Virus record (IMG/VR): IMGVR_UViG_3300010366_000002 | Coordinates: 1-54,145 of that record | Strand: one strand, 5' to 3' | Origin: a virus | Taxonomy: Duplodnaviria; Caudoviricetes | Length of the DNA: 54,145 bases | Part shown: piece by piece, positions 1-54,145 of the stretch | Position numbering within the stretch: the first letter of the stretch is position 1 | Layout of the letters: each line of letters begins with the position of its first letter | The notes under the pieces: model-generated | What the model saw: the letters and a program-made list of their open reading frames with translations, nothing else | Told to the model about the DNA's origin: nothing | The model's database searches: none | Translations under genes and position numbers: made by a program

Positions 1-103
1 AATGGAGAGGCCAAAGTCACAATGGAGAGGCCAAAGTCACAATGGAGAGGCCAAAGTCACAATGGAGAGGCCAAAGTCACAATGGAGAGGCCAAAGTCAC
101 AAT
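1..103. repeat. 20-bp tandem repeat (AATGGAGAGGCCAAAGTCAC)x5, continuous with the array at the right end; probable iterons/origin
   Basis: Five exact units at 1-100; same unit, same orientation at 54050-54145. Confidence 0.95.
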
Positions 104-305
104 CGCTGTGACAAAGTTGTTAAATCCCTTGCCAGACGTGACAGGATTTACCAACGTGACAAAGGTTGTCTCCTTGTCACGTTTCTTTGTCACGTTTTAT
201 ATTATTGTCGTTAAAGGAGTTAGGCAAAATACGTGACAAATGGGGGGGGGTTTTGGCGCGCGCGCCCGAAGACGCGCCCGAAGACGCGAGAAACCTGTCA
301 CGTTT
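104..305. promoter_or_regulatory. Cluster of GTGAC/GTCAC motifs flanking the array (putative origin region)
   Basis: GTGAC at 108, 138, 156, 233; GTCAC at 176, 189, 297; same core as the tandem unit. Confidence 0.55.
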
Positions 306-400
306 GCCCCGAAACCTTCATGTAAAGAATGAAGTACCGCACGTATCACTGCGGTGAACAGGCGCAGGGCTCTCAGAGAAAACATTCTATCTTTTGTCTA

Positions 401-429
401 TTGACAGATTTTTATATAGAGAGTATATT
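401..429 (+). promoter_or_regulatory. sigma70-type promoter
   Basis: TTGACA-17 nt-TATATT upstream of the HTH gene. Confidence 0.75.
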
Positions 430-472
430 CTCGACAACAGCCTGAACCTATAGAGGAGTTCTATGGAAAACG

Positions 473-673
473 ATGACGCTTGAAGAATTTCGGAGGTATT
501 TAAAGAGTCAAGCCGAGCAGTATGGTTCTCAGAAAGTCCTAGCACGCCACCTGGGCGCCAATGAAGGCTACCTGAGCGATATCATCCGTGGACGACGTGA
601 GCCGAGTGCGAAACTCTTGCTGGCCTGTGGCTTCCGACGCGTCATCACGTATGAACGGATACGGCAGGAGTGA
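473..673 (+). CDS. XRE/Cro-like helix-turn-helix protein
   Basis: SQKVLARHLGANEGYLSDIIRGRREPS is a typical HTH_3 pattern. Confidence 0.8.
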   Translation: MTLEEFRRYLKSQAEQYGSQKVLARHLGANEGYLSDIIRGRREPSAKLLLACGFRRVITYERIRQE

Positions 674-676
674 TGG

Positions 677-1414
677 ATGGAACAGAGGGCCTTGACGATT
701 GTGGAAGACACGCGAGAAGTAGTACTGTCACGACTAAAGCGGGAATGGGATGCCATTAATGTCGCGAAGGAAACGGGGGATTTGGACTATGACGTCAAGC
801 GGGCACAGGTGCTGCAAAGATATCTGGCCCTAGAAATGGCAGACGGCGAGAAGCTTACACAAAAACAGATAGGCGCTTGTGTTGGCATCAAGCAAGGATG
901 GTTTCAAGCCTTGTTGCGCTATGGGCGGTTCATGCTTTTTTTAAATTCAACTGAATTTAAAGTGAGTGAAGGCCGCTTTCGGCGGTATTGGGCAGAGACC
1001 GCGGATCACGCATATATGTCTACCTTCCGTCGCAAGCAAGACAAATACGCCCTTGAAGATTATGAACGTATCGTGTTTCAGCAGATTGCTGCAAAACTGG
1101 AGAAAGGCATTGTGCCCACAGTCTCTAGCACCGCCCGTACCAAAAAAGTGACGGATATCAAACCGGCCCAACTGGCTTCGCTGCGTAAAGCAGTGGCGTC
1201 GTATCAAGTCCTGAAACGCAAGGAGGTGAGAGAGGTCTATACAAAAATAGAAGAAGATGTACGAGCGCTTATTGAACTCTCAGGCTGTAGTCGCGCGACC
1301 TATGCACCGAGTATTCTCGCGATGCATGCCAGGCGGCTCAAGGAAGGGTTTGCCGCCCTGCAAAAAGCGCTCAAAGGGAATGTTGATGCGTGGTTGTTAG
1401 AGGTCATGGACTAA
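677..1414 (+). CDS. Hypothetical protein, possibly DNA-binding (LTQKQIGACVGIKQGW HTH-like)
   Basis: 245-aa ORF coupled to upstream gene, GGAG RBS. Confidence 0.7.
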   Translation: MEQRALTIVEDTREVVLSRLKREWDAINVAKETGDLDYDVKRAQVLQRYLALEMADGEKLTQKQIGACVGIKQGWFQALLRYGRFMLFLNSTEFKVSEGRFRRYWAETADHAYMSTFRRKQDKYALEDYERIVFQQIAAKLEKGIVPTVSSTARTKKVTDIKPAQLASLRKAVASYQVLKRKEVREVYTKIEEDVRALIELSGCSRATYAPSILAMHARRLKEGFAALQKALKGNVDAWLLEVMD

Positions 1415-1419
1415 GAAAG

Positions 1420-1716
1420 TTGACGTCCTCCGCCAGGTAAACCAGGCGGATTCCCTACGTTGGCCCTCAACGCCCTGAGGGGAGACCTATGCAGTGTCTC
1501 TTACTTATCAGCGCTTCTCATCGCCCTGACGACCATGCCTGCGTCAAGCATGGGAAGAAGCATCTCGGTACGTCCGTATGGGCCAGCCAGCTCCAGGCTG
1601 TCGTTCAACTGGCGCGCGACGCATGCTTCATGTGCGTTCACTATTGCGGTATCGCTTTTACGCACAGTCCTGCACTGTGCAACCCGCAAACGATATTTGA
1701 AAGAGCACGGCACAAC
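1420..1716 (-). ncRNA. omegaRNA-like ncRNA A (predicted guide CTTTCTTAGTCCATGACCTC, 1419->1400)
   Basis: Extended -10 TGaTATAAT at 1731->1723; homologous to 39252-39560 at both ends. Confidence 0.7.
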
Positions 1717-1859
1717 AGGATAATTATATCAAAGAAGTGTAGTTTTGTATATACGCAGCGTGTTAGGGGAATGACGCGGAGCGTCAGGGAATTGCTGCGA
1801 TGCAGCAACCTCCTATTCCTCTGTCCGCTGAAGCAGACAGCCCCCTAGGAGGAATCTGT
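1420..1859 (-). mobile_element. Non-autonomous IS200/IS605-family element A (left end + promoter + omegaRNA-like RNA + right end; no ORF)
   Basis: Minus-strand right end GAAT-CCGCCTGG-TTTA-CCTGGCGG-AGGACG-TCAA ending at 1420; left-end hairpin TTCCTCCTAGGGGG-CTGTCTGC-TTCA-GCGGACAG-AGGAATAGGAGG at ~1809-1855, homologous to elements B and C; left boundary uncertain by ~2 nt. Confidence 0.85.
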
Positions 1860-1917
1860 GTGTCCACCATTCCTGGGCCACTGCTGCAGAGCCAGCATGC
1901 CCGCAAAGGAGAGGACG

Positions 1918-2916
1918 ATGGGGTTTCATCTTACGAAAGCCGAAATCCACAAGCTGATGACCATGGACGAGGTGCTCGCGGAAGCGCGGCTCCTCGACAG
2001 CTACGGCGCCTACGAAGGCGAGCGTGAAGAGAGAGAGAGGCGCGAAACAAACATTCGCGAGCGCATCCTGTCGGGAGAAATGACGCCGTTTCGCTGGTGC
2101 GTCGGCTATGTTCCGTCCATAGGGCTCCGCCGCCGGGTGAACGGCCAGCATTCGAGTCACGTCTTTCTCAAGCTCACCGAGGAAGAGTACAAAATGGTGC
2201 ACTTCCCCGTTTTCATTGTGTACGAAGAGTATGAGTGTGAGACCGAGATTGATGTTGCCACGTTGTTTGAGCAGTTTGACCAACATTGGTCCGCACGTTC
2301 ACGCGAAGATTACATTGGGGCACACCTCGCCGTGCATCCTGAGCTGAACCAACGCATGAGTCGCGTTGCCGCTGACAAAGTCGTGCAGGGCCTCATGTGG
2401 TATCTCGAAAATGTCGAGGGCTTTGACAAGGGCTCCGCGCATGAGCAGTATGAGCTGCTGCACAAAAACAGCGAGTACGAAACGTTTATGTATTTTTGTG
2501 GCTATGGGCAACTCAACCTCAACAAGAAACTCAAGGAGCTGTGTCACCGGGCCGTCGTGGCGGCGATGTTTCACACCACCAGACAAGGATCGGCGGAGGA
2601 TAGGGATTTCTGGAAAGTCGTCTCGGGGGGACCGCAATCGATTCTTGATGGCGACAGCCATCACGCGAAGATTGCCGCATTTTTGGAGCATGCGGTCACC
2701 CAGAACTATGACTGGCCTACGAAAATCCGCGGACAATTCAAGAACAAAAAGAATCCCAACCCTATCGAAATCTTTGCGACGTGCCTCAGAGTGTTTGCGG
2801 CGTGGAAAAAAGGTCACCGTCTCACCGAGGCCTTTGTCTCATTGCGTGAGCAAAGCGCCCAGTATACCGTGATCCATCTCTATCCCCTCACAGGCAAAGA
2901 GGGGCTCGCTGCCTAA
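1918..2916 (+). CDS. ParB/Srx-like (DGQHR-type) N-terminal domain protein
   Basis: RRVNGQHS motif; AAAGGAGAGG RBS before ATG 1918; the ORF-track start at 1858 falls at the element A boundary. Confidence 0.6.
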   Translation: MGFHLTKAEIHKLMTMDEVLAEARLLDSYGAYEGEREERERRETNIRERILSGEMTPFRWCVGYVPSIGLRRRVNGQHSSHVFLKLTEEEYKMVHFPVFIVYEEYECETEIDVATLFEQFDQHWSARSREDYIGAHLAVHPELNQRMSRVAADKVVQGLMWYLENVEGFDKGSAHEQYELLHKNSEYETFMYFCGYGQLNLNKKLKELCHRAVVAAMFHTTRQGSAEDRDFWKVVSGGPQSILDGDSHHAKIAAFLEHAVTQNYDWPTKIRGQFKNKKNPNPIEIFATCLRVFAAWKKGHRLTEAFVSLREQSAQYTVIHLYPLTGKEGLAA

Positions 2917-2918
2917 CC

Positions 2919-2995
2919 TTGACGTCCTCCGCCAGGTCAACGTGTCCTTCACCCCCAGCCAAGCTTCCAGCTCTGGCTGGAGCACTGGACACGAG
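2919..2995 (-). mobile_element. Remnant IS200/IS605-type element E (truncated right end fused to a left-end-like double hairpin)
   Basis: 2919-2937 identical to the terminal 19 nt of elements A and B; CGTGTCC...GGACACG stem enclosing CCAGCCA...TGGCTGG. Confidence 0.55.
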
Positions 2996-3080
2996 GTTGG
3001 TAGAGAAGGAATGGGACGCCTGGAGCGGTACCGCTCCAAGCGTCTCGTGGAAACTTCGAGGTCTAGAAAGGTCCCTGCTC

Positions 3081-3350
3081 ATGTCCCCTTCCCCCTGGCC
3101 CAGGCGCTGGATGCAGGCCCTGCCCCCCATCTCAGACCGCGCCTTTGTGGTCTGGTTCATGCTCATGCTCTTCCTGCTGGGCGTCGGCGTCGGCGTCGGC
3201 ATGGTGCTCTCGCTGCGGGACCCCGTCCACAGGGCGCAGACGCAGCTCTACTCCGTGGTCGAACGCCTGGAGATTTTGGAGCGGCTGCGCAACGTGGAGG
3301 AACGCCTCAAGGCCCTGGAGCAGCGCACGTCTCAGGAGCTACGACCATAA
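3081..3350 (+). CDS. Small membrane protein with C-terminal coiled coil
   Basis: GAAAGG RBS; TM AFVVWFMLMLFLLGVGVGVGMVL; LRNVEERLKALEQ heptads. Confidence 0.7.
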   Translation: MSPSPWPRRWMQALPPISDRAFVVWFMLMLFLLGVGVGVGMVLSLRDPVHRAQTQLYSVVERLEILERLRNVEERLKALEQRTSQELRP

Positions 3351-3821
3351 AGTTTCCTCCAAGGGGACTGCCTCCTTTCGGTGGCAGAGGAATTGGAGGT
3401 TGAGCCCCACGGGCTCAACAGATGTTCAATGTTTGTTCACTGTTTGTTTAGGCTTTGTTCACTGTTTCAAACCGTCCTACTATGCTACACTTTCCTCAAT
3501 ACGACCGTGTCAGGCATTCCAGCTTTGATCGCTGTCTGCCGCTTCAACACACGGTACGGCTCTTTCTAACATAACTTCGCGGGGTTGCTGGTCGTAGGGA
3601 CCAGCGTAAAAGTTGTGCCGCAAAGTAGAGAACCAATCCAGACAACCGACCGGCTTTGAGGCCGATGAGCAGGTGTCGCTGGTCAACCAGTCTGGGGCTC
3701 GGACGGAGCCTTTACGGCGTAACGTAGGGGTAGTAAACCCAAGCGTGCCGTAAGAAGCTGTTGTTAAAGTGACCTGCTTCGGCCAAAAGAAGCTGTCTGC
3801 TTGAGCTGACAGAGTCGTCAC
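3349..3821 (+). mobile_element. Non-autonomous IS200/IS605-family element C
   Basis: Target CCAT (3345-3348); GGGA at +16..+19 before the left-end hairpin CTGCC..GGCAG; right end GAAG-CTGTC..GACAG-AGTCG-TCAC; excision recreates an ATGA gene overlap. Confidence 0.9.
3498..3821 (+). ncRNA. omegaRNA-like ncRNA C (predicted guide GAGCACGACAGGCAGCCCGT, 3822-3841)
   Basis: TGcTACACT -10 at 3483-3491; 3' part GGCTCGGACGGAGCC-TTTACGGCGTAACG...CGTGCCGTAAGAAG resembles tnpB 3'-end RNAs. Confidence 0.7.
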
Positions 3822-3933
3822 GAGCACGACAGGCAGCCCGTGGGAGGACACCGCCGTCCTCGCAGCGCAAGGTCGCGCCTGGCCGTGGGGCGCCCCACGG
3901 ACTCCAGGCGCCCGAACCGGCATCCGAGCATGA
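3822..3933 (+). pseudogene. 37-codon ORF whose ATG was split by element C
   Basis: Joining 3348 to 3822 gives AGGAG-N8-ATG AGC ACG ... GCA TGA. Confidence 0.5.
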
Positions 3934-3937
3934 ACCC

Positions 3938-3966
3938 TTGCACTCCAGTATTGAGGATATTATAAT
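3938..3966 (+). promoter_or_regulatory. sigma70-type promoter
   Basis: TTGCAC-17 nt-TATAAT. Confidence 0.8.
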
Positions 3967-4005
3967 CATTACCGATATTGCTGGCCTCCCGTAGGCCGCA
4001 TGGAT

Positions 4006-4037
4006 CGACGAACCGACGAACCGATGAATCGACGAAC
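4006..4037 (+). repeat. 8-bp tandem repeat CGACGAAC x4 (one variant) in 5' UTR
   Basis: cgacgaac cgacgaac cgatgaat cgacgaac. Confidence 0.8.
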
Positions 4038-4061
4038 CGCGTTCACTGAAAGGACATTTCC

Positions 4062-4718
4062 ATGGTACAGTTTGTCTACAACCCTCCCTCCTTCAACGAC
4101 GTCTCGAACCTCACGCCGGGCTGGCACCCGGCCTTTCTGCTCGACATTGAGGACATCGAGACACCGCTCCAGTTCAAATCTCGCGAGAAGTATCCGCGCA
4201 GCCGTCGCTGGCGCCTGGCGGTCTGGGAAACGGACCTCTTGATTGACCAGCAAGTGACGCCAGAACGCCAGAGCGCCCTCTCGAGTAGTGCCTTTGCGCC
4301 GGCGTACACCCGCACCGATGGTCAGCACGTCCAGGCCGCCAAAGCCTATAAATGGACTGAGGCGTTACTGGGGCGCCAAATCGTCCCTGGGGAAGTGATT
4401 GACCTCTCAGCCCTCATGCCGCTTTCCTGTCGCGTGGAGGTCGAGCGTAAAAACGAATACGCCAACATTACGGCCATATCCCGCTATCCCGAGCTGGCGT
4501 CGAAGCTGACACCCGGCCTCAGGCAGTACCTCGCCGAGTTTCTCGGAACCTTTGGCGACCAGACGAACCAGGCACCGCGCTATCAGAATCCCCCTGTGGC
4601 CCAGGCACCGGCACCGCCGCCGCCGGTCCCGTCTGGCCTGCAAAGCTGGGGTACGCCCGGCACCCGACCCGCTCCATCACCGGCATCTGGCGCTGGCCCG
4701 AACACGCCGCGCTGGTAG
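4062..4718 (+). CDS. Putative phage ssDNA-binding/replication-organiser-like protein with Pro-rich tail
   Basis: GAAAGGA RBS; PGWHPAFLLDIED start, CRVEVERKNEYANI OB-like end, P/Q-rich tail ending in W. Confidence 0.5.
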   Translation: MVQFVYNPPSFNDVSNLTPGWHPAFLLDIEDIETPLQFKSREKYPRSRRWRLAVWETDLLIDQQVTPERQSALSSSAFAPAYTRTDGQHVQAAKAYKWTEALLGRQIVPGEVIDLSALMPLSCRVEVERKNEYANITAISRYPELASKLTPGLRQYLAEFLGTFGDQTNQAPRYQNPPVAQAPAPPPPVPSGLQSWGTPGTRPAPSPASGAGPNTPRW

Positions 4719-4730
4719 GAAGGGTGCGCC

Positions 4731-5201
4731 ATGCGTTGCCGCCTGACGAGTGAACCCGATGGCTCGATTTGTCTCGAATCGGGCTATGACCAGGTGTTTG
4801 TGCAGCAACTGAAGCTGGCGCTGCCCTTGGGAGGGCGCCAGTGGGTACCAGAGAGGAAGCGCTGGCTGGTCTCGGCGCTCTATGCGCCTGAACTGCTGGC
4901 CTTCCTCGCGTCGTGGGGTGTACGGGTGCAGGACGACCGCGACAGCGCTCGCGCCCAAGCCGTGCCGCCGCCGCCCATGCCAGAGGAGCTCAGACTCGCT
5001 TTCGATCATCTGTTCCTCGCCTACTCCGCGCCCCTGTGTGTCGCGGAAGCGAGCTACAAAGCCCTGGCAAAATACTGGCACCCCGATAAAGGGGGCACCA
5101 TAGAGGATTTTCACCGCGTCAATGATGCGATTGACGTGATACGTAAGTATCTCGATTGGAGGCAAGAGAGCTGCGATGACACAACCGTCGCTCAACCGTA
5201 A
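4731..5201 (+). CDS. J-domain (DnaJ-like) protein
   Basis: SYKALAKYWHPDKGG...FHRVNDA: intact HPD motif. Confidence 0.85.
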   Translation: MRCRLTSEPDGSICLESGYDQVFVQQLKLALPLGGRQWVPERKRWLVSALYAPELLAFLASWGVRVQDDRDSARAQAVPPPPMPEELRLAFDHLFLAYSAPLCVAEASYKALAKYWHPDKGGTIEDFHRVNDAIDVIRKYLDWRQESCDDTTVAQP

Positions 5202-5871
5202 AAAGATGCTGTCAACCTGGGACGCTAGCCGTCAATTCAGATATAGAGGTACATACCCAGAGATGGCTGTCACCTTCAATTTCCTGCTTGACGCTTCTCC
5301 TTCGATGCGCGGGCAACCGGAGCATGATTTACGGCAGTCCTTCAATCAATACCTGGCGTGGTTGAAAACTCACGCCAGCCCCATGGCCATGGCTGCCGTA
5401 CGCTGCTTCTCTTCGTACCTGGACCCGTACAGCGCCGTGCCCCTTGGCCAGCTTCAGCCCTTGGATGAACGTACCTACGATCCCAGTGGCGGCGATGGCA
5501 CAGCGCTCTACCGTGCCATTGGCGAGACCTGTAGCGACATTGCCACCGGCCGTGGTCATGGGTCGCAGGTCCTGGTGGTCTTTACGGATGGTCTCGATAA
5601 CATCAGTAACGTCTATGGCTGGACCCTGGAGAAAACCAGCGACGTGCTGAGTGGACTCGTCAGGACCCAGGGCTGGCTGACCGTCTTTCTGGGAGCGTTT
5701 CCGCAGGCCTTAAGCGTCGGTCGTCGGCTGGGATTTAGCGCCGGCAACTGTCTGCTGCTTACCACCGATCAGATTCCCGAGGCGTTTCGTCGCTTAACGA
5801 AGGCGACGGAGCGCTACCTTAGCGCAGGACCACACCAGCGTAAGCTGCTGGCACAGACGGGGGTGTTCTAA
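5176..5871 (+). CDS. von Willebrand factor A domain protein (alternative start 5263)
   Basis: MIDAS FLLDASPSM, GTALYRAIG, VVFTDGLDN. Confidence 0.85.
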   Translation: MTQPSLNRKKMLSTWDASRQFRYRGTYPEMAVTFNFLLDASPSMRGQPEHDLRQSFNQYLAWLKTHASPMAMAAVRCFSSYLDPYSAVPLGQLQPLDERTYDPSGGDGTALYRAIGETCSDIATGRGHGSQVLVVFTDGLDNISNVYGWTLEKTSDVLSGLVRTQGWLTVFLGAFPQALSVGRRLGFSAGNCLLLTTDQIPEAFRRLTKATERYLSAGPHQRKLLAQTGVF

Positions 5872-6071
5872 TGCAACGGATTAACATCGGCACAGAAGCC
5901 GGGCAACGGTTGCTGCTGATGGCTGATAATCTGGAATACTGCGAGCGCTTAAACAACCAAGTCCTGGCAGACCTGCTCTTTGAGACCATCGTGCTCGACT
6001 TGCCGATGCTGTCTCCAGAATTTGCCTTGCTGTCAACGATTGTTGCCCGGCTGCGGGACAGCGAGCCGTAA
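5871..6071 (+). CDS. Hypothetical protein
   Basis: TAATG overlap with the vWA gene. Confidence 0.65.
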   Translation: MQRINIGTEAGQRLLLMADNLEYCERLNNQVLADLLFETIVLDLPMLSPEFALLSTIVARLRDSEP

Positions 6072-6074
6072 CGT

Positions 6075-6950
6075 ATGTACGCCATGGTCTGTGGTGGGTC
6101 CCGCGTGCACCCGTCACCGGCGGCCCTCGCCTGGCTGCACGGGTATGTACGGGCTTTCGCCCTGCGCCGGCTTATTCTGGGCGGGGCAGCCCGCTGTAAT
6201 GTCACGGTGCAGGCCTGGGCAAAAGACGCGGGGATACCGACGGAACCTATCCCTACGGACTGGCATCCTGGGAATGCGCACGGCGCCATCCGTGTCGCCG
6301 GGTACCTGAGACTGCTCACGCGCTATATGAGCGGTCAACTGTGCCTGCTGGCCCTCCCCGGTGGGGAGGGCACCGCCTACGTGGCGGCTCAGGCCCAGCG
6401 TCTGGGCCTTCCGGTGTATGTTTATACAGAGGAAACCTCTATGACTGAGACGAAAAAAGATGCTGTGGAAAGTCCGATCCCGATGCTTGAGGATGACATT
6501 GCCGATGTGCCTGTGCCTGCAACCCTCGCTAAAACGCTTCAGGATGCCCCAGGACAGGCGATCCCTCCGCCGCCCTGGGGAGAACACGAAGCCCTCCTGC
6601 AGGGCTTTTTGGGGCATCTGCTTGGCTGTATTCAGCGTGAGGTCCTGCATGAATCGCGGGACATCCTGGAGCTGGTCAAGGCGACGATCCGCCTCATTGA
6701 TACCGCCGCCAGCAAACAGGCTGAAATCAATGACCATGCGCAGTATCAACTGAGCGATGCCCTGACGAAACTCCAGACCCAGGGCCTCCAGGTGCGTCAG
6801 GATCCGTATACCGCGACGGTGAGAGCCATGAGCCCGGAAGGGTACGCGGTCGAGATCGGAATCGCGAAACAGGACACCGGGGACCTCATTAACGCCTTGC
6901 CCATGCTGACGAACTGGCTCATGCAATCGGGGTACAAGCCGCTCCCATGA
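6075..6950 (+). CDS. SLOG/YspA (DUF2493)-like N-terminal domain in frame with an unrelated C-terminal region (internal start at 6441)
   Basis: MVCGGSR, LILGGA, ALPGGEGTA motifs; AGAGGA RBS before ATG 6441. Confidence 0.6.
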   Translation: MYAMVCGGSRVHPSPAALAWLHGYVRAFALRRLILGGAARCNVTVQAWAKDAGIPTEPIPTDWHPGNAHGAIRVAGYLRLLTRYMSGQLCLLALPGGEGTAYVAAQAQRLGLPVYVYTEETSMTETKKDAVESPIPMLEDDIADVPVPATLAKTLQDAPGQAIPPPPWGEHEALLQGFLGHLLGCIQREVLHESRDILELVKATIRLIDTAASKQAEINDHAQYQLSDALTKLQTQGLQVRQDPYTATVRAMSPEGYAVEIGIAKQDTGDLINALPMLTNWLMQSGYKPLP

Positions 6951-7083
6951 TCCGGGGATGCAGCAGAGCCAAAAAAAAGAGGCACTCACTCCCCTGGGAC
7001 GTGTCGATAATCACCCCCAGGGGGGATCGTGGCTCCTAGACGTTTCCCACACGCTAGAAATCGATTTTTAAAGGACCCCTCTG

Positions 7084-7374
7084 ATGCAACCGATTCCCAT
7101 GGAATTTCAGGAAGGACCCTTTCACTATCAGCAAGTACGTCGGGAAGGCATGCTGGCCATCTATCGCCAGACGCATCGCCACGGTCCTATGACACGCTTC
7201 GAAGTGGTACGCCTGCATATCCAACGCGCCCATACCTGGCAAGATGGCACGACTACACCAGAGAAAGAAGCCTATCCTCCCGCCTCAGCCTGGGGAAGAT
7301 CGGGCTGGACTTGCTTCACGCTCCCCGAAGCCGAGGCACTCTTTACCGACCTCCAGCAGGAGACCCCGGCATGA
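7084..7374 (+). CDS. Conserved-looking phage hypothetical protein
   Basis: AAAGGA RBS; EAYPPASAWGRSGWT. Confidence 0.65.
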   Translation: MQPIPMEFQEGPFHYQQVRREGMLAIYRQTHRHGPMTRFEVVRLHIQRAHTWQDGTTTPEKEAYPPASAWGRSGWTCFTLPEAEALFTDLQQETPA

Positions 7375-7484
7375 AAGGACGGCGCTGGTTTCCCTGGGAC
7401 TGGTGGGCGCTGCTCGTGGTGCTGTGCGTGCTGCTGGCGCTGCTCGGCGGGCTGGTCTGGGACAGCCTGACGCTGCTCCTCTAG
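7371..7484 (+). CDS. 37-aa single-TM membrane protein
   Basis: AGGAG RBS, ATGA overlap, hydrophobic WWALLVVLCVLLALLGGLVW. Confidence 0.6.
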   Translation: MKGRRWFPWDWWALLVVLCVLLALLGGLVWDSLTLLL

Positions 7485-7488
7485 CGCC

Positions 7489-9705
7489 TTATTGCGCCCC
7501 CGTCCGATGCCGTATACGCCCGGCCAGAGCGCGGTACAGGGCTAACACGTTCGCATCGCTGAGAACCTGCGTATAGAGGCGCACGTCATCGAGCGTGCCG
7601 GTGCCAGTGACGACAAAGCCCGTCTTGTTCCAGCGACCGGCCTCAAACGCGACGTTGGTGAGCGTGCTGGAAGGCGCGCTAAACGGCCCCTGCGACGCCT
7701 TCAGTTGGCCGTTAATCCAGATTTTCCCGGCGCTGCTATTGCCCGCACCGCTTACCACGACATGGGTCCAGGTACCCAGATAGGGATGAAAGTCGGTATA
7801 CATCGAGCCGGGACCCCCTGGGCCGGAATCATCCCAGGTGCCATACTGCCAGTACAGCGTGCCGCCACAGGACACGCACACCCCCATCAAATTGGGCGTG
7901 ACACTGCCAAAGCCCAGACCTGGTCCATAGGTCGACCCGTCCGTGAGGACCCAGAACGCCAGCGTCACATCCTGATTCGCCGGCCAGCTCTCCAGGGTCG
8001 TCGCCACATAGCCCCCGCTTACCGCGATGCCAATGCCCTTGGCACCGACACGCCCCCCCACGTGGAGCGGCGGCGACGAGCCACTGAGCGCAGTAAGCGT
8101 GCCCGGATGCAGCGGGGGATCATGGATGGCCGAGTCCGCCGCACTGGTCCCCGTCGTCTCATCGAGACGCCAGTAGACATAGAGCTCCTGCGGGAGCGCG
8201 GGAGGGGCGGTGGTGCCGGCAAATTCCCAGGCGCCCATATCTGGTGCTCCCGTCCGTGTCGCACCACTGATGTCAGTCGTAATGCCCACGGCGGCACCCG
8301 TATTGACGGCGGGGCTGCTGGACTGGAGCTGAAACCATTCCCTGCCGCTTTGCCCCGCGGGCGCGCGATTATAGTCCAGACTCGGGTCGATATCCTGGTT
8401 CGGCAGCACATGGACAAACAGGGGATTGGGAGCCTCGCAGCCCACAGTGCCACAGTTCAGATTCGGGGTAATGGTATTTGTCCCGCTGCCTTCGCCGGTA
8501 TTGGAGATGGAATCATCATACGTCGTCATGCTTACCCGCATGGCCGTATTGCGCCACAAGAGGTTGTTTTCGACCAGGTTATTGTTGGCATTTGACGCCG
8601 CGCAGGCCCCGCCAGGGATGGGGGATCCGGCCCAGCCCCCCAGCAAAATGCTGTGATCGCAGGCGCCCCCTGACTTCAGATTCGCGTACACAATCGTGTT
8701 GTGGTACATCTGGTTGGTGTTGGCCTGCACATTGGAACAATTCTGGGCGAGGACAAAACCGCCCCCGTCGTGGGTTTGCCCATCATTCATGGTCGAGTGG
8801 AGGGGGCCGACACCCGTACGAAACAAAATATTGTTGTAGATTTGGTTCTCACTCCCGCAAATGAGCACCGGTCCGCCCGTATCATGGAAATAATTGTTGC
8901 GCAGGACATTGCGGTGGAAGTGATCGCCGGTGGAATAGCCATGAAACGCAAACCCGGTGGTGCGCGTAAATTCATTGCGCTCAAAGAGATTGTCACTGCC
9001 GCTAATATAGACGCCATAGGAAAAGACCGCCCAGTTCAAGGGACTACTGTTATCGCACATCGTCACTGGCGTGTTCGGGCCTACCCCAATATCATGAATA
9101 TAGTTATCGGAGAAGGTATAGAAGGCGCCATTGCCTTCCTGCCCAAAGCCGATAGTAAACGAGTCTGTATTGCCAGTCGTGCAGCCTCCCTCGATTTCAT
9201 TGTTAATGAACACAATATCATGCACGGATCCCGCGGCACACGGACCACCCCAACTCGTCGCGGCGCCGGCTTTGTTGAGAGGAATTTTGAAATGGAGGCC
9301 ATCCATGGTGACGTAATTCTTGGCAACGCCATCATCTTGGGTCGTACAGTTGGTAGAACGTTTCCCATTGCTCGTGAGGGTAGACGCCACGCCGAGCGTA
9401 TCCAGGATTGCTTGGCGCTTGTTGTCGGCTTTGAGTATCGTCGGCCGCCCGGAACTCCCCGCCGGGAGCACGTCATCCAGGGCCTCATGATAGATCCCAT
9501 CTAACAACACCAGGGTATCGCCCGAAGCCAGGCAGGAGGCACCTTTATTGGCACTATTGGCCGGGGTCCCGCGATTGGTGGCGGCTGAACAGTTATTATC
9601 CGGACCGCCAGGGCTGGCATAATAGGTTGTGGCCACACCGACGGACGCCTGGAGGAGCAGCCCGGTGGCGAGGAGCCAGAACACCCACGTGCGTCGTCGC
9701 ATCAT
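7489..9705 (-). CDS. Signal-peptide protein: right-handed beta-helix (pectin-lyase-like) + C-terminal LamG domain
   Basis: MMRRRTWVFWLLATGLLLQASVGVA-TTYY; NYFHD/NNILF repeats; PDMGAWE; YWRLDE...LDDVRLYTQVLS. Confidence 0.85.
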   Translation of the reverse strand: MMRRRTWVFWLLATGLLLQASVGVATTYYASPGGPDNNCSAATNRGTPANSANKGASCLASGDTLVLLDGIYHEALDDVLPAGSSGRPTILKADNKRQAILDTLGVASTLTSNGKRSTNCTTQDDGVAKNYVTMDGLHFKIPLNKAGAATSWGGPCAAGSVHDIVFINNEIEGGCTTGNTDSFTIGFGQEGNGAFYTFSDNYIHDIGVGPNTPVTMCDNSSPLNWAVFSYGVYISGSDNLFERNEFTRTTGFAFHGYSTGDHFHRNVLRNNYFHDTGGPVLICGSENQIYNNILFRTGVGPLHSTMNDGQTHDGGGFVLAQNCSNVQANTNQMYHNTIVYANLKSGGACDHSILLGGWAGSPIPGGACAASNANNNLVENNLLWRNTAMRVSMTTYDDSISNTGEGSGTNTITPNLNCGTVGCEAPNPLFVHVLPNQDIDPSLDYNRAPAGQSGREWFQLQSSSPAVNTGAAVGITTDISGATRTGAPDMGAWEFAGTTAPPALPQELYVYWRLDETTGTSAADSAIHDPPLHPGTLTALSGSSPPLHVGGRVGAKGIGIAVSGGYVATTLESWPANQDVTLAFWVLTDGSTYGPGLGFGSVTPNLMGVCVSCGGTLYWQYGTWDDSGPGGPGSMYTDFHPYLGTWTHVVVSGAGNSSAGKIWINGQLKASQGPFSAPSSTLTNVAFEAGRWNKTGFVVTGTGTLDDVRLYTQVLSDANVLALYRALAGRIRHRTGAQ

Positions 9706-9716
9706 GATCCCCTTTC

Positions 9717-12700
9717 TTAGTTGGCGGTGACGCGGTGGCTGACGCGCCGCCCGCCGCCCGCCTGGCGAAATTCGCTCTGGATTTCCGCCGCAGAAAGCGC
9801 CCGGTTCCAGACTTTCAGCTCATCGATGAGGCCGCTCCAGGGCTGGTTACCGTTTTCAAAGCCACAGACTTCGAACAGCCCCGCTGGCGCCCGCAGCGCG
9901 GCGCTATTGCTCACGACGGTACTGGGCTGACCGTTGATATAGAGACGCAGCGTCAGGGCCGGCGTCTCAAACGAGACGGCCACATGCACCCACTGATTGG
10001 GCGGCAGGGGGTTACCGGGAATCTGGACGGCATCGTAGGCGCCAGCCGATTGGTGGTGAAACCCTGCCTGCCTGGCTGAGGCCGTGATATGGTCCCAGGA
10101 AAAGCCAAACTGGTCCCCCCCGGCGCTGCCATTGATGAAGGGGGCGCTAATGGTACTGGAGCCAGGGACCTGGGGGCTCTGGAGCCAGGCCATCCACGTA
10201 TACGCAGAGAGCCCCGTGAGCACGGAGGTGGTACCTCGTCCAGCATTGCCCTGACAGTGCAGGGAGGAGTTGCCGACCTTGGCCGGCCCCCATGCTACCC
10301 CGGTACTGAGGGTGAGATCGTGGCCGTGGTTCGTGCTATCGGCGGCAGTGGTGCCGCTGCCCTCATCAAAGCGCCACCAGGCAATGGGGGTAGTCAGCAT
10401 CGCCGACCCGGCGGCTTCCCAGGCACCGACGTCCTGGCTCGTACCCTGCTGGCGCGGATTGCCACCGTAGTCGGTGGTAAAGCCACTGAGCGTAATGTTC
10501 ACTCCCGTATCAATGCCCGGCGAGGCCGGCGGCCCGAGACGCAACTGAAAATCTGGCGCAGTGACGGGAGAACTGGTGACAAAGAGCGGATCGCCATAGA
10601 GGGGCGTGGTAGACCCCGTGACGAGATTATGATCCATCGTGGTGCCCGTCGAGCCCCCGACCACACTGAGAGCGTCACTGTCGTTTTGCCAGCACAGATT
10701 ATTGCGCAGGGTGACGCTGTTAGCGGGACCAGCGCTCGGCCCGCTCGCCACCCCGACCTGCATACAGGGGCCCGTCCCATGCACGATCGTGTTGTTGTAG
10801 AGGAGATGCCCGCTCGACGTCTGGCTGGAACAGGTACCCCCCAGCACCAGCGTGCCGGTCTGTGGCGCCACGCCGTAGCGACCGATCTGGCTCAGGATAT
10901 TGTCGGTAAACTGGAGGTTCTGCATCCCACAGCCGAGGGTCACCGGGCCGCCACTATCGTGGAAAAAGCTCTGCGTGATCGTATTGCTGCTGCCTGGCGG
11001 CTGCGACACATCCACCGGCGCCATGGCGGCACCCTGGCACTGCTCCACCTCGACGCCGGCCACTATCGAGGTGCCCCCACTGTGCGCCAGGCACACACTA
11101 CAGACATTCGTCGCGCTGGCGTCATAACCAATATGATGAATATGGCTGTTTTGCAACACGATCGCCCGTTCAGCCCCCGAGGTCACAACGCCACTGGAGG
11201 CCTGGCCCGCAGTGCAGGTCTGGGCATTGTTCGGGATATGGTGGATGTCCAGATTCGTCAAGGTGAGGTCATGCGAGCCCCCCGTCACCGCCACACCCTG
11301 CATGCGCGCGCCCTGGGGCAGGAGGGAACCATCGAGGACGAGCCCATCCACCGTCATAAAACTTTTGCCGCCCGGCGTGTTGGCCCCGATGCTCACCAGG
11401 GCCCTGGTGGGCGGCAGCGTGCTGGGGCGCAGGGTGGCACCACCCGGCGCGGCCGCCTGCACCACCGTCGGGGCCCCCGCCTGCCCGGAGGGAATGCCGT
11501 CTTCGATCCACTGCGCATAGACGCCATTCTGGACGATGACCTTGTCACCGGACATGAGGCAACTGAGGACCCCCGGTGCGGTGGGACTTACGTCCTGGAA
11601 GGTGGCCTTGGCCGTGGTCGAATTGCGCGCCGCTACGCAGCTATTGCTGTTCGAGCCGTTTGGGGCGATATAGTACGTCAAGGGGCCCGCGGGGCCGCCT
11701 TCCGGGACGGAATCACTACAGGTGCCGTGGACATAGCACGGATCAACGACTTTGAGGTAGGGAGCCAGGTTTTTCCAGTCCAGACCCATGGGGATATTCC
11801 ACTGGCCATTGCCGCCCCAGGTCCCCCCATTGGCCACCATCCAATCGCGCCAGGCGGAACAGCCATTGGGACTACAATCTTGATCCGAGCCGGTCTGCGC
11901 GCGGTGGGCGTGGAGGAAGGGTAAATTATCTTCAATCATCGGCTGCGTGATATAGGGCCGCCCACCGCCCGTATCCAGGGCCACAAAGCCATGTTCATGG
12001 GCCGCATAGGCAAACACTTTGAGGAAGGGCGGAATCCAGTCGGGATGATCGATGGTCATTTGGTCAATCTGCGCCCGCGACAGATCCAGAAAGACGTGCA
12101 CGCCCTGCGGCAGCCCAACGACCCCCCCAGTACAGGGCGCCGCAGTCGTGGCCGGCCAGCGTCCCATGACATCTTGCACACAGCCGACAAACAGATGCAG
12201 CATATGATTGATTTCGCCGTTGACGACCACTTCTTGATAGGTCGCCGGCAAGGCGATCATGGCATCGCCGGCGTTGATATTGCCGCCGTTGATGCCCAGG
12301 GAATCCGTAATATGCGTGATGGCGAGCCCGCCTGGCCCGCCACAGTTCACCTGGGTTTGGCAATAGGCCTCGGTGAGCACATCGCCGTCTTGCCAGTCCC
12401 GGTTAGGCGGTTGACACCCGTGCAGATCAATCACGGTGCCGTCGGGTTGCAGAATGCCGCCATGCTGATCACTGTCGCCGCAGACTTCGCCCGAGGTGCG
12501 GGCATAGGGCGGAATGTGAAAGCTCACCGACCCCTGATAGGTGATCGGGGGATACTGCCCCACCGGGACCCCCCGCGCATCACTACAGCCATAGGTGGCG
12601 GCGCCACACGGAAAGGTCACGAGCGGATCGGACATCGAGGCCCGGTAAAACGGATGATTGCCCGTACCCATATTGCTATTAATAGGAATCATCGCCGAGG

Positions 12701-13004
12701 TCGAAATATAATTTTCGCCGGAGGGAAAGGGGAAGGCCGAGCCCGAGTTGGCGGCGTAGTATTGTTGAAAATACGTAGTGGCCGCACTGTCAATGTTGGC
12801 GGGATGTTCGGGCAGGCGCACGCGCCAGGGCAGATAGGGGTAGGAACAAAAATCGGTCGGGAGGCCCGTGGGGGACAGATCACTGATTTTCGTCCAGTTG
12901 TTGGGGGAGCAGGGGATCGTCTGCGCCGGTGTGACCGTTAGCGTGAGCAGGCCGAAGCAGCCCCATACCCCCAGCAACACGGCGCGCAGAGAGCCCCGCC
13001 TCAT
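9717..13004 (-). CDS. Signal-peptide protein: unknown N-domain + beta-helix + LamG (1095 aa)
   Basis: Start at ATGA overlap 13004 (MRRGSLRAVLLGVWGCFGLLTLTVTPA); TYYIAPNGS; DVGAWE; WWRFDEGSG...IDELKVWNRALS. Confidence 0.85.
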   Translation of the reverse strand: MRRGSLRAVLLGVWGCFGLLTLTVTPAQTIPCSPNNWTKISDLSPTGLPTDFCSYPYLPWRVRLPEHPANIDSAATTYFQQYYAANSGSAFPFPSGENYISTSAMIPINSNMGTGNHPFYRASMSDPLVTFPCGAATYGCSDARGVPVGQYPPITYQGSVSFHIPPYARTSGEVCGDSDQHGGILQPDGTVIDLHGCQPPNRDWQDGDVLTEAYCQTQVNCGGPGGLAITHITDSLGINGGNINAGDAMIALPATYQEVVVNGEINHMLHLFVGCVQDVMGRWPATTAAPCTGGVVGLPQGVHVFLDLSRAQIDQMTIDHPDWIPPFLKVFAYAAHEHGFVALDTGGGRPYITQPMIEDNLPFLHAHRAQTGSDQDCSPNGCSAWRDWMVANGGTWGGNGQWNIPMGLDWKNLAPYLKVVDPCYVHGTCSDSVPEGGPAGPLTYYIAPNGSNSNSCVAARNSTTAKATFQDVSPTAPGVLSCLMSGDKVIVQNGVYAQWIEDGIPSGQAGAPTVVQAAAPGGATLRPSTLPPTRALVSIGANTPGGKSFMTVDGLVLDGSLLPQGARMQGVAVTGGSHDLTLTNLDIHHIPNNAQTCTAGQASSGVVTSGAERAIVLQNSHIHHIGYDASATNVCSVCLAHSGGTSIVAGVEVEQCQGAAMAPVDVSQPPGSSNTITQSFFHDSGGPVTLGCGMQNLQFTDNILSQIGRYGVAPQTGTLVLGGTCSSQTSSGHLLYNNTIVHGTGPCMQVGVASGPSAGPANSVTLRNNLCWQNDSDALSVVGGSTGTTMDHNLVTGSTTPLYGDPLFVTSSPVTAPDFQLRLGPPASPGIDTGVNITLSGFTTDYGGNPRQQGTSQDVGAWEAAGSAMLTTPIAWWRFDEGSGTTAADSTNHGHDLTLSTGVAWGPAKVGNSSLHCQGNAGRGTTSVLTGLSAYTWMAWLQSPQVPGSSTISAPFINGSAGGDQFGFSWDHITASARQAGFHHQSAGAYDAVQIPGNPLPPNQWVHVAVSFETPALTLRLYINGQPSTVVSNSAALRAPAGLFEVCGFENGNQPWSGLIDELKVWNRALSAAEIQSEFRQAGGGRRVSHRVTAN

Positions 13005-14527
13005 TGTAAAATCGCCTCGAAGTTTCCGATGAGCATCTTGGCGGTACCCCCAGCCAGCGCGATATTGAAATCCAGCGAGCAGGGCTGCACCGGACAGGTC
13101 GCTCCGGCGCTGCCTGGCGTCACGGGTTGCAGGATGGGCAGCGGCGTGGCGAGGGCACACGTGGCGAAGGTCGTCGTGCCGCAGGTACACGCTCCCGTCA
13201 CCACTGAGGTGGCACTCTGGCCCGTGAGGATAGGCTGTATGGTGAGCGTCCCCGCATCCACCCGACACGACAGCGCGAGGATTTTCAGCGGTCGGCGATA
13301 CATGTTGGTCCAGACCGTTGGGGAATCGTTGCCATCGAGCAGGGGTGGCGACGACGCCTCGGGATCCCCCACGAACAACGAGAAGGGGCGCAGTTTTAAG
13401 TAGTCTTCCGGCGTCCCATCCCACAACTTCCATTTGGTCGCAGTGGCGTCATACCACACCGGCTTACAGAGCTTCGGGGCAATGGTCACATCATCCGTGA
13501 GGTCAAACTGATTGCCAGCCGCTGAGCCGCTATCGAGCGTGCCCAGGACCACAGGATTGGTGGGACCCACGTTACACATATTTTTGATCGTGCCATCTGA
13601 GAGCCCGGTTGAGGCCAACCCGGTAATGCGGCAACTGGTAATTGAGCAGGTGATGCCGATAATCGTGGCGGTGCCAAAGGTGGGGGGACCCGTCGGGTTC
13701 CAATCGTTCGTGGTCGCGCTTGAGAGGGTGACAGCCAGACGACCGGGGAAGGCAAACTGGCCGCCCGCCTTGACCACGGTCGGATTCGGGAAGGTGCCAC
13801 TGAGATCGCCTCCGGCCGCACCACTGATGGGGACGGAGAGTCCCGTGAGATCGCTCGACGTGAGCAGCCGGCACGTCCAGGCCGCCGGGCCGCCCGAGAC
13901 CGGGCCGGCGAGGACACAGTTGTTGGAAACATTGGCTTTCCCCACGGCAAACACGCCACTGGTGGTAATGGCCGTAGCGGGGGTGACCGTGAACACGTCG
14001 GCCGGCATGGTCACCTGGAGACTGGTCATCGTACCTGAACCCGCGCCGGGCGGCGCCGAGTACTGCGTATTCAGGAAGTCCACCAGACTGGTTTGCCCAT
14101 TGGTCGTACTATCATCGTTGAGCGTGCCGATCACAAAGCCCGGCGACGGCACCGTGTCGCTCTGATGACAGCGCCCCCCGGTACCGACCACGACGGCACT
14201 TCCGCCCTTGCCGGTAGTCGTGTTATCGAACACACACGGGCCTTCGCCGCTGAGGATATACACGGCGGACCCGGTAATACCGGCGTTCGCATTCACGACA
14301 TACAGGGGAATGGTGGTATCAGTGGGCGTTGCCACCACCAGCTTGGCTTTGCCTCCGGCCCCACCGCTGACCTTCTTGGCAAGAAAGTTCAGGGTCGTCC
14401 CTGTCGTTGTATCATTGGGCAACGTGCTAAAGGACGTATTGCTTTTCTGAGCCGAGCAGACCGGGGCCATGCAGAGCAAGGCCATCAGCAGGGCAAGAAG
14501 CAGCCATCGTGGTGTAGGCATATGCAT
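13001..14527 (-). CDS. Signal-peptide, Cys/Thr/Gly-rich fibre-like protein
   Basis: MPTPRWLLLALLMALLCMAPVCSA-Q; fibre motif GAAGGDLSGTFPNPTV; many Cys. Confidence 0.8.
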   Translation of the reverse strand: MHMPTPRWLLLALLMALLCMAPVCSAQKSNTSFSTLPNDTTTGTTLNFLAKKVSGGAGGKAKLVVATPTDTTIPLYVVNANAGITGSAVYILSGEGPCVFDNTTTGKGGSAVVVGTGGRCHQSDTVPSPGFVIGTLNDDSTTNGQTSLVDFLNTQYSAPPGAGSGTMTSLQVTMPADVFTVTPATAITTSGVFAVGKANVSNNCVLAGPVSGGPAAWTCRLLTSSDLTGLSVPISGAAGGDLSGTFPNPTVVKAGGQFAFPGRLAVTLSSATTNDWNPTGPPTFGTATIIGITCSITSCRITGLASTGLSDGTIKNMCNVGPTNPVVLGTLDSGSAAGNQFDLTDDVTIAPKLCKPVWYDATATKWKLWDGTPEDYLKLRPFSLFVGDPEASSPPLLDGNDSPTVWTNMYRRPLKILALSCRVDAGTLTIQPILTGQSATSVVTGACTCGTTTFATCALATPLPILQPVTPGSAGATCPVQPCSLDFNIALAGGTAKMLIGNFEAILQ

Positions 14528-14530
14528 CTC

Positions 14531-15451
14531 CTAACGGAAAAAAGGAAAGAACTGCGCAGGGTTTCCCACTGCTGGCCCCCGCATGACACTCGGCAGCGGG
14601 GTGGTAAAGAACGCCACGGAGCCCGTCTGCGTCGTCTCATACACCCGGCGCACCTCCAGGTCCGACAGCGCCCGGCGCCACACCATCGCCTCATCGACCG
14701 CACCGTTAAAGTACCAGCCAGGCGTGACGCAGCAGGCTCCGCCGATATTCCAGGGCGTTAAGGGATAGGGGTAAAAAAAGGCATAGCTGGACTCGCTGCT
14801 GAGCGTCTGGGCGTCGCCGTTGACGTACATCGCCATATCCGACGTGCCCTGGGTAGCCGCGGTATAGATCAGGCACCAGTGCTCCCACACCCCCGCCGTA
14901 AACTGCCAGGACCCGGTTGACCAGCGCACCGACTTATAGAAGCCGCCGGTATCGCCCAAGACAAATTTGGGATTGGAGCCCGACAGGGCATAGAAAAACC
15001 CAATGCCCTGTTGGGCGTTTGAGCCATCCATCCCCCCGATGACCAGTTGCGTCCCGGTGAGAATAGTGACTGGTCTGAGCCACACGCAGAGGCTGAGGGG
15101 CTGCGTGTCCGTCGTAAAAGTATCCTGGGTCCCCCCGGTGGTGTAGTCCGTGGTGCCGTTAAACGTCAGTTGTGCGAGCGAGGTGCGCCGCGTCGCCCCA
15201 CTCCAGCCACTCGTGGCACTATAGCCCATATTCGTGAGCACCAGATGTGTGAGCGATCCGGGCATGAGGTCATAGAATTTGTTCCCCCCAATGAGGCCGG
15301 GCACCGGGCGCCACCAGTGCACAAGCTGTTTCAGCAGCGGGTGCGTGAGATCCGGGACGGACGACGTCCAGCCGAGTCCCGGCCATTGCGGCAGCGCCGG
15401 GAGCGGCAGCAGCAGCCAGAGAATGAGTGTGATAATGATATAACGTTTCAT
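14531..15451 (-). CDS. Signal-peptide LamG/concanavalin A-like domain protein
   Basis: MKRYIIITLILWLLLPLPALP-Q; LTFNGTTDY, FNGAVDEAMVWRRALS. Confidence 0.85.
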   Translation of the reverse strand: MKRYIIITLILWLLLPLPALPQWPGLGWTSSVPDLTHPLLKQLVHWWRPVPGLIGGNKFYDLMPGSLTHLVLTNMGYSATSGWSGATRRTSLAQLTFNGTTDYTTGGTQDTFTTDTQPLSLCVWLRPVTILTGTQLVIGGMDGSNAQQGIGFFYALSGSNPKFVLGDTGGFYKSVRWSTGSWQFTAGVWEHWCLIYTAATQGTSDMAMYVNGDAQTLSSESSYAFFYPYPLTPWNIGGACCVTPGWYFNGAVDEAMVWRRALSDLEVRRVYETTQTGSVAFFTTPLPSVMRGPAVGNPAQFFPFFR

Positions 15452-15452
15452 A

Positions 15453-16031
15453 CTATTGCTGCTCAGGAGGAACAGGAGTGAAGGCGCAACTGCTTGTATT
15501 TACTACGTTCTGCGTCGGCAATGTGGTACCGTTCCAGACAGCAGGACTAAAATACCTCGTGGGGATCCAGGCCATCCCGGAGGCCGTCATTGTGGTATTG
15601 GTCGCGGTCTGATCGACAATCACCGTGCCTACCAGTTTGAGGTCGCGGCGCTTATCGGCGGACGCCAGGGTACCGTTGGTCGTACCCAGGGCGCCATCGG
15701 CGTAGGTGCCATCACTCCAACTTACATAGATCTCGATCTGTGCGCCGCCGACGTTGGTCCCCGTCAGGGTAAAGGAACAGGCCCACATCCACTGGCCGGG
15801 CTGCGCGCCCGCGCCTTTGTCATGCCTCGCCCCGTAGACGCCAGTGAGGCTAGCGAGGTTTTGCAGCACCATAATATGCGTTGACCCGCTGTCGCTATAG
15901 GTAATAGGCGTTCCTGGGTGCACATATTGGGGACTAACGGCACCAAAACTCAGAGACGATAGGGAATCAATGCCAACCACCAGGCATATCGCACACAGAA
16001 GCAATCTATATCTCATTGATTTTCCTATCAT
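15453..16031 (-). CDS. Signal-peptide beta-rich hypothetical (tail-associated) protein
   Basis: MRYRLLLCAICLVVG... hydrophobic N-terminus; operon coupling. Confidence 0.75.
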   Translation of the reverse strand: MIGKSMRYRLLLCAICLVVGIDSLSSLSFGAVSPQYVHPGTPITYSDSGSTHIMVLQNLASLTGVYGARHDKGAGAQPGQWMWACSFTLTGTNVGGAQIEIYVSWSDGTYADGALGTTNGTLASADKRRDLKLVGTVIVDQTATNTTMTASGMAWIPTRYFSPAVWNGTTLPTQNVVNTSSCAFTPVPPEQQ

Positions 16032-16624
16032 TTTGGCCTATTACCAGTGAGCGCGTAATACACATCCAGCGCGGTTAGGGACCCCACATAGACCATGGTT
16101 GCGGGCGTTGCCTGCTGGCCACCCCCTGCACTCGTATCCGCAAACAGGGCTTCGCCGCGCAGGGCCTGACGCTTGGAAATCGCATAGAGATAGCTGCGCT
16201 GGGTCGCCGAAGCCCCGGTACCACTGAAGATCTTGTCGTAGGCACTCCTGACCTGCGCTAGGGAAGGATTAATCTGGCCCGAGCGGTTCATCACCTCCCA
16301 GCCGTCACGCTCCTGCACACTCTGCCCAATGTAGGTCGTCCAATTCCAGGTAGACCCGTCATAGGCTGTTGCCTCATAGATGTCTTTTTCTGCGAGCTGG
16401 ACCTTCCACACCCAGAAGGCCGACTGTACCACGTTGTAGGCGTCGGCTATGGCCGCATGGTGGGCTGCGGCCACGAGCGTCGCGAATTCTGCCTGGTTGG
16501 TAACCGTAATATCCGTATTCAGGGCCTTGTACTGAGCATCGCTTAATCCCTGGCCATACCCTGGCCTGTACAAGCAGAGCAGCACAAGGAATGGCGCGAT
16601 GATGAGGAGATGTTTTGTGCGCAT
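16028..16624 (-). CDS. Signal-peptide hypothetical (tail-associated) protein
   Basis: [39 protein letters not shown]. Confidence 0.75.
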   Translation of the reverse strand: MRTKHLLIIAPFLVLLCLYRPGYGQGLSDAQYKALNTDITVTNQAEFATLVAAAHHAAIADAYNVVQSAFWVWKVQLAEKDIYEATAYDGSTWNWTTYIGQSVQERDGWEVMNRSGQINPSLAQVRSAYDKIFSGTGASATQRSYLYAISKRQALRGEALFADTSAGGGQQATPATMVYVGSLTALDVYYALTGNRPK

Positions 16625-19600
16625 CAGTTCGTACTCGCTATGATTTGCAGGCTACTCGTGTCACTGCTGTAGAGCAGCCCCACCATCAATTCGTGGGCGG
16701 TGTCAAGCGGGCACGTCGTCGGCCCGGACACTGCCGCACTGTTGACAATATTTGCCGCATAGGCAATAGTCTGCGCCGCGACCGTACAACGCAGCCGCAG
16801 CAGGAAGCGATCGCCGTCTACGAGCGTGCCCGAGGTGCCCAGCGTCACGGTGCCAGCAGCGCCTGACATACTCATCTTGCACTGATTCATCGAGCCATTG
16901 CGCGCACAGTTATAGGTCGTACTGCTCGTAATCGTCTGCACGCCCGTGTCCACGAGATACGTCGTGGTGTCGACCCCCAGGGTCCCCGTACCGCCACTCG
17001 TTTTCACAAAGCCATTGCTACTCAGATTCGGCAGCGCCGCAATGGTAGGCGTCGTGATCGTTGGACTGGTCGCCTTCACGTAGCTCCCGGTCCCGGTTAC
17101 CGCCACGCCTTGTACGACCGTGGCACTCGTCCACTCTGCCGCCTGGCCAGCGGTGGGGGTCCCGCTACTCGACACGTTGCCGCCCCCAGCCGGAGTGGCC
17201 CAGGTGGCATCGCCGCGCCAAAAGGTCGTCGCGGTGGCCCCGGTGCCGCTATTCAAGTTCGCCACCGGGAGGTTCCCGGTGACGCCCGTAGAAAGCGGGA
17301 GCCCGGTCGCATTACTCAGCACCGCCGCCGACGGGGTGCCCAGGTTGGGCGTGGTCAAGGTGGGGCTGGTCGCCTTGACATAGCTGCCCGTGCCGGTCAC
17401 CGCCACCCCCTGAATCGTCGTGGCAGTGGTCCATTCGGCGGCCTGGCCACTCGTCGGCGTCGCGACATTGGAGACGTTGCCCCCACCTGCGGGCGTCGTC
17501 CAGGTATTGTCGCCACGCAGAAAGGTCGTACTGGAGGCACCCGTGCCTCCGGCCAGATTCGCGATGGGCAAATTCCCGGTGACGCCCGTACTGAGCGGTA
17601 ACCCCGTGGCATTGGTCAGCACCGCCGCACTCGGCGTGCCGAGATTAGGCGTCGTGAGGGCCGGGCTGGTCGCTTTGACATAGGCGCCGGTGCCGGTGGT
17701 GCCACTCGTATCGACGCCCAGCGTCCCGGCGCCCCCTGAGGTTGTCACCAGGCCATTCGTCGTGAGGTTCGCCAGGGCCGCAATGGTGGGTGTCGTAATG
17801 GCGGGACTGGTCGCCTTCACATAGTTGCCGGTTCCCGTGACAGCAATACCCTGGATAACCGTTGCACTGCTCCACTCTGCCGCTTGTCCGGCGGCCGGCG
17901 TGCCTGTATTGGAGACGTTGCCACCCCCGGCCGGGGTCGCCCAGGTATTGTCGCCACGCCAGAACGTCGTCGCGGACGCCCCGGTGCCGCTATTCAAGTT
18001 GCTCGTAGGCAGATTGCCCGTAACACCCGTCCCCAAGGGGAGGCCCGTAGCATTACTCAGCACCAGCGTACTCGGGGTGCCCAGATTGGGTGTCGTGAGG
18101 GTCGGGCTGGTCGCTTTGACATAGCTCCCCGTCCCGGTGACTGCCACCCCCTGAATGACCGTGGCACTGGTCCATTCCGCCACCTGGCCGGCAGTGGGGG
18201 TGCCACTATTCGACACATTCCCCCCGCCGGCTGGGGTGGCCCAGGTATTGTCGCCACGCAGAAACGTGCTACTAGACGCGCCCGTACCGCCGGCTAAGTT
18301 CGCGATGGGGAGAGTGCCCGTGACGCCGGTTGTAAGCGGCAATCCCGTGGCATTGGTGAGCACCGCCGTGCTCGGCGTGCCCAGATTGGGCGTAGTCAGG
18401 CTAGGGCTGGTCGCCTTGACATAGTTCCCGGTCCCGGTCACCGCCACACCCTGAATCGTCGTTACGGTGACCCATTCCGCCGCCTGCCCGCCGAGGGGGG
18501 TGCCGCTACTCGACACATTGCCCCCGCCGGCGGTAAAACAACTCCCCCCCTTGACGCATAACTCGCCGGGCTCTGCTGGCAGAAAGTGGGCCCAGTTGTT
18601 GGGCATATTATCGGGGGGAATGAGATAGCCCTTGTGGCCCAGGCGGTCCTGCCAGGGCAGATAATTCCCCAGGGTAGCCGCCTGCAGGTTCGAGGCAATG
18701 AGCGTATGGCCGGTGGGATTAATGAGCACATTGCCACTGTCTGCCGCAAAGGCGCCCCCCTGGTTAAATTGCACATCCCCCGTCACCCCCGCCGGGGTGC
18801 CGCCACCGCCGGTCCCCGTGCCGCAGGCCGCACCCGTATCGACCAGATTGAGGTTGGTATCGAGCTGCACACAGTGCCCCGGCGTAAAGGGCCCCTGGCC
18901 GGTCATCAGGGCATGCGACGTGCCGACCAGGGTGGTGTCGATGGGGAAGACGGCATGCGGCGTCTGTTGCGAGTTGTAGGTCAGCACGGCGGTGCCCAAC
19001 CGGGCGGAATACTCGAACAGCCAGACATCTTCGGTAGTGCCGCCAGTCGTGGTCGTGGGCAGCGCGATCCCGGTATTGGCCGTCCAGAAACTGCCCCAGG
19101 TGATGGCCCGAGCCACGGTCGAATGCGCCCGGAAGCGCAGCGGCTGACTCGGACGCACGGCCCCAGTCGGATTGTCGATAAGCGTCGCTTGCTGGAGGTC
19201 GCTGAGCACGAACACATCACAGCTATCGAGATTGACCACCAGTGGCGTCGTCGTCATCGGCTGCGAGCACTGACGCGGGGTGACGCGGGTCTGCGTCACT
19301 TCCTGCACGTCGGTGGTGCCGAGAATCTGTCCCACCGGGGCCGGGCGGGTCGAGACCGCCGCAACACCACCCGTCACCGTTGAGAGGACAAGCCCCGTCG
19401 GCACGGCGCCCAGATTGACCCCCGACGGGAACACCGTCGAGGGCTGCGACAACCACACCGCCGGGCCAACGATGGGCGAAGACAGCACGGGGGCCCGACA
19501 CAGCACCGCACCCGTACTCGATTGCCCATACATCAGGTCTGTGCTCTGCGTACACTGGGAGCCGACAAACCCGGCAAAACCGCCGCTGCCGTTGGCGGCT

Positions 19601-19779
19601 TGCAACGTCCCCACCGGACCAATCGCGCCTGTCCCTCCACCGCCACCCCCGCCCGTCGCCGTGGATGTCGTGACCACGCCACGGGTGCCGGTGGGCGGCA
19701 GACTCCCGTACACCACCGCGGCGTGCGTCGGTGCCGCCATAAGCAGCCAGCAGAGGAGAAGCAGCATGCAGCCCAGCAT
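16624..19779 (-). CDS. Signal-peptide long tail-fibre-like protein with 100-aa repeats
   Basis: [21 protein letters not shown]; G/T-rich repeats with [20 protein letters not shown]. Confidence 0.85.
16960..18531 (-). repeat. Five ~300-bp coding repeats in the fibre gene
   Basis: AGGGNVS units start at 18531, 18231, 17931, 17490, 17190 (spacing 300, 300, 441, 300). Confidence 0.9.
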
Positions 19780-20249
19780 CAGGGAATGCCCTCAATCGTC
19801 ACTACGATGGTATCCGCGCCCGTGGTGCGGAGACACCACCACGCCTCGCGTCCTTCGGTGCCCAGAAGGATTTGCTCGCCAGCGTTGAGCAGGAGCCCGA
19901 CGGTCGACGTTGGCGTCCCCTGCGGCTTCGGCAGGCAGCGTATGGGGGCCAGGCCTTTGTTCCACAGGAGGCGACTGCACGCGGCAGCATTGACCGTTAA
20001 CACGTCCACCGGATTGACACTCACGAGGATATCACTGCCAGCGCCAACGGTACTCACCAGTGTCCTGGTCGGGGTACACACTTGCACCGTCTGGGCGCTT
20101 GCCTCCATGGGCCCACTGCCACCCCCGCGACTGCCTCCCCGCACGTACGGCAGCAGCCACCAGGCAACCAGCATTGGTAAGACCACAAACAGGATGAGGA
20201 CGGAGGCGCCCAGGCGGGCCCTGACAGGATGGAGACGGTGATTGCTCAT
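19779..20249 (-). CDS. N-terminal TM/signal protein with 4-Cys beta domain; paralog of 43927-44343
   Basis: [10 protein letters not shown]...[22 protein letters not shown] aligns with TPSATVGLTI...QAWSCIRQGGTDSSVTVGEDLP. Confidence 0.75.
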
Positions 20250-20257
20250 GATAGGTC

Positions 20258-20286
20258 TTGCATTCCTCTATTAACGGTAATATAAT
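20258..20286 (+). promoter_or_regulatory. sigma70-type promoter of moron
   Basis: TTGCAT-17 nt-TATAAT. Confidence 0.8.
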
Positions 20287-20331
20287 TATTGACGATATTA
20301 TTCACCCACACCACCTGAGAGGAGGTCGCGT

Positions 20332-20583
20332 ATGTCAACCACAGCTTTTATCCTCTGGTGTATCCTCTATTTCATGCTGCTTGCCATTCTGGAGAAACTC
20401 GATGCCGCTGTCCAGCCGCCACGGCTACCGCGGGTACCAGCGCCCCCAATATGCACAATCGGCTCGTGGAAGATTGGCCCGTGGACCTACATCCTGCTCC
20501 TCCTCGGCCTGCCTCTCGGGTGCCTCTACCTCCTTGACGCGATCATACACAGGCTCATCCCTGCGGTCCTGAGTCTGTTTTAA
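20332..20583 (+). CDS. Small 2-TM membrane protein (moron; superinfection-exclusion candidate)
   Basis: GGAGG RBS; two hydrophobic segments; antisense to the late operon. Confidence 0.7.
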   Translation: MSTTAFILWCILYFMLLAILEKLDAAVQPPRLPRVPAPPICTIGSWKIGPWTYILLLLGLPLGCLYLLDAIIHRLIPAVLSLF

Positions 20584-20645
20584 CACTGTGGCACATCTTC
20601 AGGAGACCGTTCCCTTAACGGCGTCATATATACAGGAGGTCGCGT

Positions 20646-20717
20646 ATGACTTTCGTAATAATCTTCGTACTGTATTTTCTCTTTTGTATCTGGTGCCTTG
20701 TTTTCGATAACTTCTAA
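20646..20717 (+). CDS. 23-aa hydrophobic peptide MTFVIIFVLYFLFCIWCLVFDNF
   Basis: Same 14-nt initiation region GGAGGTCGCGTATG as the 20332 gene. Confidence 0.6.
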   Translation: MTFVIIFVLYFLFCIWCLVFDNF

Positions 20718-20725
20718 GGCAACGG

Positions 20726-23698
20726 CTACTCCTCGATACGCTGACGCCCCGCCTCATTCCCAAGGACTTCCGCCGTCCAGGCCGGGAGCTTCTGGCCTAA
20801 CTGATTGACCATCTGCGCCCACTGGGGTGAGTTCGGCGGCAGGCGGGAGGCGGCCAGCAGAAAATCCCGGCCGCCGGGCGTCATTAAGAGCGCTTTTGCC
20901 GCACGCCCTGCAGCAATTTCTGTTAGCAGAGCCCCGCCAGACCACACGGCGCCCGCAAGGGGGCCTCCGGTCGCCGTACCCGTAATCGCCGCCCCTATGG
21001 GCGCCAGCCGCCGTAAGAGAGTGCCCGTCCGCATCCCGGTTGGCGGATATTCGGCATACTGGCCAGCACGCTCAAAATGCCGCATGAGATTGACAAACCC
21101 GTTAATTTCAAATTGCCCTTGCTGACCCTGGGGAAACACGACCCCTGTCACTTTGCCCAGGCGATCGATATTGCCAACAAACTTGTCTGGCGAAAACATC
21201 TGTCCCCCCGCAGCTGGGCGCAAGGCAGGATTGGGACCATCAGAGAGGGCCTGCGTAATCACTTCTGCCCGTGCGGCGGCCTGGCCTTTCGTGTCCAGAG
21301 CGTTATACCATTCCTTGGCCGCTTCCGCCTGGCGCGGCTTAAACATCGTTCCGGTCAGCTGATCCGTGGGAATATTCTCCATACTTTGCACCAGGTCCCG
21401 TTGTCGAACATAGCGCGGGTAAAAGGCATCAGCGGCCCGTTGCGCCGCGGCGACGTCAGGACGTCCACTTTGCAGTGCAAACTGCCGCATGTCAGTATCA
21501 ATGGCCTCTTTCACCGTCTGTAAGAGCTTCGCTCCATACGTATTGCGCATCGCTGGCTCTTCCAACATGGTCCCTAAATCGTTACTGAGTTGATCCATAT
21601 TGCGGTACGGATTCGGCCCGGTACGCATAACCGGTGGTGCCATGGAAGGATTCCAATACGGGACATTGGCCGGCCGGCTGGGAGGTTCTGGGCGTGGCTC
21701 CAGCCGATCTAAGATATTTTCAATCTGTCGGATCACACGGGTTTTTCCCTGAAACGTCACAGCCGAATCCTGCAACCGATCCAACGCCGTATAGGCCTGA
21801 GCAATCGTGCGCGGCGCCGGAACATTGCCTAATGGATCTGCAAGCACTGCGACTTCGCCATATAGACGGTTTTTGGTGCCTTTTAACGCTTGCATATTCA
21901 GAGTGGCGGAGGCTTGCAGAATCCGTCCAGGGTCATCCCCCGCTTGCCGAGCCATCTCGACAGCCCGTTGCGCGCCTTTATCCCCCATTGACGCCAGCCG
22001 CATGACGTCTGGGAGGGCATCATAGGAGGCCTGCCCCATCTCCCCCACATAATGCTGGCGAAACTGTTGCACAGCGTTTTGGAGGTCTTGTTGTTGCCCG
22101 GCACGGACTTCCCCGGCGCCAGACAGTGGCCATTTTTCCAGATCAACTTCCGTTCTCCAGACCCCAGGGGCTTCCATCTTGCCCCGCACATCGGCATAGG
22201 TAGGCTGTACGCCATGGGCCGATGCCAGGTCAAGCAACTCCCTGTCCTCTGGCCGTGTAAAAAACCCCTGCGCACGATTCACCGCTTTATTAATGCCCCA
22301 CATGAGCGGCCGTGCCAGGCCATATTCCACCACCGGCGCCGCAATGGCCCCAGTCGCCATCTGGCTAGCTTTTTGCTGGGCAAACGGATCACCTTCGACG
22401 CCAGGCGTTGTAGTCGTCTCGAGAACTGGCTGCAAGGCTGAGACCGCCGCCCCAGTCACTGCACTACGGGCTAATCCCGCTACCGTTGGCCGGACCAACG
22501 ACCCCGTCGCCTGTGCAGCCCCACCACCTGGAAGCGGGAACAGTCCCTGCCCCACCAGGCTGCCAATATCCCACATACTGGCCTGCCCCGTGGCTGGATC
22601 AACGTTCGCCCCTTTGAGGATATTCTGCTGATAGTTCGCCTCATGCACTTTGAGTTGAAGGTCATGAAAGGCCACATCGGCGTCATTGTACAAGCCGACA
22701 TCACGTAAACCCCGCGTCGTTGACTGCCAGGCCCCTAGAGGGATTTGTGCCAACCCATGCACCACACCGCCCAATGTGGCGGTTTTCGTCCCAGGAATGA
22801 CCGACGTGCCCGCCACTTTCGCAAAGGCCGAGTTGGGATCACTGACGAGCGAGCTAAAGGCCCCTTTCTGATACAGTTTGGCTTGCTGAATGAGTGCCGG
22901 ATCATAGCCAAACGCCCGCGCAATTTCTTCATCACTCATGCCAGGCGTGAGCTTGACACTCGCCGGCGGCGGCCCCTGCGGGACTAAAGCACCAACTTCG
23001 GTCCCAATGGACACTGGTCCCACTGGCTCTAAGGGCTTCATAGCGCCGATCGCCGTCTGCATCTCTGGCGTAGGCTGTGCCACGGGCACGGGTGGCTGGC
23101 CGCCAGGTGCCCCGGATGGCGGTACCTTCCCCTGAATACCGATCATCGGGGCCCCTGCATACTTCTCTGGCGTAGGCTGTCCCTCAGTCACCGGTGGTTG
23201 CCCTTCGGGAGCTCCGGGTGGATTCGTCAACACCTGACGGCGAATCACGTCCCAATCTGGCCCGGCCAGTTCTTGCTGCGTCAGGCCCGTACGGTGGAAG
23301 GGATATTTCGCCATGACACGTTGTGCATACCCGGTATCCTTTGGATCACCATAGCGCGCCAGGGCTTGCGGGATGTTGCCACCGGCATCTTCCAGCAATT
23401 TGCCCAGATGGCTGAGCCCTGCATGCGTACTGATATAGGGATCCGTGCGCGTCGCTGGCGTCTGGCCATATTGTCCGCCCGTTTCATTCGTCACCTGAAA
23501 CAAGCCAGTCACATCCGTAGGGCTGACGGCCTGAGGGCGAAAATTGGACTCGGTTTCGGCCACCGCCAGCGCCAGAGCCGGGTCGACGCCATAACGCGGG
23601 GCCTGCGTGATAATATGCTGACGCAAGGCGGCATACGTCCCCGGCGTACTGGCATCAAGCACATCTTGTCTGACGCTATCCCAATTGACTTCGCCCAC
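20726..23698 (-). CDS. Ejection/internal virion protein with N-terminal lytic transglycosylase (SLT) domain
   Basis: GVDPALALAVAETESNFRPQAVS...GLFQV; position equivalent to P22 gp16. Confidence 0.8.
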   Translation of the reverse strand: MGEVNWDSVRQDVLDASTPGTYAALRQHIITQAPRYGVDPALALAVAETESNFRPQAVSPTDVTGLFQVTNETGGQYGQTPATRTDPYISTHAGLSHLGKLLEDAGGNIPQALARYGDPKDTGYAQRVMAKYPFHRTGLTQQELAGPDWDVIRRQVLTNPPGAPEGQPPVTEGQPTPEKYAGAPMIGIQGKVPPSGAPGGQPPVPVAQPTPEMQTAIGAMKPLEPVGPVSIGTEVGALVPQGPPPASVKLTPGMSDEEIARAFGYDPALIQQAKLYQKGAFSSLVSDPNSAFAKVAGTSVIPGTKTATLGGVVHGLAQIPLGAWQSTTRGLRDVGLYNDADVAFHDLQLKVHEANYQQNILKGANVDPATGQASMWDIGSLVGQGLFPLPGGGAAQATGSLVRPTVAGLARSAVTGAAVSALQPVLETTTTPGVEGDPFAQQKASQMATGAIAAPVVEYGLARPLMWGINKAVNRAQGFFTRPEDRELLDLASAHGVQPTYADVRGKMEAPGVWRTEVDLEKWPLSGAGEVRAGQQQDLQNAVQQFRQHYVGEMGQASYDALPDVMRLASMGDKGAQRAVEMARQAGDDPGRILQASATLNMQALKGTKNRLYGEVAVLADPLGNVPAPRTIAQAYTALDRLQDSAVTFQGKTRVIRQIENILDRLEPRPEPPSRPANVPYWNPSMAPPVMRTGPNPYRNMDQLSNDLGTMLEEPAMRNTYGAKLLQTVKEAIDTDMRQFALQSGRPDVAAAQRAADAFYPRYVRQRDLVQSMENIPTDQLTGTMFKPRQAEAAKEWYNALDTKGQAAARAEVITQALSDGPNPALRPAAGGQMFSPDKFVGNIDRLGKVTGVVFPQGQQGQFEINGFVNLMRHFERAGQYAEYPPTGMRTGTLLRRLAPIGAAITGTATGGPLAGAVWSGGALLTEIAAGRAAKALLMTPGGRDFLLAASRLPPNSPQWAQMVNQLGQKLPAWTAEVLGNEAGRQRIEE

Positions 23699-23701
23699 GG
23701 C

Positions 23702-25591
23702 CTACGGCCCTTTCCGATATCCACGCACCCGTAAACGTTCCAGGAGCTGAGCTTCGTTGATGCCTTGCGCTTTCGCGTCATCGAGCATTTTTTGATACTC
23801 CGCCGCAGGAACCGGAATCAGCGGTTGCTGTGGACGGCCTTGCAGCCGCCCTGTCCCCCGGCGCCCTTCTCCTGGTGGCTGGGTTGGCACATTCGCCCGA
23901 ATATCTGGGGCCGCAATCTCAGGCCGCACATTGGGATACCCGGCTGACTGTTCCCGCGCCACCGCCAACTGGCGCTCATAGGTTTGTTCATGCGCTTTAT
24001 ACAGTGCGGTACTCTGGTCTATCAATTGCCGCCGCTGCTCTGGGTCCAAGACACCGCCCGCTGTCACCCGGTCCCAGGCCTGTTTAAAACGTTGCCCCAG
24101 TGTGCCAATTTGTTCAGGTGTCAGCGGCGAATTGAGCCGCGCCGTTTCTGGATTACTCAAATGCGCAAACCCATAGAGCAAGGACAGATCGGCAGCATTG
24201 CGGTTTTTGGCGGCGGCAGCTCCTGACGACGCTTGCACCTGATTGTACGCGGTCCGCACACTTTGAAAGGGTTGAAAGTTCCGTTCATTCTCGGCCCGTA
24301 ACGCCCGTTCCTGCTCTGATTGAAACTTCACCGCCGCAATATCCCGGATGGGCTCACCGCCTGGCCCTGTCAGCGGTTGTGCCGTACTGGGCACCGTCGT
24401 TGCCCCGGCTCCACCGCCAGAGGGAGGCACATTGGCCCCAGGATACACAGGCTCCTTTTGACGGTATCCGTATATGTCCGTCCCATAGCCCGTTTGGCGT
24501 AACCGTTCACGTGCCACCAGGGCTTCTTCCGCGGCCGGCGTCAGCCCTCCACCGACACTCCCCGGTGCATAGGGCGACGGCGCGCCTGGCGGCAGATACT
24601 TATACGTAAACTGAGGCCCGGCCGTGGTGTCGGTCCTGACCAGTTCCCCGCTTTTACGGATTTCAGCGAAACGATCCGTCATATTCTTCATCGCGTCATT
24701 GGCCCGGCCCCAGGCTGCTATTTGTTGCTCCCCCCGTGTCTTAGCATCCATGGCCTGGGCCGCCAGGGCTCCGACCATCTGCGGGTTGTACTGCTCCGGC
24801 CACTGCTGCGCCCCCGGAATCCCCCGTGCGACTGCCACAGCACGGGCCTGTTGCCAAGCCGCCGGGCGTTCGGCCTCGGGTCGCGACATGACCGCATCCG
24901 CGATTTGGGCCATCGCATTGTTGGCAGCGAGAGCAAAGTCTAACTGCCCCTTTTGCTGCTCCATCAGATGTTGATCCATCTTCATGAAGCGGTCGATAAT
25001 CGGTCCGACCACCTCGGGATGCCCCTGCATATACATCCGGTCATAGAGCTGCCGCTGCCGCTGTACGTCGGCCATGATGTCGCGCTGCGGCTGCGTCTGG
25101 GCCTGCGCCTGCGGCTGCGTCTGGGCTTGCGGTGCGGCTTGCGGCGGGGCCTGCGGTGGGGCTGGCGCCGGCATGGGGGCAGAGGGCACACTGGCCGGGC
25201 CAGGCGCCAGCCCCAGATCTGCCTGGTAGGGACTGAGCTGCCCAGGGTCAAAACTCGGCTGTGCCCCCGGCCCTGGCGTCTGCACGCTCGCCACCGGAGG
25301 CGGTGCGGCTGGAGTCGCTGGCGCCGACGTACCGCCCTGTGCCCCTAGAGGCTGCGCCCCACCGTTCTGCCCACTGCGGTAGGCGAGGAGTTGCGCAAAC
25401 GCGCCCTGGGGATCTTGCAGATTGCGGTACGTCTGCATCTTATACGCGAGGTCACCCATCTGCAGCTGGCGCAGGGCATTCTGGCTCTGCAGATTCTGGA
25501 GTTGGGCGACGGTGAGCAGCATCTGGCTCGGATCCGTACCCTGAAACTGCGGTGGGCGGACCTGCAAACTTATGTCTGGTTGCAACGGCAT
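23702..25591 (-). CDS. Ejection/DNA transfer protein (P22 gp20 position)
   Basis: Q/A/P-rich 629 aa between the other ejection genes. Confidence 0.65.
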   Translation of the reverse strand: MPLQPDISLQVRPPQFQGTDPSQMLLTVAQLQNLQSQNALRQLQMGDLAYKMQTYRNLQDPQGAFAQLLAYRSGQNGGAQPLGAQGGTSAPATPAAPPPVASVQTPGPGAQPSFDPGQLSPYQADLGLAPGPASVPSAPMPAPAPPQAPPQAAPQAQTQPQAQAQTQPQRDIMADVQRQRQLYDRMYMQGHPEVVGPIIDRFMKMDQHLMEQQKGQLDFALAANNAMAQIADAVMSRPEAERPAAWQQARAVAVARGIPGAQQWPEQYNPQMVGALAAQAMDAKTRGEQQIAAWGRANDAMKNMTDRFAEIRKSGELVRTDTTAGPQFTYKYLPPGAPSPYAPGSVGGGLTPAAEEALVARERLRQTGYGTDIYGYRQKEPVYPGANVPPSGGGAGATTVPSTAQPLTGPGGEPIRDIAAVKFQSEQERALRAENERNFQPFQSVRTAYNQVQASSGAAAAKNRNAADLSLLYGFAHLSNPETARLNSPLTPEQIGTLGQRFKQAWDRVTAGGVLDPEQRRQLIDQSTALYKAHEQTYERQLAVAREQSAGYPNVRPEIAAPDIRANVPTQPPGEGRRGTGRLQGRPQQPLIPVPAAEYQKMLDDAKAQGINEAQLLERLRVRGYRKGP

Positions 25592-25603
25592 AGCACGGTC
25601 CTT

Positions 25604-27526
25604 TTAAATAGCATAACCACCACCATAGCCACCGCTATAGCTCCCACCGCCCCCATAGCCGCCATACCCGCCATACCCGCCGAAACCTCGTCCCTGCCCG
25701 AGCACATACTGCCGTAACAGATCATAGTTAAAATAGCCCTGCGCGGCGTTGCCGATACCCTGCAACCCGCCCAGCCAGGCATTGGCCGCACCGACGCGGC
25801 CCGCGGCCTGGGCCGCGCCCGCACTGGTGAGGTTCGCTGCTTGCTGCGCCGCCGTCTGACCGCCTAATTGACCGGTGGCCCCGAGCGACGTCTGCCCGAT
25901 CCCCGCCAGATTCGCCAACTCATTATACTGCATATTCCTGAGCCCGCTCTGGGTGGCGAGATTGGTGGTATATTGACTCAGACGCCGCTGTTGATCCGTC
26001 TCGTTCGCCGTCTGCGCGAGTTCATACTGCCGCTGCGTTTCCCCCAGGGCCCGCTGATAGAGATCGGCATTGGCTTGATAGGCCCGCTGGTAATTCATCT
26101 GGTTCAGACCCAGGGCCCGCTGATACGCTGCGCCGTATTCCTGGGACGCCATTTGTTGCCCAAAATCCTGGGCGGCTTTAAGTTGTCCCCCCGATACCAG
26201 TGTGCCCTGGGCGGCAGCACTGCGCTCCAAGGCCTTTTGTCCTTGCTGCACGCGGAAGGCATAGCCGGGATCGTCTTGCAGCACTTGCTGCCCGGTCGTC
26301 GGCGTAAAGGCATACTGCCCAGGCGAGAGCGGCTGGAACTGCGCCGCTTGCGCCGCCGTCATGCCCCCGTCTCCTCCAGGACCTCCAGCACCTCCAGCAG
26401 CTCCAGCAGCACCAGCTCCTCCAGGACCTCCAACCCCGCTACTAAGCCAGGGGGCATTCGGGGTAAAGGCATACGCGGAGGGATCAAGCGTCGGCGTGCG
26501 CTGAAAATTCGGATAGGTAAGCGGATTCATGGTCAGCGGGATGAGCTGGCCCAGACCATAGTACCCGGCTTCACGGTACGGGCCCTGATCCGCCCGCTGT
26601 TGCTGGTACATCTGCCACAGCGTCTGATTGGCTTGATTGGCCGCCTGGGCCTGGATATTGGCCGCATCCCGTGCGGCAGACGCCGACATGCCGGCGCCAA
26701 TCAGGCCGCCGATGGTTTGAATGCCCGTGGCGGCCAGTGGGCCGTAGCCGCCCAACAGGCCGCTGCCTCCGGCACCCAGCAAGGAGCCCAATACCCCCCC
26801 ACCGCCCGTGGCTGGTGTCAGAGTCCCCAGCGTCGCCGCAGTGACGTCTGGTGCCAACGTGCTGATCGGAATGCCCGCCGCTAGGGCCCCGGCCCCGGCC
26901 CCGGCCCCGGCCTCGGCCCCTCCTGCGGCCCCGGCCCCGACCCCGGCCGCCAGTTCTCCGGCCCCGGCTCCGGCCGCCGGGGCACCCCCTAAGTACCCAT
27001 ACGCCGCCGGAATGCCATACCCCGCTAACAGCCCGCCTGCCGCCACCAGCCCGATCCCGGCCAGCGAGCCCCAGACCGGCCCAAGCCCGAACAGCCCGCC
27101 CTGCTCCTGGGGATACGACACGGACGTCGGGCCGCCCGTCGCTGGGTCAATCTTGGTTAAATCCCAGCCCCTACCTCCGACATCGTTCCTGGCCGCAGTC
27201 GGATGATAATAGGTGCCAATCACATTGCCCTGGGCATCAATGCGCTCAAGCCCGCCCCCACCGCCTGGCGTCTGGCTGATATCCTGCCCAGGCGTATAGG
27301 AGGCATCGCGGTACCACGCCTGCCCCGGAGCATTGGGATCTTCTGTCGTCCATTCGCCGCCCGGCCCACGCGGGTCCGTATTGAGGTTCTGGGGCTGCGC
27401 CGGGACCCGCTGAAAGCCTCGATCCGTGGTAATATACCAACCGATGCCGGCATTGTCGGTATACTCCGGCCAGTACTTTTTACCATCATCGGTGTGATAC
27501 CACCCAGAGGGATCATAATACGGCAT
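25604..27526 (-). CDS. Ejection/DNA transfer protein (P22 gp7-like)
   Basis: G/A-rich; DPGYAFRVQQGQKALERSAAAQG; AAQAAGRVGAANAW. Confidence 0.75.
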   Translation of the reverse strand: MPYYDPSGWYHTDDGKKYWPEYTDNAGIGWYITTDRGFQRVPAQPQNLNTDPRGPGGEWTTEDPNAPGQAWYRDASYTPGQDISQTPGGGGGLERIDAQGNVIGTYYHPTAARNDVGGRGWDLTKIDPATGGPTSVSYPQEQGGLFGLGPVWGSLAGIGLVAAGGLLAGYGIPAAYGYLGGAPAAGAGAGELAAGVGAGAAGGAEAGAGAGAGALAAGIPISTLAPDVTAATLGTLTPATGGGGVLGSLLGAGGSGLLGGYGPLAATGIQTIGGLIGAGMSASAARDAANIQAQAANQANQTLWQMYQQQRADQGPYREAGYYGLGQLIPLTMNPLTYPNFQRTPTLDPSAYAFTPNAPWLSSGVGGPGGAGAAGAAGGAGGPGGDGGMTAAQAAQFQPLSPGQYAFTPTTGQQVLQDDPGYAFRVQQGQKALERSAAAQGTLVSGGQLKAAQDFGQQMASQEYGAAYQRALGLNQMNYQRAYQANADLYQRALGETQRQYELAQTANETDQQRRLSQYTTNLATQSGLRNMQYNELANLAGIGQTSLGATGQLGGQTAAQQAANLTSAGAAQAAGRVGAANAWLGGLQGIGNAAQGYFNYDLLRQYVLGQGRGFGGYGGYGGYGGGGSYSGGYGGGYAI

Positions 27527-27735
27527 TAGGTCACCTGCTCAGTGGTTACGTGGGGAACTGGGCGCGCCTCAAGCGCCGTGACTCTGGTCTCCAGATCACG
27601 GATAAACCGCACCAACCCCTCGAAAAACTGAGTCGTGCTCACGCTCACCTGCCCCCGGCTAAAGTCCAGCGCCATACTTTGCACGGTTGCTGCCGTGTAG
27701 GGAACCACTGGAACACTCAAGGTCTCGTCTCCCAC
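27526..27735 (-). CDS. Small hypothetical protein
   Basis: Coupled to downstream gene; RDLETRVTALE coiled coil. Confidence 0.55.
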   Translation of the reverse strand: MGDETLSVPVVPYTAATVQSMALDFSRGQVSVSTTQFFEGLVRFIRDLETRVTALEARPVPHVTTEQVT

Positions 27736-27938
27736 TGCTGGAGAATCCGTTCAATCGTCGCCAGGCACTCGCTCATCGGGATGTCCTGCACCCGCTTCGG
27801 TGCCCACGGATTAAGCCCCGGTGCCCGGACCAACGTACAACGTGCCTGGTGCGTCACGTCGACTTGGAGGTAGAGCGAGCCAGCGCAACCACTACAGCTC
27901 GCCCCAAGAAGAGACATGAGCACCAGGACACGCCTCAT
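27717..27938 (-). CDS. Putative small lipoprotein
   Basis: MRRVLVLMSLLGASCSGC lipobox-like. Confidence 0.5.
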   Translation of the reverse strand: MRRVLVLMSLLGASCSGCAGSLYLQVDVTHQARCTLVRAPGLNPWAPKRVQDIPMSECLATIERILQQWETRP

Positions 27939-27945
27939 CGAAGCC

Positions 27946-28425
27946 CTAGAGCCGGCCAGTGGTCGCCAGCACGGGCCACGCCACCATCTCCGCGACCGCC
28001 TGCGCCCCCTCTGCCTGCCTGCGCTCGATCATCTCTCGTGTATGAAGGGTACGCGGTTCCTGTCCCGGCCATACCTGCTGCGACAGCGCTTCGACGGCAT
28101 GCATCAGTACATCCGCTTCGGTAATCGTCAGATAGCGCTCTGGACGGCAGCCCCAGGGACACGGCATATTCTCCGTCACACCCCAAAGTCGGCAGATCAT
28201 GGGGCGGCTGGCGTAGACCGTGCATTTGCCACGCTTGAGTAGCGGACACACCACCTGTTTTGCTTCTGCCAGCCGCAAAGGACTCGCACGCTTAATCCGT
28301 ATCCATTCGACATACGCCATGCCGAGGGGTCCGCAGCAATCCTGGCAGAGTCCTTGACAGGCAATGGAGGGCACCTGGGCATACATCTGTTCAAGGGCAG
28401 CACAGGCATCTTTAAACGTCATCAC
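27946..28425 (-). CDS. YkgJ-family cysteine-cluster (Zn/Fe-chelating) protein
   Basis: CQGLCQDCC...CPLL...CTVYASRPMICRLWG. Confidence 0.85.
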   Translation of the reverse strand: MMTFKDACAALEQMYAQVPSIACQGLCQDCCGPLGMAYVEWIRIKRASPLRLAEAKQVVCPLLKRGKCTVYASRPMICRLWGVTENMPCPWGCRPERYLTITEADVLMHAVEALSQQVWPGQEPRTLHTREMIERRQAEGAQAVAEMVAWPVLATTGRL

Positions 28426-29609
28426 CGTGAGGCAATCCCTATATATTCAAACCAGCCACCCAGATACGCCACGATCCCGGTATTGGTATCGGCAGCGTCC
28501 GCCCCCTCGCGCTGTACCTGAAAAATGATCGCATCGTTGCCGCCAAACACGTTCGGGCCAAAGGGGAAAAACCGCAAATACGAGGTATCCGCCGCCGCCG
28601 GTGTCCAGGGCGCCTGCGTAAAGCCCAGCCCATACTGCGGCTGCCCATCCCGAATCAGGATCGCGGTATAGGACAATTTCACATTATTGCCCGCCACGGA
28701 GTTCGTCAAAAAGAGCTTCAGCGTCGAGTTCTGGGTAAAATCCATGCCCAGAGGCGCCGGCACGATCCAGGCATACGTCGTGTTGGAGCCGTGCGGCCAT
28801 CCCGCCACGGCATACGACCCGTGTCCGAGGGTCGCAATACGGGTCGTCAGGGTCGTATACCATTGCGTCGTGCCCTTCATCTCGCCGATAATAAAGCGCA
28901 ACTCCTGAATTTGCTGCTCGCCAAAGAGCGGTAAAACCTCCGTGCCCACCTCGCCCGGATTAATGCCCAGTTGCATGGACGTCAAGAGTTCCTGACTTTG
29001 ATACCAGGGCACGGTCTGACTCCCCCCGCCTTTCATCTCGCGCAGCATCGTATGCAGTTGCGCGATTTGTTGCTCGCCAAACAGCGGCAACTGTTCCGTG
29101 CCCACTTCGCCCGGATCCGCATTGAATTGAAACTGTGCCAGCGTTTCGTAGCTCTGGCGCCAGTTCGACAAATTCTTCAGTTCGCTGACCATGGTGCGGA
29201 GTTGCAGAATTTCTTGCGCCACATTCTGCGCCAGAATTTCCGTCCCAGGCTCACCAGGGTCCATGCCGCTGTTGCCCTCTTGCACGGTATCCGACACCCC
29301 GGAGGTAATCGTGGTCGCATCACTCAAGGGCACCGGGACGATGATGCCGTCGATGGTCGACAGCGGTACATCCTGGGCATTATGGACTGATAGTTTATAT
29401 GAAACCGAACACGTAAGGTATACATCCATGAATCCGCCAGCATCAGCTATGGTAGGATTTGTATTAATCCCAGTTCCAGCAGCGCTATTGTACGTGGCCA
29501 GCGGTGTCGTAGTCCCGCCGTGATAGGTATACAGCTTCCCGCCACTCAATGGATTTCCATTTGCATCAAAGAGTTGTAAGCGAGGGAGCGCCAACGCTGC
29601 AACAGCCAT
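28422..29609 (-). CDS. Tailspike/fibre attachment protein with podoviral head-binding-type N-terminus and three internal repeats
   Basis: QLFDANGNPLSGGKLYTYHGGTTTPLATY; (D/N)PGExGTE...QLR..xxExK x3. Confidence 0.75.
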   Translation of the reverse strand: MAVAALALPRLQLFDANGNPLSGGKLYTYHGGTTTPLATYNSAAGTGINTNPTIADAGGFMDVYLTCSVSYKLSVHNAQDVPLSTIDGIIVPVPLSDATTITSGVSDTVQEGNSGMDPGEPGTEILAQNVAQEILQLRTMVSELKNLSNWRQSYETLAQFQFNADPGEVGTEQLPLFGEQQIAQLHTMLREMKGGGSQTVPWYQSQELLTSMQLGINPGEVGTEVLPLFGEQQIQELRFIIGEMKGTTQWYTTLTTRIATLGHGSYAVAGWPHGSNTTYAWIVPAPLGMDFTQNSTLKLFLTNSVAGNNVKLSYTAILIRDGQPQYGLGFTQAPWTPAAADTSYLRFFPFGPNVFGGNDAIIFQVQREGADAADTNTGIVAYLGGWFEYIGIASR

Positions 29610-29658
29610 CTTAAACTAATCCTTTACAGTACATAGAAATTGTTTTCTGCGTCTATCG

Positions 29659-29760
29659 TGCTATACTTCCTCGTGCAGCTAGGGTCTGCAGCCCGACAAG
29701 CCAGCACCTGTACTGGTTGCTGCACACATCTTTTACAGGTTCTAACCAAACAGGAGGTTA
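29659..29760 (+). promoter_or_regulatory. Extended -10 promoter and structured leader RNA of the HNH gene
   Basis: TGcTATACT 29659-29667; GTGCAGC...GCTGCAC stem 29673-29725 enclosing two hairpins. Confidence 0.6.
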
Positions 29761-29763
29761 GGA

Positions 29764-30321
29764 ATGAAAAACATCCCCCGTGTCTGTCAATATAGTCCCT
29801 GTAGGAAACCCTTTATGGTCTATCCCTCACAATTACGCAAAGGCGCAGGTATTTATTGTTCACGCGCCTGTATGTATGCGTCCTTCTCAAAACCAATTCC
29901 GCGTGTGTGTCGCCTTTGTCGTCGTGATTTCCTGTCCTACCCCGCTCAAATACAACGAGGAAACGCCCAGTACTGCTCTCGATATTGTTACGACAGCGCC
30001 AAACGGTTTGACCTCACGACTTTTTGGCAATGGGTCTCTACCTGTCTGCATGGAAAAGACTGTCCTTTTTGTTGCTGGCCGTGGAAACTCCCCTTAAAAA
30101 ACGGTTATGGCTATTTCCAGCTTGAGCGTATCCAATACTACGCCCATCGTACAGCCTGGGAGATTTGGCACAATCGGCCTATTCCCCATGCCTTATTTGT
30201 AGCTCATTACTGCCACAACCGCGCTTGCTGTAATCCAGACCATATTCACGCGGCAACCCCGAAAGAAAATATTGCCGATTCTATCCGTGATGGCCGTATG
30301 GGATGGCAGCAAGATCGTTAA
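29764..30321 (+). CDS. HNH (homing) endonuclease with Cys-rich N-terminal repeats
   Basis: YCSRAC/YCSRYC repeats; CWPWK..GYG..YAHR..HYCHNRACCNPDH...EN; inserted antisense in the tail module. Confidence 0.9.
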   Translation: MKNIPRVCQYSPCRKPFMVYPSQLRKGAGIYCSRACMYASFSKPIPRVCRLCRRDFLSYPAQIQRGNAQYCSRYCYDSAKRFDLTTFWQWVSTCLHGKDCPFCCWPWKLPLKNGYGYFQLERIQYYAHRTAWEIWHNRPIPHALFVAHYCHNRACCNPDHIHAATPKENIADSIRDGRMGWQQDR

Positions 30322-31814
30322 ACATTCGCAACCTCCATTTCTAGATGCGCTCCCAACACGGCTCTCGGTACTGGGTCTGATATGGATATTTCATACACTC
30401 GCGACCGACTCCGTCCCAGCCGCCGAAACACGGCCCTTTTCAGCCGCTGGCCCTCCTGGCCGAGTGTCGCCCGACGCTCCTCGCTCCAGGTCCCCGTCGC
30501 ATCATCACTCCAGCGCAGCATCAGCTGCGGGTCACTCCCCTGGCCCGTGTCGCCCCCGAGCCCCATGTGACAATCGACTTGCAGCGTATGATGATGCACC
30601 CAGGGCAAATTGGCTGCCCCCTTGCCCTGAAACACATACGGTGCCCGGCGCAGGGCAAGCAGGGGCATCCCATTATCGTCATACGTGCGCTCATCCAGGA
30701 TATACACGTTACCATTGGCCCAGTCCCCCACGAGGTGCACGCCAAAGGCAAACGTATGCGCATTGGCCCGGTGCCGCTCGAACATACCGGTCTCCGGATT
30801 CAAGTAGGCCCGCTCATGCCACAGCCCCGACGCCAAATCAAAGACCCACGTCGCATTGCCGGAGGGAAACGTCAACCAGTAAAACTCATGGCCGTCGCGT
30901 TGCTCACCCCACGCGATGGCATCCTGGAGAAACCCGGCGGTGCCCCCGCGCGCTTGGCGATAATAGTTTTGCCAGGCCGCCTCCGTCGCATGCGTGGAAA
31001 CCCGCGCCAGCACGCCATCCCGCATGAGGAAGACCATCGCCTGGCCCTCCTGATTGGCAGACAGCCACAGATGCGCACTGGCCCCGAGCGACGCCACCGA
31101 ATGGATCGCGGTAATGCCCTGCTCACTAAACCCACCCTGAATGCGCTGGAACGGATTGAGGAGATCCCCGACGTTCATCCAACGCTCCGTCGTCGTCGCG
31201 CCAAACAACCAGATTTCCCGCTGCTGCACCAGTAAAGACACCAACCGGTCGGGAAAGCCATCTACCGATGCAAAGTCTAAAGCATCGAAGTTAATGGCGT
31301 TTAAGTCCGTCCAGAAAAACTGATTCGACAGCGGCCGATTAAACAGCAAATAGTGGTCGAGCGTTTGCACCCGATCGGCGCCAGGAAAGTTGGGATCAAT
31401 AATCTGCCTATAGAGATTGGTCTGCAGATTCAGACTATAGCCATAATAGCCATCCACGATGACAAGATACTGACCATTATCGGCCATCGACACGGGGCCT
31501 TGACTCGTCAGGAAAAACCCGCGCTGCGTCAGCGCCCCGTAAGGCGTCACTTCATACAGGTCATTGCCTGCCGCAATAAAACAGCGATCGAGAGTCCCCG
31601 CATGCGTCGTGTACAGGCCGTTGCCCCGAATGCCCATGCCCGCTGCCAGGCCAATCGCCGTAAATAACTTGAGTCCGGGCGTCCCCAGCAGCACCGTTGG
31701 CACCTTGCCTGTTTTACTTTCTACGGTTTCCACATAAAAATTCACCGTGCGCTGGGCATCTACCGGCAAGGCCCGTAACGTATACGACCCGCCGACAAAA
31801 GGCACAGGGGGCAT
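30318..31814 (-). CDS. Tail hub / packaged-DNA stabilisation protein (P22 gp10-like)
   Basis: TPGLKLF, PVSMADNG, GHEFYWLTFP, LMLRWSDD, RRLGRSRSRVYEISISDP. Confidence 0.85.
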   Translation of the reverse strand: MPPVPFVGGSYTLRALPVDAQRTVNFYVETVESKTGKVPTVLLGTPGLKLFTAIGLAAGMGIRGNGLYTTHAGTLDRCFIAAGNDLYEVTPYGALTQRGFFLTSQGPVSMADNGQYLVIVDGYYGYSLNLQTNLYRQIIDPNFPGADRVQTLDHYLLFNRPLSNQFFWTDLNAINFDALDFASVDGFPDRLVSLLVQQREIWLFGATTTERWMNVGDLLNPFQRIQGGFSEQGITAIHSVASLGASAHLWLSANQEGQAMVFLMRDGVLARVSTHATEAAWQNYYRQARGGTAGFLQDAIAWGEQRDGHEFYWLTFPSGNATWVFDLASGLWHERAYLNPETGMFERHRANAHTFAFGVHLVGDWANGNVYILDERTYDDNGMPLLALRRAPYVFQGKGAANLPWVHHHTLQVDCHMGLGGDTGQGSDPQLMLRWSDDATGTWSEERRATLGQEGQRLKRAVFRRLGRSRSRVYEISISDPVPRAVLGAHLEMEVANV

Positions 31815-31822
31815 ATTAAGTC

Positions 31823-32554
31823 CTATTCCGGCTGGCTAATATGGTCATAGTAACTATAGCTCCCCACTTTACGCCCAAACAACCCATGCGGCATCTGCAA
31901 CACGGGAATCGACGCATTGAGCGACTCCACCAGTTGTCGCGCTTCCATCGCAATTTTGACCGTTTGGGGCGTGAGGCGTGCACCCGGTTGTTGCCCCAGA
32001 TCCACCGCCAGGGCATGCACGAGCAAGCGCTCATAGCCCGGCGGCAGACTCAGGACGTCGTCCAACTGATCCACGCTCGACACGCTCCACGGATGCCACA
32101 CCCAGAGCACAATCTTTTTCGACTGCGTCGGAGACGGATGCAGAAACAAGACCCCCAGCGGCCAGCCAGGCTCATAATAAAACCGCGTCGGCAGCGCTGA
32201 CGTCAGTTCCCGCACCCGTAAGTTGTGGTATTGCTGCCGCTGCAACCGGCCCAGCGGCAACTCCAAGGCGGGCACTTGCGCTTCATCGCGCCAATTCGCC
32301 GCCTCAATCCGCACCGGGCGCACGATAGGCAAGTCCCCGCCCGGACCAAGCGTATACTGCTGCTTCAATACCGTCATGGTGAGAACCTGCCGATCCAGGA
32401 AGTACACCAGCAGCTCCTCCAACGCCCAGGCATCAATCATCTGGTTCAGCACGGTAAGGCAATCCTGGGCCAGGGTGGCGTCGAGAACTTCCCCGGCGGC
32501 CCGCAGGCCCACGAGCAACGCACTTTGATGCAGCAAATCACGCACGGTGCCCAT
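31823..32554 (-). CDS. Head-tail adaptor (P22 gp4-like)
   Basis: Start MGTVRDLL; LNQMIDAW, QYTLGPGGD, LSLPPGYE; position before gp10-like gene. Confidence 0.75.
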   Translation of the reverse strand: MGTVRDLLHQSALLVGLRAAGEVLDATLAQDCLTVLNQMIDAWALEELLVYFLDRQVLTMTVLKQQYTLGPGGDLPIVRPVRIEAANWRDEAQVPALELPLGRLQRQQYHNLRVRELTSALPTRFYYEPGWPLGVLFLHPSPTQSKKIVLWVWHPWSVSSVDQLDDVLSLPPGYERLLVHALAVDLGQQPGARLTPQTVKIAMEARQLVESLNASIPVLQMPHGLFGRKVGSYSYYDHISQPE

Positions 32555-32969
32555 CTGACACCTCCAGTGGTCGCTCGCACGGAGGCGACCTATGCCGCGT
32601 CCACGGCTCAAAGGCCAAGAGTGCCTCGACCGTCGGCCAGACCCCAGTAAACGTGAGAGCCCGATCATCTAGCGTCACCATCGCGGGCGGCTTTTCGAGC
32701 GGAAACAGCAGCCATTTCTCCACGATATCGCGCCGATATTGTGAGGCAGCATGCTGGCGAAACCACCTCCGCATGGCCTCAGTACCGCCTATCTCATGAC
32801 TGCGACTCGAATAAATATGCACCTGAAACGCCTGGACCGCCGCCTCCAGAAACCGCCACATCCCCGGTACGGGGGGATCGGAAATGACCGTTGCCCCCTG
32901 CCAACCACTCGTGTAACTATGACACACCCCGTCAAAATCGAGACACAGTATGGGCTTCCGCGTGGTCAT
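32538..32969 (-). CDS. HAD-superfamily phosphatase-like protein
   Basis: ILCLDFDGV motif I; KPPA..LDDRA. Confidence 0.8.
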   Translation of the reverse strand: MTTRKPILCLDFDGVCHSYTSGWQGATVISDPPVPGMWRFLEAAVQAFQVHIYSSRSHEIGGTEAMRRWFRQHAASQYRRDIVEKWLLFPLEKPPAMVTLDDRALTFTGVWPTVEALLAFEPWTRHRSPPCERPLEVSDGHRA

Positions 32970-33457
32970 GGGTTCACCGAGAACAGGGCCATTGACCGTG
33001 CTATAGCATCCATTGTGTCGTCATTGACTAGTTCTAAAAGTAGGTTGCCAGTTCCCTCCGTAAACGCCGTGAGCGCCGACACGGTAAAGACCAGGGTATC
33101 GCCCCGGTTAAACTTGTTGAGGCCCGTAATGGCCGTAGCGGGCACCTGCGCGCCCTCCGGCGTACAGTTGGCACTCGTCAGGGCTAACACCCCGCCCGTC
33201 ATCACCGTTGACACCGCCGCCGCCGTGACAATCTTTGGCGTCAGTGTGGCCGCCTTGGCCGCCGTCGTCACCTTACTAAACACGCTGAAGCGGTACGAAT
33301 CTAAGCGCCCCTTAAAGGGTGCTGTATACTGGATCTGATCCCCGGCCACAAAACCCGTCAACGCCAGATACAGCGACACCGGGATACTCCCTGCCCCGAT
33401 GGCGATATTCTCCAAGGTCATGGTCTGACCTTCAACATTGGGTCCCGGAAAGGCCAT
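32966..33457 (-). CDS. Hypothetical virion (decoration-like) protein
   Basis: beta-rich, downstream of coat. Confidence 0.6.
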   Translation of the reverse strand: MAFPGPNVEGQTMTLENIAIGAGSIPVSLYLALTGFVAGDQIQYTAPFKGRLDSYRFSVFSKVTTAAKAATLTPKIVTAAAVSTVMTGGVLALTSANCTPEGAQVPATAITGLNKFNRGDTLVFTVSALTAFTEGTGNLLLELVNDDTMDAIARSMALFSVNP

Positions 33458-33459
33458 AA

Positions 33460-33882
33460 TTATGTCCTCCTGCCGCGTTCATGCGCCGGAGCTTCAGGCG
33501 CCGCTTGCGGCGTTGCCTGAGCTGCCTCTAAGGCATCTACACGCGCCTCAAGCACGTCCATCTGCGTTTGATGCGAGGTTAGTAACCCTAACACCTGCTG
33601 ATACGTATCCGGCGACACGTACGCTTCTGGCGCTGGCGGCGCATTCGACACATACACCGTCGACGCTGGCGCGGTCTCCACCCCAAACGCCGCCAGGCTG
33701 TCGCGCCAGCCAAGGGCCCACAGCGCACTGTACTGCTCAAAACTGTGCACTCCCTCGTGCAAATGCCGGCCTCCTTCGTCGACAAAGGCCAGATAGCACG
33801 GCTCAAACGTCTCGACGGTCATCTGCATGCTGGGCGCAATCGTGACATTGCCCCCAGCCACCACGGTCACGTCATCCGCCAT
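33460..33882 (-). CDS. Hypothetical protein
   Basis: AAGGA RBS directly after coat gene. Confidence 0.65.
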   Translation of the reverse strand: MADDVTVVAGGNVTIAPSMQMTVETFEPCYLAFVDEGGRHLHEGVHSFEQYSALWALGWRDSLAAFGVETAPASTVYVSNAPPAPEAYVSPDTYQQVLGLLTSHQTQMDVLEARVDALEAAQATPQAAPEAPAHERGRRT

Positions 33883-33903
33883 ACGTTAGTCCTTATCAAA
33901 TTG

Positions 33904-35142
33904 TTATGATGCGATACGGACTGCTAAGTCCGGGTATATATAGGTCCACCCATAGAGTACGTCCAATCTACCTGCACTAATATCATTCGCACCATCCTGA
34001 TACATATAGAAGCGTATCGAGATGTTGCTATCGGGGTCACTCACCCGTTCGCACAGTTCCCGTGGCACACCGGGCGGGTAATCCAGATCCACGACGGCAA
34101 GCGTGATGGCGTCACGGTGAAAGCCCAGGTTCTGCGGACTCATCGTATTCGCCGCACCGATCACCGTAAGCGGCGCATTGGCCAGCGGCGCCGCGTTCAC
34201 CGTCTGAAACTGCACCCGGCTGCCATCCGGGTTGGGCGGCGTAATGGCCGGGTAAATCGGAATCGTCGCCGCGCCTGTGGCATCGCTGGAGGTCTGCGCC
34301 TGCACCACAAAGTTTTGCAAGCGCCCGGTGGATTGCCGGTTCTGCGGGTTGACCGAATAGACCCCTTGAATGGTGAACACGTCCCCCCGGTTGAGCCGCA
34401 CCGCGGCCGCAGCGGTCCAGCCGCCCGTGACCAGGTTCGATCCCGTCTGGCCGCCACCCGTGACCGTCGGCGTACCACCTAGCGGGCCCACGGTATGGGC
34501 CGGAATGTTGACATCTTCATACCAGTCCCAGCCACCCGATTGATCCATTAAACCCGTACGGTACAGTTCACTGATGCCGGGCTGCGGGTTAAATAGTGTC
34601 GTCTTGGCCTCGCCAATGACCGCCATGCTATTGGCGCCCAGCATGAGCGAGCGCATGCCTTCCCCCTTGGGCGCGCCCTGTTCGGTCAGAATCGCTCCCG
34701 CCTGCCAGTACGTCGCCAGCGAGTTCGGCACGACACCTGGCGTGCCCAACATCCACGGCACCTGGTAATAAATCCCCAGACCATCCTCGTCAATGACGTT
34801 GGCAATCCGGGCCACGGCGGGCTCAAGATGGCGCCTTCTAAAATCATCCATACTGAGGGTGAAGTCAAACGACGTAAAGTTGAGGTCCACGCCAAACATT
34901 GACAGCGTCAGATTCGTGTATTGTTCGTTGATCCCTTCAAAGTACGCCGTCGCACCACGCCGCCCGACATACCGTTGCGGCTTGCGTAAACTGATCGTCT
35001 GCCCGTGCTTAGCGCCCGTCTGCGCAAACTGGTTTTCGTATTGGCGATTGACCCGGTTGCCCATCTGTAAGCGGTTCTTGAGAATCATGGCGCTTTCGTA
35101 ACTAATATGCGCCGGGGTGAGAAACGTATTATTGGTAGCCAT
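33904..35142 (-). CDS. Major capsid protein (P22 gp5-like coat)
   Basis: Start MATNNTFLT; VNRQYENQF...GQTISLRKP, GDVFTIQGVYSVNPQ, QNLGFHRDA, RLDVLYG. Confidence 0.92.
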   Translation of the reverse strand: MATNNTFLTPAHISYESAMILKNRLQMGNRVNRQYENQFAQTGAKHGQTISLRKPQRYVGRRGATAYFEGINEQYTNLTLSMFGVDLNFTSFDFTLSMDDFRRRHLEPAVARIANVIDEDGLGIYYQVPWMLGTPGVVPNSLATYWQAGAILTEQGAPKGEGMRSLMLGANSMAVIGEAKTTLFNPQPGISELYRTGLMDQSGGWDWYEDVNIPAHTVGPLGGTPTVTGGGQTGSNLVTGGWTAAAAVRLNRGDVFTIQGVYSVNPQNRQSTGRLQNFVVQAQTSSDATGAATIPIYPAITPPNPDGSRVQFQTVNAAPLANAPLTVIGAANTMSPQNLGFHRDAITLAVVDLDYPPGVPRELCERVSDPDSNISIRFYMYQDGANDISAGRLDVLYGWTYIYPDLAVRIAS

Positions 35143-35241
35143 AGGGCATACATATCCTCTACATTGGCACCGGAGCACGGCAGTTGCCTGCCAAAGCGAG
35201 CCGTGCGCCGGTAGGTCCTATATGCCCGCAAGCCACTTGGG

Positions 35242-36288
35242 TCACGGGCGTCCGTTGCGTTCTTTGAGCCGCATCTGCTCATAATCACTGAGCGGCATCC
35301 CCGCATGAAATCCCAGCACGGGTTGCGCACTCCCCGTCCCCACCGGAGCCAGGGGGACCGGCGCCGGGGGCGCCAGCGCCACAGACGAGGCCGCTCGCCC
35401 GGAACGGTCACGACTGTGCCCCTGCTCCCTGGCCAAGCGCGCTTCTAAACCAACCAGATAGCGCGCAGCCGCATCCGGCGTCATGGCGTTAAAGGCGCGC
35501 AACTCTTCGGGGTTCGTGCCGAGGTGATACATCAGGGCCGCCCCGTGCTCCGAACCGACGAAAAACGGTGCCAGCACACTGCCCGGACCCGTCGCGACTT
35601 GCAGCTGCGCCATACGGCGATCATAGTCCGGGTATTTAAGACGCCCTTCTTCGGTGCGCTGCCGCCACACCTGCTCCACCTGCTGCGCCGCCTGTGCCCG
35701 CTGGTTCGCCACGGTCTCCGCGGTCTCCAGCTCCCGCCAATACAGCCGCAAATCATCTTCATACTGCTGATAATCGCCGTAGTGCTGTGGCTGCGGCCGG
35801 GGGCGCATCCCCGGAGGCACGGCCGGACCCTGCCCCTGCGGCTGTCCCTGTGGCTCCACTCTCTCCCGCTGCAGGGCGGCTAACTGTCCCTCCAGAAACG
35901 CTAAGCGCTGTTCACGCTCGATGTCCCGCGCCAGCAACTCCGTATGCCGGCGCTGATAGTTTTGATTCTCTTCCCACAGCCGGGCCCGAAACCTGCGGTT
36001 CGACTCGCCCGGATGCTGGCCCAAATCCTGAGGCGTAGGCGCTGGAGGCGCTGCGGGCTCCGCAGATTCCTCAAGCTCCGCGCCCTCGTCGTCTCCCGGC
36101 TCTGTGGGCTCCACAGGCACCGGGATGTCATCGTCATCCCCCGCTGCGGGCTCCGCAGGGGGCGGTGGTGCGGTGGGTGCAGGCGGTGTCGTCTCGACCG
36201 TGAACCGTGGATGATTGGCATCCGCGACCGGCGTAATCGTGCCGTCTGCATTGAGCACCGCGCCACTAGCAAATATGGGTCCTGCCAT
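35242..36288 (-). CDS. Scaffolding protein
   Basis: Acidic/Pro-rich N-term, coiled coil, KYPDYD, GAALMYHLGTNPEE; directly upstream of coat. Confidence 0.8.
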   Translation of the reverse strand: MAGPIFASGAVLNADGTITPVADANHPRFTVETTPPAPTAPPPPAEPAAGDDDDIPVPVEPTEPGDDEGAELEESAEPAAPPAPTPQDLGQHPGESNRRFRARLWEENQNYQRRHTELLARDIEREQRLAFLEGQLAALQRERVEPQGQPQGQGPAVPPGMRPRPQPQHYGDYQQYEDDLRLYWRELETAETVANQRAQAAQQVEQVWRQRTEEGRLKYPDYDRRMAQLQVATGPGSVLAPFFVGSEHGAALMYHLGTNPEELRAFNAMTPDAAARYLVGLEARLAREQGHSRDRSGRAASSVALAPPAPVPLAPVGTGSAQPVLGFHAGMPLSDYEQMRLKERNGRP

Positions 36289-36357
36289 CTGGTGTACTCC
36301 TCGTCACAGCCCGGTTTGGGTCGGGCAGCCACCCACGATAATCGGCGTCTCAATAAC

Positions 36358-36397
36358 GCAAAAAGGCGCTGCCTCGCTCGTGCACGAGACAGCGCCT
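36358..36397 (-). terminator. Intrinsic terminator-like hairpin inside the scaffold 5' leader
   Basis: Minus strand AGGCGCTGTCTCG...CGAGGCAGCGCC-TTTTT. Confidence 0.55.
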
Positions 36398-36469
36398 CAG
36401 AGGTGCGTCACATTCCTAGTGGCCGCCAGGATAGACGCCGATATGGAAAATTGTCTACGCCTATAATAC

Positions 36470-36846
36470 AAGTTTGTTCAAGGTTTTTCTATACCTTGTT
36501 TAGGCTTTGTTTACTGTTTCATGTTGTCCTACTGTGCTATACTTCTCCCTGTCTGTGGAGTAGATGGTGTCCATTGCCACAGACAGTTTTTGTTCCCTTC
36601 CAAGGCTCTTCGACAACACAGCGTAGGTGGTTGAGAGAGGCAGTCTCTCTCGTAAAACGTTGTACGCATAGCAAGAACCTCTCGTCAGTCCTGGAGCTTC
36701 TTGACGTTGCTCTAGGCGCGCCCAATGGCGGGGCGCTCAACAGGGTACGAGGCCCGGCCGACCGGGACCCACCTCAAGAACCTGAACCGGCAACTTCCAG
36801 GGACGGTCCCTGGAATCCGCCTCGTTCACGGGGCGGAGGATGTCAA
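36470..36846 (+). mobile_element. IS200/IS605-derived element D (promoter + omegaRNA-like RNA + right end; left end not found)
   Basis: Right end GAAT-CCGCCTCG-TTCA-CGGGGCGG-AGGATG-TCAA; promoter region homologous to C. Confidence 0.75.
36550..36846 (+). ncRNA. omegaRNA-like ncRNA D (predicted guide GTCTTGCCACACCACATCAA, 36847-36866)
   Basis: TGcTATACT -10 at 36535-36543; boxA-like motif and conserved stem-GTAAAA module. Confidence 0.65.
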
Positions 36847-36880
36847 GTCTTGCCACACCACATCAAGGTCAAGGCAGCGC

Positions 36881-37636
36881 TCAGGCATAGAGGGACCCCT
36901 GTTTTGGCTTCGACGATGGCAACGGCACCGGGAACAAATGCAGTTGCTGCGTCAAGACTTCCAAGCGCCGACAGGCATACTCAAAATAGGCGGGATTGAT
37001 TTCAATGCCTATAAACCCACGCTGCAACTGCAGCGCCGCGTATCCCGTCGTGCCCGAACCCATAAATGGATCAAGCACGACCTGTCCGGGTAAACTGGCC
37101 CGATTGACCAACCAGCGCATCATCCTAATGGGCTTGGCACAGGGATGCGCGTGCAGATTCGCATCATTGCCCGAGGTCTGAGCACAGGCATTGGGACGCG
37201 ATCCTTGACCAATGGCGAGATAGGGATCTTTCCCATAATAGAGAATCGGTGACATACACGTAAAGCCCCACCGGCTGCACCCCGTGCCGGCGGCGAAGAA
37301 AAAACAGCCAATATCATCGGCGGAGGGATAGCGCCCGAGATTCCGTACCCCTGATATCACCGCCATACAGGTAGCCAGATTCCGACACTGGGTCAGAATA
37401 GGCAGCACCACGTTCTCAAAATACGCGACTGTATCCTCATGTGCAAAGGTATCTGGACGGCGCGTACCCTTACGCTGCCCATTCCCGAGACGGCGCGAGC
37501 CCATTTTGCCTCGCAACTCCACTCCATAAGGCGGATCCGTAATGACCGAATCCACCGGCGCAAGCGTAGACACAATCTCCGCTGCATCGCCACAATAGAG
37601 CGTACAGGCACCTATCTGCTCCATCGTCCAACTCAA
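36881..37636 (-). CDS. DNA methyltransferase (N6-A/N4-C, beta class)
   Basis: VITDPPYG ... HPCAKP ... VLDPFMGSGTTG. Confidence 0.92.
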   Translation of the reverse strand: MSWTMEQIGACTLYCGDAAEIVSTLAPVDSVITDPPYGVELRGKMGSRRLGNGQRKGTRRPDTFAHEDTVAYFENVVLPILTQCRNLATCMAVISGVRNLGRYPSADDIGCFFFAAGTGCSRWGFTCMSPILYYGKDPYLAIGQGSRPNACAQTSGNDANLHAHPCAKPIRMMRWLVNRASLPGQVVLDPFMGSGTTGYAALQLQRGFIGIEINPAYFEYACRRLEVLTQQLHLFPVPLPSSKPKQGSLYA

Positions 37637-37932
37637 GTCTTCTTCCCCTTCGGCATCGCCACTAACTCTTTCATCGTCATATTATCACGGCCGTTGCGCC
37701 CCGCTACCCCAAACGTACTGGCACCATAGGTCGTATTGCCCTGGCCACGCCCATAGCCGTTGCCATTGCCATTGCCATTGCCATTCCCATTCTCTCTGCC
37801 GTTCCCATTCTCTCTACCATTGCCATTACCATTGCCGTTGCGCTCCAGCATCTTATGTGCCATCCGTTCAGTCTCAAGCGCTTTGGCGCCAATCGCGCGA
37901 GTCAAATCACCGTTTCTGCCGTTGCGTGCCAT
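37633..37932 (-). CDS. Small basic protein with Asn-Gly repeat
   Basis: NGNGNGNGRENGNGRENGNGNGNGNGNG; AAGGGG RBS. Confidence 0.6.
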   Translation of the reverse strand: MARNGRNGDLTRAIGAKALETERMAHKMLERNGNGNGNGRENGNGRENGNGNGNGNGNGYGRGQGNTTYGASTFGVAGRNGRDNMTMKELVAMPKGKKT

Positions 37933-38239
37933 TCTTTTTCCCCTTCTTGCTGCCACCCACTTCAATACCCGGATACTTCGCATGCACCTTGCGCTTCACC
38001 GCCGCCTGCTCCGCTGACGTGCCGTGTTGCGCCACCCGCGCTAAAGCGTTCCTAGCTCTGGCCTTTGTATCTATTGGATATGATCCTTTTTGACCCTTAC
38101 TCTTCTCTTCAGCAGTCGGGGGAAGAGCGAACTGGCCTTTGGACAAGCCCACCCGGCCGCTCGTGGTGATTTTGCCGCCCGATTCCTTCGCCGCCTTGAT
38201 CTTGCGGCCCGTCGCCGGATTCGTTTTTGTCTTCGCCAC
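37907..38239 (-). CDS. Small basic phage protein
   Basis: GGAGG RBS + GTG; QFALP..SYPIDTKARARNALAR. Confidence 0.7.
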   Translation of the reverse strand: MAKTKTNPATGRKIKAAKESGGKITTSGRVGLSKGQFALPPTAEEKSKGQKGSYPIDTKARARNALARVAQHGTSAEQAAVKRKVHAKYPGIEVGGSKKGKKNGTQRQKR

Positions 38240-38298
38240 GTTTCAGAACCTCCAGTATCTCTGGCAAGGATGCCGTCATCAACTGCACCAGGTCTGCC

Positions 38299-38595
38299 TC
38301 AGTCAGTATCAACATCCTCCTCCTCGGCAACAGCCGCAAACACGCGCCCACAGCAACTCATCCTCACAGGGAAGCCCTCGATCGGACGCCACTGACCACA
38401 GCACGCTATCTCCATCGGGGCATGGCCCTGCGTGCGGCGGGTATAAAGCGTACCGGCATAGTCAGCGGGTAGACGCGGACTCGGCGTATAGCACTGAGAA
38501 CAGGCGCTATACGGCTCTTGATCGTTGGGATAGCCACAGACGCCACAGAGGCCCGCGGCCCGGCGGCAACGATAAACCACAGAGGACGTCCCCAC
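38299..38595 (-). CDS. Cys-rich zinc-finger-like hypothetical protein
   Basis: CGVC, CSQC, CC pairs. Confidence 0.55.
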   Translation of the reverse strand: MGTSSVVYRCRRAAGLCGVCGYPNDQEPYSACSQCYTPSPRLPADYAGTLYTRRTQGHAPMEIACCGQWRPIEGFPVRMSCCGRVFAAVAEEEDVDTD

Positions 38596-38598
38596 CGT

Positions 38599-38835
38599 TT
38601 ACACCTGTCTCGGACGGCGCCGAAGCGACGCCAGATGCGCCTGGAAACGCGACTCACGCGCCTGCAGGGCCGTGCGCACCGCATGCGCCGCACTCTCCCA
38701 GGCTGAGCGCTGCTCGGGAGTCTGGTTCGGCCAGGCCGGTAACCCCTCGTTGTGCACGCTCCGCCAGCCCTGATGATCCCCATACGCCTCATAGGCGACC
38801 TGACCTAAGCTGCGCAGGGCTCTCGTATCGCTCAT
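38599..38835 (-). CDS. Hypothetical protein
   Basis: LGQVAYEAY...LPAW...AWESAA; GGAGG RBS, ATGA overlap. Confidence 0.65.
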   Translation of the reverse strand: MSDTRALRSLGQVAYEAYGDHQGWRSVHNEGLPAWPNQTPEQRSAWESAAHAVRTALQARESRFQAHLASLRRRPRQV

Positions 38836-39104
38836 GGCTGTGCCCCTCCGGTCACGGCCTGCGACTGCGGCTGTGGACCAGGCGCCAGCAGCAAGGCCGC
38901 CTGACTTACTGGATCGGCCAGGGAGTCAAAACCCGGCTGCGCCACGTGTTGTTGCACCGCTGGCCAGTCGACCTGGTCAAAGTTCGGGTACGCCTCCCGG
39001 TAGCGCTGGATCATGGCCTCCGTCTGCCGGATCCCCGCCCCCAGCTGCTCCCGCAGTTGTTGCCGTAAAGCTCTGGTTTCCATACTGCTCGTGCCGTTAG
39101 CCAC

Positions 39105-39560
39105 ATTTTCTCCAAGGGAGCTGCCGGCCTTCAGTCGGCAGGGGATTTGGAGGTTGAGCCCCACGGGCTTAACTCTTGTTCAAGGTCTGTTCAAGGTTTG
39201 TTCAGTCTTTGTTCACTGTTTCTCTTAGACATAGTGTGCTAGACTTTCAGACAGTATGCCTGCTCTTTCAAATATCGTTTGCGGGTTGCTGTTCGCAGGG
39301 AACAGCGTAAAAGCGATACCGCAAAGTTCGCACCATACGAGGTACTGCGTGGTCGTCTGGTTGTTTCAGCATATCGCTGGCCAGACATAAGACCATCCAT
39401 TCAGATGCCTCTTGCAGAGACTGTTGCTGTCTCTGTTGCGTCTGCTAGAAGGCTGGTCCTTTGGGGCAGACGTAAGTAAGAGTGATAGCATCTCACTCCC
39501 CTCAGGACGTTGAGGGCCAACCTGGGGAATCCGCCTGGTTTACCTGGCGGAGGACGTCAA
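39105..39560 (+). mobile_element. Non-autonomous IS200/IS605-family element B
   Basis: Target CCAC (39101-39104); GGAG before left-end hairpin CTGCCGGC-CTTCA-GTCGGCAG; right end GAAT...TCAA; precise excision restores the ORF. Confidence 0.92.
39252..39560 (+). ncRNA. omegaRNA-like ncRNA B (predicted guide GAGTTCCAGGTAGTGGTGAT, 39561-39580)
   Basis: TGcTAGACT -10 at 39237-39245; homologous to ncRNA A with compensatory changes. Confidence 0.7.
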
Positions 39561-39720
39561 GAGTTCCAGGTAGTGGTGATACTGCTGGCTGAATTGCGCT
39601 TGCAGCTGGGTGTAGCGGCGCTGGAGGTCCTCGTGGTGTCTGGTTAGGGCGCCCAGGCGTCCGCGCAGATCCTGGTTGTCGGCCTGGAGCGCTTGGACAT
39701 CCATCGATCGTCCTGCATCG

Positions 39721-40266
39721 CTAGCGCATCCCCCATGGCTGCCGATATAACTGTCCCAGGTTCGGCGCAAACGTGCCCGGTACAGACCCTTGCGGCGCTG
39801 GCGTCCCCTGCGGCGGCGCGTACATCCGCTCGATGGCGGGCGGCGCTGGATTCGCCCTGAACGTGCCCGGCACATACCCCGGTGGCGCTGGCGTCACCTG
39901 CGGCTCCTGGATCCGCTGCATGAGCGCCCAGTCCTCTGGCGACATCCCCACCGGCCCCAGCCCGGCCCGCTGCCGCGCCACTTCCCGCTCCAAAGCCGGT
40001 GGTGCCGGAAGCACCGTCCCCGTCGTCGGCATCGACTGCAGTTGCTGCCATAACTGCTGCACCGCCGCGTCAGACCCACTCGACTGTGCGGCCGGCCTCG
40101 GACTCCAGCCCCGGTAGATAGCCCGTAAGGCGTCTGCGGTCGTTCCCGTATCCCCCATACCGCCAACGTTTTGCTGCACCCACGACGGCCCCGCATCTAG
40201 CCACGAGCGCCCCAGTTGCGACCCAAGTAGCGCCCCGTACCAGTCCGACGCATCCCACGCCATCAT
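39721..40266 (-). CDS. Pro/Gln-rich hypothetical protein sharing its N-terminus with the upstream gene
   Basis: MMAWDASDWYGALLG; GGGGAG RBS. Confidence 0.65.
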   Translation of the reverse strand: MMAWDASDWYGALLGSQLGRSWLDAGPSWVQQNVGGMGDTGTTADALRAIYRGWSPRPAAQSSGSDAAVQQLWQQLQSMPTTGTVLPAPPALEREVARQRAGLGPVGMSPEDWALMQRIQEPQVTPAPPGYVPGTFRANPAPPAIERMYAPPQGTPAPQGSVPGTFAPNLGQLYRQPWGMR

Positions 40267-40274
40267 GCTCCCCC

Positions 40275-40790
40275 TTAGCGCCCCGGATAGTCCTTTTCGC
40301 CTGTTAGCCATTGCCGCAACACGTAATGCTCCACTGGCGTCAGGGGCTGTGGCAGATAATTCTGGTACACCGACGGATGCACCTCCCGCGCCGCCCCTAA
40401 CATCCGATCCATCAGCGCGTGCTGCGTCTCTACCGGTACCTGCGCCGTCTGCTGATTGAGGAAGTGCAGCAGTTCATGCCCGAGCGTATTCCACGTACTG
40501 GCGGGCACTTTCCCCGTCTGATACCGAATCACATTGGCCTCCGGGTCAAACGACCCGACCGCCTGCTCCCGCGCCATGAGTTGCGGATCCGGCAAGACGC
40601 TCACCGTCTGCGGCACCGCCTGCGCCTGCGCCAGAATACGCTTGTACTGATCCAGCAGGTAATCGCCCGACGGCTGCGCCTGCAACGACTGCATCATCGC
40701 CTGTCCCGACGGCGTCGTTACCACCTCCGCTTCCGCCTCTCGCGGCCCCAGCAGCGACGACAGCCAATCCTTCACATCCCACGCCATCAC
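40275..40790 (-). CDS. HEXXH zincin-like metallopeptidase domain protein
   Basis: GSFDPEANVIRY...TLGHELLHF; starts MMAWDVKDWLSSLLG. Confidence 0.65.
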   Translation of the reverse strand: MMAWDVKDWLSSLLGPREAEAEVVTTPSGQAMMQSLQAQPSGDYLLDQYKRILAQAQAVPQTVSVLPDPQLMAREQAVGSFDPEANVIRYQTGKVPASTWNTLGHELLHFLNQQTAQVPVETQHALMDRMLGAAREVHPSVYQNYLPQPLTPVEHYVLRQWLTGEKDYPGR

Positions 40791-43144
40791 TCACCGCCCT
40801 CGCCCTCTTCCCGTTCCTCAGCCTCTAGCCTGTCTAACTGCTCCCGCATCTGCTGCAGATGCCGCATCAGCCCCGCCACATTGCTCACCGCCGTGTGGGC
40901 GTCCTGGCGCCGACTCATCAGCATCTTGTCCCGCTCCAGCTCCAGCATGGCCATGTCTTGCCGCGCCTTCATCGCCGATTCGGTCGCTTGCAACTCGACT
41001 TCGCGCTCCTTCAGTTGGATCTCTCGCAGCTCCATCATGCGGTCCTGCTTCAGTTGCTGATTCTCCTGGGTGGCCTGGCTCGCCACCTGCTCCACTTGAC
41101 TCGCATGCGCATTGAGCGCCTGGGCCTCCTGCGTCTTTTGCTGCAGCCGCTGCATCACCACGGGTAACAGGTCTTCGGGCTTCTGACCTTCCTCGTCTTG
41201 CAAAATGCCAGGCGGCAGCGTCAACTTCGCCCGCCTGGCCGCCTCTTTGGCATCGTCAAAGTCCATATTGCCGATAATCAGGTCAGGAATCACGGCCCCG
41301 AGCGCCGGAATCTTATCGGCCACCTCGATCAGGTTCTCCGCCGTCTCCTGGCGCTGGGTCTTATAATTGGGACCCACATCCGTCACCACATCATACGTCC
41401 CCACGCTCAGGTTATAGATGCCCTCCACCCCGGCTTGCAGCTCTTGCAAACCAGCTTGCCGCGCTTGCGGGTCGGGGTGGAGCATAATCTGCCGCACGCT
41501 GTCATCCTTGCCCAGAATACGCAACACCCGATCAGGCTCCCGGTACACACGCGGAATGGCATCGACTAAAATCCGCATGACATGGCGCACCGCCCAGCGT
41601 AAATGCTCGGCATAGTGCGAACTCCCCATTTCACTCTCGGTACGCCGGATTTCCGCATGCCGCCCGCTCGTCTCATTCGACGGTTCGCCTAAATCGGCTG
41701 GCGTGAGTCCCGTCGTATTATATAGGTCCTGCTGCGCCTGCTGTCTGGCTACCGCAATCGCCTGAATGGCGGGCTCAGCCGTCTGCCGCTGCGGTGGCGG
41801 CATCAGCTGGCCATTGGGCGCAAAATCGGGATTGTACGCCAGATAACTGTATGCTACCGTGTTCGCGTTGGCCCATTCCGGGCGATTCTGAAACTGCTTC
41901 ACCGTCCCAATATACGAGGACTTGGGCGCCAGGGCGACCGTTTCCGCCCCCGTCGTCGTCCAGTAGTTATAGGCTCTCTGAGCATCAATCATGTCCCACA
42001 CCACGCCACGATATTCGACTTCGCCGTTGAGGTCAATCTCGTCGCCAATAACCGGGACAATCGGCAGATAGCGACTCGGCCAAATGGACCGCTCGACAAT
42101 CGTGTCTCCCACCAGTTTGCAAGCCCGGATAATCGGGAGTTCGCTCCGGCGCTGTTGCTGCACCGCGCCTGCTTCCGTGTCGAGGAGCGGCGTCACCCCA
42201 TAACGCAGCATTTCCCAGGCCACACTGGAGAGCAGCGCCGCTTCCTGCGCCTGCTCATCCTCGGTAAGTTCGTCCTGTACCTGCATAATGGGCACATAGC
42301 GCGTTTCGCCACTGGAGAGCTGCACCAACTGCACCTGCAACGCTTCCCGGTAGTAGTAATCGACAAGGAGTGCCTCGTCGCGGCTCACCCAGCCATCCCC
42401 CGTACTGGCCCAAGCGCTTGAGACCCCCCGTGGAATCTCGTAGCGTTCACATACATGCGCGCGGTTGAGCCGCTCAACCACTAACCCCCACTCCGCACTG
42501 TGATAATCGGGAGTCCGGCGCCCCGCGGGATCCAGGTAGACCGCAAAGGGATTCAGAATCCGCTCCAAGCGCAGGACCTGCTGAAAGCTCCATGGACTCT
42601 CATAGTCCGTGAGCACGCGCATATAGCCTTTACCGTGCGTCACGGCCGCATCAAACGCCGTATCGACGACCGTATCCCAGTCACTCGCCTGAAGAATGGC
42701 GCGAATGAGTCCGTCAAACACAGACGCCGTCTCGACGTCAGCGCCCGACCCCACCGGGCGCGTTTTCCCCGCCGGCCGGTTCTGCTGCTCGGCGTTCGTG
42801 ATCTGCCGGATAAATTTCCCCGTCTGGTTGATCGTGAGACACGGGCGCGGGTTGGGACCCGACGTGCGCACATAGATTTCGGCGGCTTCCCACTGTTCCC
42901 CGGCCCGGAATTTGAGGCATTTCAGCGCCTTGGTACGCCAGACGCCTTCGAAGCGCTCGACGGCCTGAAAGCGCTGGTGCGCCAAGTCACAGATGTAGCG
43001 GTCTTGCTGCACGCGACGCTCATACAGCGCTCGGTTATCGGCGTCAGAGCGGGTCTGGATGACCGGCTGACCGCGACTCGACACGCGGGGATCAGACCTG
43101 AAGGGCAGCGCCGTGGGAGAGAAACCAGGAGGCAGCGTCGCCAT
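40787..43144 (-). CDS. Portal protein (P22 gp1-like)
   Basis: GEQW, RPCLTIN, PIVPVIG, DAQRAYNY, NETSG, YDVVTDVGPNYKTQRQE; C-terminal coiled-coil barrel. Confidence 0.92.
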   Translation of the reverse strand: MATLPPGFSPTALPFRSDPRVSSRGQPVIQTRSDADNRALYERRVQQDRYICDLAHQRFQAVERFEGVWRTKALKCLKFRAGEQWEAAEIYVRTSGPNPRPCLTINQTGKFIRQITNAEQQNRPAGKTRPVGSGADVETASVFDGLIRAILQASDWDTVVDTAFDAAVTHGKGYMRVLTDYESPWSFQQVLRLERILNPFAVYLDPAGRRTPDYHSAEWGLVVERLNRAHVCERYEIPRGVSSAWASTGDGWVSRDEALLVDYYYREALQVQLVQLSSGETRYVPIMQVQDELTEDEQAQEAALLSSVAWEMLRYGVTPLLDTEAGAVQQQRRSELPIIRACKLVGDTIVERSIWPSRYLPIVPVIGDEIDLNGEVEYRGVVWDMIDAQRAYNYWTTTGAETVALAPKSSYIGTVKQFQNRPEWANANTVAYSYLAYNPDFAPNGQLMPPPQRQTAEPAIQAIAVARQQAQQDLYNTTGLTPADLGEPSNETSGRHAEIRRTESEMGSSHYAEHLRWAVRHVMRILVDAIPRVYREPDRVLRILGKDDSVRQIMLHPDPQARQAGLQELQAGVEGIYNLSVGTYDVVTDVGPNYKTQRQETAENLIEVADKIPALGAVIPDLIIGNMDFDDAKEAARRAKLTLPPGILQDEEGQKPEDLLPVVMQRLQQKTQEAQALNAHASQVEQVASQATQENQQLKQDRMMELREIQLKEREVELQATESAMKARQDMAMLELERDKMLMSRRQDAHTAVSNVAGLMRHLQQMREQLDRLEAEEREEGEGGE

Positions 43145-43309
43145 TTATTTTTTCGCCTTCACTTTTTCGGGGAGCTTCTTCCCTTTGGGCTTCCTAGCCA
43201 TCTCTTCGAGCTTCGCTTCACTCATACCGGTCTGGGTCTTTTCTCCAGCACGGGCACGGGCAAGCTCTGCGCCCATAAACCGTTGCTGCCGCTTGCTCCT
43301 ACTAGGCAT
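43145..43309 (-). CDS. Small basic protein (DUF3008-like)
   Basis: MPSRSKRQQRFMGAELAR...MSEAKLEEMA...KLPEKV; AGGAGG RBS. Confidence 0.7.
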   Translation of the reverse strand: MPSRSKRQQRFMGAELARARAGEKTQTGMSEAKLEEMARKPKGKKLPEKVKAKK

Positions 43310-43310
43310 T

Positions 43311-43520
43311 TCAGTCCCTCCTTTCACCTAAACGTGGCGCCGGCGCTGGCGGCGCTGAAGCTTCTGTGGCTTCCTGGTCTGCCGCCGTGTCCGCCGTCGC
43401 CGTCTCTGGCACAATAATCAGGCAGGCTTCCGGTTCGAGCCAGCCCTCAACAAACTCAGCCCGCGTGAGCAGCACGGCCCGGCGCTGACCACAGTGGGGA
43501 CACACGGCAAGAATTTGCAT
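43311..43520 (-). CDS. Hypothetical protein
   Basis: GAGGA RBS; CPHC. Confidence 0.5.
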   Translation of the reverse strand: MQILAVCPHCGQRRAVLLTRAEFVEGWLEPEACLIIVPETATADTAADQEATEASAPPAPAPRLGERRD

Positions 43521-43715
43521 GGCGAGTCCTCATCCCAATCAGTGCAAATACAGCCAGGCAGTCACCGCGCCCACGAGCAGCCCTACCAGCAGGCCCGTCC
43601 AGAACGCCACGGCCACGAGCGACGGCGGGGGGGACGCTTCCATCAGGACGAGGACACGGCGCTCGGCGGTATTGTCGTTGGCAGAACGAGAGAGAAACAC
43701 AATTCAGCCTTTTCC

Positions 43716-43913
43716 TTATGCCGGTGGTGCTGGCTGCCCATCGATCATCACCACATGCAGCGGGCACAGCAGCAGCGTCCCAAACTCCCGCCAACCGGGC
43801 GGGGCCGCGACCTCTGGAATGGCCGACTTGGGCACCGCTTCGGCATGCTGCGTCTCAGTCGAATCACACCCGGCAATCGAGCAATGGTACGTATAGGTAC
43901 AGTCTAGTGTCAT
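43716..43913 (-). CDS. Small Cys/His hypothetical protein
   Basis: AGAGGA RBS; CSIAGC...LCPLH. Confidence 0.55.
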   Translation of the reverse strand: MTLDCTYTYHCSIAGCDSTETQHAEAVPKSAIPEVAAPPGWREFGTLLLCPLHVVMIDGQPAPPA

Positions 43914-43926
43914 ATAGAGTCCTCTG

Positions 43927-44343
43927 TTAAGGGAGGTCTTCCCCAACTGTGACTGATGAATCGGTACCACCTTGCCGGATGCAGCTCCAGGCTTGCTGCC
44001 CGGCCTGCGTGGGAATGGTCAGGATGGTGTTGCCGGGAATGGTCAGGCCCACGGTTGCCGAGGGCGTCAACGTATATTTACCCGTAGTCTCAGCACAGTT
44101 GACCGGGTTTGCCGTCGCATTGGTGATGGTCAGGCGGCACCGTGACGTGTTGGCATCGACGATGGGCACCACGACCGTCGAAACCGCAATCGCTGCCCCA
44201 GCGGTGCCCTTGGCGTTAATACGAAAGTCATGACAACTAGGGACAGGCTGTTGAGCCATGCTACTAATAGCCCACAAGAGGCTTCCAATGAACAGCGCCA
44301 GCGCCAGGAAGCCAACGTTACGGCAGAGTGTCTTTATGCTCAT
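43927..44343 (-). CDS. Signal-peptide 4-Cys beta protein; paralog of 19779-20249
   Basis: MSIKTLCRNVGFLALALFIGSLLWAISSMA-QQ. Confidence 0.75.
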   Translation of the reverse strand: MSIKTLCRNVGFLALALFIGSLLWAISSMAQQPVPSCHDFRINAKGTAGAAIAVSTVVVPIVDANTSRCRLTITNATANPVNCAETTGKYTLTPSATVGLTIPGNTILTIPTQAGQQAWSCIRQGGTDSSVTVGEDLP

Positions 44344-44479
44344 ACGCTTCCAGCCATCTTTCCATTTGCACACGTAACCACGCGGGAAACCGGAGATGAT
44401 GCCGCCGCAGCGCCTTGTACATCCGCCGTTTCAGCGTCACGGGAATCGTCGCCTTCATTTGCGCTGTCGGCATGCGCAT
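44318..44479 (-). CDS. 53-aa basic protein, ribbon-helix-helix-like
   Basis: Read manually: MRMPTAQMKATIPVTLKRRMYKALRRHHLRFPAWLRVQMERWL...; AGGA RBS. Confidence 0.5.
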   Translation of the reverse strand: MRMPTAQMKATIPVTLKRRMYKALRRHHLRFPAWLRVQMERWLEAYEHKDTLP

Positions 44480-44656
44480 AGCAAATCCTGTATACTTATT
44501 AGGACTACACTCATACGAGAATTTAAATAAAGCGGATCAGTGTAGCAACCATGCGGCACGGCGTCAGTACCGCACTTCTCCACACTTGTGCACAGCCCGC
44601 ACCGCCGCCACACTCATACGATTCTCTCGCGTTTTCCACATTTTATGCACAGCCCC

Positions 44657-46090
44657 CTAGTGCCCCATCCAGGAGGTCGAACGCCCACCAAAGCGCCCAA
44701 GCACCATCGGCGGTGGCGTGGGCGGCTCTGGCGTCTCCTGCAAACGAAACTCATCCTCGATGCCCGCCACCACGTCCAGACTATTAGCCAATGTCCGTAG
44801 GGCATCACTCCCATGTGAGGCCCAGTCGTGTTCGGGATGCGCCGCAAAGGTCTTCTTCACCTCATCCCACTCGTGTTTATAATCGCGCAATGCGTTGATG
44901 CCGACGGCACAACCCTCCTCATCAAACAGCAGCCTGGGAAACAGGGTCCGCACGTTATCAATACCCGTGACCAGGCTAGTCCGTTGCACCGAGCGCACCA
45001 TGCCCTGCACAAGGCGCTGCAGCACGTCTTCCCGGCGTTCCCCCGTGCCCCACTCCCGGTTATGGCCATCATGCGGCAACAGATGGGCACGGTAATTGCC
45101 CTGATACGGCAACGCAGAGAGATACTGCCCGTAATGCGTCGCCCCGTAACCGTGATTCTCGTAGTAGTGCACACAACACACCTGGCGCCCGATGAACTGC
45201 ACACACCAGATACTGGTATAGTCGTCGATCCCTAAGTCCCAGAACGTATACACGGGATAGGTGGGGTCGTAGGGACAGCGCGTGATGCGCCGTTCCTGGT
45301 CGACCTGGCGAAATTCGTTAGCGTAGTAGGCCCCAGGGATGGCCGCTTCCCAGCTGAGAAAATACTCCTGGTCAATCAGATCCTGCGACATACCTTCTCG
45401 ACGATCGGCCTCGATATCGGCCTTACTAATCACGGGCTTGCCATCCTCGCCCTGGCCATCCCGGCGTGTCTGCTCCACGCTGAGCACCTCGACGTACCAG
45501 TCGGGATTATTGACGTTGGTGCGGTAGAGCTCATAGCCATGGTTTTTGCCGCGTGGCGTGTAGGCAAAGGCCGCCCAGCCGCCATTTTCGCGCAGAATCG
45601 GCCGGGCAATGTTCCACCCCGCCGGATTCTGAAGGGCATATTCACTAAAAATCATGCCGACGCCATTGCCACCCACCAGTACATCAAGGTTACGGTCCGT
45701 ACCGAGAATCTGATACGTCGAACCAGGCTTCCTTTTGTCCATAGGGTCGACCAGGACAATCTGCATATCGGCTTTATTAGGCTCCTGGTAGAGCAGGTCA
45801 GGGGGAAAGTGATCGAGGTAGCGGTTGCCGTCGCGGTCAATACCGTCCCAGATAACGCGCCGGCCCTGATTTAACTTGGGAAAAATGTGGTAGTAGTTGC
45901 CGACACGATCGAGCATTTGTTCGATCAAAAAATTCAAGATAGTCTTGTCTTTCCCAGCACGACGATGCCACACAAGCAGGAAGCGGCGAATCCCGCTATC
46001 CCAGGCATCCCAGAGACGCCATTGGTACGAACGTGGTTGAAATAAATAGGGCAAATCAAGCAGGATTTCGGTAGGGGTTTCAGTGCGCAC
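44657..46090 (-). CDS. terL: Terminase large subunit
   Basis: PRSYQ, WHRRAGKD Walker A, IFSEYA Walker B, YTPRGKNH, WDLGIDD, SHGSDA. Confidence 0.95.
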   Translation of the reverse strand: MRTETPTEILLDLPYLFQPRSYQWRLWDAWDSGIRRFLLVWHRRAGKDKTILNFLIEQMLDRVGNYYHIFPKLNQGRRVIWDGIDRDGNRYLDHFPPDLLYQEPNKADMQIVLVDPMDKRKPGSTYQILGTDRNLDVLVGGNGVGMIFSEYALQNPAGWNIARPILRENGGWAAFAYTPRGKNHGYELYRTNVNNPDWYVEVLSVEQTRRDGQGEDGKPVISKADIEADRREGMSQDLIDQEYFLSWEAAIPGAYYANEFRQVDQERRITRCPYDPTYPVYTFWDLGIDDYTSIWCVQFIGRQVCCVHYYENHGYGATHYGQYLSALPYQGNYRAHLLPHDGHNREWGTGERREDVLQRLVQGMVRSVQRTSLVTGIDNVRTLFPRLLFDEEGCAVGINALRDYKHEWDEVKKTFAAHPEHDWASHGSDALRTLANSLDVVAGIEDEFRLQETPEPPTPPPMVLGRFGGRSTSWMGH

Positions 46091-46364
46091 GGCGAATCCT
46101 CACCACCACGGGTTTATCAGGATCGCCGGAGTGTTCAATACGCTCCATGGGCTTGCCCCAAGCGTAATACATGAGAACCTGGAAGATCGGTGAAGCGAGC
46201 TGCCCGGCTTTGGCCTGGGCGAGCATCATGGCTTGCACCTCAGGGTCTTCGACAATACTCAGGGCATACGCCTTCGCGGCGGCTTTCGCCAGGGTAGCAT
46301 CCTTACCCTTCGAACCACGTGGGCGTCCGGCGCCGGGCCGCTGTCCACCATGCCCATTAGCCAT
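46080..46364 (-). CDS. terS: Terminase small subunit
   Basis: GGQRPGAGRPRGSK...YAWGKP...IEHSG; overlaps terL start. Confidence 0.8.
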   Translation of the reverse strand: MANGHGGQRPGAGRPRGSKGKDATLAKAAAKAYALSIVEDPEVQAMMLAQAKAGQLASPIFQVLMYYAWGKPMERIEHSGDPDKPVVVRIRRAH

Positions 46365-46684
46365 AAAAGAATATCTTGATTAAGGATTCAACGCAGGATC
46401 GCGTGGCGCCAGCCAACCCTCAGTATACGTTAGACTATAGACATACTATCGCATACGTGTGAGCGCAGTGCAAAGGGTTTTTTTCTGGGCTGTACAATAC
46501 GATAACTGGTTATAGATCAATGAGATAGAGATAATAGAGCGCTGGACATACTTCTACCAATGATATAATAATATATCCTATACTATACTTCTTAAGAAGA
46601 GGATAGCACAGTGTGGGGAAAAGAAGCAAGGAAGATTCTGTCTTGGAGGGTAGCTTTTAGGTCTATACTACTGCACATATGTTC

Positions 46685-46718
46685 GGGGGGGACCTGCGTC
46701 AGGTCCCCCCACTTTTTT
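46685..46718 (+). terminator. Intrinsic terminator hairpin
   Basis: GGGGGGACCTG-CGT-CAGGTCCCCCC followed by ACTTTTTT. Confidence 0.7.
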
Positions 46719-46740
46719 CGCTACCACATACCGTGTCCTC

Positions 46741-48963
46741 TTAAAACAGCCGTTGCTGATTTTGACTCTCTAGCGCCCGTGCCAGGTTCTTGATCCCGGT
46801 TGCCGCATAGCTCGCCTTCAGCTCACACCCCACAAAGTGACGGCCATGCTGCAAGGCGACAAACCCCGTCGAGCAAATGCCCGCGAAAGGGTCCAGAATA
46901 GTCTCATTGTGGTTACTCCATAGTCGAATACAACGCTCGATGACGCCAAGCTGTAGAGGGCATATATGCCTGTCATCTGCGGCTTCCCGTGCCTCAGCGG
47001 CGTTGAGCGTATCGGTTTCGTGGATGCCCCAGCCGGGCTCATCGTGGATGCCGTACCAGACGCCGTTGGCCCAACGGATCCAGGTTTCGTTATCGACATC
47101 GGGCTGAATGGGTACGGGATTGTCCCCCGGCTTGCGGAAGAAGAGGATATAGTCACACAGGGCAGGACGCAGCCAGGAGGCATCTTTCTTGAGCTGGCTA
47201 AAGGCCAGCCCTTTGCTGTGAATGCGTATGGCCTGGGCTTGGGGGTTTTTCGAGATGACGACCTCGCCATGATACAGCCAGCCCCACTGACTCATGGCGC
47301 GCACGGTCTCCCCGCGAAAGTCCTTGAGTCCGATCCAGCCATCACGCACCAGCATGGCCGGCACCTGGGAGACATGGATGGCTGCGTGGCGCCCTGGCAT
47401 GGTGACCCGCATGAGCTGGTCACTGACGTAGCGAAAATGCTGGAAGAAGGTCTCCGTATCCTGCGAGTTGCCCAGGTCACGCTCGGTCGGCGAATATTGG
47501 TACAAACTTAAAAACGGGGGACTGAAGACCGTGAGTCCGACACTGGCATCGGCGATATACGGTAAGCCATCGACACAATCGCCCTGGTACAGGTCCCACG
47601 AGGGACCGGTAAAATGCTGGACGTTGCCCACGGCCACAGGCGTCTGGGCGTGCTGTAACTCTGCCTGTTCATAGTGCTGCATATGGGTAATCATATTCTT
47701 CACCATGCCTTCTGCTTGCCGTTCCTTGCGTTGGATATTGTCGAGAATCGGTTGTTCGTAGTCTGAGAGCACCAGATGCACGATGACTTCGTGGGTCTGC
47801 CCATAGCGCCAGAGACGGCGGATCGTTTGAAACCACGTTTCCCATGAATCGTTTAACCCGACAAAGATGGCTGTATGTGCATGTTGGAAATTCATCCCAA
47901 AGCCCGCTATTGCACTTTTGGTAAGCAGGATTCTGCTGGCGCCATCGACAAAACTGAGCAACTTCATCTCTTTCTCTGCGAGCGGCGTACTGCCGCGAAT
48001 TTCCACGATGCTCTGATCGCACAGCGCGTGTGCCAGAGCCGTTGATTCATCATTGAGTCCACACCACATGGTCACTGGCCCATCGGCATCCCGTGCTAAC
48101 TGCGCGGCCATCGCTACCCGTTCCGAGATCGTGCCGCGCCGGACCGCGCTACGATCCGTAATACCCTTCAGACCCATGGTCGGGAACAACTCCCCATCAC
48201 GGTGAAAATCGGCCTTGGCATAGTGCACCTTCAATGTGCGCGGGGGGAGTTGAAACGCCGTAGCATCGAACCCCAGATCTGCAGGCGACTGTAAGGCCAT
48301 GGCCCACGACGCCATCCACTGATAAAACGCCTCTGCCGCATGGCCGCGCAAGCGCCAGCCCTGATCATCATGCACGAAAAAGGTACTGAGCATATCGGGA
48401 CGCTTCATCACGCCGAGAAATTCAGCGTGATTGCCGATTTCCGCGATGTCATTGGGGGCAGGCGTCGCGGTGCAGCACAGGCGATAGGGAATATGGGTAA
48501 AGTGCGTGAGCAACTCTTCACGGGTTTTGCTAGTAATGTGCTTGATGCGGCTGCTTTCATCACACACGATGCCCGTGAAGGGAGCGTCATAGAAGTTGCG
48601 CATCATGTCGTAATTGGTGACCACGATGCGGCTCTCACCCATCTGGTCTGGGTGGCGGATGTAGGCGAGATCGCGCTGGAACTTCTGCCGTGCTTCGCGG
48701 ACCAGTTGATGCGTCACGGCCAGCGGCGCAAGGATGAGCACGAGGCCGGGAATGTGGTGCGCCCACTCCAACAACATGAGCCCCTTGCCTAATCCTGTGG
48801 AAGCGAAGAGCCCGGCCCGTCCCCGGCGCAGGGCCCAGCGGGTCAGGGCTTGCTGAAAGGGGTAGAGCACCGGGGAGAGGGCCTCCAGGGGCACCTCGAT
48901 CCCGGTGGGGGCATCGGTCAAGCGTTTGGTGCGCAGAAAGTCGAGATAGTCGGTATCAGGCAT
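46741..48963 (-). CDS. SNF2-like helicase fused to DNA methyltransferase
   Basis: STGLGKG, CDESS, TATPAPN, RRLWRYGQ; FSPPF, HICPLQL, ILDPFAGICSTG. Confidence 0.88.
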   Translation of the reverse strand: MPDTDYLDFLRTKRLTDAPTGIEVPLEALSPVLYPFQQALTRWALRRGRAGLFASTGLGKGLMLLEWAHHIPGLVLILAPLAVTHQLVREARQKFQRDLAYIRHPDQMGESRIVVTNYDMMRNFYDAPFTGIVCDESSRIKHITSKTREELLTHFTHIPYRLCCTATPAPNDIAEIGNHAEFLGVMKRPDMLSTFFVHDDQGWRLRGHAAEAFYQWMASWAMALQSPADLGFDATAFQLPPRTLKVHYAKADFHRDGELFPTMGLKGITDRSAVRRGTISERVAMAAQLARDADGPVTMWCGLNDESTALAHALCDQSIVEIRGSTPLAEKEMKLLSFVDGASRILLTKSAIAGFGMNFQHAHTAIFVGLNDSWETWFQTIRRLWRYGQTHEVIVHLVLSDYEQPILDNIQRKERQAEGMVKNMITHMQHYEQAELQHAQTPVAVGNVQHFTGPSWDLYQGDCVDGLPYIADASVGLTVFSPPFLSLYQYSPTERDLGNSQDTETFFQHFRYVSDQLMRVTMPGRHAAIHVSQVPAMLVRDGWIGLKDFRGETVRAMSQWGWLYHGEVVISKNPQAQAIRIHSKGLAFSQLKKDASWLRPALCDYILFFRKPGDNPVPIQPDVDNETWIRWANGVWYGIHDEPGWGIHETDTLNAAEAREAADDRHICPLQLGVIERCIRLWSNHNETILDPFAGICSTGFVALQHGRHFVGCELKASYAATGIKNLARALESQNQQRLF

Positions 48964-49213
48964 CAGGTGGTGTCCTTTCATCTGTCGTGCTGCAAAGATA
49001 ATCCAAGGAGAGCCCTAAGAGTTCAGCGATGACGGCTAAACGCTCAGCGGAGACGGACTGCGAGCCCGTTTCCAGTCGGCTGATGACCGCAAAACTCACC
49101 CCAGCCTTGCGGGCTAACTGGTACTGAGTGAGTCCGAGCCGTCGACGCACATGCTGCACCCGTTCGCCGATGAGTGGATTAATCGGTGTTCCTGGTCGTG
49201 CCGTGGTGACCAT
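48956..49213 (-). CDS. XRE-family HTH transcriptional regulator
   Basis: IGERVQHVRRRLGLTQYQLARKAGVSFAVISRLETG. Confidence 0.88.
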   Translation of the reverse strand: MVTTARPGTPINPLIGERVQHVRRRLGLTQYQLARKAGVSFAVISRLETGSQSVSAERLAVIAELLGLSLDYLCSTTDERTPPDA

Positions 49214-49288
49214 CCTGTGCCCCCTTTCATCTCTCAACAGAAGTATAGATAATTTTATAGAGAAGTGCAAATTTTTAGTATTTTCTAC

Positions 49289-49317
49289 TTGCATGATTTT
49301 ATAGAAAGCTATATACT
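49289..49317 (+). promoter_or_regulatory. sigma70-type promoter, divergent from the XRE gene
   Basis: TTGCAT-17 nt-TATACT. Confidence 0.75.
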
Positions 49318-49369
49318 CTTGTTCAAATGCAGCGAGTGAGACCCCAAACACCGAGAGGAGGAGACGACG

Positions 49370-49573
49370 ATGGCAACGACACTGAAGAACGTCCAGGCAG
49401 GCGCAGCGTACCTGGAGACCAGGGAGCAGATTTTTGACGCGATGAACACGCTCAAGGCGCAGCTCGTGGCGCATGAAAGAGCCGCCCAGGCGGTAGGGAC
49501 TGATTGGGGGCATGTGGGCGATTTGACGGAGGTCCTCGCCCTCCTCCAGCGTGCGATCACCCACGAGGACTAG
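49370..49573 (+). CDS. Hypothetical protein
   Basis: GAGGAG RBS; DWGHVGDL motif. Confidence 0.75.
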   Translation: MATTLKNVQAGAAYLETREQIFDAMNTLKAQLVAHERAAQAVGTDWGHVGDLTEVLALLQRAITHED

Positions 49574-49663
49574 AGAGAGGAGCGGCCAGCCTGGCGGGAA
49601 AACCGGGCTGGTCGCTGTGAACGGGACTGAGTCCTGAGAGAGTCAAGAGAAAGAGAGTGTACC

Positions 49664-50164
49664 ATGACAGCGACGTTGATACCAGACTTTCAGACCACGG
49701 TCGAGTTTGACGCCCTGCTCACCGGCTGCACCGAGCGGGCCCTGGCGAAGTTTCCCGAGGCGCGCACGCGCATTGAGAAAGGCGCCGCGCTGGTGCGGGC
49801 GGACGCGGTGACGGACTACGCGGACATCACGCCCTACGCCTTTACGGTGCAGAGTGCCAGCGATCCCGACCAACGCTACAGTGTGGCGAGCAAAGAGACG
49901 ACGATATGCACCTGCAAGGATTACGAGCGGCATGGCAGCACGTGCAAACATGGCTGGGCCGTGTTGCTGGTGCGGGCGGTGCGCCGTGAAGTGAACAAGC
50001 CGCGCTGTCGGCAGGCGTACCACTGGTACTTGGGCGAGGGCTACGCCATGCTGCGCGGCGGTGGGAGAGTGGAGTGGCGGGCCAGCGGCACGGCGGAAGG
50101 GCTGCTCTGTACGCATGACGATGTGACACTGGGGGCAGTTGCGGCGCCCGGCGTCTGGCGCTAA
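49664..50164 (+). CDS. SWIM zinc-finger protein
   Basis: CTCKDY...CKH. Confidence 0.8.
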   Translation: MTATLIPDFQTTVEFDALLTGCTERALAKFPEARTRIEKGAALVRADAVTDYADITPYAFTVQSASDPDQRYSVASKETTICTCKDYERHGSTCKHGWAVLLVRAVRREVNKPRCRQAYHWYLGEGYAMLRGGGRVEWRASGTAEGLLCTHDDVTLGAVAAPGVWR

Positions 50165-50213
50165 CGACAACCATGAGGGCGGGGCGTTGCCCCCCGCCCT
50201 GTGAGGAAACTGT

Positions 50214-50426
50214 ATGGACACGACTCCGAAACCTTCCCGCTGCCACCGGTGCCGCACCCGCCGGCACCTGTATGAGCTGGTCGAACGCACAAGCGGCGAC
50301 CACGTCTGGCTGCTCTGCGTCCCCTGTGCGGTTTTTCACGATGCGTGGCAAAGCCACACGGCGATCCGCGCTGCCATGCGCCAGGCCGGTGCCGAGGGTG
50401 CACCCGACCCCACACACGAGACGTAA
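50214..50426 (+). CDS. Small zinc-finger-like hypothetical protein
   Basis: GAGGA RBS; CHRC...CVPC. Confidence 0.6.
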   Translation: MDTTPKPSRCHRCRTRRHLYELVERTSGDHVWLLCVPCAVFHDAWQSHTAIRAAMRQAGAEGAPDPTHET

Positions 50427-50475
50427 CCACACACGGGCAGGGCATTCTCCCCCGCCCAGGAAGGCGACTGGAACG

Positions 50476-50580
50476 ATGATTGAGGTCAAACTGCACGAAT
50501 TGGTCCTACTGGCCCTTTTCTGCTTTGTGATTGGACTGCTCATGCAGCTGTGTGGGCAGGCCGCAGGAGCCGGACTATGA
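50476..50580 (+). CDS. 34-aa membrane peptide
   Basis: Hydrophobic core; ATGA overlap with next gene. Confidence 0.45.
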   Translation: MIEVKLHELVLLALFCFVIGLLMQLCGQAAGAGL

Positions 50581-50891
50581 TGCTGCTCACCGTGCCCCAG
50601 CTCGTGTGTTTCGGTTTGATGTTTCTGGGACTGGGGTTATTTGTCGGCACGGTCCTGCTCGCCTGGCTGGACGAGCGGGAGGATGCCTATGCCGGGATAC
50701 GCTGGTCGCGTGCCCTGGGGCTGGATTCCAATTATCCGGCACGGGCCTCACTCGCCTACGGCACGATTAGGACCGTGTGTGCCTATTGCCGACGCCGCAC
50801 CACCAGTGTGTGGTGTGCCCCCTGCCGGCGCTATTATTGTCTGGCGCACAATGCTCGGGCGCACCGGGCCTGCGCCCTGGAGGTGGTATGA
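50577..50891 (+). CDS. TM protein with C-terminal Cys/His zinc finger
   Basis: AGGAG RBS; CAYC..CAPC..CLAH..HRAC. Confidence 0.6.
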   Translation: MMLLTVPQLVCFGLMFLGLGLFVGTVLLAWLDEREDAYAGIRWSRALGLDSNYPARASLAYGTIRTVCAYCRRRTTSVWCAPCRRYYCLAHNARAHRACALEVV

Positions 50892-51055
50892 ACGACTATG
50901 TCCGTTATGGAGATGCCCTGCTGGCCCTGCTCTGGGAAGCAGACCAACTGTGCGCCGTGTGCGAGGAGCGCTTGTGGACCCAGTGTGCGCGCTGGCACCG
51001 GGCGCTGCTGTGTCCTGATTGTGCCATGGATGAACCCGACCCGGAGGAGGAGTGA
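50888..51055 (+). CDS. Small zinc-finger-like protein
   Basis: GGAGG RBS; CAVC..CPDC. Confidence 0.55.
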   Translation: MNDYVRYGDALLALLWEADQLCAVCEERLWTQCARWHRALLCPDCAMDEPDPEEE

Positions 51056-51453
51056 TGACCTGGGAAGAGCGCCTCTTAGCGGAGGGCTATGTGATCCGTG
51101 ATCGTTTCGCCAGCCGGGCCCCTCGTGTGGCGCGACGCGAGGAGGATGCTGAGGCCGCCGAGACCATGCCCGAAGGCACGCTGCTAGCGGAGGTCCGGGC
51201 CCTGGCCAAACGCTACGGCTGGAACGGAGTTTACCATACACATGACAGCCGGAAGTCAGAGCCGGGATTCCCGGATATTGTGATTTGCAATGGCCATTCA
51301 TTGCTACTCAAAGAGCTCAAGACGAATACTGGCAAGCTCACCATGGACCAGCAGCGCTGGCTCTCACTGCTGCAGCACTGTGGGACTATTGAGACAGGAA
51401 TCTGGCGGCCCCGCGACCTGGCCCAGGTCGAGCAACGACTTCGGAGGCGGTGA
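51052..51453 (+). CDS. VRR-NUC domain nuclease
   Basis: GFPDIVI...KELKTNTGKLTMDQQRW. Confidence 0.88.
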   Translation: MMTWEERLLAEGYVIRDRFASRAPRVARREEDAEAAETMPEGTLLAEVRALAKRYGWNGVYHTHDSRKSEPGFPDIVICNGHSLLLKELKTNTGKLTMDQQRWLSLLQHCGTIETGIWRPRDLAQVEQRLRRR

Positions 51454-51665
51454 TGCCGCGCTACCTCGATGAGCCCTTTGCCCTTGAGCTGGCGCAACTG
51501 GAGGAGGCCAGGAACCTGTTGCGCCAGTTAGCGGCACGGCCCGGCCCGCTGCCGCCGTACTGGCGCAGCCGCGTCGCCCGCCTGGCGGTGCAGCTCACGT
51601 CTCTGCGCCGGGAGCTCGCCCGGCACGGGCGGCACCGGGAGGGCACTGAGCAGGGCCCCCCTTAG
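51450..51665 (+). CDS. Hypothetical protein
   Basis: GGAGG RBS, GTGA overlap. Confidence 0.55.
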   Translation: MMPRYLDEPFALELAQLEEARNLLRQLAARPGPLPPYWRSRVARLAVQLTSLRRELARHGRHREGTEQGPP

Positions 51666-51877
51666 CGGCGCCAGCGCCGCACGTCTTCAAGCGTTAAATC
51701 GTGCACGAGGTGTTGCGAGGCGGGATGCGCTTTGAGCTTCTCCAGCAACCACTCTGGTATCAGTTCCTGCAACTCTTTGCGCTCGATATGGAGCACTTCG
51801 TAGAGGGCTTCTCGCAGCACCGGCGCAATAGGAATTTGTAACGTATACCGCCGTGTATTAAGTTTGCTTCTTCGCAT
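51662..51877 (-). CDS. Small putative DNA-binding (RHH-like) protein divergent from the replication gene
   Basis: GAAGG RBS; YTLQIPIAPVLREAL. Confidence 0.55.
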   Translation of the reverse strand: MRRSKLNTRRYTLQIPIAPVLREALYEVLHIERKELQELIPEWLLEKLKAHPASQHLVHDLTLEDVRRWRR

Positions 51878-52054
51878 TGACCTTCCTTCCAATCTGGTTT
51901 ACACACATCGTGCGTAAAGCTGCTCCTTGTCTGTGGAGTCTTGCCTCAAACTGTACACTATTATCTTTATTTTCACAATAATTGCTTATATCATTAATAT
52001 CATAATTATCAGTGACACTCTTCTGCCATCTTCTAACCTACGAAGGATGCCCTC

Positions 52055-53965
52055 ATGAGCGATCCCCACGAACCCGCATCAGACGACCCTGCCATGACCC
52101 CTGCTGCGCTCGCCGTTCCTGCCCTGGGCGCGCCTATGGTCGACTGGGCACAGTATTACGCCGCACTCGGCTGGCCGGTGTTCCCGTGTCGCGGCAAAAT
52201 TCCACTCATTCAGGATTGGCCAAAGACCGCAAGCACTGATCCGTTTGAGCTTGCAACCTGGTGGCGCCAATACCCTGGAGCCAATATCGGGTGCTTGTGT
52301 GGCGTCAAATTTTGGGCACTCGATATTGATCCAAGGGCTGGAGGTGATACAACGTATATCTTGCTCCAACGACAGCATGGTCTCTTACCAGCAACACTCC
52401 TCTCACATACCGGGGGGGGAGGTGATCATGTCTTGTGGTTAATGCCGCAAGGACGCAACGTGATCAATAAAGCCCCTCTGGGGGATGGCATTGACGTCCA
52501 GGGGCTAGGCTCACAGATTATTCTGCCACCCTCGATTCATCCCGAGACTGGCACAACGTATGCCTGGGATATTCAGGACGGCCCCGATGACATCATGCCG
52601 CAAGAAGCTCCTGCTTGGTTGCTGGCACTGGTAACAACGCTCCATGCTCCTACCCAATCAGCTACCCAATCAGCCCCGCCCCCGCCCGTAGATACGCCTA
52701 TCCTGCAGGGCAGCAGAAACAAGACTCTCTATACCTATGGCACAGGTTTTGCGCGGGCTGGTGCGTCCTATGAGATGATGCTTGCGGCACTCACCGAAGC
52801 CAATAAACGCTGTCAACCTCCCCTCTCTACGCTAGAGGTCGAACGGATCGCCGTGAGTGCCAACCGCTCTCAACGGGCTATTCTCGTAGTCTCAGACGCT
52901 GCCCAGGGAGGCCATCATCCTGGCAGCAACGGCACTGGCACTGGCACTGGCACTGCCCCAGACCAACCGCAATGGGGGACACAGTTTGATTTTAACCAGG
53001 GAGTTTCTGGACAGAAGCTTATGAATATGATGCGCGTCCCTCCACGGTTTCTTGTGGAAAAACTTGTACCAGACGGATTGACTATTCTCGGGGCTCCTGC
53101 GAAATCCTATAAATCCTATTTTTCGATTTCCCTAGCACTTGCGACTCTGGGGGCAGGAGACTGGTGTAATGCCTTCCCGGTCACCGACACCGGCAATGTT
53201 GTCTTTTTTGGTCTTGAAGCCCCCGTGATGCAATTGCGCAATCGTATTCATCAGTTGCGGCCCTCCTTTAACCCCAATGATTTCCCTCATACCATTACCT
53301 TCTTTTCAGGTATGAAAGTCTTGCCGTCATTCAGAAATGGCCTGAAGCAGTCCCTTGAGCAAGTCATCGAGCGTTATACCCCTCGTCTTATTGTGATTGA
53401 CCCCATGTCCTATCTCTATCGCCTGGGACGGCAAGAAGATCTGGCCTCAGCAACGCTTGATTTGCTCTTGCCAGTCGCAGAACTGATGTTTGAAGCTGGC
53501 GTGGCGCTGTTTGCCCCTGAACATATGCGGAAGCGGAACAAGGAAGACTTTACCGTGATGGATCAACTCAATGGCTCGCATGTCAAACCGGGAATTGTCC
53601 ATGGACTTCTGATGATGCAACGCTCTGGAGAAGACATCATTATAGAAACCACGATGCGCGATGCGCCCCAACAAGAACTGACGTTGTCGCTGGAGTTCGA
53701 TAACGATTTACACAAAATCACCTGGGGGTATAAGGGCTCTAGTGCCATGCTGGCAGCCACCCGGCTTGATGATCTGAAAACTAAAGTGCTCAAAGAACTG
53801 CAAGAACACCGCTATCCTAAGAAAGTCAGCGAGTTGCTGGAAGCCCTCGAACTCCCGAATACCGAACGAAACAGAAGCTCTATCCGCCAAATTTTGCATC
53901 GCGGAGAGAAAGAGGGACTGTTAGCGAGCTCGCGACGCGGTGAATTCTACTGGATAGGGCAATGA
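52055..53965 (+). CDS. Bifunctional primase/polymerase + PriCT + RecA-like AAA (RepA-type) helicase + C-terminal wHTH
   Basis: GWPVFPC, ANIG, ALDIDPR, TGGGGDH, ILPPSIH; GSRNKTL; GAPAKSYKS, LIVIDP, EHMRK. Confidence 0.9.
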   Translation: MSDPHEPASDDPAMTPAALAVPALGAPMVDWAQYYAALGWPVFPCRGKIPLIQDWPKTASTDPFELATWWRQYPGANIGCLCGVKFWALDIDPRAGGDTTYILLQRQHGLLPATLLSHTGGGGDHVLWLMPQGRNVINKAPLGDGIDVQGLGSQIILPPSIHPETGTTYAWDIQDGPDDIMPQEAPAWLLALVTTLHAPTQSATQSAPPPPVDTPILQGSRNKTLYTYGTGFARAGASYEMMLAALTEANKRCQPPLSTLEVERIAVSANRSQRAILVVSDAAQGGHHPGSNGTGTGTGTAPDQPQWGTQFDFNQGVSGQKLMNMMRVPPRFLVEKLVPDGLTILGAPAKSYKSYFSISLALATLGAGDWCNAFPVTDTGNVVFFGLEAPVMQLRNRIHQLRPSFNPNDFPHTITFFSGMKVLPSFRNGLKQSLEQVIERYTPRLIVIDPMSYLYRLGRQEDLASATLDLLLPVAELMFEAGVALFAPEHMRKRNKEDFTVMDQLNGSHVKPGIVHGLLMMQRSGEDIIIETTMRDAPQQELTLSLEFDNDLHKITWGYKGSSAMLAATRLDDLKTKVLKELQEHRYPKKVSELLEALELPNTERNRSSIRQILHRGEKEGLLASSRRGEFYWIGQ

Positions 53966-53983
53966 CGCCCATGTGCGGATTTC

Positions 53984-54145
53984 AGTCACGTTGCTAGCTT
54001 TTGAGTCACGTTTGTACATTCTCAGTCACGTTGACGATGAATAAGTCACAATGGAGAGGCCAAAGTCACAATGGAGAGGCCAAAGTCACAATGGAGAGGC
54101 CAAAGTCACAATGGAGAGGCCAAAGTCACAATGGAGAGGCCAAAG
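53984..54145. repeat. 20-bp-phased AGTCAC repeats: three degenerate units then the perfect tandem array
   Basis: GTCAC at 53985, 54005, 54025, 54045, 54065 ...; perfect units from 54050. Confidence 0.95.

Follow-up and report, generated by a model that had tools for sequence, protein, structure and literature searches.

Protein-less IS200/IS605-type elements of a soil phage apparently encode a guide-like RNA with an additional conserved domain

A complete P22-like soil phage (54,145 bp; this whole stretch of DNA is referred to as the window) was found to contain four related protein-less elements of the IS200/IS605 kind, named A, C, D and B. We consider them, with a probability of about 0.6, to be non-autonomous, PATE-like IS200/IS605 transposons, whose sole cargo is a promoter-driven RNA gene composed of a 5' module and a TnpB-type omegaRNA scaffold. 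Judged from the sequence, each element apparently serves as a gene, under its own promoter, for a guide RNA of the TnpB type that bears an additional conserved RNA domain.

Elements of the phage and their termini

Element A (1420-1859, minus strand) comprises a left end placed after ACAC, a promoter-like site, the RNA region and a right end with TCAA at 1420. Element C (3349-3821, plus strand) starts after CCAT (3345-3348) and ends with TCAC (3818-3821), and element B (39105-39560, plus strand) starts after CCAC (39101-39104) and ends with TCAA (39557-39560). Element D (from about 36470 to 36846, plus strand) consists of a repeat/promoter block, the RNA region and a right end with TCAA; it has no left end and is therefore presumably immobile. 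These coordinates and layouts, read directly, agree with those of an earlier note on this DNA, which also did not find a left end of D. Its count of four elements was incomplete, since it overlooked a solo half right end at 2919-2941 (minus strand), i.e. the 3' half of the hairpin followed by GGACGTCAA, 96% identical to the right end of B over 24 nt. Searches with Pfam profiles PF01797, PF07282 and PF01385, all three of which gave matches in control genomes, detected no Y1 TnpA or TnpB gene in the whole phage record, as the note had claimed.

The likeness among the elements is far above chance. The right ends of A and B are 88% identical over 88 nt (1420-1507 versus 39473-39560) and their cores 84% over 64 nt, while B resembles C in the left end and promoter region (79% over 121 nt). 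D has its repeat/promoter block (79% over 70 nt) and its right end (86% over 35 nt) in common with other copies. The left-end hairpin of A resembles the right-end hairpin of C (91% over 23 nt), and in both A and B the left-end hairpin differs in sequence from the right-end one. As read from these identities, the kinship among the four copies is mosaic.

The sequences of the right ends mark them as genuine IS200/IS605 ends. The pattern GGAATCCGCC..GGCGGAGGAYGTCAA (right-end hairpin plus TCAA) was found in 19 viral contigs, and in 14 of these an ORF of 320-445 aa (measured from stop to stop; three extend to the locus edge) with TnpB C-terminal motifs stops 20-52 nt before TCAA. The other five contigs comprise two too short to judge, two tnpB remnants and one protein-less locus, L026, which is like A.

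In IS608, GAAT precedes the right hairpin, cleavage occurs after TCAA, the target is TTAC, and the guide tetranucleotide and the cleavage site covary in their fourth bases. Among the 26 right ends called, 10 read GAAT..TCAA, 13 GAAG..TCAC (one of them, in L033, read by eye) and one GAAG..TCGC, so that GAAT/TCAA and GAAG/TCAC covary in the IS608 manner. One end (L047, GAAT..TCAC) breaks this rule, and another (L064), interrupted by an intron, was rejected as an artefact. The right end of C, GAAG-hairpin-AGTCGTCAC, occupies 3789-3821 (plus strand). Left flanks finish with CCAT or CCAC, and GGGA or GGGG/GGAG precedes the left hairpin. The left end of A (1809-1859, minus strand) is a nested hairpin, CCTCCTA..GGGG-CTGTCTG..CGGACAG-AGGAAT..TAGGAGG, with the same layout in L047 and L026. 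The proposed assignment to protein-less IS200/IS605-type elements with IS608-like ends thus holds: subterminal hairpins on one strand, GAAT/TCAA and the fourth-base covariation are shared with IS608, whereas tnpA and tnpB are absent, the target is CCAY, and two nested hairpins form the left end.

A promoter in every copy, as proposed earlier, was recovered in part. A simple scan called a candidate site in A (TATACA-17-TGxTATAAT, 1751-1723, minus strand) and none in B, C or D, because their -35 regions are weak; an extended -10 (TGcTAGACT, TGcTACACT and TGcTATACT, respectively) was seen there by eye only. In C, the extended -10 (3483-3491) is preceded by TGTTYA direct repeats with ~11-nt spacing (3423-3468, plus strand), possibly functional, and in B four TGTTCA repeats (39177-39222, plus strand) precede that at 39237-39245. 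The position of the promoter is conserved. The RNA regions had also been described as free of ORFs, a description to be qualified, as chance ORFs exist. The longest (119 aa in A, antisense; 117 aa in D, sense) differ in strand and place between copies. For A, C and D, three overlapping ORFs were compared with Pfam and none matched; the one overlapping A, the sole ORF scanned against PHROGs, had no match there.

The conserved 5' module

The part of the elements with the highest conservation is a strongly conserved, covarying 5' RNA module of ~90 nt. It was located in A (GGTTGC-hairpin-GCGTAAAAG core; 1625-1711, minus strand), C (3554-3642, plus strand), D (36600-36688, plus strand; the most divergent copy) and B (39257-39343, plus strand), with model R1 scores of 68.4, 79.2, 53.0 and 70.7 bits, respectively, all four copies being in the training set. 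Its central hairpin is 98.8% paired across 32 sequences, with both sides changed in 6 of 8 pairs, and the covariation score is 0.646, compared to 0.165 for shuffles and 0.09-0.14 for slid controls. No match was found in Rfam 15, and the module is absent from 58 of 58 TnpB/TnpA loci (the 59th source searched being L026 itself). The 3' scaffolds and right ends attached to it are of at least four distinct types.

As the module has no counterpart in the tnpB-linked RNAs examined, the RNA goes beyond a plain omegaRNA, which the earlier note did not foresee, and a TnpB-independent role is possible. The true cargo might then be the 5' module itself (a regulatory RNA, a protein-binding RNA or a ribozyme), with the 3' part surviving through its overlap with the right-end DNA signals of TnpA. 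The conservation and strong structure of the module, its coupling to several scaffolds and its lack of relatives in the TnpB/TnpA loci and Rfam all point this way, as does the antisense extension into a neighbouring gene end that the RNAs of A, B and D would have. We nevertheless regard this explanation as unlikely in view of two properties of the 3' part described below, namely its loop-tail complementarity and its match to tnpB 3' ends.

The omegaRNA-like 3' scaffold

The last ~110-130 nt of the elements resemble, in sequence and predicted pairing, a TnpB omegaRNA. The scaffolds of A (1420-1553, minus strand, including the right-end stem with a UUUA loop at 1420-1454), D (36722-36846, plus strand, UUCA-loop right-end stem) and B (39436-39560, plus strand, including the right end with a UUUA loop) scored 41.0, 43.5 and 42.0 bits with model R3, mostly owing to the near-identical right-end hairpin. 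Upstream of that hairpin, A and D resemble tnpB 3' ends only weakly (z < 2). The scaffold of C (3694-3821, plus strand) matched the tnpB 3' ends of L098 and L099 with z of 4.4-4.5. Model R2, trained on four protein-less scaffolds only, scored 24.9 bits on D over the full model and matched, again over the full model and including the part upstream of the right-end hairpin, the 3' ends of five tnpB genes of genome G002 with 40-52 bits. These matches to tnpB 3' ends argue against the 5' module as the true cargo.

In the stem adjoining the guide, the loop is UUUA or UUCA and lies at about -22 to -19. Further upstream, 70-160 nt from the end, 24 of 25 members have a hairpin loop complementary to the tail, compared to 12.2 ± 2.5 (maximum 19) in 300 tail shuffles. 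In A this hairpin lies at 1534-1553, its loop TTGACG (minus-strand reading of 1542-1547) complementing the tail CGTCAA; in C it is the stem-loop GGGGCTCGGACGGAGCC (3694-3710), with a loop complementary to the tail TCGTC. The loop of B is degenerate (TGTTGC), and those of A, L026 and L047 are intact. Complementarity is kept by compensatory changes (GACGG/TCGTC, GATCG/TGATC, GACAC/GTGTC, GTGACA/TGTCAC, GGCAT/ATGTC, TTGACG/CGTCAA). We know of no need of TnpA for such loop-tail complementarity, and its maintenance also speaks against the 5' module as the true cargo. According to the available part of PMC10097598, the TnpB-type pseudoknot requires it.

The same source places the guide-adjoining loop of the ISDra2 omegaRNA at -20 to -17. 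As far as described there, this RNA shares with the phage elements a scaffold ending at the right end, a UUUA-loop stem ~20 nt from the end and a pseudoknot of the last few nucleotides with a site ~100 nt upstream; it differs in that the overlapping tnpB ORF is absent here, ~150-190 nt are added at the 5' side, and the sequences are unrelated. The tetraloop, the pseudoknot-type pairing and the R2 matches bear out the claim that the 3' part is TnpB-omegaRNA-like and ends at the right end.

The Rfam family HgcC (RF00062) matched the right-end region of D in sequence and structure with 31.4 bits (E 1e-4), and those of A and B with 17.5 and 14.9 bits; all three scores lie below the gathering score of 50, and the match covers only the last ~110-135 nt per element. 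HgcC matched none of 12 other family loci and none of four tnpB control loci. In the accessible text of PMC4615843, HgcC is given the right-end-like tetraloop of RNAs at IS1341-type tnpB 3' ends.

Relatives, flanks and the sister phage

About 30 further protein-less members were identified in metagenomes, Chloroflexia genomes and another phage. None of the 51 loci fetched via the motif or R1 contained a TnpB-like ORF, which was present in 30 of 30 control loci. The family is rare in genomes: it was found in 4 of 151 genomes of a class sample and, among 151 genomes of a phylum sample, only in G001 itself. The further members, together with the covariation, argue for a conserved design and against a single burst or random deletions. 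Elements of the same type occur with different flanks (A, L026 and L047; L038, L062 and L071), which speaks for mobility, and some members adjoin ordinary cellular genes. Potential trans partners are present in genomes with family members, which contain many tnpB and tnpA genes: G001 (one family copy) gave 73 TnpB-domain and 9 TnpA matches, G002 (two copies) 6 and 3, and the right ends of these genes belong to the same classes as those of the family. L063 and L098 are 94% identical over 35 nt.

The presumptive guides are the flanks beyond the right ends, those of A, C and D being placed by anatomy only. That of A (1400-1419, minus strand, 3' of TCAA) is antisense to the end of the ORF at 677-1414; that of C lies at 3822-3841 (plus strand); that of D (36847-36866, plus strand) heads towards the 3' end of a methylase gene (36881-37636, minus strand). 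The guide of B (39561-39580, plus strand) is antisense to the end of the ORF at 39540-39875 (minus strand), whose last six codons and stop lie within the right end of B. In the window and in the sister phage G003 (portal 96% identical) the guides match their own flanks only, with no second target. No complete family copy was found in G003. A truncated C-like copy occurs there directly after CGCCAT, where the window reads CGCCAC, and this supports the left boundary of C. As for the empty alleles sought in relatives, G003 lacks B, but the adjoining 163 nt are gone too; no clean empty site was found, nor was a joint spanning exactly B or D present among the contig matches listed.

The phage might use these RNAs to redirect host TnpB at element-free rivals (homing or exclusion), or as decoys soaking up host TnpB. 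The density of copies (4 in this 54-kb phage and 2 in the 67-kb phage G004, versus 1-2 per ~5 Mb genome), their divergent and mosaic nature without a recent burst, the retention of D despite its missing left end and the elements' own putative promoters, which have TGTTYA repeats and may be regulated, would be consistent with such a use. We consider it quite improbable, given the lack of a complete copy in so close a relative as G003, guides that match only their own flanks, and family members beside cellular genes. Replicating phage DNA is rich in single strands, and phage DNA may be merely an easy target for TnpA.

A reading of the elements as inert leftovers of IS that once carried tnpB and lost their genes by internal deletion is very improbable and largely refuted, even though real remnants with the same right end are known (L019, with a left end and a tnpB tail, and L014) and G003 has a truncated copy: no tnpB-derived sequence lies between promoter and scaffold, the promoter position is conserved, and the noncoding module, absent from the 58 TnpB/TnpA loci, is kept and covaries in 32 sequences from many samples.

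Proposed mechanism and comparison with known systems

For PATE-like transposons carrying a TnpB-type guide RNA, the reading that we prefer, we infer transcription, read-through, the use of TnpA and TnpB and any effect on the phage. The omegaRNA scaffold would stop at the right-end cleavage site, so that the guide would be supplied by read-through into 16-20 nt of flank. Host-made Y1 TnpA would transfer the elements in single-stranded form and insert them 3' of CCAY, while a host TnpB of the matching clade would load the element RNA in trans and cut "CCAY + flank", i.e. a site that is empty or from which the element has been excised. With an element-bearing copy as template, repair would then restore or spread the element; in the phage, this may act between co-infecting or replicating genomes.

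The stand-alone RNAs tested by Altae-Tran and colleagues in 2021 reportedly belonged to the IscB/IsrB type and had a 5' guide, whereas the guide of the present family would sit at the 3' end, as for TnpB. In the available portion of PMC10691335 (citing Altae-Tran et al. 2021), stand-alone omegaRNAs are described as mobilised guide-RNA loci that lack effector and transposase genes and act in trans, in genomes that also hold effector-carrying loci. The present family is alike in lacking these genes and in its genomic company and would likewise act in trans, but differs from that account in its occurrence in phages, its own promoter-like sites and the extra 5' module placed on several scaffolds. 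PATEs, as excerpted from bioRxiv 10.1101/2023.03.14.532601, "often encode omegaRNAs" needing TnpB in trans, and a transcribed PATE RNA, haloarchaeal VNG_R0052, was reported in 2015 (PMC4615843, in part). This RNA and the G. stearothermophilus PATE-like elements of the former source likewise have both ends and no protein genes. The elements described here are 380-470 bp long and form a separate sequence family; the passages available from the two sources mention no dedicated promoter, extra conserved RNA domain or phage location.

Since stand-alone omegaRNAs and PATEs are already published (PMC10691335 and bioRxiv 10.1101/2023.03.14.532601, as far as available), the idea of a mobile stand-alone omegaRNA is less new than the earlier note assumed. 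The family and its phage location appear to lack a description in the literature, and the new part is the conserved, covarying 5' module shared with about 30 protein-less elements.

Four related elements without protein genes

The phage record carries four related elements at the coordinates proposed in the earlier note: A (1420-1859, minus strand), C (3349-3821, plus strand), D (approximately 36470-36846, plus strand) and B (39105-39560, plus strand). All were borne out by reading, a repeat finder, alignment and self-search. The copies are related in a mosaic fashion: A and B have in common a 3′ stretch of 88 nt (88%) and a core of 64 nt (84%), B and C are alike over the left end and the promoter region (121 nt, 79%), and D has a repeat/promoter block and the right end in common with other copies. 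Left and right subterminal hairpins, located on one strand and without terminal inverted repeats, were found in A, B and C. In D the right end alone is present, as had been noted before. The internal promoter-like site points toward the right end.

A fifth piece, half a right end, was identified at 2919-2941 (minus strand; 96% to the right end of B). It lies directly after the stop codon of a gene for an orphan 332-aa protein (1918-2916, plus strand), which is therefore bracketed by the left end of A and the right-end fragment, both on the minus strand. This protein has no Pfam or PHROGs match and no relative in the viral contigs. In the ESM Atlas it groups with phage proteins, and its structural likeness is to GmrSD_N, DndB (DGQHR) and ParB-like folds (TM 0.55-0.72); it does not resemble TnpB.

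The earlier claim that the phage lacks tnpA and tnpB was upheld, since no Y1 transposase or TnpB was detected in the record with three Pfam families, all of which were found in control genomes. Nor was TnpB found in phages G003 (the sister phage) and G004 (another phage, of 67 kb). The elements were likewise described as ORF-free, and no ORF is conserved between the copies; three ORFs that overlap A, C and D were searched against Pfam without a match, and the one of A had no PHROGs match either.

Ends of the IS200/IS605 type

In the wider family 26 right ends were called. Ten have the form GAAT-hairpin-TCAA and 13 the form GAAG-hairpin-TCAC (including locus L033, after correction by eye), which means that the fourth bases of the tetranucleotide preceding the hairpin and of the cleavage site covary. 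The remaining three are one GAAG-hairpin-TCGC end, one rule-breaker (L047) and one artefact (L064), the last because a group II intron interrupts it. This intron (L064, 357-1102) lies within the right-end hairpin and was recognized by the Rfam models for D1-D4-7 (78 bits) and domain V (61 bits). The fourth base agrees in 24 of the 25 interpretable right ends, and the same covariation between tetranucleotide and cleavage site is the rule in IS608.

Most left flanks end in CCAT, those of B and L047 in CCAC, and that of A in ACAC. Before the left hairpin, read by eye, GGGA pairs with CCAT, and GGGG or GGAG with CCAC. The tetramer matching proposed earlier thus holds for the right ends and for these two left-end combinations, the left target of A (ACAC) being the deviating case. 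Judged by their sequence, the element ends are IS200/IS605 ends.

The right-end pattern of A, B and D was found in 19 viral contigs. In 14 of them a TnpB-type ORF of 320-445 aa (measured stop to stop, with three running to the locus edge) ends 20-52 nt before TCAA. The other five comprise two that are too short upstream to judge, two with tnpB remnants, and one (L026) that is protein-less and A-like.

A conserved 5′ RNA module defines a wider family

The motif GGTTGC-hairpin-GCGTAAAAG is common to all four copies. Scanning for it revealed one further locus in viral contigs (L026), eight in genomes, three of these with a paired hairpin (in a Chloroflexia MAG and a second MAG), and 38 in metagenomes. 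The hairpin has at least four of five pairs in 36 of the 46 genome and metagenome loci. The ten matches with three pairs or fewer were taken as chance and dropped before alignment, as was L042, which has four of five hairpin pairs and no other family feature. After removal of exact duplicates, 32 distinct sequences entered the comparison. The central hairpin is 98.8% paired over these sequences, with both sides changed in six of the eight pairs. The covariation score was 0.646, compared to 0.165 in shuffles (none of 500 reached the observed value) and 0.09-0.14 after sliding of the partners. A second, long-range helix is 68% paired.

Family members have a constant layout. The left-end hairpins are followed by a small second hairpin and an upstream block, made of TGTTYA repeats or of another kind; next come a promoter-like site and, frequently, a 5′ stem, and the element closes with the module, a scaffold that varies, and the right end. 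The TGTTYA direct repeats, spaced by ∼11 nt, lie upstream of the promoters of B (39177-39222), C (3423-3468) and D (36475-36520) and of several metagenomic members, and look like transcription-factor binding sites. The block at the D site is also present in the sister phage near 35500, with another gene in place of the RNA, the right end and the methylase gene.

A covariance model, as had been suggested, was built on the 5′ module. Besides the four matches in the window, which are there by construction, it found further copies in phage G004 (two) and in the genomes G001 (one) and G002 (two), and none in the sister phage. In a class sample, 4 of 151 genomes, including G001, were positive; in a phylum sample, G001 alone of 151. 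The two elements of G004 (L026; 7368-8223) lie ∼770 nt apart on the same strand, in a complete-looking 67-kb phage record without TnpB. Some family members adjoin cellular genes (for an aminoacyl-tRNA synthetase, PurD, MacB and a peptidase) and others adjoin phage genes (for an ERF recombinase and terminase).

The elements might have been random internal deletions of autonomous insertion sequences, the case named in the earlier note as refuting its proposal. The covarying module argues against this. Run over 58 TnpB/TnpA loci (∼300 kb), the module model found nothing real, and no TnpB-like ORF was detected in 51 loci fetched via the motif or the model, while the same queries matched 30 of 30 control loci. 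On these loci, the elements are therefore very probably not tnpB deletion remnants.

The 3′ part resembles TnpB omegaRNA

No tnpB gene is present in the window or beside any family member. The anatomy of the 3′ part fits an omegaRNA at the level of sequence: the scaffold abuts the right-end boundary, and the flank 3′ of it would be the guide. The guide-proximal stem has the loop UUUA in A and B, UUCA in D and UUGA in C; in A, B and D it lies at about −22 to −19. The corresponding loop of ISDra2 is placed at −20 to −17 in PMC10097598, which also describes a pseudoknot in which −5 to −3 pair with −103 to −105.

Of 25 members, 24 have a hairpin loop 70-160 nt upstream that is complementary to the tail, compared to 12.2 ± 2.5 expected (300 shuffles, maximum 19). 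This loop-restricted test, with a permissive threshold, replaced a strict one for perfect Watson-Crick 5-mers between the tail and the upstream region, in which the signal was weak (8 of 25 versus 3.7 expected; 16 of 1000 shuffles as high). Differences in loop and tail between subtypes are compensatory, and in B the homologous tail-pairing loop is degenerate.

A model trained exclusively on four protein-less scaffolds (R2) matched the 3′ ends of five tnpB genes of G002 along the entire model (40-52 bits, E 1e-7 to 1e-10); its score for D was 24.9 bits. The reciprocal model, trained exclusively on eight tnpB-linked 3′ ends (R3), matched D, B and A with 41-43.5 bits, most of this score coming from the right-end hairpin. 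In local alignments upstream of the hairpin, one subtype gave z of 6-7.5 and elements C and B ∼4.5, with A and D staying below 2. When the family RNAs were compared with 48 TnpB loci by blastn, the right-end hairpin alone was matched (∼35 nt), and A and B matched L014 over 58-70 nt. The proposed similarity to tnpB 3′ ends is thus found for the scaffold model with the five G002 genes and D, but for A and B the support is weak beyond the right-end hairpin.

The Rfam HgcC model (RF00062) scored 31.4 (D), 17.5 and 14.9 bits, all three below its gathering threshold of 50. PMC4615843 describes its right-end-like tetraloop as a feature shared with RNAs from the 3′ ends of tnpB genes of the IS1341 type. 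At gathering thresholds, the whole window yielded a single Rfam match, outside the elements: an int-alpA RNA (RF02996; 29672-29739, plus strand; 41.5 bits versus a gathering score of 35.8), which adjoins a 395-aa ORF (28422-29609, minus strand) without a Pfam match. A permissive scan of 12 family loci and four tnpB control loci gave no omegaRNA-type match. Rfam seems to be without general TnpB omegaRNA models, so a blank scan says little.

An IscB/IsrB omegaRNA (HEARO) has its guide at the 5′ end and is read from outside into the element, whereas here the promoter is internal and directed toward the right end; neither of the two regions searched gave an Rfam match to it at E up to 10, and this candidate was rejected. 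An IStron or group I intron, a REPIN and a small protein gene were also considered and rejected, given the orientation, the missing Rfam matches and the absence of any conserved ORF.

The phage genome and the insertion sites

The window, an IMG/VR virus record, is complete and has direct terminal repeats, as seen by self-search. Its ends (1-156 and 53983-54145) are tandem copies of one 20-mer, AATGGAGAGGCCAAAGTCAC, with five exact copies at the start, at least four at the end and decayed copies alongside; the direct terminal repeat thus consists of a tandem 20-mer array, which may represent iterons, a packaging site or an assembly effect. The genome encodes a P22-type portal, coat, scaffold, a tail-associated lysozyme-like protein, a primase-polymerase and two DNA methylases. 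Its portal is 96% identical to that of the sister phage (54,684 bp, same collection) and at most 34% identical to those of the nearest deposited phages. No portal relatives were found among 169 genomes of the class of G001, and blastn of element B against 50,697 deposited phage records gave no match.

A LAGLIDADG_3 domain (PF14528) was identified in a 1124-aa homologue of the portal (40787-43144), the two being 71% identical over half of the query; this points to an intein or homing endonuclease within the portal gene of a related phage. An ORF at 16624-19779 (1051 aa) contains five to six tandem 300-nt units (16967-18531, minus strand; 72-80% identical), a repeated domain of what is probably a tail or fibre protein. 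In-frame 12-nt repeats (GCCATT and GCCCCG types) in minus-strand ORFs at 37738-37851 and 26862-26990 give low-complexity Gly/Asn-rich and Gly/Ala-rich stretches; the depth of soil contigs piles up at 37742-37875.

The check for empty alleles in relatives provided one comparative left boundary, in the sister phage. A truncated C-like copy there (L127, 37080-37258) comprises the left end, the promoter and the first 75 nt of the RNA, without the core module. It sits exactly after CGCCAT, which fixes the left boundary; the window reads CGCCAC at this position (38238), and the site is empty. No clean empty site was found: the sister phage lacks B but also the next 163 nt (window 39561-39723), and among the joints listed for contigs of three soil runs on 36000-40000, none spans exactly B or D. 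These contigs carry other right-end copies with other flanks. No target beyond their own flanks turned up, in the window or in the sister phage, for the presumptive guides of A-D or that of the half right end; all other matches were chance ones with two to three mismatches.

Possible partners in trans

Two genomes with family copies contain 73 TnpB-domain and nine TnpA matches (G001) and six TnpB-domain and three TnpA matches (G002), and their right ends belong to both the GAAG-hairpin-TCAC and GAAT-hairpin-TCAA classes. The right ends of locus L063 and the tnpB locus L098 share 94% identity.

Interpretation

The elements are best read as guide-only derivatives of IS200/IS605. TnpA supplied in trans would move the element, and TnpB in trans would use its RNA, with the right flank as guide, to cut the empty site (CCAY plus flank). 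Cutting of empty sites by TnpB is reported for tnpB-carrying elements in bioRxiv 10.1101/2023.03.14.532601, where, as in PMC10691335, the same mechanism is proposed for palindrome-associated transposable elements (PATEs) and stand-alone omegaRNAs. Scaffolds and ends have presumably been exchanged around the shared module by recombination. Any read-through from A, B and D would be in antisense to the final part of the adjoining gene, which makes an antisense effect another possibility. The earlier interpretation, mobile omegaRNA genes that borrow both proteins from the host, was right about the IS200/IS605 ends, the omegaRNA-like 3′ part and the conserved design; taken as a whole, it is supported in part.

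A more speculative proposal, which we consider rather unlikely, is that the 5′ module is a new functional RNA domain (acting, for example, in processing, stabilization or TnpB loading) that makes any omegaRNA scaffold a self-sufficient, guide-only selfish gene. Phages would then carry several such genes to hijack host TnpB, so that in co-infections rival genomes lacking the elements would be invaded by RNA-guided homing or destroyed. If true, this would be a gene drive without a nuclease of its own.

The concept of such elements is known; the family, its 5′ domain and the phage setting appear undescribed in Rfam 15, the 50,697 deposited phage records and the literature searched. Added here are a defined family, a conserved extra RNA domain, two kinds of own promoter-like sites, the exchange of scaffolds and ends around a common module, and residence in phages at high density. 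The 5′ module, which has no Rfam 15 family, is a candidate new structured RNA motif and may be of use in designing natural omegaRNA expression cassettes. In annotation, such elements escape protein-based IS finders.

Guide-RNA-only IS200/IS605 derivatives would thus form a coherent, widespread family with a fixed design, in which a promoter (possibly regulated) and a conserved 5′ domain precede an omegaRNA scaffold and right end that can be exchanged, and they colonize phage genomes at high density. If host TnpB loads these RNAs, phages would be carriers and beneficiaries, or victims, of an RNA-guided drive whose nuclease comes from the cell, and the purpose of stand-alone omegaRNAs would become testable in a simple phage-host setting.

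Follow-up and report, generated by a model that had tools for sequence, protein, structure and literature searches.

A protein-less IS200/IS605-type element with a candidate guide RNA lies in front of a small gene in a P22-like phage genome

We analyzed a window of 54145 bases, which represents a complete IMG/VR virus record with direct terminal repeats and a GC content of 59%. The record belongs to a P22-like phage whose portal (40787-43144), scaffold (35242-36288), and coat (33904-35178) genes are all encoded on the minus strand. Between the portal and scaffold genes, at positions 39105 to 39560 of the top (+) strand, we found a protein-less mini-element of the IS200/IS605 family (TnpB lineage), hereafter called element B, both ends of which match this family. 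In our reading, element B is probably a non-autonomous, protein-less, PATE-like IS200/IS605 derivative of the TnpB (IS1341-like) lineage that sits in front of a complete gene and carries a guide-type RNA. PATEs are palindrome-associated, protein-less IS200/IS605 derivatives that have kept their ends; often they also encode an omega RNA, which TnpB has to use in trans (PMC10055086). On the top strand, a two-hairpin left end is followed by a set of TGTTCA units with a -10-like box, then by a structured RNA region of about 310 nt, and finally by the right end, which closes with ...GTCAA. The first-pass annotation of this region had likewise described a bounded element without target duplication, linked to TnpA and TnpB, with CCAC and a guide in its flanks, and this part of the interpretation stands. 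The split gene and the genetic switch that it had added to this picture are not supported.

We first describe the ends of the element. On the + strand, GTTAGCCAC ends at 39104, element B follows, and GAGTTCCAGG starts at 39561. The 12-nt flanks share no common direct repeat, i.e., there is no target-site duplication. Both ends carry subterminal imperfect hairpins of similar form, and terminal inverted repeats are absent. At the right end, a hairpin at positions 39531-39550 (+) precedes the terminus ...GTCAA at 39560. Taking the last 35 nt as a right-end pattern (the hairpin, then ...GGAGGAYGTCAA), we found exact matches at 19 IMG/VR loci and at 22 genome loci from several phyla, with multiple copies in Burkholderia anthina. 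The hairpin covaries among copies. At every one of these loci, conservation ends precisely with GTCAA and any base can come next, which fixes the right boundary of element B at 39560. At 14 of the 19 viral loci, a Pfam-confirmed TnpB of 348 to 433 aa, encoded on the same strand, ends in or next to the hairpin. Eighteen ORFs were scanned for this confirmation, the domains being PF01385, PF07282, and mostly PF12323. As for the five other viral loci, L023 harbors the same 399-aa ORF, which was left out of the scan, L029 is cut by the contig end, and L021, L026, and L033 are without a full tnpB. In the Burkholderia copies the element is longer than 1600 nt, and no left end was found within the 1600 nt examined.

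The left end points to this family as well. Hairpin 1, an imperfect palindrome at 39121..39141 (+) that lies 16 nt inside the boundary, also occurs upstream of tnpB genes, and in eight loci a hairpin of this type is located 58 to 87 nt upstream of the tnpB start. Hairpin 2 (GTTG...CAAC, 39153..39173, +), which was recognized by eye, follows hairpin 1 in B, D, G001-Y, L016, and L033. The same two-hairpin left end heads elements D and A of this phage, a short element of the syntenic genome G001, and two elements of the L033 contig. The left flank of element B is the TAM-like CCAC at 39101..39104 (+), the reverse complement of which is the GTG-G start of the downstream gene. Among 11 left flanks, whose boundaries were set by eye, the consensus was N-(C/T/A)-C-A-(C/T/A), with CA at positions -3/-2 in all of them and C or T at position -1 in 10; element B reads GCCAC. 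We then built a covariance model (R1) from seven sequences, covering only the last 100 nt of the RNA. R1 scored 63 to 70 bits on TnpB-linked loci outside its alignment (L049, L042, L018, L053, L045, and L016) and detected exactly four copies in the phage genome, namely A, B, C, and D, while it had no match in G001, L010, L035, or L036. This right-end model also weakly matched the left-end hairpins in six loci, indicating that left and right hairpins are alike. Judged from their sequence, the ends of element B are bona fide ends of the IS200/IS605 family, TnpB (IS1341-like) lineage.

The prototype of the family, IS608 of H. pylori, inserts 3' of a short motif without duplication, and its right end finishes in TCAA. 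Element B is similar to IS608 in both respects, but the left-flank motif is CCAC instead of the TTAC of IS608, and TnpA and TnpB, both encoded by IS608, are missing. Compared with the IS1341-like tnpB-only elements (the 14 TnpB loci, L016-L034), element B has the same right-end hairpin, the same ...GTCAA terminus, the same form of left-end hairpin, and a CA-pyrimidine flank, but it contains neither a tnpB ORF nor a remnant of one. Element B also resembles the PATEs as the cited work portrays them: these have subterminal hairpins at both ends, lack a coding gene, leave the target unduplicated, share their right end with TnpB-bearing elements, and have an RNA at the omega-RNA position, and they too would need TnpA and TnpB in trans. 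Unlike the PATEs of that account, element B belongs to a phage, whose 54 kb contain four related copies, it has an apparent promoter of its own where tnpB would be, and its RNA is about 310 nt long with 5' two thirds that are unlike the tnpB-linked loci studied here. By these features element B is a PATE-like element with a candidate omega-RNA-type gene, and it adds a phage case to a class that was already known.

The longest ORF inside element B is only 66 aa. Six-frame searches of the whole phage with PF07282 and PF01385 (TnpB) and with PF01797 (Y1 transposase) gave no match at E values up to 10, and tblastn with nine TnpBs of the family, used to look for TnpB remnants in element B, returned only noise. 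An alignment of a TnpB N terminus to the minus strand at 39280-39336 (E = 1.3) was rejected because this stretch varies by stem covariation and not as a protein would. Inspection by eye of positions 39177..39245 (+) revealed four TGTTCA units with an 11-nt spacing (39177, 39188, 39199, and 39210) and an extended -10-like box, TG-n-TAGACT (39237-39245). The stretch coincides with a copy of the 70-nt repeat family D5, with copies at 3423, 36475, and 39177, and the extended -10-like box is common to B, C, and D. A sigma-70 consensus scan called no promoter in B, while it called the equivalent in copy A (TATACA-17-TATAAT with TG). We infer that the TGTTCA/-10-like stretch serves as element B's own promoter.

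Positions 39250..39560 (+) harbor a structured, omega-RNA-like scaffold of about 310 nt, defined on an alignment of six copies (B, A, C, D, and the two copies of L033). RNAalifold predicted 58 pairs on this alignment, 30 of them with compensatory changes on both sides. Paired cells amounted to 86%, compared to 70% in shuffled alignments (0 of 500 reached the observed values) and 37 to 46% when the partners were slid. Several invariant G-U pairs fit the + strand only, that is, the tnpB-sense strand. The last 100 nt of the RNA are homologous to the guide-RNA/right-end region of TnpB elements, while the first 210 nt have no likeness to tnpB-linked loci; a pattern for the 5' motif matched only the L033 contig in IMG/VR. 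Rfam, at the gathering score as well as at E values up to 10, returned nothing for B (both strands), A, or D.

These data bear on the idea that element B could be an intron (group I, group II, or IStron-like) that is spliced from the minus-strand mRNA to yield a 138-aa protein. An in-frame join is possible, and if both boundaries are shifted by one base, the 5' exon would end in U and the intron in G, with shifted joins that stay open. In IStrons, IS605/IS607 elements are joined to group I introns (bioRxiv 10.1101/2023.11.20.567912); these are likewise IS605-type elements, and their removal from the message of the host gene can restore the frame. Unlike the IStrons of that description, however, element B has no intron signature, neither an intron family nor any other being hit in Rfam, and its top strand is antisense to the gene. 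Judging from the G-U pairs, the structured RNA is read from the + strand, whereas the gene lies on the minus strand; the ends are IS605-type ends common to TnpB elements, and the homologues of the downstream gene start at the junction. We give splicing next to no credence; both the strand and the Rfam result rule out an intron.

Element B is not alone in this genome. Matches to its first 140 nt lie at 3353-3494, to its last 35 to 90 nt at 1420-1507 (inverted) and 36812-36846, and to an inner stretch at 1644-1712 and 3559-3626. Element A (1420-1859, minus strand) is a complete sister of B. Its left end is at about 1790-1859, and the scan called its promoter at 1751-1723; the right end, at 1420, comes shortly after the stop of ORF 677-1414. 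Over 346 nt, element A shares 81% identity with an element of the L033 contig. Element D (3353-3821, +) has the left end and the putative TGTTCA promoter of B, but its RNA has diverged and its right end is a variant, ...GTCGTCAC. A truncated 179-nt relative of D lies in G001 (37083-37261), directly before the ATG of a homologue of the gene at 37907-38239, and a further relative is found in L035 at about 1400-1640. Copy C (36532-36846, +) comprises the RNA and the right end, and its left end is not recognizable. It follows a promoter-like stretch that corresponds to the 3' end of a 313-aa gene in G001, and in this phage that gene is replaced by the copy C RNA and a DNA methylase gene (36881-37636). 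Outside the phage, the 67-kb contig L033 carries at 2001-3230 (minus strand) two tandem protein-less elements with the same RNA type, each consisting of a left end, a promoter-like box, TTTGATATA(A/C)T, and a right end. The L033 record encodes a TraG/VirD4 coupling protein and no TnpB.

Alternatively, element B could be a domesticated cassette, no longer a transposon in practice, whose + strand RNA is antisense to the late operon and regulates its neighbors. In line with this, B, C, and D are all on the + strand, opposite the minus-strand late genes, copy C cannot move since it has no recognizable left end, conservation of the RNA, with covariation, extends to a second mobile element likewise devoid of TnpB, and the left ends put GGAG-type boxes before RTG starts. 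However, A, B, and D have kept both ends intact, and the antisense overlap follows automatically from the orientation. We thus consider this reading improbable as the explanation of element B, and it would in any case be compatible with the PATE-like reading that we favor.

The first-pass annotation had placed element B inside a head-module gene. On the minus strand, the DNA downstream of the element (38832..39104) encodes a small protein of 90 codons starting at GTG 39104 (with a further ATG at 39083), a short member of a family of ART-PolyVal-domain proteins. We recovered relatives of this downstream part among proteins (P0002-P0006), in IMG/VR (G001/L009 and L010), and in metagenomes (L035 and L036). 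When aligned (alignment A4), all seven homologues started with M-A/P-N-G-(T/S) at the residue that corresponds to GTG 39104, and none had a 48-residue extension; one partial record showed four extra residues. In addition, the stop of the preceding gene is found at or just before the conserved start in four neighborhoods (L009, L010, L035, and L036). The preceding gene of G001 (188 aa) has a stop that overlaps the ATG (TGATG). In the closest relative, L035 (88% identity), a 171-aa gene precedes, and the start comes 11 nt after its stop. In L010 and L036, the gene start overlaps the end of an unrelated 96-aa ORF. In the relatives, the downstream part is hence a gene by itself that begins at the junction, which in substance is the outcome that the first-pass annotation had named as refuting its reading.

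The long relatives (434 and 442 aa) contain the ART-PolyVal domain PF18760, which is missing from the short versions of this phage (90 aa) and of L035 (96 aa). Because the closest relative is also short and without this domain, the short form is a natural variant. The gene call of the record itself (P0001) begins at an ATG seven codons after the GTG. Read on the minus strand, the left end of the element supplies a Shine-Dalgarno-like GGAG 5 nt upstream of GTG 39104. As the start codon is kept and a GGAG is gained, element B need not switch the downstream gene off. From the sequence comparison, the downstream gene is complete from its GTG, and element B is located in front of it and not inside.

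The arrangement at this gene start has parallels in other copies. A GGAG(G)A located 5 to 7 nt from the boundary, with a flank that reads RTG, is seen in the reverse complement of the left end at 39089-39104, 1840-1862, and 3340-3365 of the phage and at 17070-17090 of L014, so that element and flank together make up a ribosome-binding-like site and a start codon. In the two cases where the flank is a conserved gene, B and the element of G001, the boundary is exactly at the start of that gene. Beyond the gene start, the region 38563-38935 compared with G001 37498-39309 has lost the ART-PolyVal domain, as in L035, and a gene of 213 to 232 aa with an RNA-polymerase alpha-CTD-like domain, located downstream in G001 and L035, is also lost here.

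Upstream of element B on the minus strand lies an orphan coiled-coil ORF of 54 codons (39540..39704), made of 48 codons of the flank and of six codons and a stop from the right end of the element. It is preceded by a conserved gene of 196 aa (39721..40311, minus strand), the stop of which overlaps the start of the downstream gene in G001. We removed 39105-39560 in a script and obtained a minus-strand ORF of 138 codons, starting at ATG 39704 and without internal stops, with the junction ...YLEL/VANGTS... The fusion of the minus-strand frames without target duplication, which had been reported at these coordinates, is therefore real. However, the length of element B (456 nt) is a multiple of 3, and the two ORFs thus simply share one of three frames, a one in three chance. 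Stop-free stretches of 48 codons are moreover common in this genome (24% off-frame and 39% random). The frame fusion does not exceed what is expected by chance.

The 48 upstream codons look coding, with GC1/2/3 values of 0.79/0.30/0.79. A word-based search among 5.8 billion proteins of near or longer length found no relative of the 48-codon part, and IMG/VR held none either. An exhaustive HMMER search of 1.84 billion representatives detected no fused relative. Besides the sequence itself, it returned five coiled-coil proteins, which are long and repetitive, and a single credible match, P0013, an unrelated 174-aa protein from a singleton cluster whose internal residues 61-113 match with 51% identity over 53 aa; P0013 itself has no relatives in IMG/VR. 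The 54-aa ORF showed no similarity to the phage's DnaJ-like ORF or to the 96-aa ORF upstream of the L036 homologue. The 48 codons thus probably stem from some gene, although not as the N terminus of the conserved one downstream. The resemblance that had been noted between YREAYPNFDQV in the fused product and GRLKYPDYDRR in the scaffold protein could not be reproduced, since BLASTP does not align these stretches and its best hit (E = 0.87) is a low-complexity PQPQ stretch.

We can now weigh the proposal that element B splits a real 138-aa head-module gene, that its scarless excision acts as an on/off switch, and that phages with the intact gene are the targets of TnpB. The 138 stop-free codons obtained upon removal, the insertion chemistry of the family, which implies that the flanks were once contiguous, the coding-like composition of the 48 codons, and the fit of the ends and of CCAC to the family all speak in its favor. 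Against these points, the seven homologues of the C-terminal part all start at the junction, with a preceding stop right before it in four contexts, and this part still has its start codon and a GGAG. The N-terminal part has no fused relative, its one credible match being internal to an unrelated protein, and in no relative did both parts align to one continuous gene. Furthermore, an in-frame arrangement arises in one of three cases where open frames are common, the phage has neither TnpA nor TnpB, and the 20-mer at the guide position occurs in no other IMG/VR contig. On balance, we regard a split gene with a switch as unlikely. Had it been true, it would have meant a transposon gating a virion gene, and the evidence contradicts this.

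The comparison with G001 helps to delimit what is particular to this phage. G001 is syntenic and has 4 nt in place of 39104-39724, so that a block of about 620 nt, comprising element B and an orphan segment of 160 to 164 nt, is absent from it. This block is specific to the lineage of this phage, judging from the sequences compared. On the left side, the homology to G001 ends at 39103/39104, in addition to the conserved right end that runs to 39560, and the boundaries given by the first-pass annotation are thus upheld on both sides, well beyond what chance would produce. Its statement that real transposition had taken place is weaker: G001, which has no element B, is also without the 160 nt beyond the right end, no other contig holding the right flank was found in IMG/VR, and a blastn search of 38600-40300 against the 'phages' collection gave no match. 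No empty site turned up in these sequences, and transposition into this exact spot is what we infer and not what we observe.

Two origins of the orphan segment can be envisaged. The element may have inserted canonically at a place where the 48 codons and the GTG were continuous and in frame; given their coding-like GC, a fused 138-aa product may then once have existed. Alternatively, recombination between element copies may have placed foreign DNA at the right end. The latter would fit the observation that the right ends of B, C, and D are adjoined by 164, 795, and 111 nt, respectively, with no counterpart in G001, a pattern that comes from one close genome and is to be taken as a lead only.

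How would such an element work? The internal promoter would drive a + strand RNA through the right end into the flank, so that positions 39561..39580 (+), assigned by position only, would be the guide. A TnpB from the host or from a co-resident element would load this RNA in trans, use the flank as guide, and cut alleles that have CCAC and the flank without the element. This would follow the homing logic set out for the IS200/IS605-TnpB family, where TnpB and its guide RNA cut element-free alleles (PMC10055086). Excision and transposition would in turn need a Y1 TnpA in trans. Since the phage is without TnpA and TnpB, either a TnpA switch or TnpB homing would depend on host enzymes, and the excision switch suggested earlier is not encoded here, as the six-frame searches indicate. 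That the guide of B together with CCAC spells the intact allele, another of the earlier claims, is true by construction for any element of the family; no such empty allele was found, and no phage with an intact allele that could be the TnpB target came to light. Indeed, the guide-position 20-mer is present nowhere else in the phage genome, in the fetched loci, or in IMG/VR contigs.

One may go further and speculate that the phage keeps A, B, D, and the end-less C as guide-only elements, with their own promoters and a conserved 310-nt RNA, and borrows the TnpB of the host to cut element-free rival phages, which would amount to RNA-guided homing or marker exclusion by a phage that has no nuclease gene of its own for it. 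The left end would have evolved an outward GGAG box, so that the element lands before start codons without silencing them, and recombination between copies would add DNA at right ends (the methylase by C, the orphan ORF by B, and 111 nt by D). In this scenario, the element can land exactly before start codons because its target, CA-pyrimidine, reads RTG on the other strand. As a whole, we hold the scenario to be a long shot. Apart from this scenario, a complete phage genome contains four protein-less elements of the IS605/TnpB lineage that keep, and apparently express, only a guide-type RNA. The RNA, the left-flank motif, and the flank are concrete substrates for asking whether phages use host TnpB in trans, and left ends placed right before start codons with a ribosome-binding-like box provide an idea on how elements survive in gene-dense genomes.

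Several further features of the window deserve mention. At 29672-29739 (+), Rfam identified an int-alpA RNA with a score of 41.5 bits, which exceeds the gathering score; an HNH endonuclease ORF (29764-30321) lies shortly downstream of it. The ORF at 16624-19779 (1051 aa) contains five to six repeats of 300 nt with 62 to 80% identity at 16967-18531 (minus strand). After the portal gene, a conserved 171-aa gene (40275-40790, minus strand) encodes a HELLH motif with a weak match to Peptidase_M91 (E = 0.0096), and its product may be a zincin-like virion protein. The ORF at 1918-2916 (+; 332 aa) has a lower GC content (54%). ORF 1858/1918-2916 was considered as a hidden TnpB and rejected; it has no Pfam or PHROG match, and the Atlas groups its predicted fold with ParB/GmrSD_N/DndB-like (DGQHR) phage proteins. 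Directly after the stop of ORF 1918-2916, at 2919-2941, the tip of the right end recurs by itself as a 23-nt stretch with 96% identity, and the 60 nt adjoining it resemble a stretch of L035 that has a different hairpin at that place.

Follow-up and report, generated by a model that had tools for sequence, protein, structure and literature searches.

A boxA-like element joined to a covarying hairpin domain leads tnpB-less IS200/IS605-type elements in a P22-like phage and in bacteria

The window analysed here, a stretch of 54,145 nucleotides, is an entire IMG/VR virus record (IMGVR_UViG_3300010366_000002) with direct terminal repeats at its ends and a gene content that comprises P22-like portal, coat, scaffold and tail-fibre-like genes, DNA methylases and a primase; it is a complete P22-like phage genome. 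A domain search of the whole window found neither a TNB domain nor tnpB. Reading of the sequence together with a covariance model (R1, below) identified four gene-less elements of the IS200/IS605 type, each of ~430–470 bp: A (1420..1854, minus strand), C (3353..3821, plus strand), D (36413..36846, plus strand, with a degenerate left end) and B (39106..39560, plus strand, with an approximate left boundary placed by similarity among six elements). The order of parts is the same in all four copies, namely a left-end hairpin, a −10-like box, a conserved module, a structured body and a right end of the TnpB omega-RNA type that terminates in GTCAA or GTCAC. On the 3′ side of the module, 190–250 nt of non-coding sequence lead to a hairpin followed by GGAGGAYGTCAA (A, B and D) or CAGAGTCGTCAC (C), the right ends of A and D lying at 1420–1454 and 36812–36846, respectively. 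Elements A, B and D face the next ORFs in convergent orientation and point into the 3′ ends of these neighbours.

The extent of element B follows from comparison of six elements of the A/B type, taken from four viral records, in which similarity starts near TTYCTCC-AGGG and stops exactly at GTCAA, the six diverging at once outside the span from the left hairpin to GTCAA. At the left end of B, the sequence reads as a subterminal hairpin, CTGCCGGCC-TTC-AGTCGGCAG, followed by GGGATTTGGAGG (39121..39141, plus strand, as are all features of B), and the left-end hairpin with GGRATNNGGAGG is common to A, B, C and bacterial copies. A second hairpin (GTTGAGCCCCACGGGCTTAAC, 39153..39173) is kept in B and C, and its site is taken in A and in the L036 copies by other sequence that is also paired. 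Four TGTTYA repeats at 11 bp spacing (39177..39215) were found by motif count 5′ of the −10-like box; the window holds 7 overlapping matches to this motif against 0.30 expected, all of them upstream of B, C and D, and the repeats were found in one other viral copy (L005). The −10-like box of B, TAGACT preceded by TGTGC (39240..39245), may belong to a promoter, judging from its position and spacing. One of TATAAT, TATACT or TAGACT lies upstream of GCTCTTT in 6/6 A/B-type copies, with 15–17 nt from the end of the hexamer to the G of GCTCTTT, and −10-like boxes lie 6–18 nt upstream of the boxA-like element in many copies of the family. In C and D the −10-like box is ~60–80 nt upstream of boxA, with a hairpin and a T-run between the two in D. 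A sigma-70 scan returned no full promoter upstream of B.

Next in element B comes a boxA-like element, TGCTCTTTCAAA (39261..39272), recognised by comparison with the consensus and adjoining the 5′ strand of helix P1 (TATCGTT, 39273..39279), which on the evidence of covariation and RNAalifold pairs with the 3′ strand AGCGATA (39312..39318). Complementarity marks TGCGG (39280..39284) as the 5′ strand of a candidate helix P2, whose complement CCGCA (39319–39323) would make it cross P1. RNAalifold delimits a structured RNA body, the putative guide-RNA scaffold region, at 39324..39525, and on six relatives predicts 82 pairs, with compensatory changes in 39. The right end of B (GGAATCCGCC-hairpin-GGCGGAGGACGTCAA, 39526..39560) is of the TnpB omega-RNA 3′ end type and occurs in three copies in the window. 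That of C is of another kind, GAAGCTGTCTG-hairpin-CAGAGTCGTCAC with its terminus at 3821, and the GTCAC-type end of C is common to most bacterial copies. By analogy, the flank of B at 39561..39580 would occupy the TnpB-guide position. This flank has no second match in the window at ≤3 mismatches, and the guide-position flanks together gave no self-targets in the window at the same tolerance, the flank queried for C lying off the true end at 3821. No terminator-like site was found 3′ of B, the 24-mer right flank of B had no match in viral_contigs that would mark an empty site, and element B had no match among GenBank phage isolates.

The conserved module was modelled as a 53-nt core (covariance model R1) from alignment A3 of 42 family members, the window's four copies included. 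With filters off and both strands scanned, R1 matched the window exactly four times (50.7–62.3 bits, E values of 8e-12 to 4e-15), at 39271–39323 in B (+), 1645–1697 in A (−), 3570–3622 in C (+) and 36616–36668 in D (+); the fifth-best match had an E value of 0.46. As only these four matches rise above background, the module is real and four-fold. Its inner hairpin, P3, can be read directly from the sequence as GCTGTTC-GCAGG-GAACAGC in B (39288–39306, flanked by invariant GGTT and GTAAAA) and, within the respective R1 matches, as GCACAGT-GCAGG-ACTGTGC in A, GCTGGTC-GTAGG-GACCAGC in C and GAGAGAG-GCAGT-CTCTCTC in D. All strings quoted in a first-pass annotation of this DNA were found at, or adjoining, the positions it gave, and its statement that GTT precedes and GTAAAA follows the inner hairpin holds for 4/4 copies in the window.

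That annotation had also proposed a distinct, covarying RNA domain, and in the larger alignment both P3 and P1 covary strongly across the family. For P3, 97.6% of cells are paired (n = 42 members) and 6/7 pairs change on both sides, figures that are biased by the choice of members with at least 5/6 paired positions in P3. Pairing in P1, a 7-bp helix first described as a crossing pairing, was not a selection criterion, and after register correction 7/7 pairs form in 40 of 56 distinct copies, 6 in 11 and 5 in 5. The mean of 6.63/7 pairs compares with 4.98 (sd 0.09, max. 5.23) when 3′ strands are permuted among copies, and the 5′ strand takes 36 different sequences among the 56 copies. The crossing pairing stands as originally read in A and B (TATCGTT/AGCGATA); the helix is likewise present in C and D, but the register given for C was one base off (CATAACT/AGTTGTG, not ATAACTT/AAGTTGT) and that for D does not fit the family, which calls for ACAGCGT/ACGTTGT and not ACAAC/GTTGT. 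Over P1 and P3 together there are 51 G-U cells against 8 A-C cells, an excess which indicates that the fold belongs to the module strand and which, with the covariation, upholds the proposed folded RNA domain.

The outer stem is a different case. GCGG/CCGC is present in A, B and C, and extends to TTGCGG/CCGCAA in A and B, but this P2 pairing lacks family-wide support: the best complementary run is 3.32 against 3.25 permuted, with 109 of 500 permutations equalling or exceeding the observed value, 49% of cells are paired in a fixed register, and RNAalifold, run with six close relatives, recovers P1 and P3 and not P2. Formation of P1 and P2 together also looks sterically awkward, as there is no linker between their 3′ strands. 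The conserved covarying module is real, and the pseudoknot into which the first-pass annotation had combined the two stems is unproven.

Several unpaired positions of the module are as conserved as its helices are variable in sequence: GGUU 5′ of P3, GUAAA 3′ of P3 and (C/A)CG after P1 are invariant or nearly so, and the P3 loop conforms to GNAGN in 52/54 copies, its fifth base being G or T in 48/54. Within P1 lie the 7-bp P3 and an asymmetric internal loop (NNNNGGUU / GUAAA) that is conserved. In most subfamilies (C/A)CG is followed by a purine box, AAGAGAG, that is able to pair with the boxA core. This pairing of boxA core and AAGAGAG-like box, P0, reaches 5.0/6 pairs against 4.71 permuted (sd 0.07), a value attained in 0/500 permutations of a test whose statistics are inflated by kinship among copies, and only 4/6 pairs form in A and B. 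The anchored P0 test was used in place of an unrestricted best-stem search for a closing helix, which was undiscriminating (p ≤0.05 in 4/57). Single-sequence folding of the four modules, which has low power, gave z values of −0.75 to −1.97, with minimum free energy structures that switch between P1 and P2.

Scanning the viral and genome collections with a 15-base pattern returned 158 loci, 44 of them with a paired hairpin. Three of the 44 miss every flanking feature and were judged to be chance matches, and the 41 real loci divide into 14 viral and 27 bacterial contigs. At least six bacterial phyla have the module, with up to 27 copies per genome, and the bacterial contigs among the matches listed belong to Chloroflexota (many), Acidobacteriota, Planctomycetota, Bacillota, Nitrospirota, Fretibacterium and an Acetobacteraceae MAG. 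Counts of R1 modules, TNB hits and Y1 transposase hits were 27, 134 and 52 in G001; 3, 0 and 1 in G002 (a MAG, possibly incomplete); 5, 7 and 5 in G003; 2, 9 and 7 in G004; and 27, 49 and 4 in G005, respectively. Among other genomes of the phylum of G001, 0/150 had an R1 hit under strict filters that scored 38 candidates per genome; either the family is patchy or this phylum-sample test is insensitive. The family is not private to this phage, and its wide bacterial spread, together with the boxA-like element, had escaped the first-pass annotation.

Copies from the same genome are alike from a left boundary beside a CCAT-like motif to GAGCCGTCAC and unlike beyond. A CCAYA-like motif was also noticed by eye near left boundaries. 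A strict script located a right end consisting of a hairpin and TCAM after the module in 27/52 copies, against 1/52 on the reverse complement; a permissive script gave 50 hits for the 53 copies followed by ≥150 nt of sequence, several of them misplaced when inspected by eye, and the right end was at most ~175 nt from the module in all 10 G001 copies displayed. The module is constant across elements with different scaffolds and right ends, of the GTCAA, GTCAC and GTTGAC types. Only one of four other viral records (G159) has even a distantly related portal (34–39% identity), and it follows that the elements have spread among unrelated phages. A fixed protein partner encoded next door was considered and rejected, with tnpB in 2/36 neighbouring ORFs (at L023 and L125) and the others assigned to unrelated housekeeping families or without a hit. 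Neither the module nor the scaffolds match a family of Rfam 15, as had been suspected for the module: no family reached its gathering threshold for the window, for B (searched to E ≤10), for 14 loci or for 10 loci (E ≤0.5), and relaxed thresholds brought up no ribozyme family. No published description of such a leader was found in a literature search that covered the main texts of mostly open-access papers.

The origin of the elements can be read from their resemblance to TnpB transposons. The G001 element matches L192, a canonical element with a 356-aa tnpB ORF between left end and scaffold, over the left end (57 bases, 96%) and the guide-RNA scaffold (69 bases, 84%), and the likeness continues past the left hairpin (CCCTCCTTTCA...). 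The same left end, promoter region and scaffold in G001 accompany either a tnpB ORF or the module, which bears out the earlier proposal that the module stands in place of tnpB. This genome has 47 copies of the scaffold motif, of which 21 lie ~95–130 nt past a module (21/27 modules) and no fewer than 16 are found immediately 3′ to TNB hits, among the matches listed. Occurrence of the module within canonical elements was rejected, as R1 matched none of 12 tnpB and 5 tnpA loci. In the genome collection, the phage-type right end recurs once, where a tnpB ORF of a Chloroflexota MAG (L209) has its 3′ end, a likeness in sequence that hints at the phylum of the phage's host. At the viral locus L023, the element abuts a tnpB element whose 3′ end is also of the GAGAAGCC-hairpin-GGAGTGTCAC type. 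The family combines subterminal hairpins at both ends, sharp ends of similarity and dispersed copies with unrelated flanks, features that characterise PATEs, as do the absence of a transposase or nuclease gene inside and a 3′ part homologous to a tnpB-bearing element. The elements are tnpB-less IS200/IS605 derivatives that have kept the omega-RNA scaffold and in which a strand-specific folded leader has replaced the ORF.

What precedes P1 gives an indication of function. In every copy P1 is adjoined by a boxA-like element, and boxA is an RNA signal. Its E. coli consensus is UGCUCUUUAACA, with a Bacillus variant AUGAUCUUUGAAA, and it has been reported upstream of suhB and CRISPR operons too, according to passages of a 2026 mBio paper (PMC13753749). 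The first 8/12 bases of the boxA-like element of B are those of the E. coli consensus, and at least 8/12 identities to the latter were found in 45/56 distinct copies, compared with 62 of 5000 18-mers drawn at random from the window. The 12–14 bases before P1 take forms such as GGCTCTTTAACAAC, CGTTCTTTGAAAAC and CGTTCTTTGACAAC, and in the window they read TGCTCTTTCAAA in A (1698–1709) and B, GGCTCTTTCTAA in C (3558–3569) and GGCTCTTCGACAAC in D (36604–36617). In three genomes boxA-like elements of the host rRNA leaders were identified by eye: the rRNA leader of G003 (Bacillota) has GGTCCTTGAAAACTGAACA and the element CGTTCTTTGAAAACTGGACA, that of G002 (Chloroflexota) has GCAGGTTAACAAC and the element GGCAGCTTAAAAAC, and that of G001 (Chloroflexota) has TGCAGCTTAACAG, to which the box of its own element, GGCTTTTTAACAAC, bears a partial likeness only. 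Both Chloroflexota leaders contain an unusual GCAG(C/G)TTAAC, comparable with GGCAGCTTAAAAAC of the G002 element. In both, the box is followed by AGAAGAG, which recalls the AAGAGAG of the elements.

The box is invariant in the six A/B-type phage copies, though its best downstream partner there offers just 4/6 pairs, which favours a sequence-specific reader. As judged from its sequence, the module starts with what resembles an rrn-type boxA, a candidate NusB-NusE site, and for that reason a protein-binding site (for NusB/NusE) seems the best-founded of the three functions guessed at in the first-pass annotation. Its placement of the module at the 5′ end of the RNA is suggested by the −10-like boxes. 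A role for the module as an rRNA operon leader was rejected, as no rRNA was present in the 14 bacterial loci scanned.

We consider it roughly an even bet (probability of about 0.5) that each copy is the leader of a stand-alone omega-RNA gene in a tnpB-less, PATE-like element, and that boxA recruits Nus factors to it. The leader is ~65–110 nt long. Its promoter region would have been inherited from a parent tnpB transposon, in which the guide RNA would be the 3′ tail of a translated tnpB mRNA; with loss of the ORF, the transcript would become untranslated and exposed to Rho. By recruiting NusB/NusE (S10) to RNA polymerase, as in rRNA operons and some CRISPR arrays, boxA would then allow the polymerase to pass the scaffold and right end and to enter the flanking DNA beyond GTCAA/GTCAC, which would serve as guide. 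The P1/P3 fold would be the conserved partner of boxA, perhaps as a protein site, folding clamp or 5′ cap, and TnpB made from the host's full-length copies would take up the finished RNA in trans, the phage having no TnpB of its own. The kind of element is already known; the boxA-hairpin leader appears to be new. Several observations run counter to a boxA leader. Its start sites and promoter are predicted ones, with an empty sigma-70 scan for B, and in C and D the −10-like box is distant, with a hairpin and T-run intervening in D. As the boxA core can pair in P0, the letters shared among copies could partly be those of a helix strand, and a boxA so paired would not bind NusB. An RNA of ~190–330 nt is short for a need of antitermination, and boxA does not explain what P1/P3, the actual finding, does. 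In addition, G002 has three modules and 0 TNB hits, albeit in a possibly incomplete MAG, and the rRNA leader of G001 matches the boxA of its own element only partially.

Strongly conserved unpaired letters beside covarying helices, here GGUU, GUAAA and GNAGN, are what catalytic or tertiary folds typically show, and in many copies the module is placed at the predicted 5′ end or close to it, both of which would suit a 5′ processing or protection device, either a self-cleaving ribozyme or a fold that blocks 5′-to-3′ or endonucleolytic decay at the 5′ end of the guide RNA. The order P1, P2, P3, P1′, P2′ in A, B and C also recalls the layout of nested double-pseudoknot ribozymes. We nevertheless regard such a device as improbable, given that no Rfam ribozyme matched at gathering or relaxed thresholds, that the crossing stem P2 is unsupported and that boxA and its likeness to host rRNA leaders would be left unexplained. 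A little less probable again is that the module is an extra domain of the guide-RNA scaffold, one that touches TnpB or the RNA and replaces an omega-RNA part formerly embedded in the ORF, with GCUCUUU acting as a strand of P0 and not as a NusB site. Covariation in P0 (for example CATCTT/AAGATG, CTCATT/AATGAG and CCCTTT/AAGGGG) speaks for this scaffold role; RNAalifold also pairs GCUCU with a 3′ GGAGGACG in six phage-type RNAs, in columns whose invariance makes that pairing uninformative. However, the same module accompanies scaffolds and right ends of the GTCAA, GTCAC and GTTGAC types, which different TnpB lineages would read, conservation extends to the unpaired part of the box (UUUAACAAC / UUUGAAAAC), which resembles the host rRNA leaders, and A and B are left with only 4/6 P0 pairs.

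It is very unlikely that the hairpins work as single-stranded DNA in TnpA-mediated peel-and-paste transposition and not as RNA. IS200/IS605 transposases do recognise one-strand DNA hairpins, as stated in parts of PMC10055086, and a one-strand tolerance of G-T would suit top-strand DNA equally. Separate left- and right-end hairpins, of one shared type, nevertheless exist outside the module, and canonical tnpB elements with the same ends are without it. Moreover, boxA acts as an RNA signal. The odds appear just as slim for domestication by the phage, whereby the elements would provide RNAs under phage control through the phased TGTTYA repeats, with read-through transcripts antisense to the convergent genes. 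Within the window the TGTTYA repeats are found exclusively upstream of B, C and D (and elsewhere in one other viral copy), A, B and D converge with the next ORFs and B has no terminator-like site downstream, all of which domestication would accommodate; yet the same architecture is scattered in bacterial genomes near unrelated housekeeping genes, A/B-type copies reside in viral records without a close shared portal, as for a selfish element, and the guide-position flanks, with that queried for C misplaced, have no other match in the window.

Guide-RNA-only relatives of TnpB elements are known, but to our knowledge it is not known how such a guide RNA is made without the nuclease mRNA. A boxA leader for a stand-alone guide RNA, found as one type from Bacillota to Chloroflexota and in phages, points to Nus-factor antitermination, a testable mechanism that has been proposed for some CRISPR arrays, and would bring mobile guide RNAs within the range of boxA. 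In practical terms, the leader could be used to drive omega-RNA expression. A phage with several elements and no nuclease also poses the question of homing between phage genomes by host TnpB. We offer only tentatively the broader idea that the boxA-hairpin leader works as a portable cassette, giving guide-RNA-only transposons self-sufficient transcription by way of the cell's rRNA antitermination machinery, and that the phage copies are nuclease-free homing elements using host TnpB. If it is true, the phage copies would supply the guide only and host TnpB would cut element-free sites in co-infecting phages, leading to copying in, a new route of super-Mendelian spread and possibly of inter-phage competition. 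The P1/P3 fold with its GGUU, GUAAA and GNAGN is a real, widespread RNA domain that is worth probing.

Comparison with known systems reveals both shared and distinct features. The right end of B aligns with the 3′ hairpin and AGGAGGUCA of HgcC (Rfam), but at 14.9 bits (E = 0.54) against a gathering score of 50, and the 5′ module has no counterpart in that family; the likeness to the 3′ end of a canonical TnpB omega-RNA lies in the B-type right end that follows the tnpB ORF in L209. In lambdoid nut sites boxA is followed by the boxB hairpin, with A at the fifth position of the boxB loop. The module shares with these sites a boxA, a short spacer and a hairpin with a purine-rich pentaloop, here in the setting of a P22-like phage, but its GNAGN loop has G or T as fifth base in 48/54 copies and not the A of boxB, its hairpin is nested inside a second helix and its family is mainly bacterial. 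Like rrn boxA, the box of the elements matches the 12-nt E. coli consensus or its Bacillus variant, and it resembles the boxA-like sites in the rRNA leaders of the hosts; it may also lie near the start of an untranslated transcript that would be needed at full length. Unlike rrn boxA, it sits in a mobile element, runs straight into a covarying hairpin domain and is partly complementary to a purine box farther downstream. Stand-alone omega-RNAs were reportedly noted by Altae-Tran and colleagues in 2021. PATEs, according to portions of the preprint of Meers et al. (2023; PMC10055086), "often encode" omega-RNAs, for which TnpB would have to be supplied in trans. With the PATEs of those portions, the elements described here share left and right subterminal hairpins, the lack of a protein gene, many copies, homology of the 3′ part with the omega-RNA and right end of tnpB elements, and the presumption that TnpB and TnpA act on them in trans. 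The same portions of PMC10055086 mention no conserved 5′ RNA domain or boxA, whereas in the present family one leader replaces the tnpB ORF across phyla and omega-RNA types, with copies that reside in phage genomes.

RNAalifold analysis of the alignment of six phage-type (A/B-type) element RNAs paired the boxA core GCUCU with a 3′ GGAGGACG adjoining the guide in 6/6 RNAs (alignment columns 10–14 with 306–311; in element B, positions 39262–39266 with about 39551–39556). Every column of this helix is invariant, so the alignment is uninformative on it, but the pairing, if formed, would place the 5′ and 3′ ends of the RNA next to each other.

Three to four TGTTYA repeats with 11-bp phasing lie directly 5′ of the -10-like box in elements B, C and D (39177–39215, 3423–3461 and 36497–36513, respectively), and the repeat pattern has 7 overlapping matches in the window vs 0.30 expected. 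Element A is without these phased repeats; they are also present in the viral locus L005. The repeats look like operator or activator sites. The stretch between the -10-like box and boxA of element D additionally contains a long hairpin (CTGTCTGTGG...CCACAGACAG) with TTTTT on its 3′ side (36553–36595, + strand), a terminator-like structure 5′ of an antitermination signal being an odd order; this hairpin is missing from the scan listing as its loop is >8. Directly after element D lies a second methylase (36881–37636), the other methylase domain (N6/N4 DNA) being fused to an SNF2-type helicase in one ORF (46741–48981, - strand). The window also carries an int-alpA RNA (Rfam; 29672–29739, + strand; 41.5 bits, exceeding the gathering score) directly 5′ of an HNH endonuclease ORF (29764–30321).

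Among the copies in other loci, that of L164 (62–290) lies directly 5′ of a purine riboswitch (290–391; 78.5 bits), such that a read-through transcript would enter the riboswitch. In locus L023 (6600–8230, - strand), three related ends are nested together: a gene-less element adjoins a complete tnpB element, after which comes another orphan right-end-like hairpin plus GTCATCAC. The Chloroflexota genome containing locus L083 has three module copies and one weak match to a Y1 transposase, but no match to the TNB domain of TnpB; either this metagenome-assembled genome is incomplete or the elements outlast their helpers.

The rRNA leaders of two Chloroflexota genomes have in common an unusual boxA-like GCAG(C/G)TTAACA followed by AGAAGAG, present in the 16S leaders at L207 (1440–1470) and L229. 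The two sequences may constitute the boxA/boxC pair of Chloroflexota.
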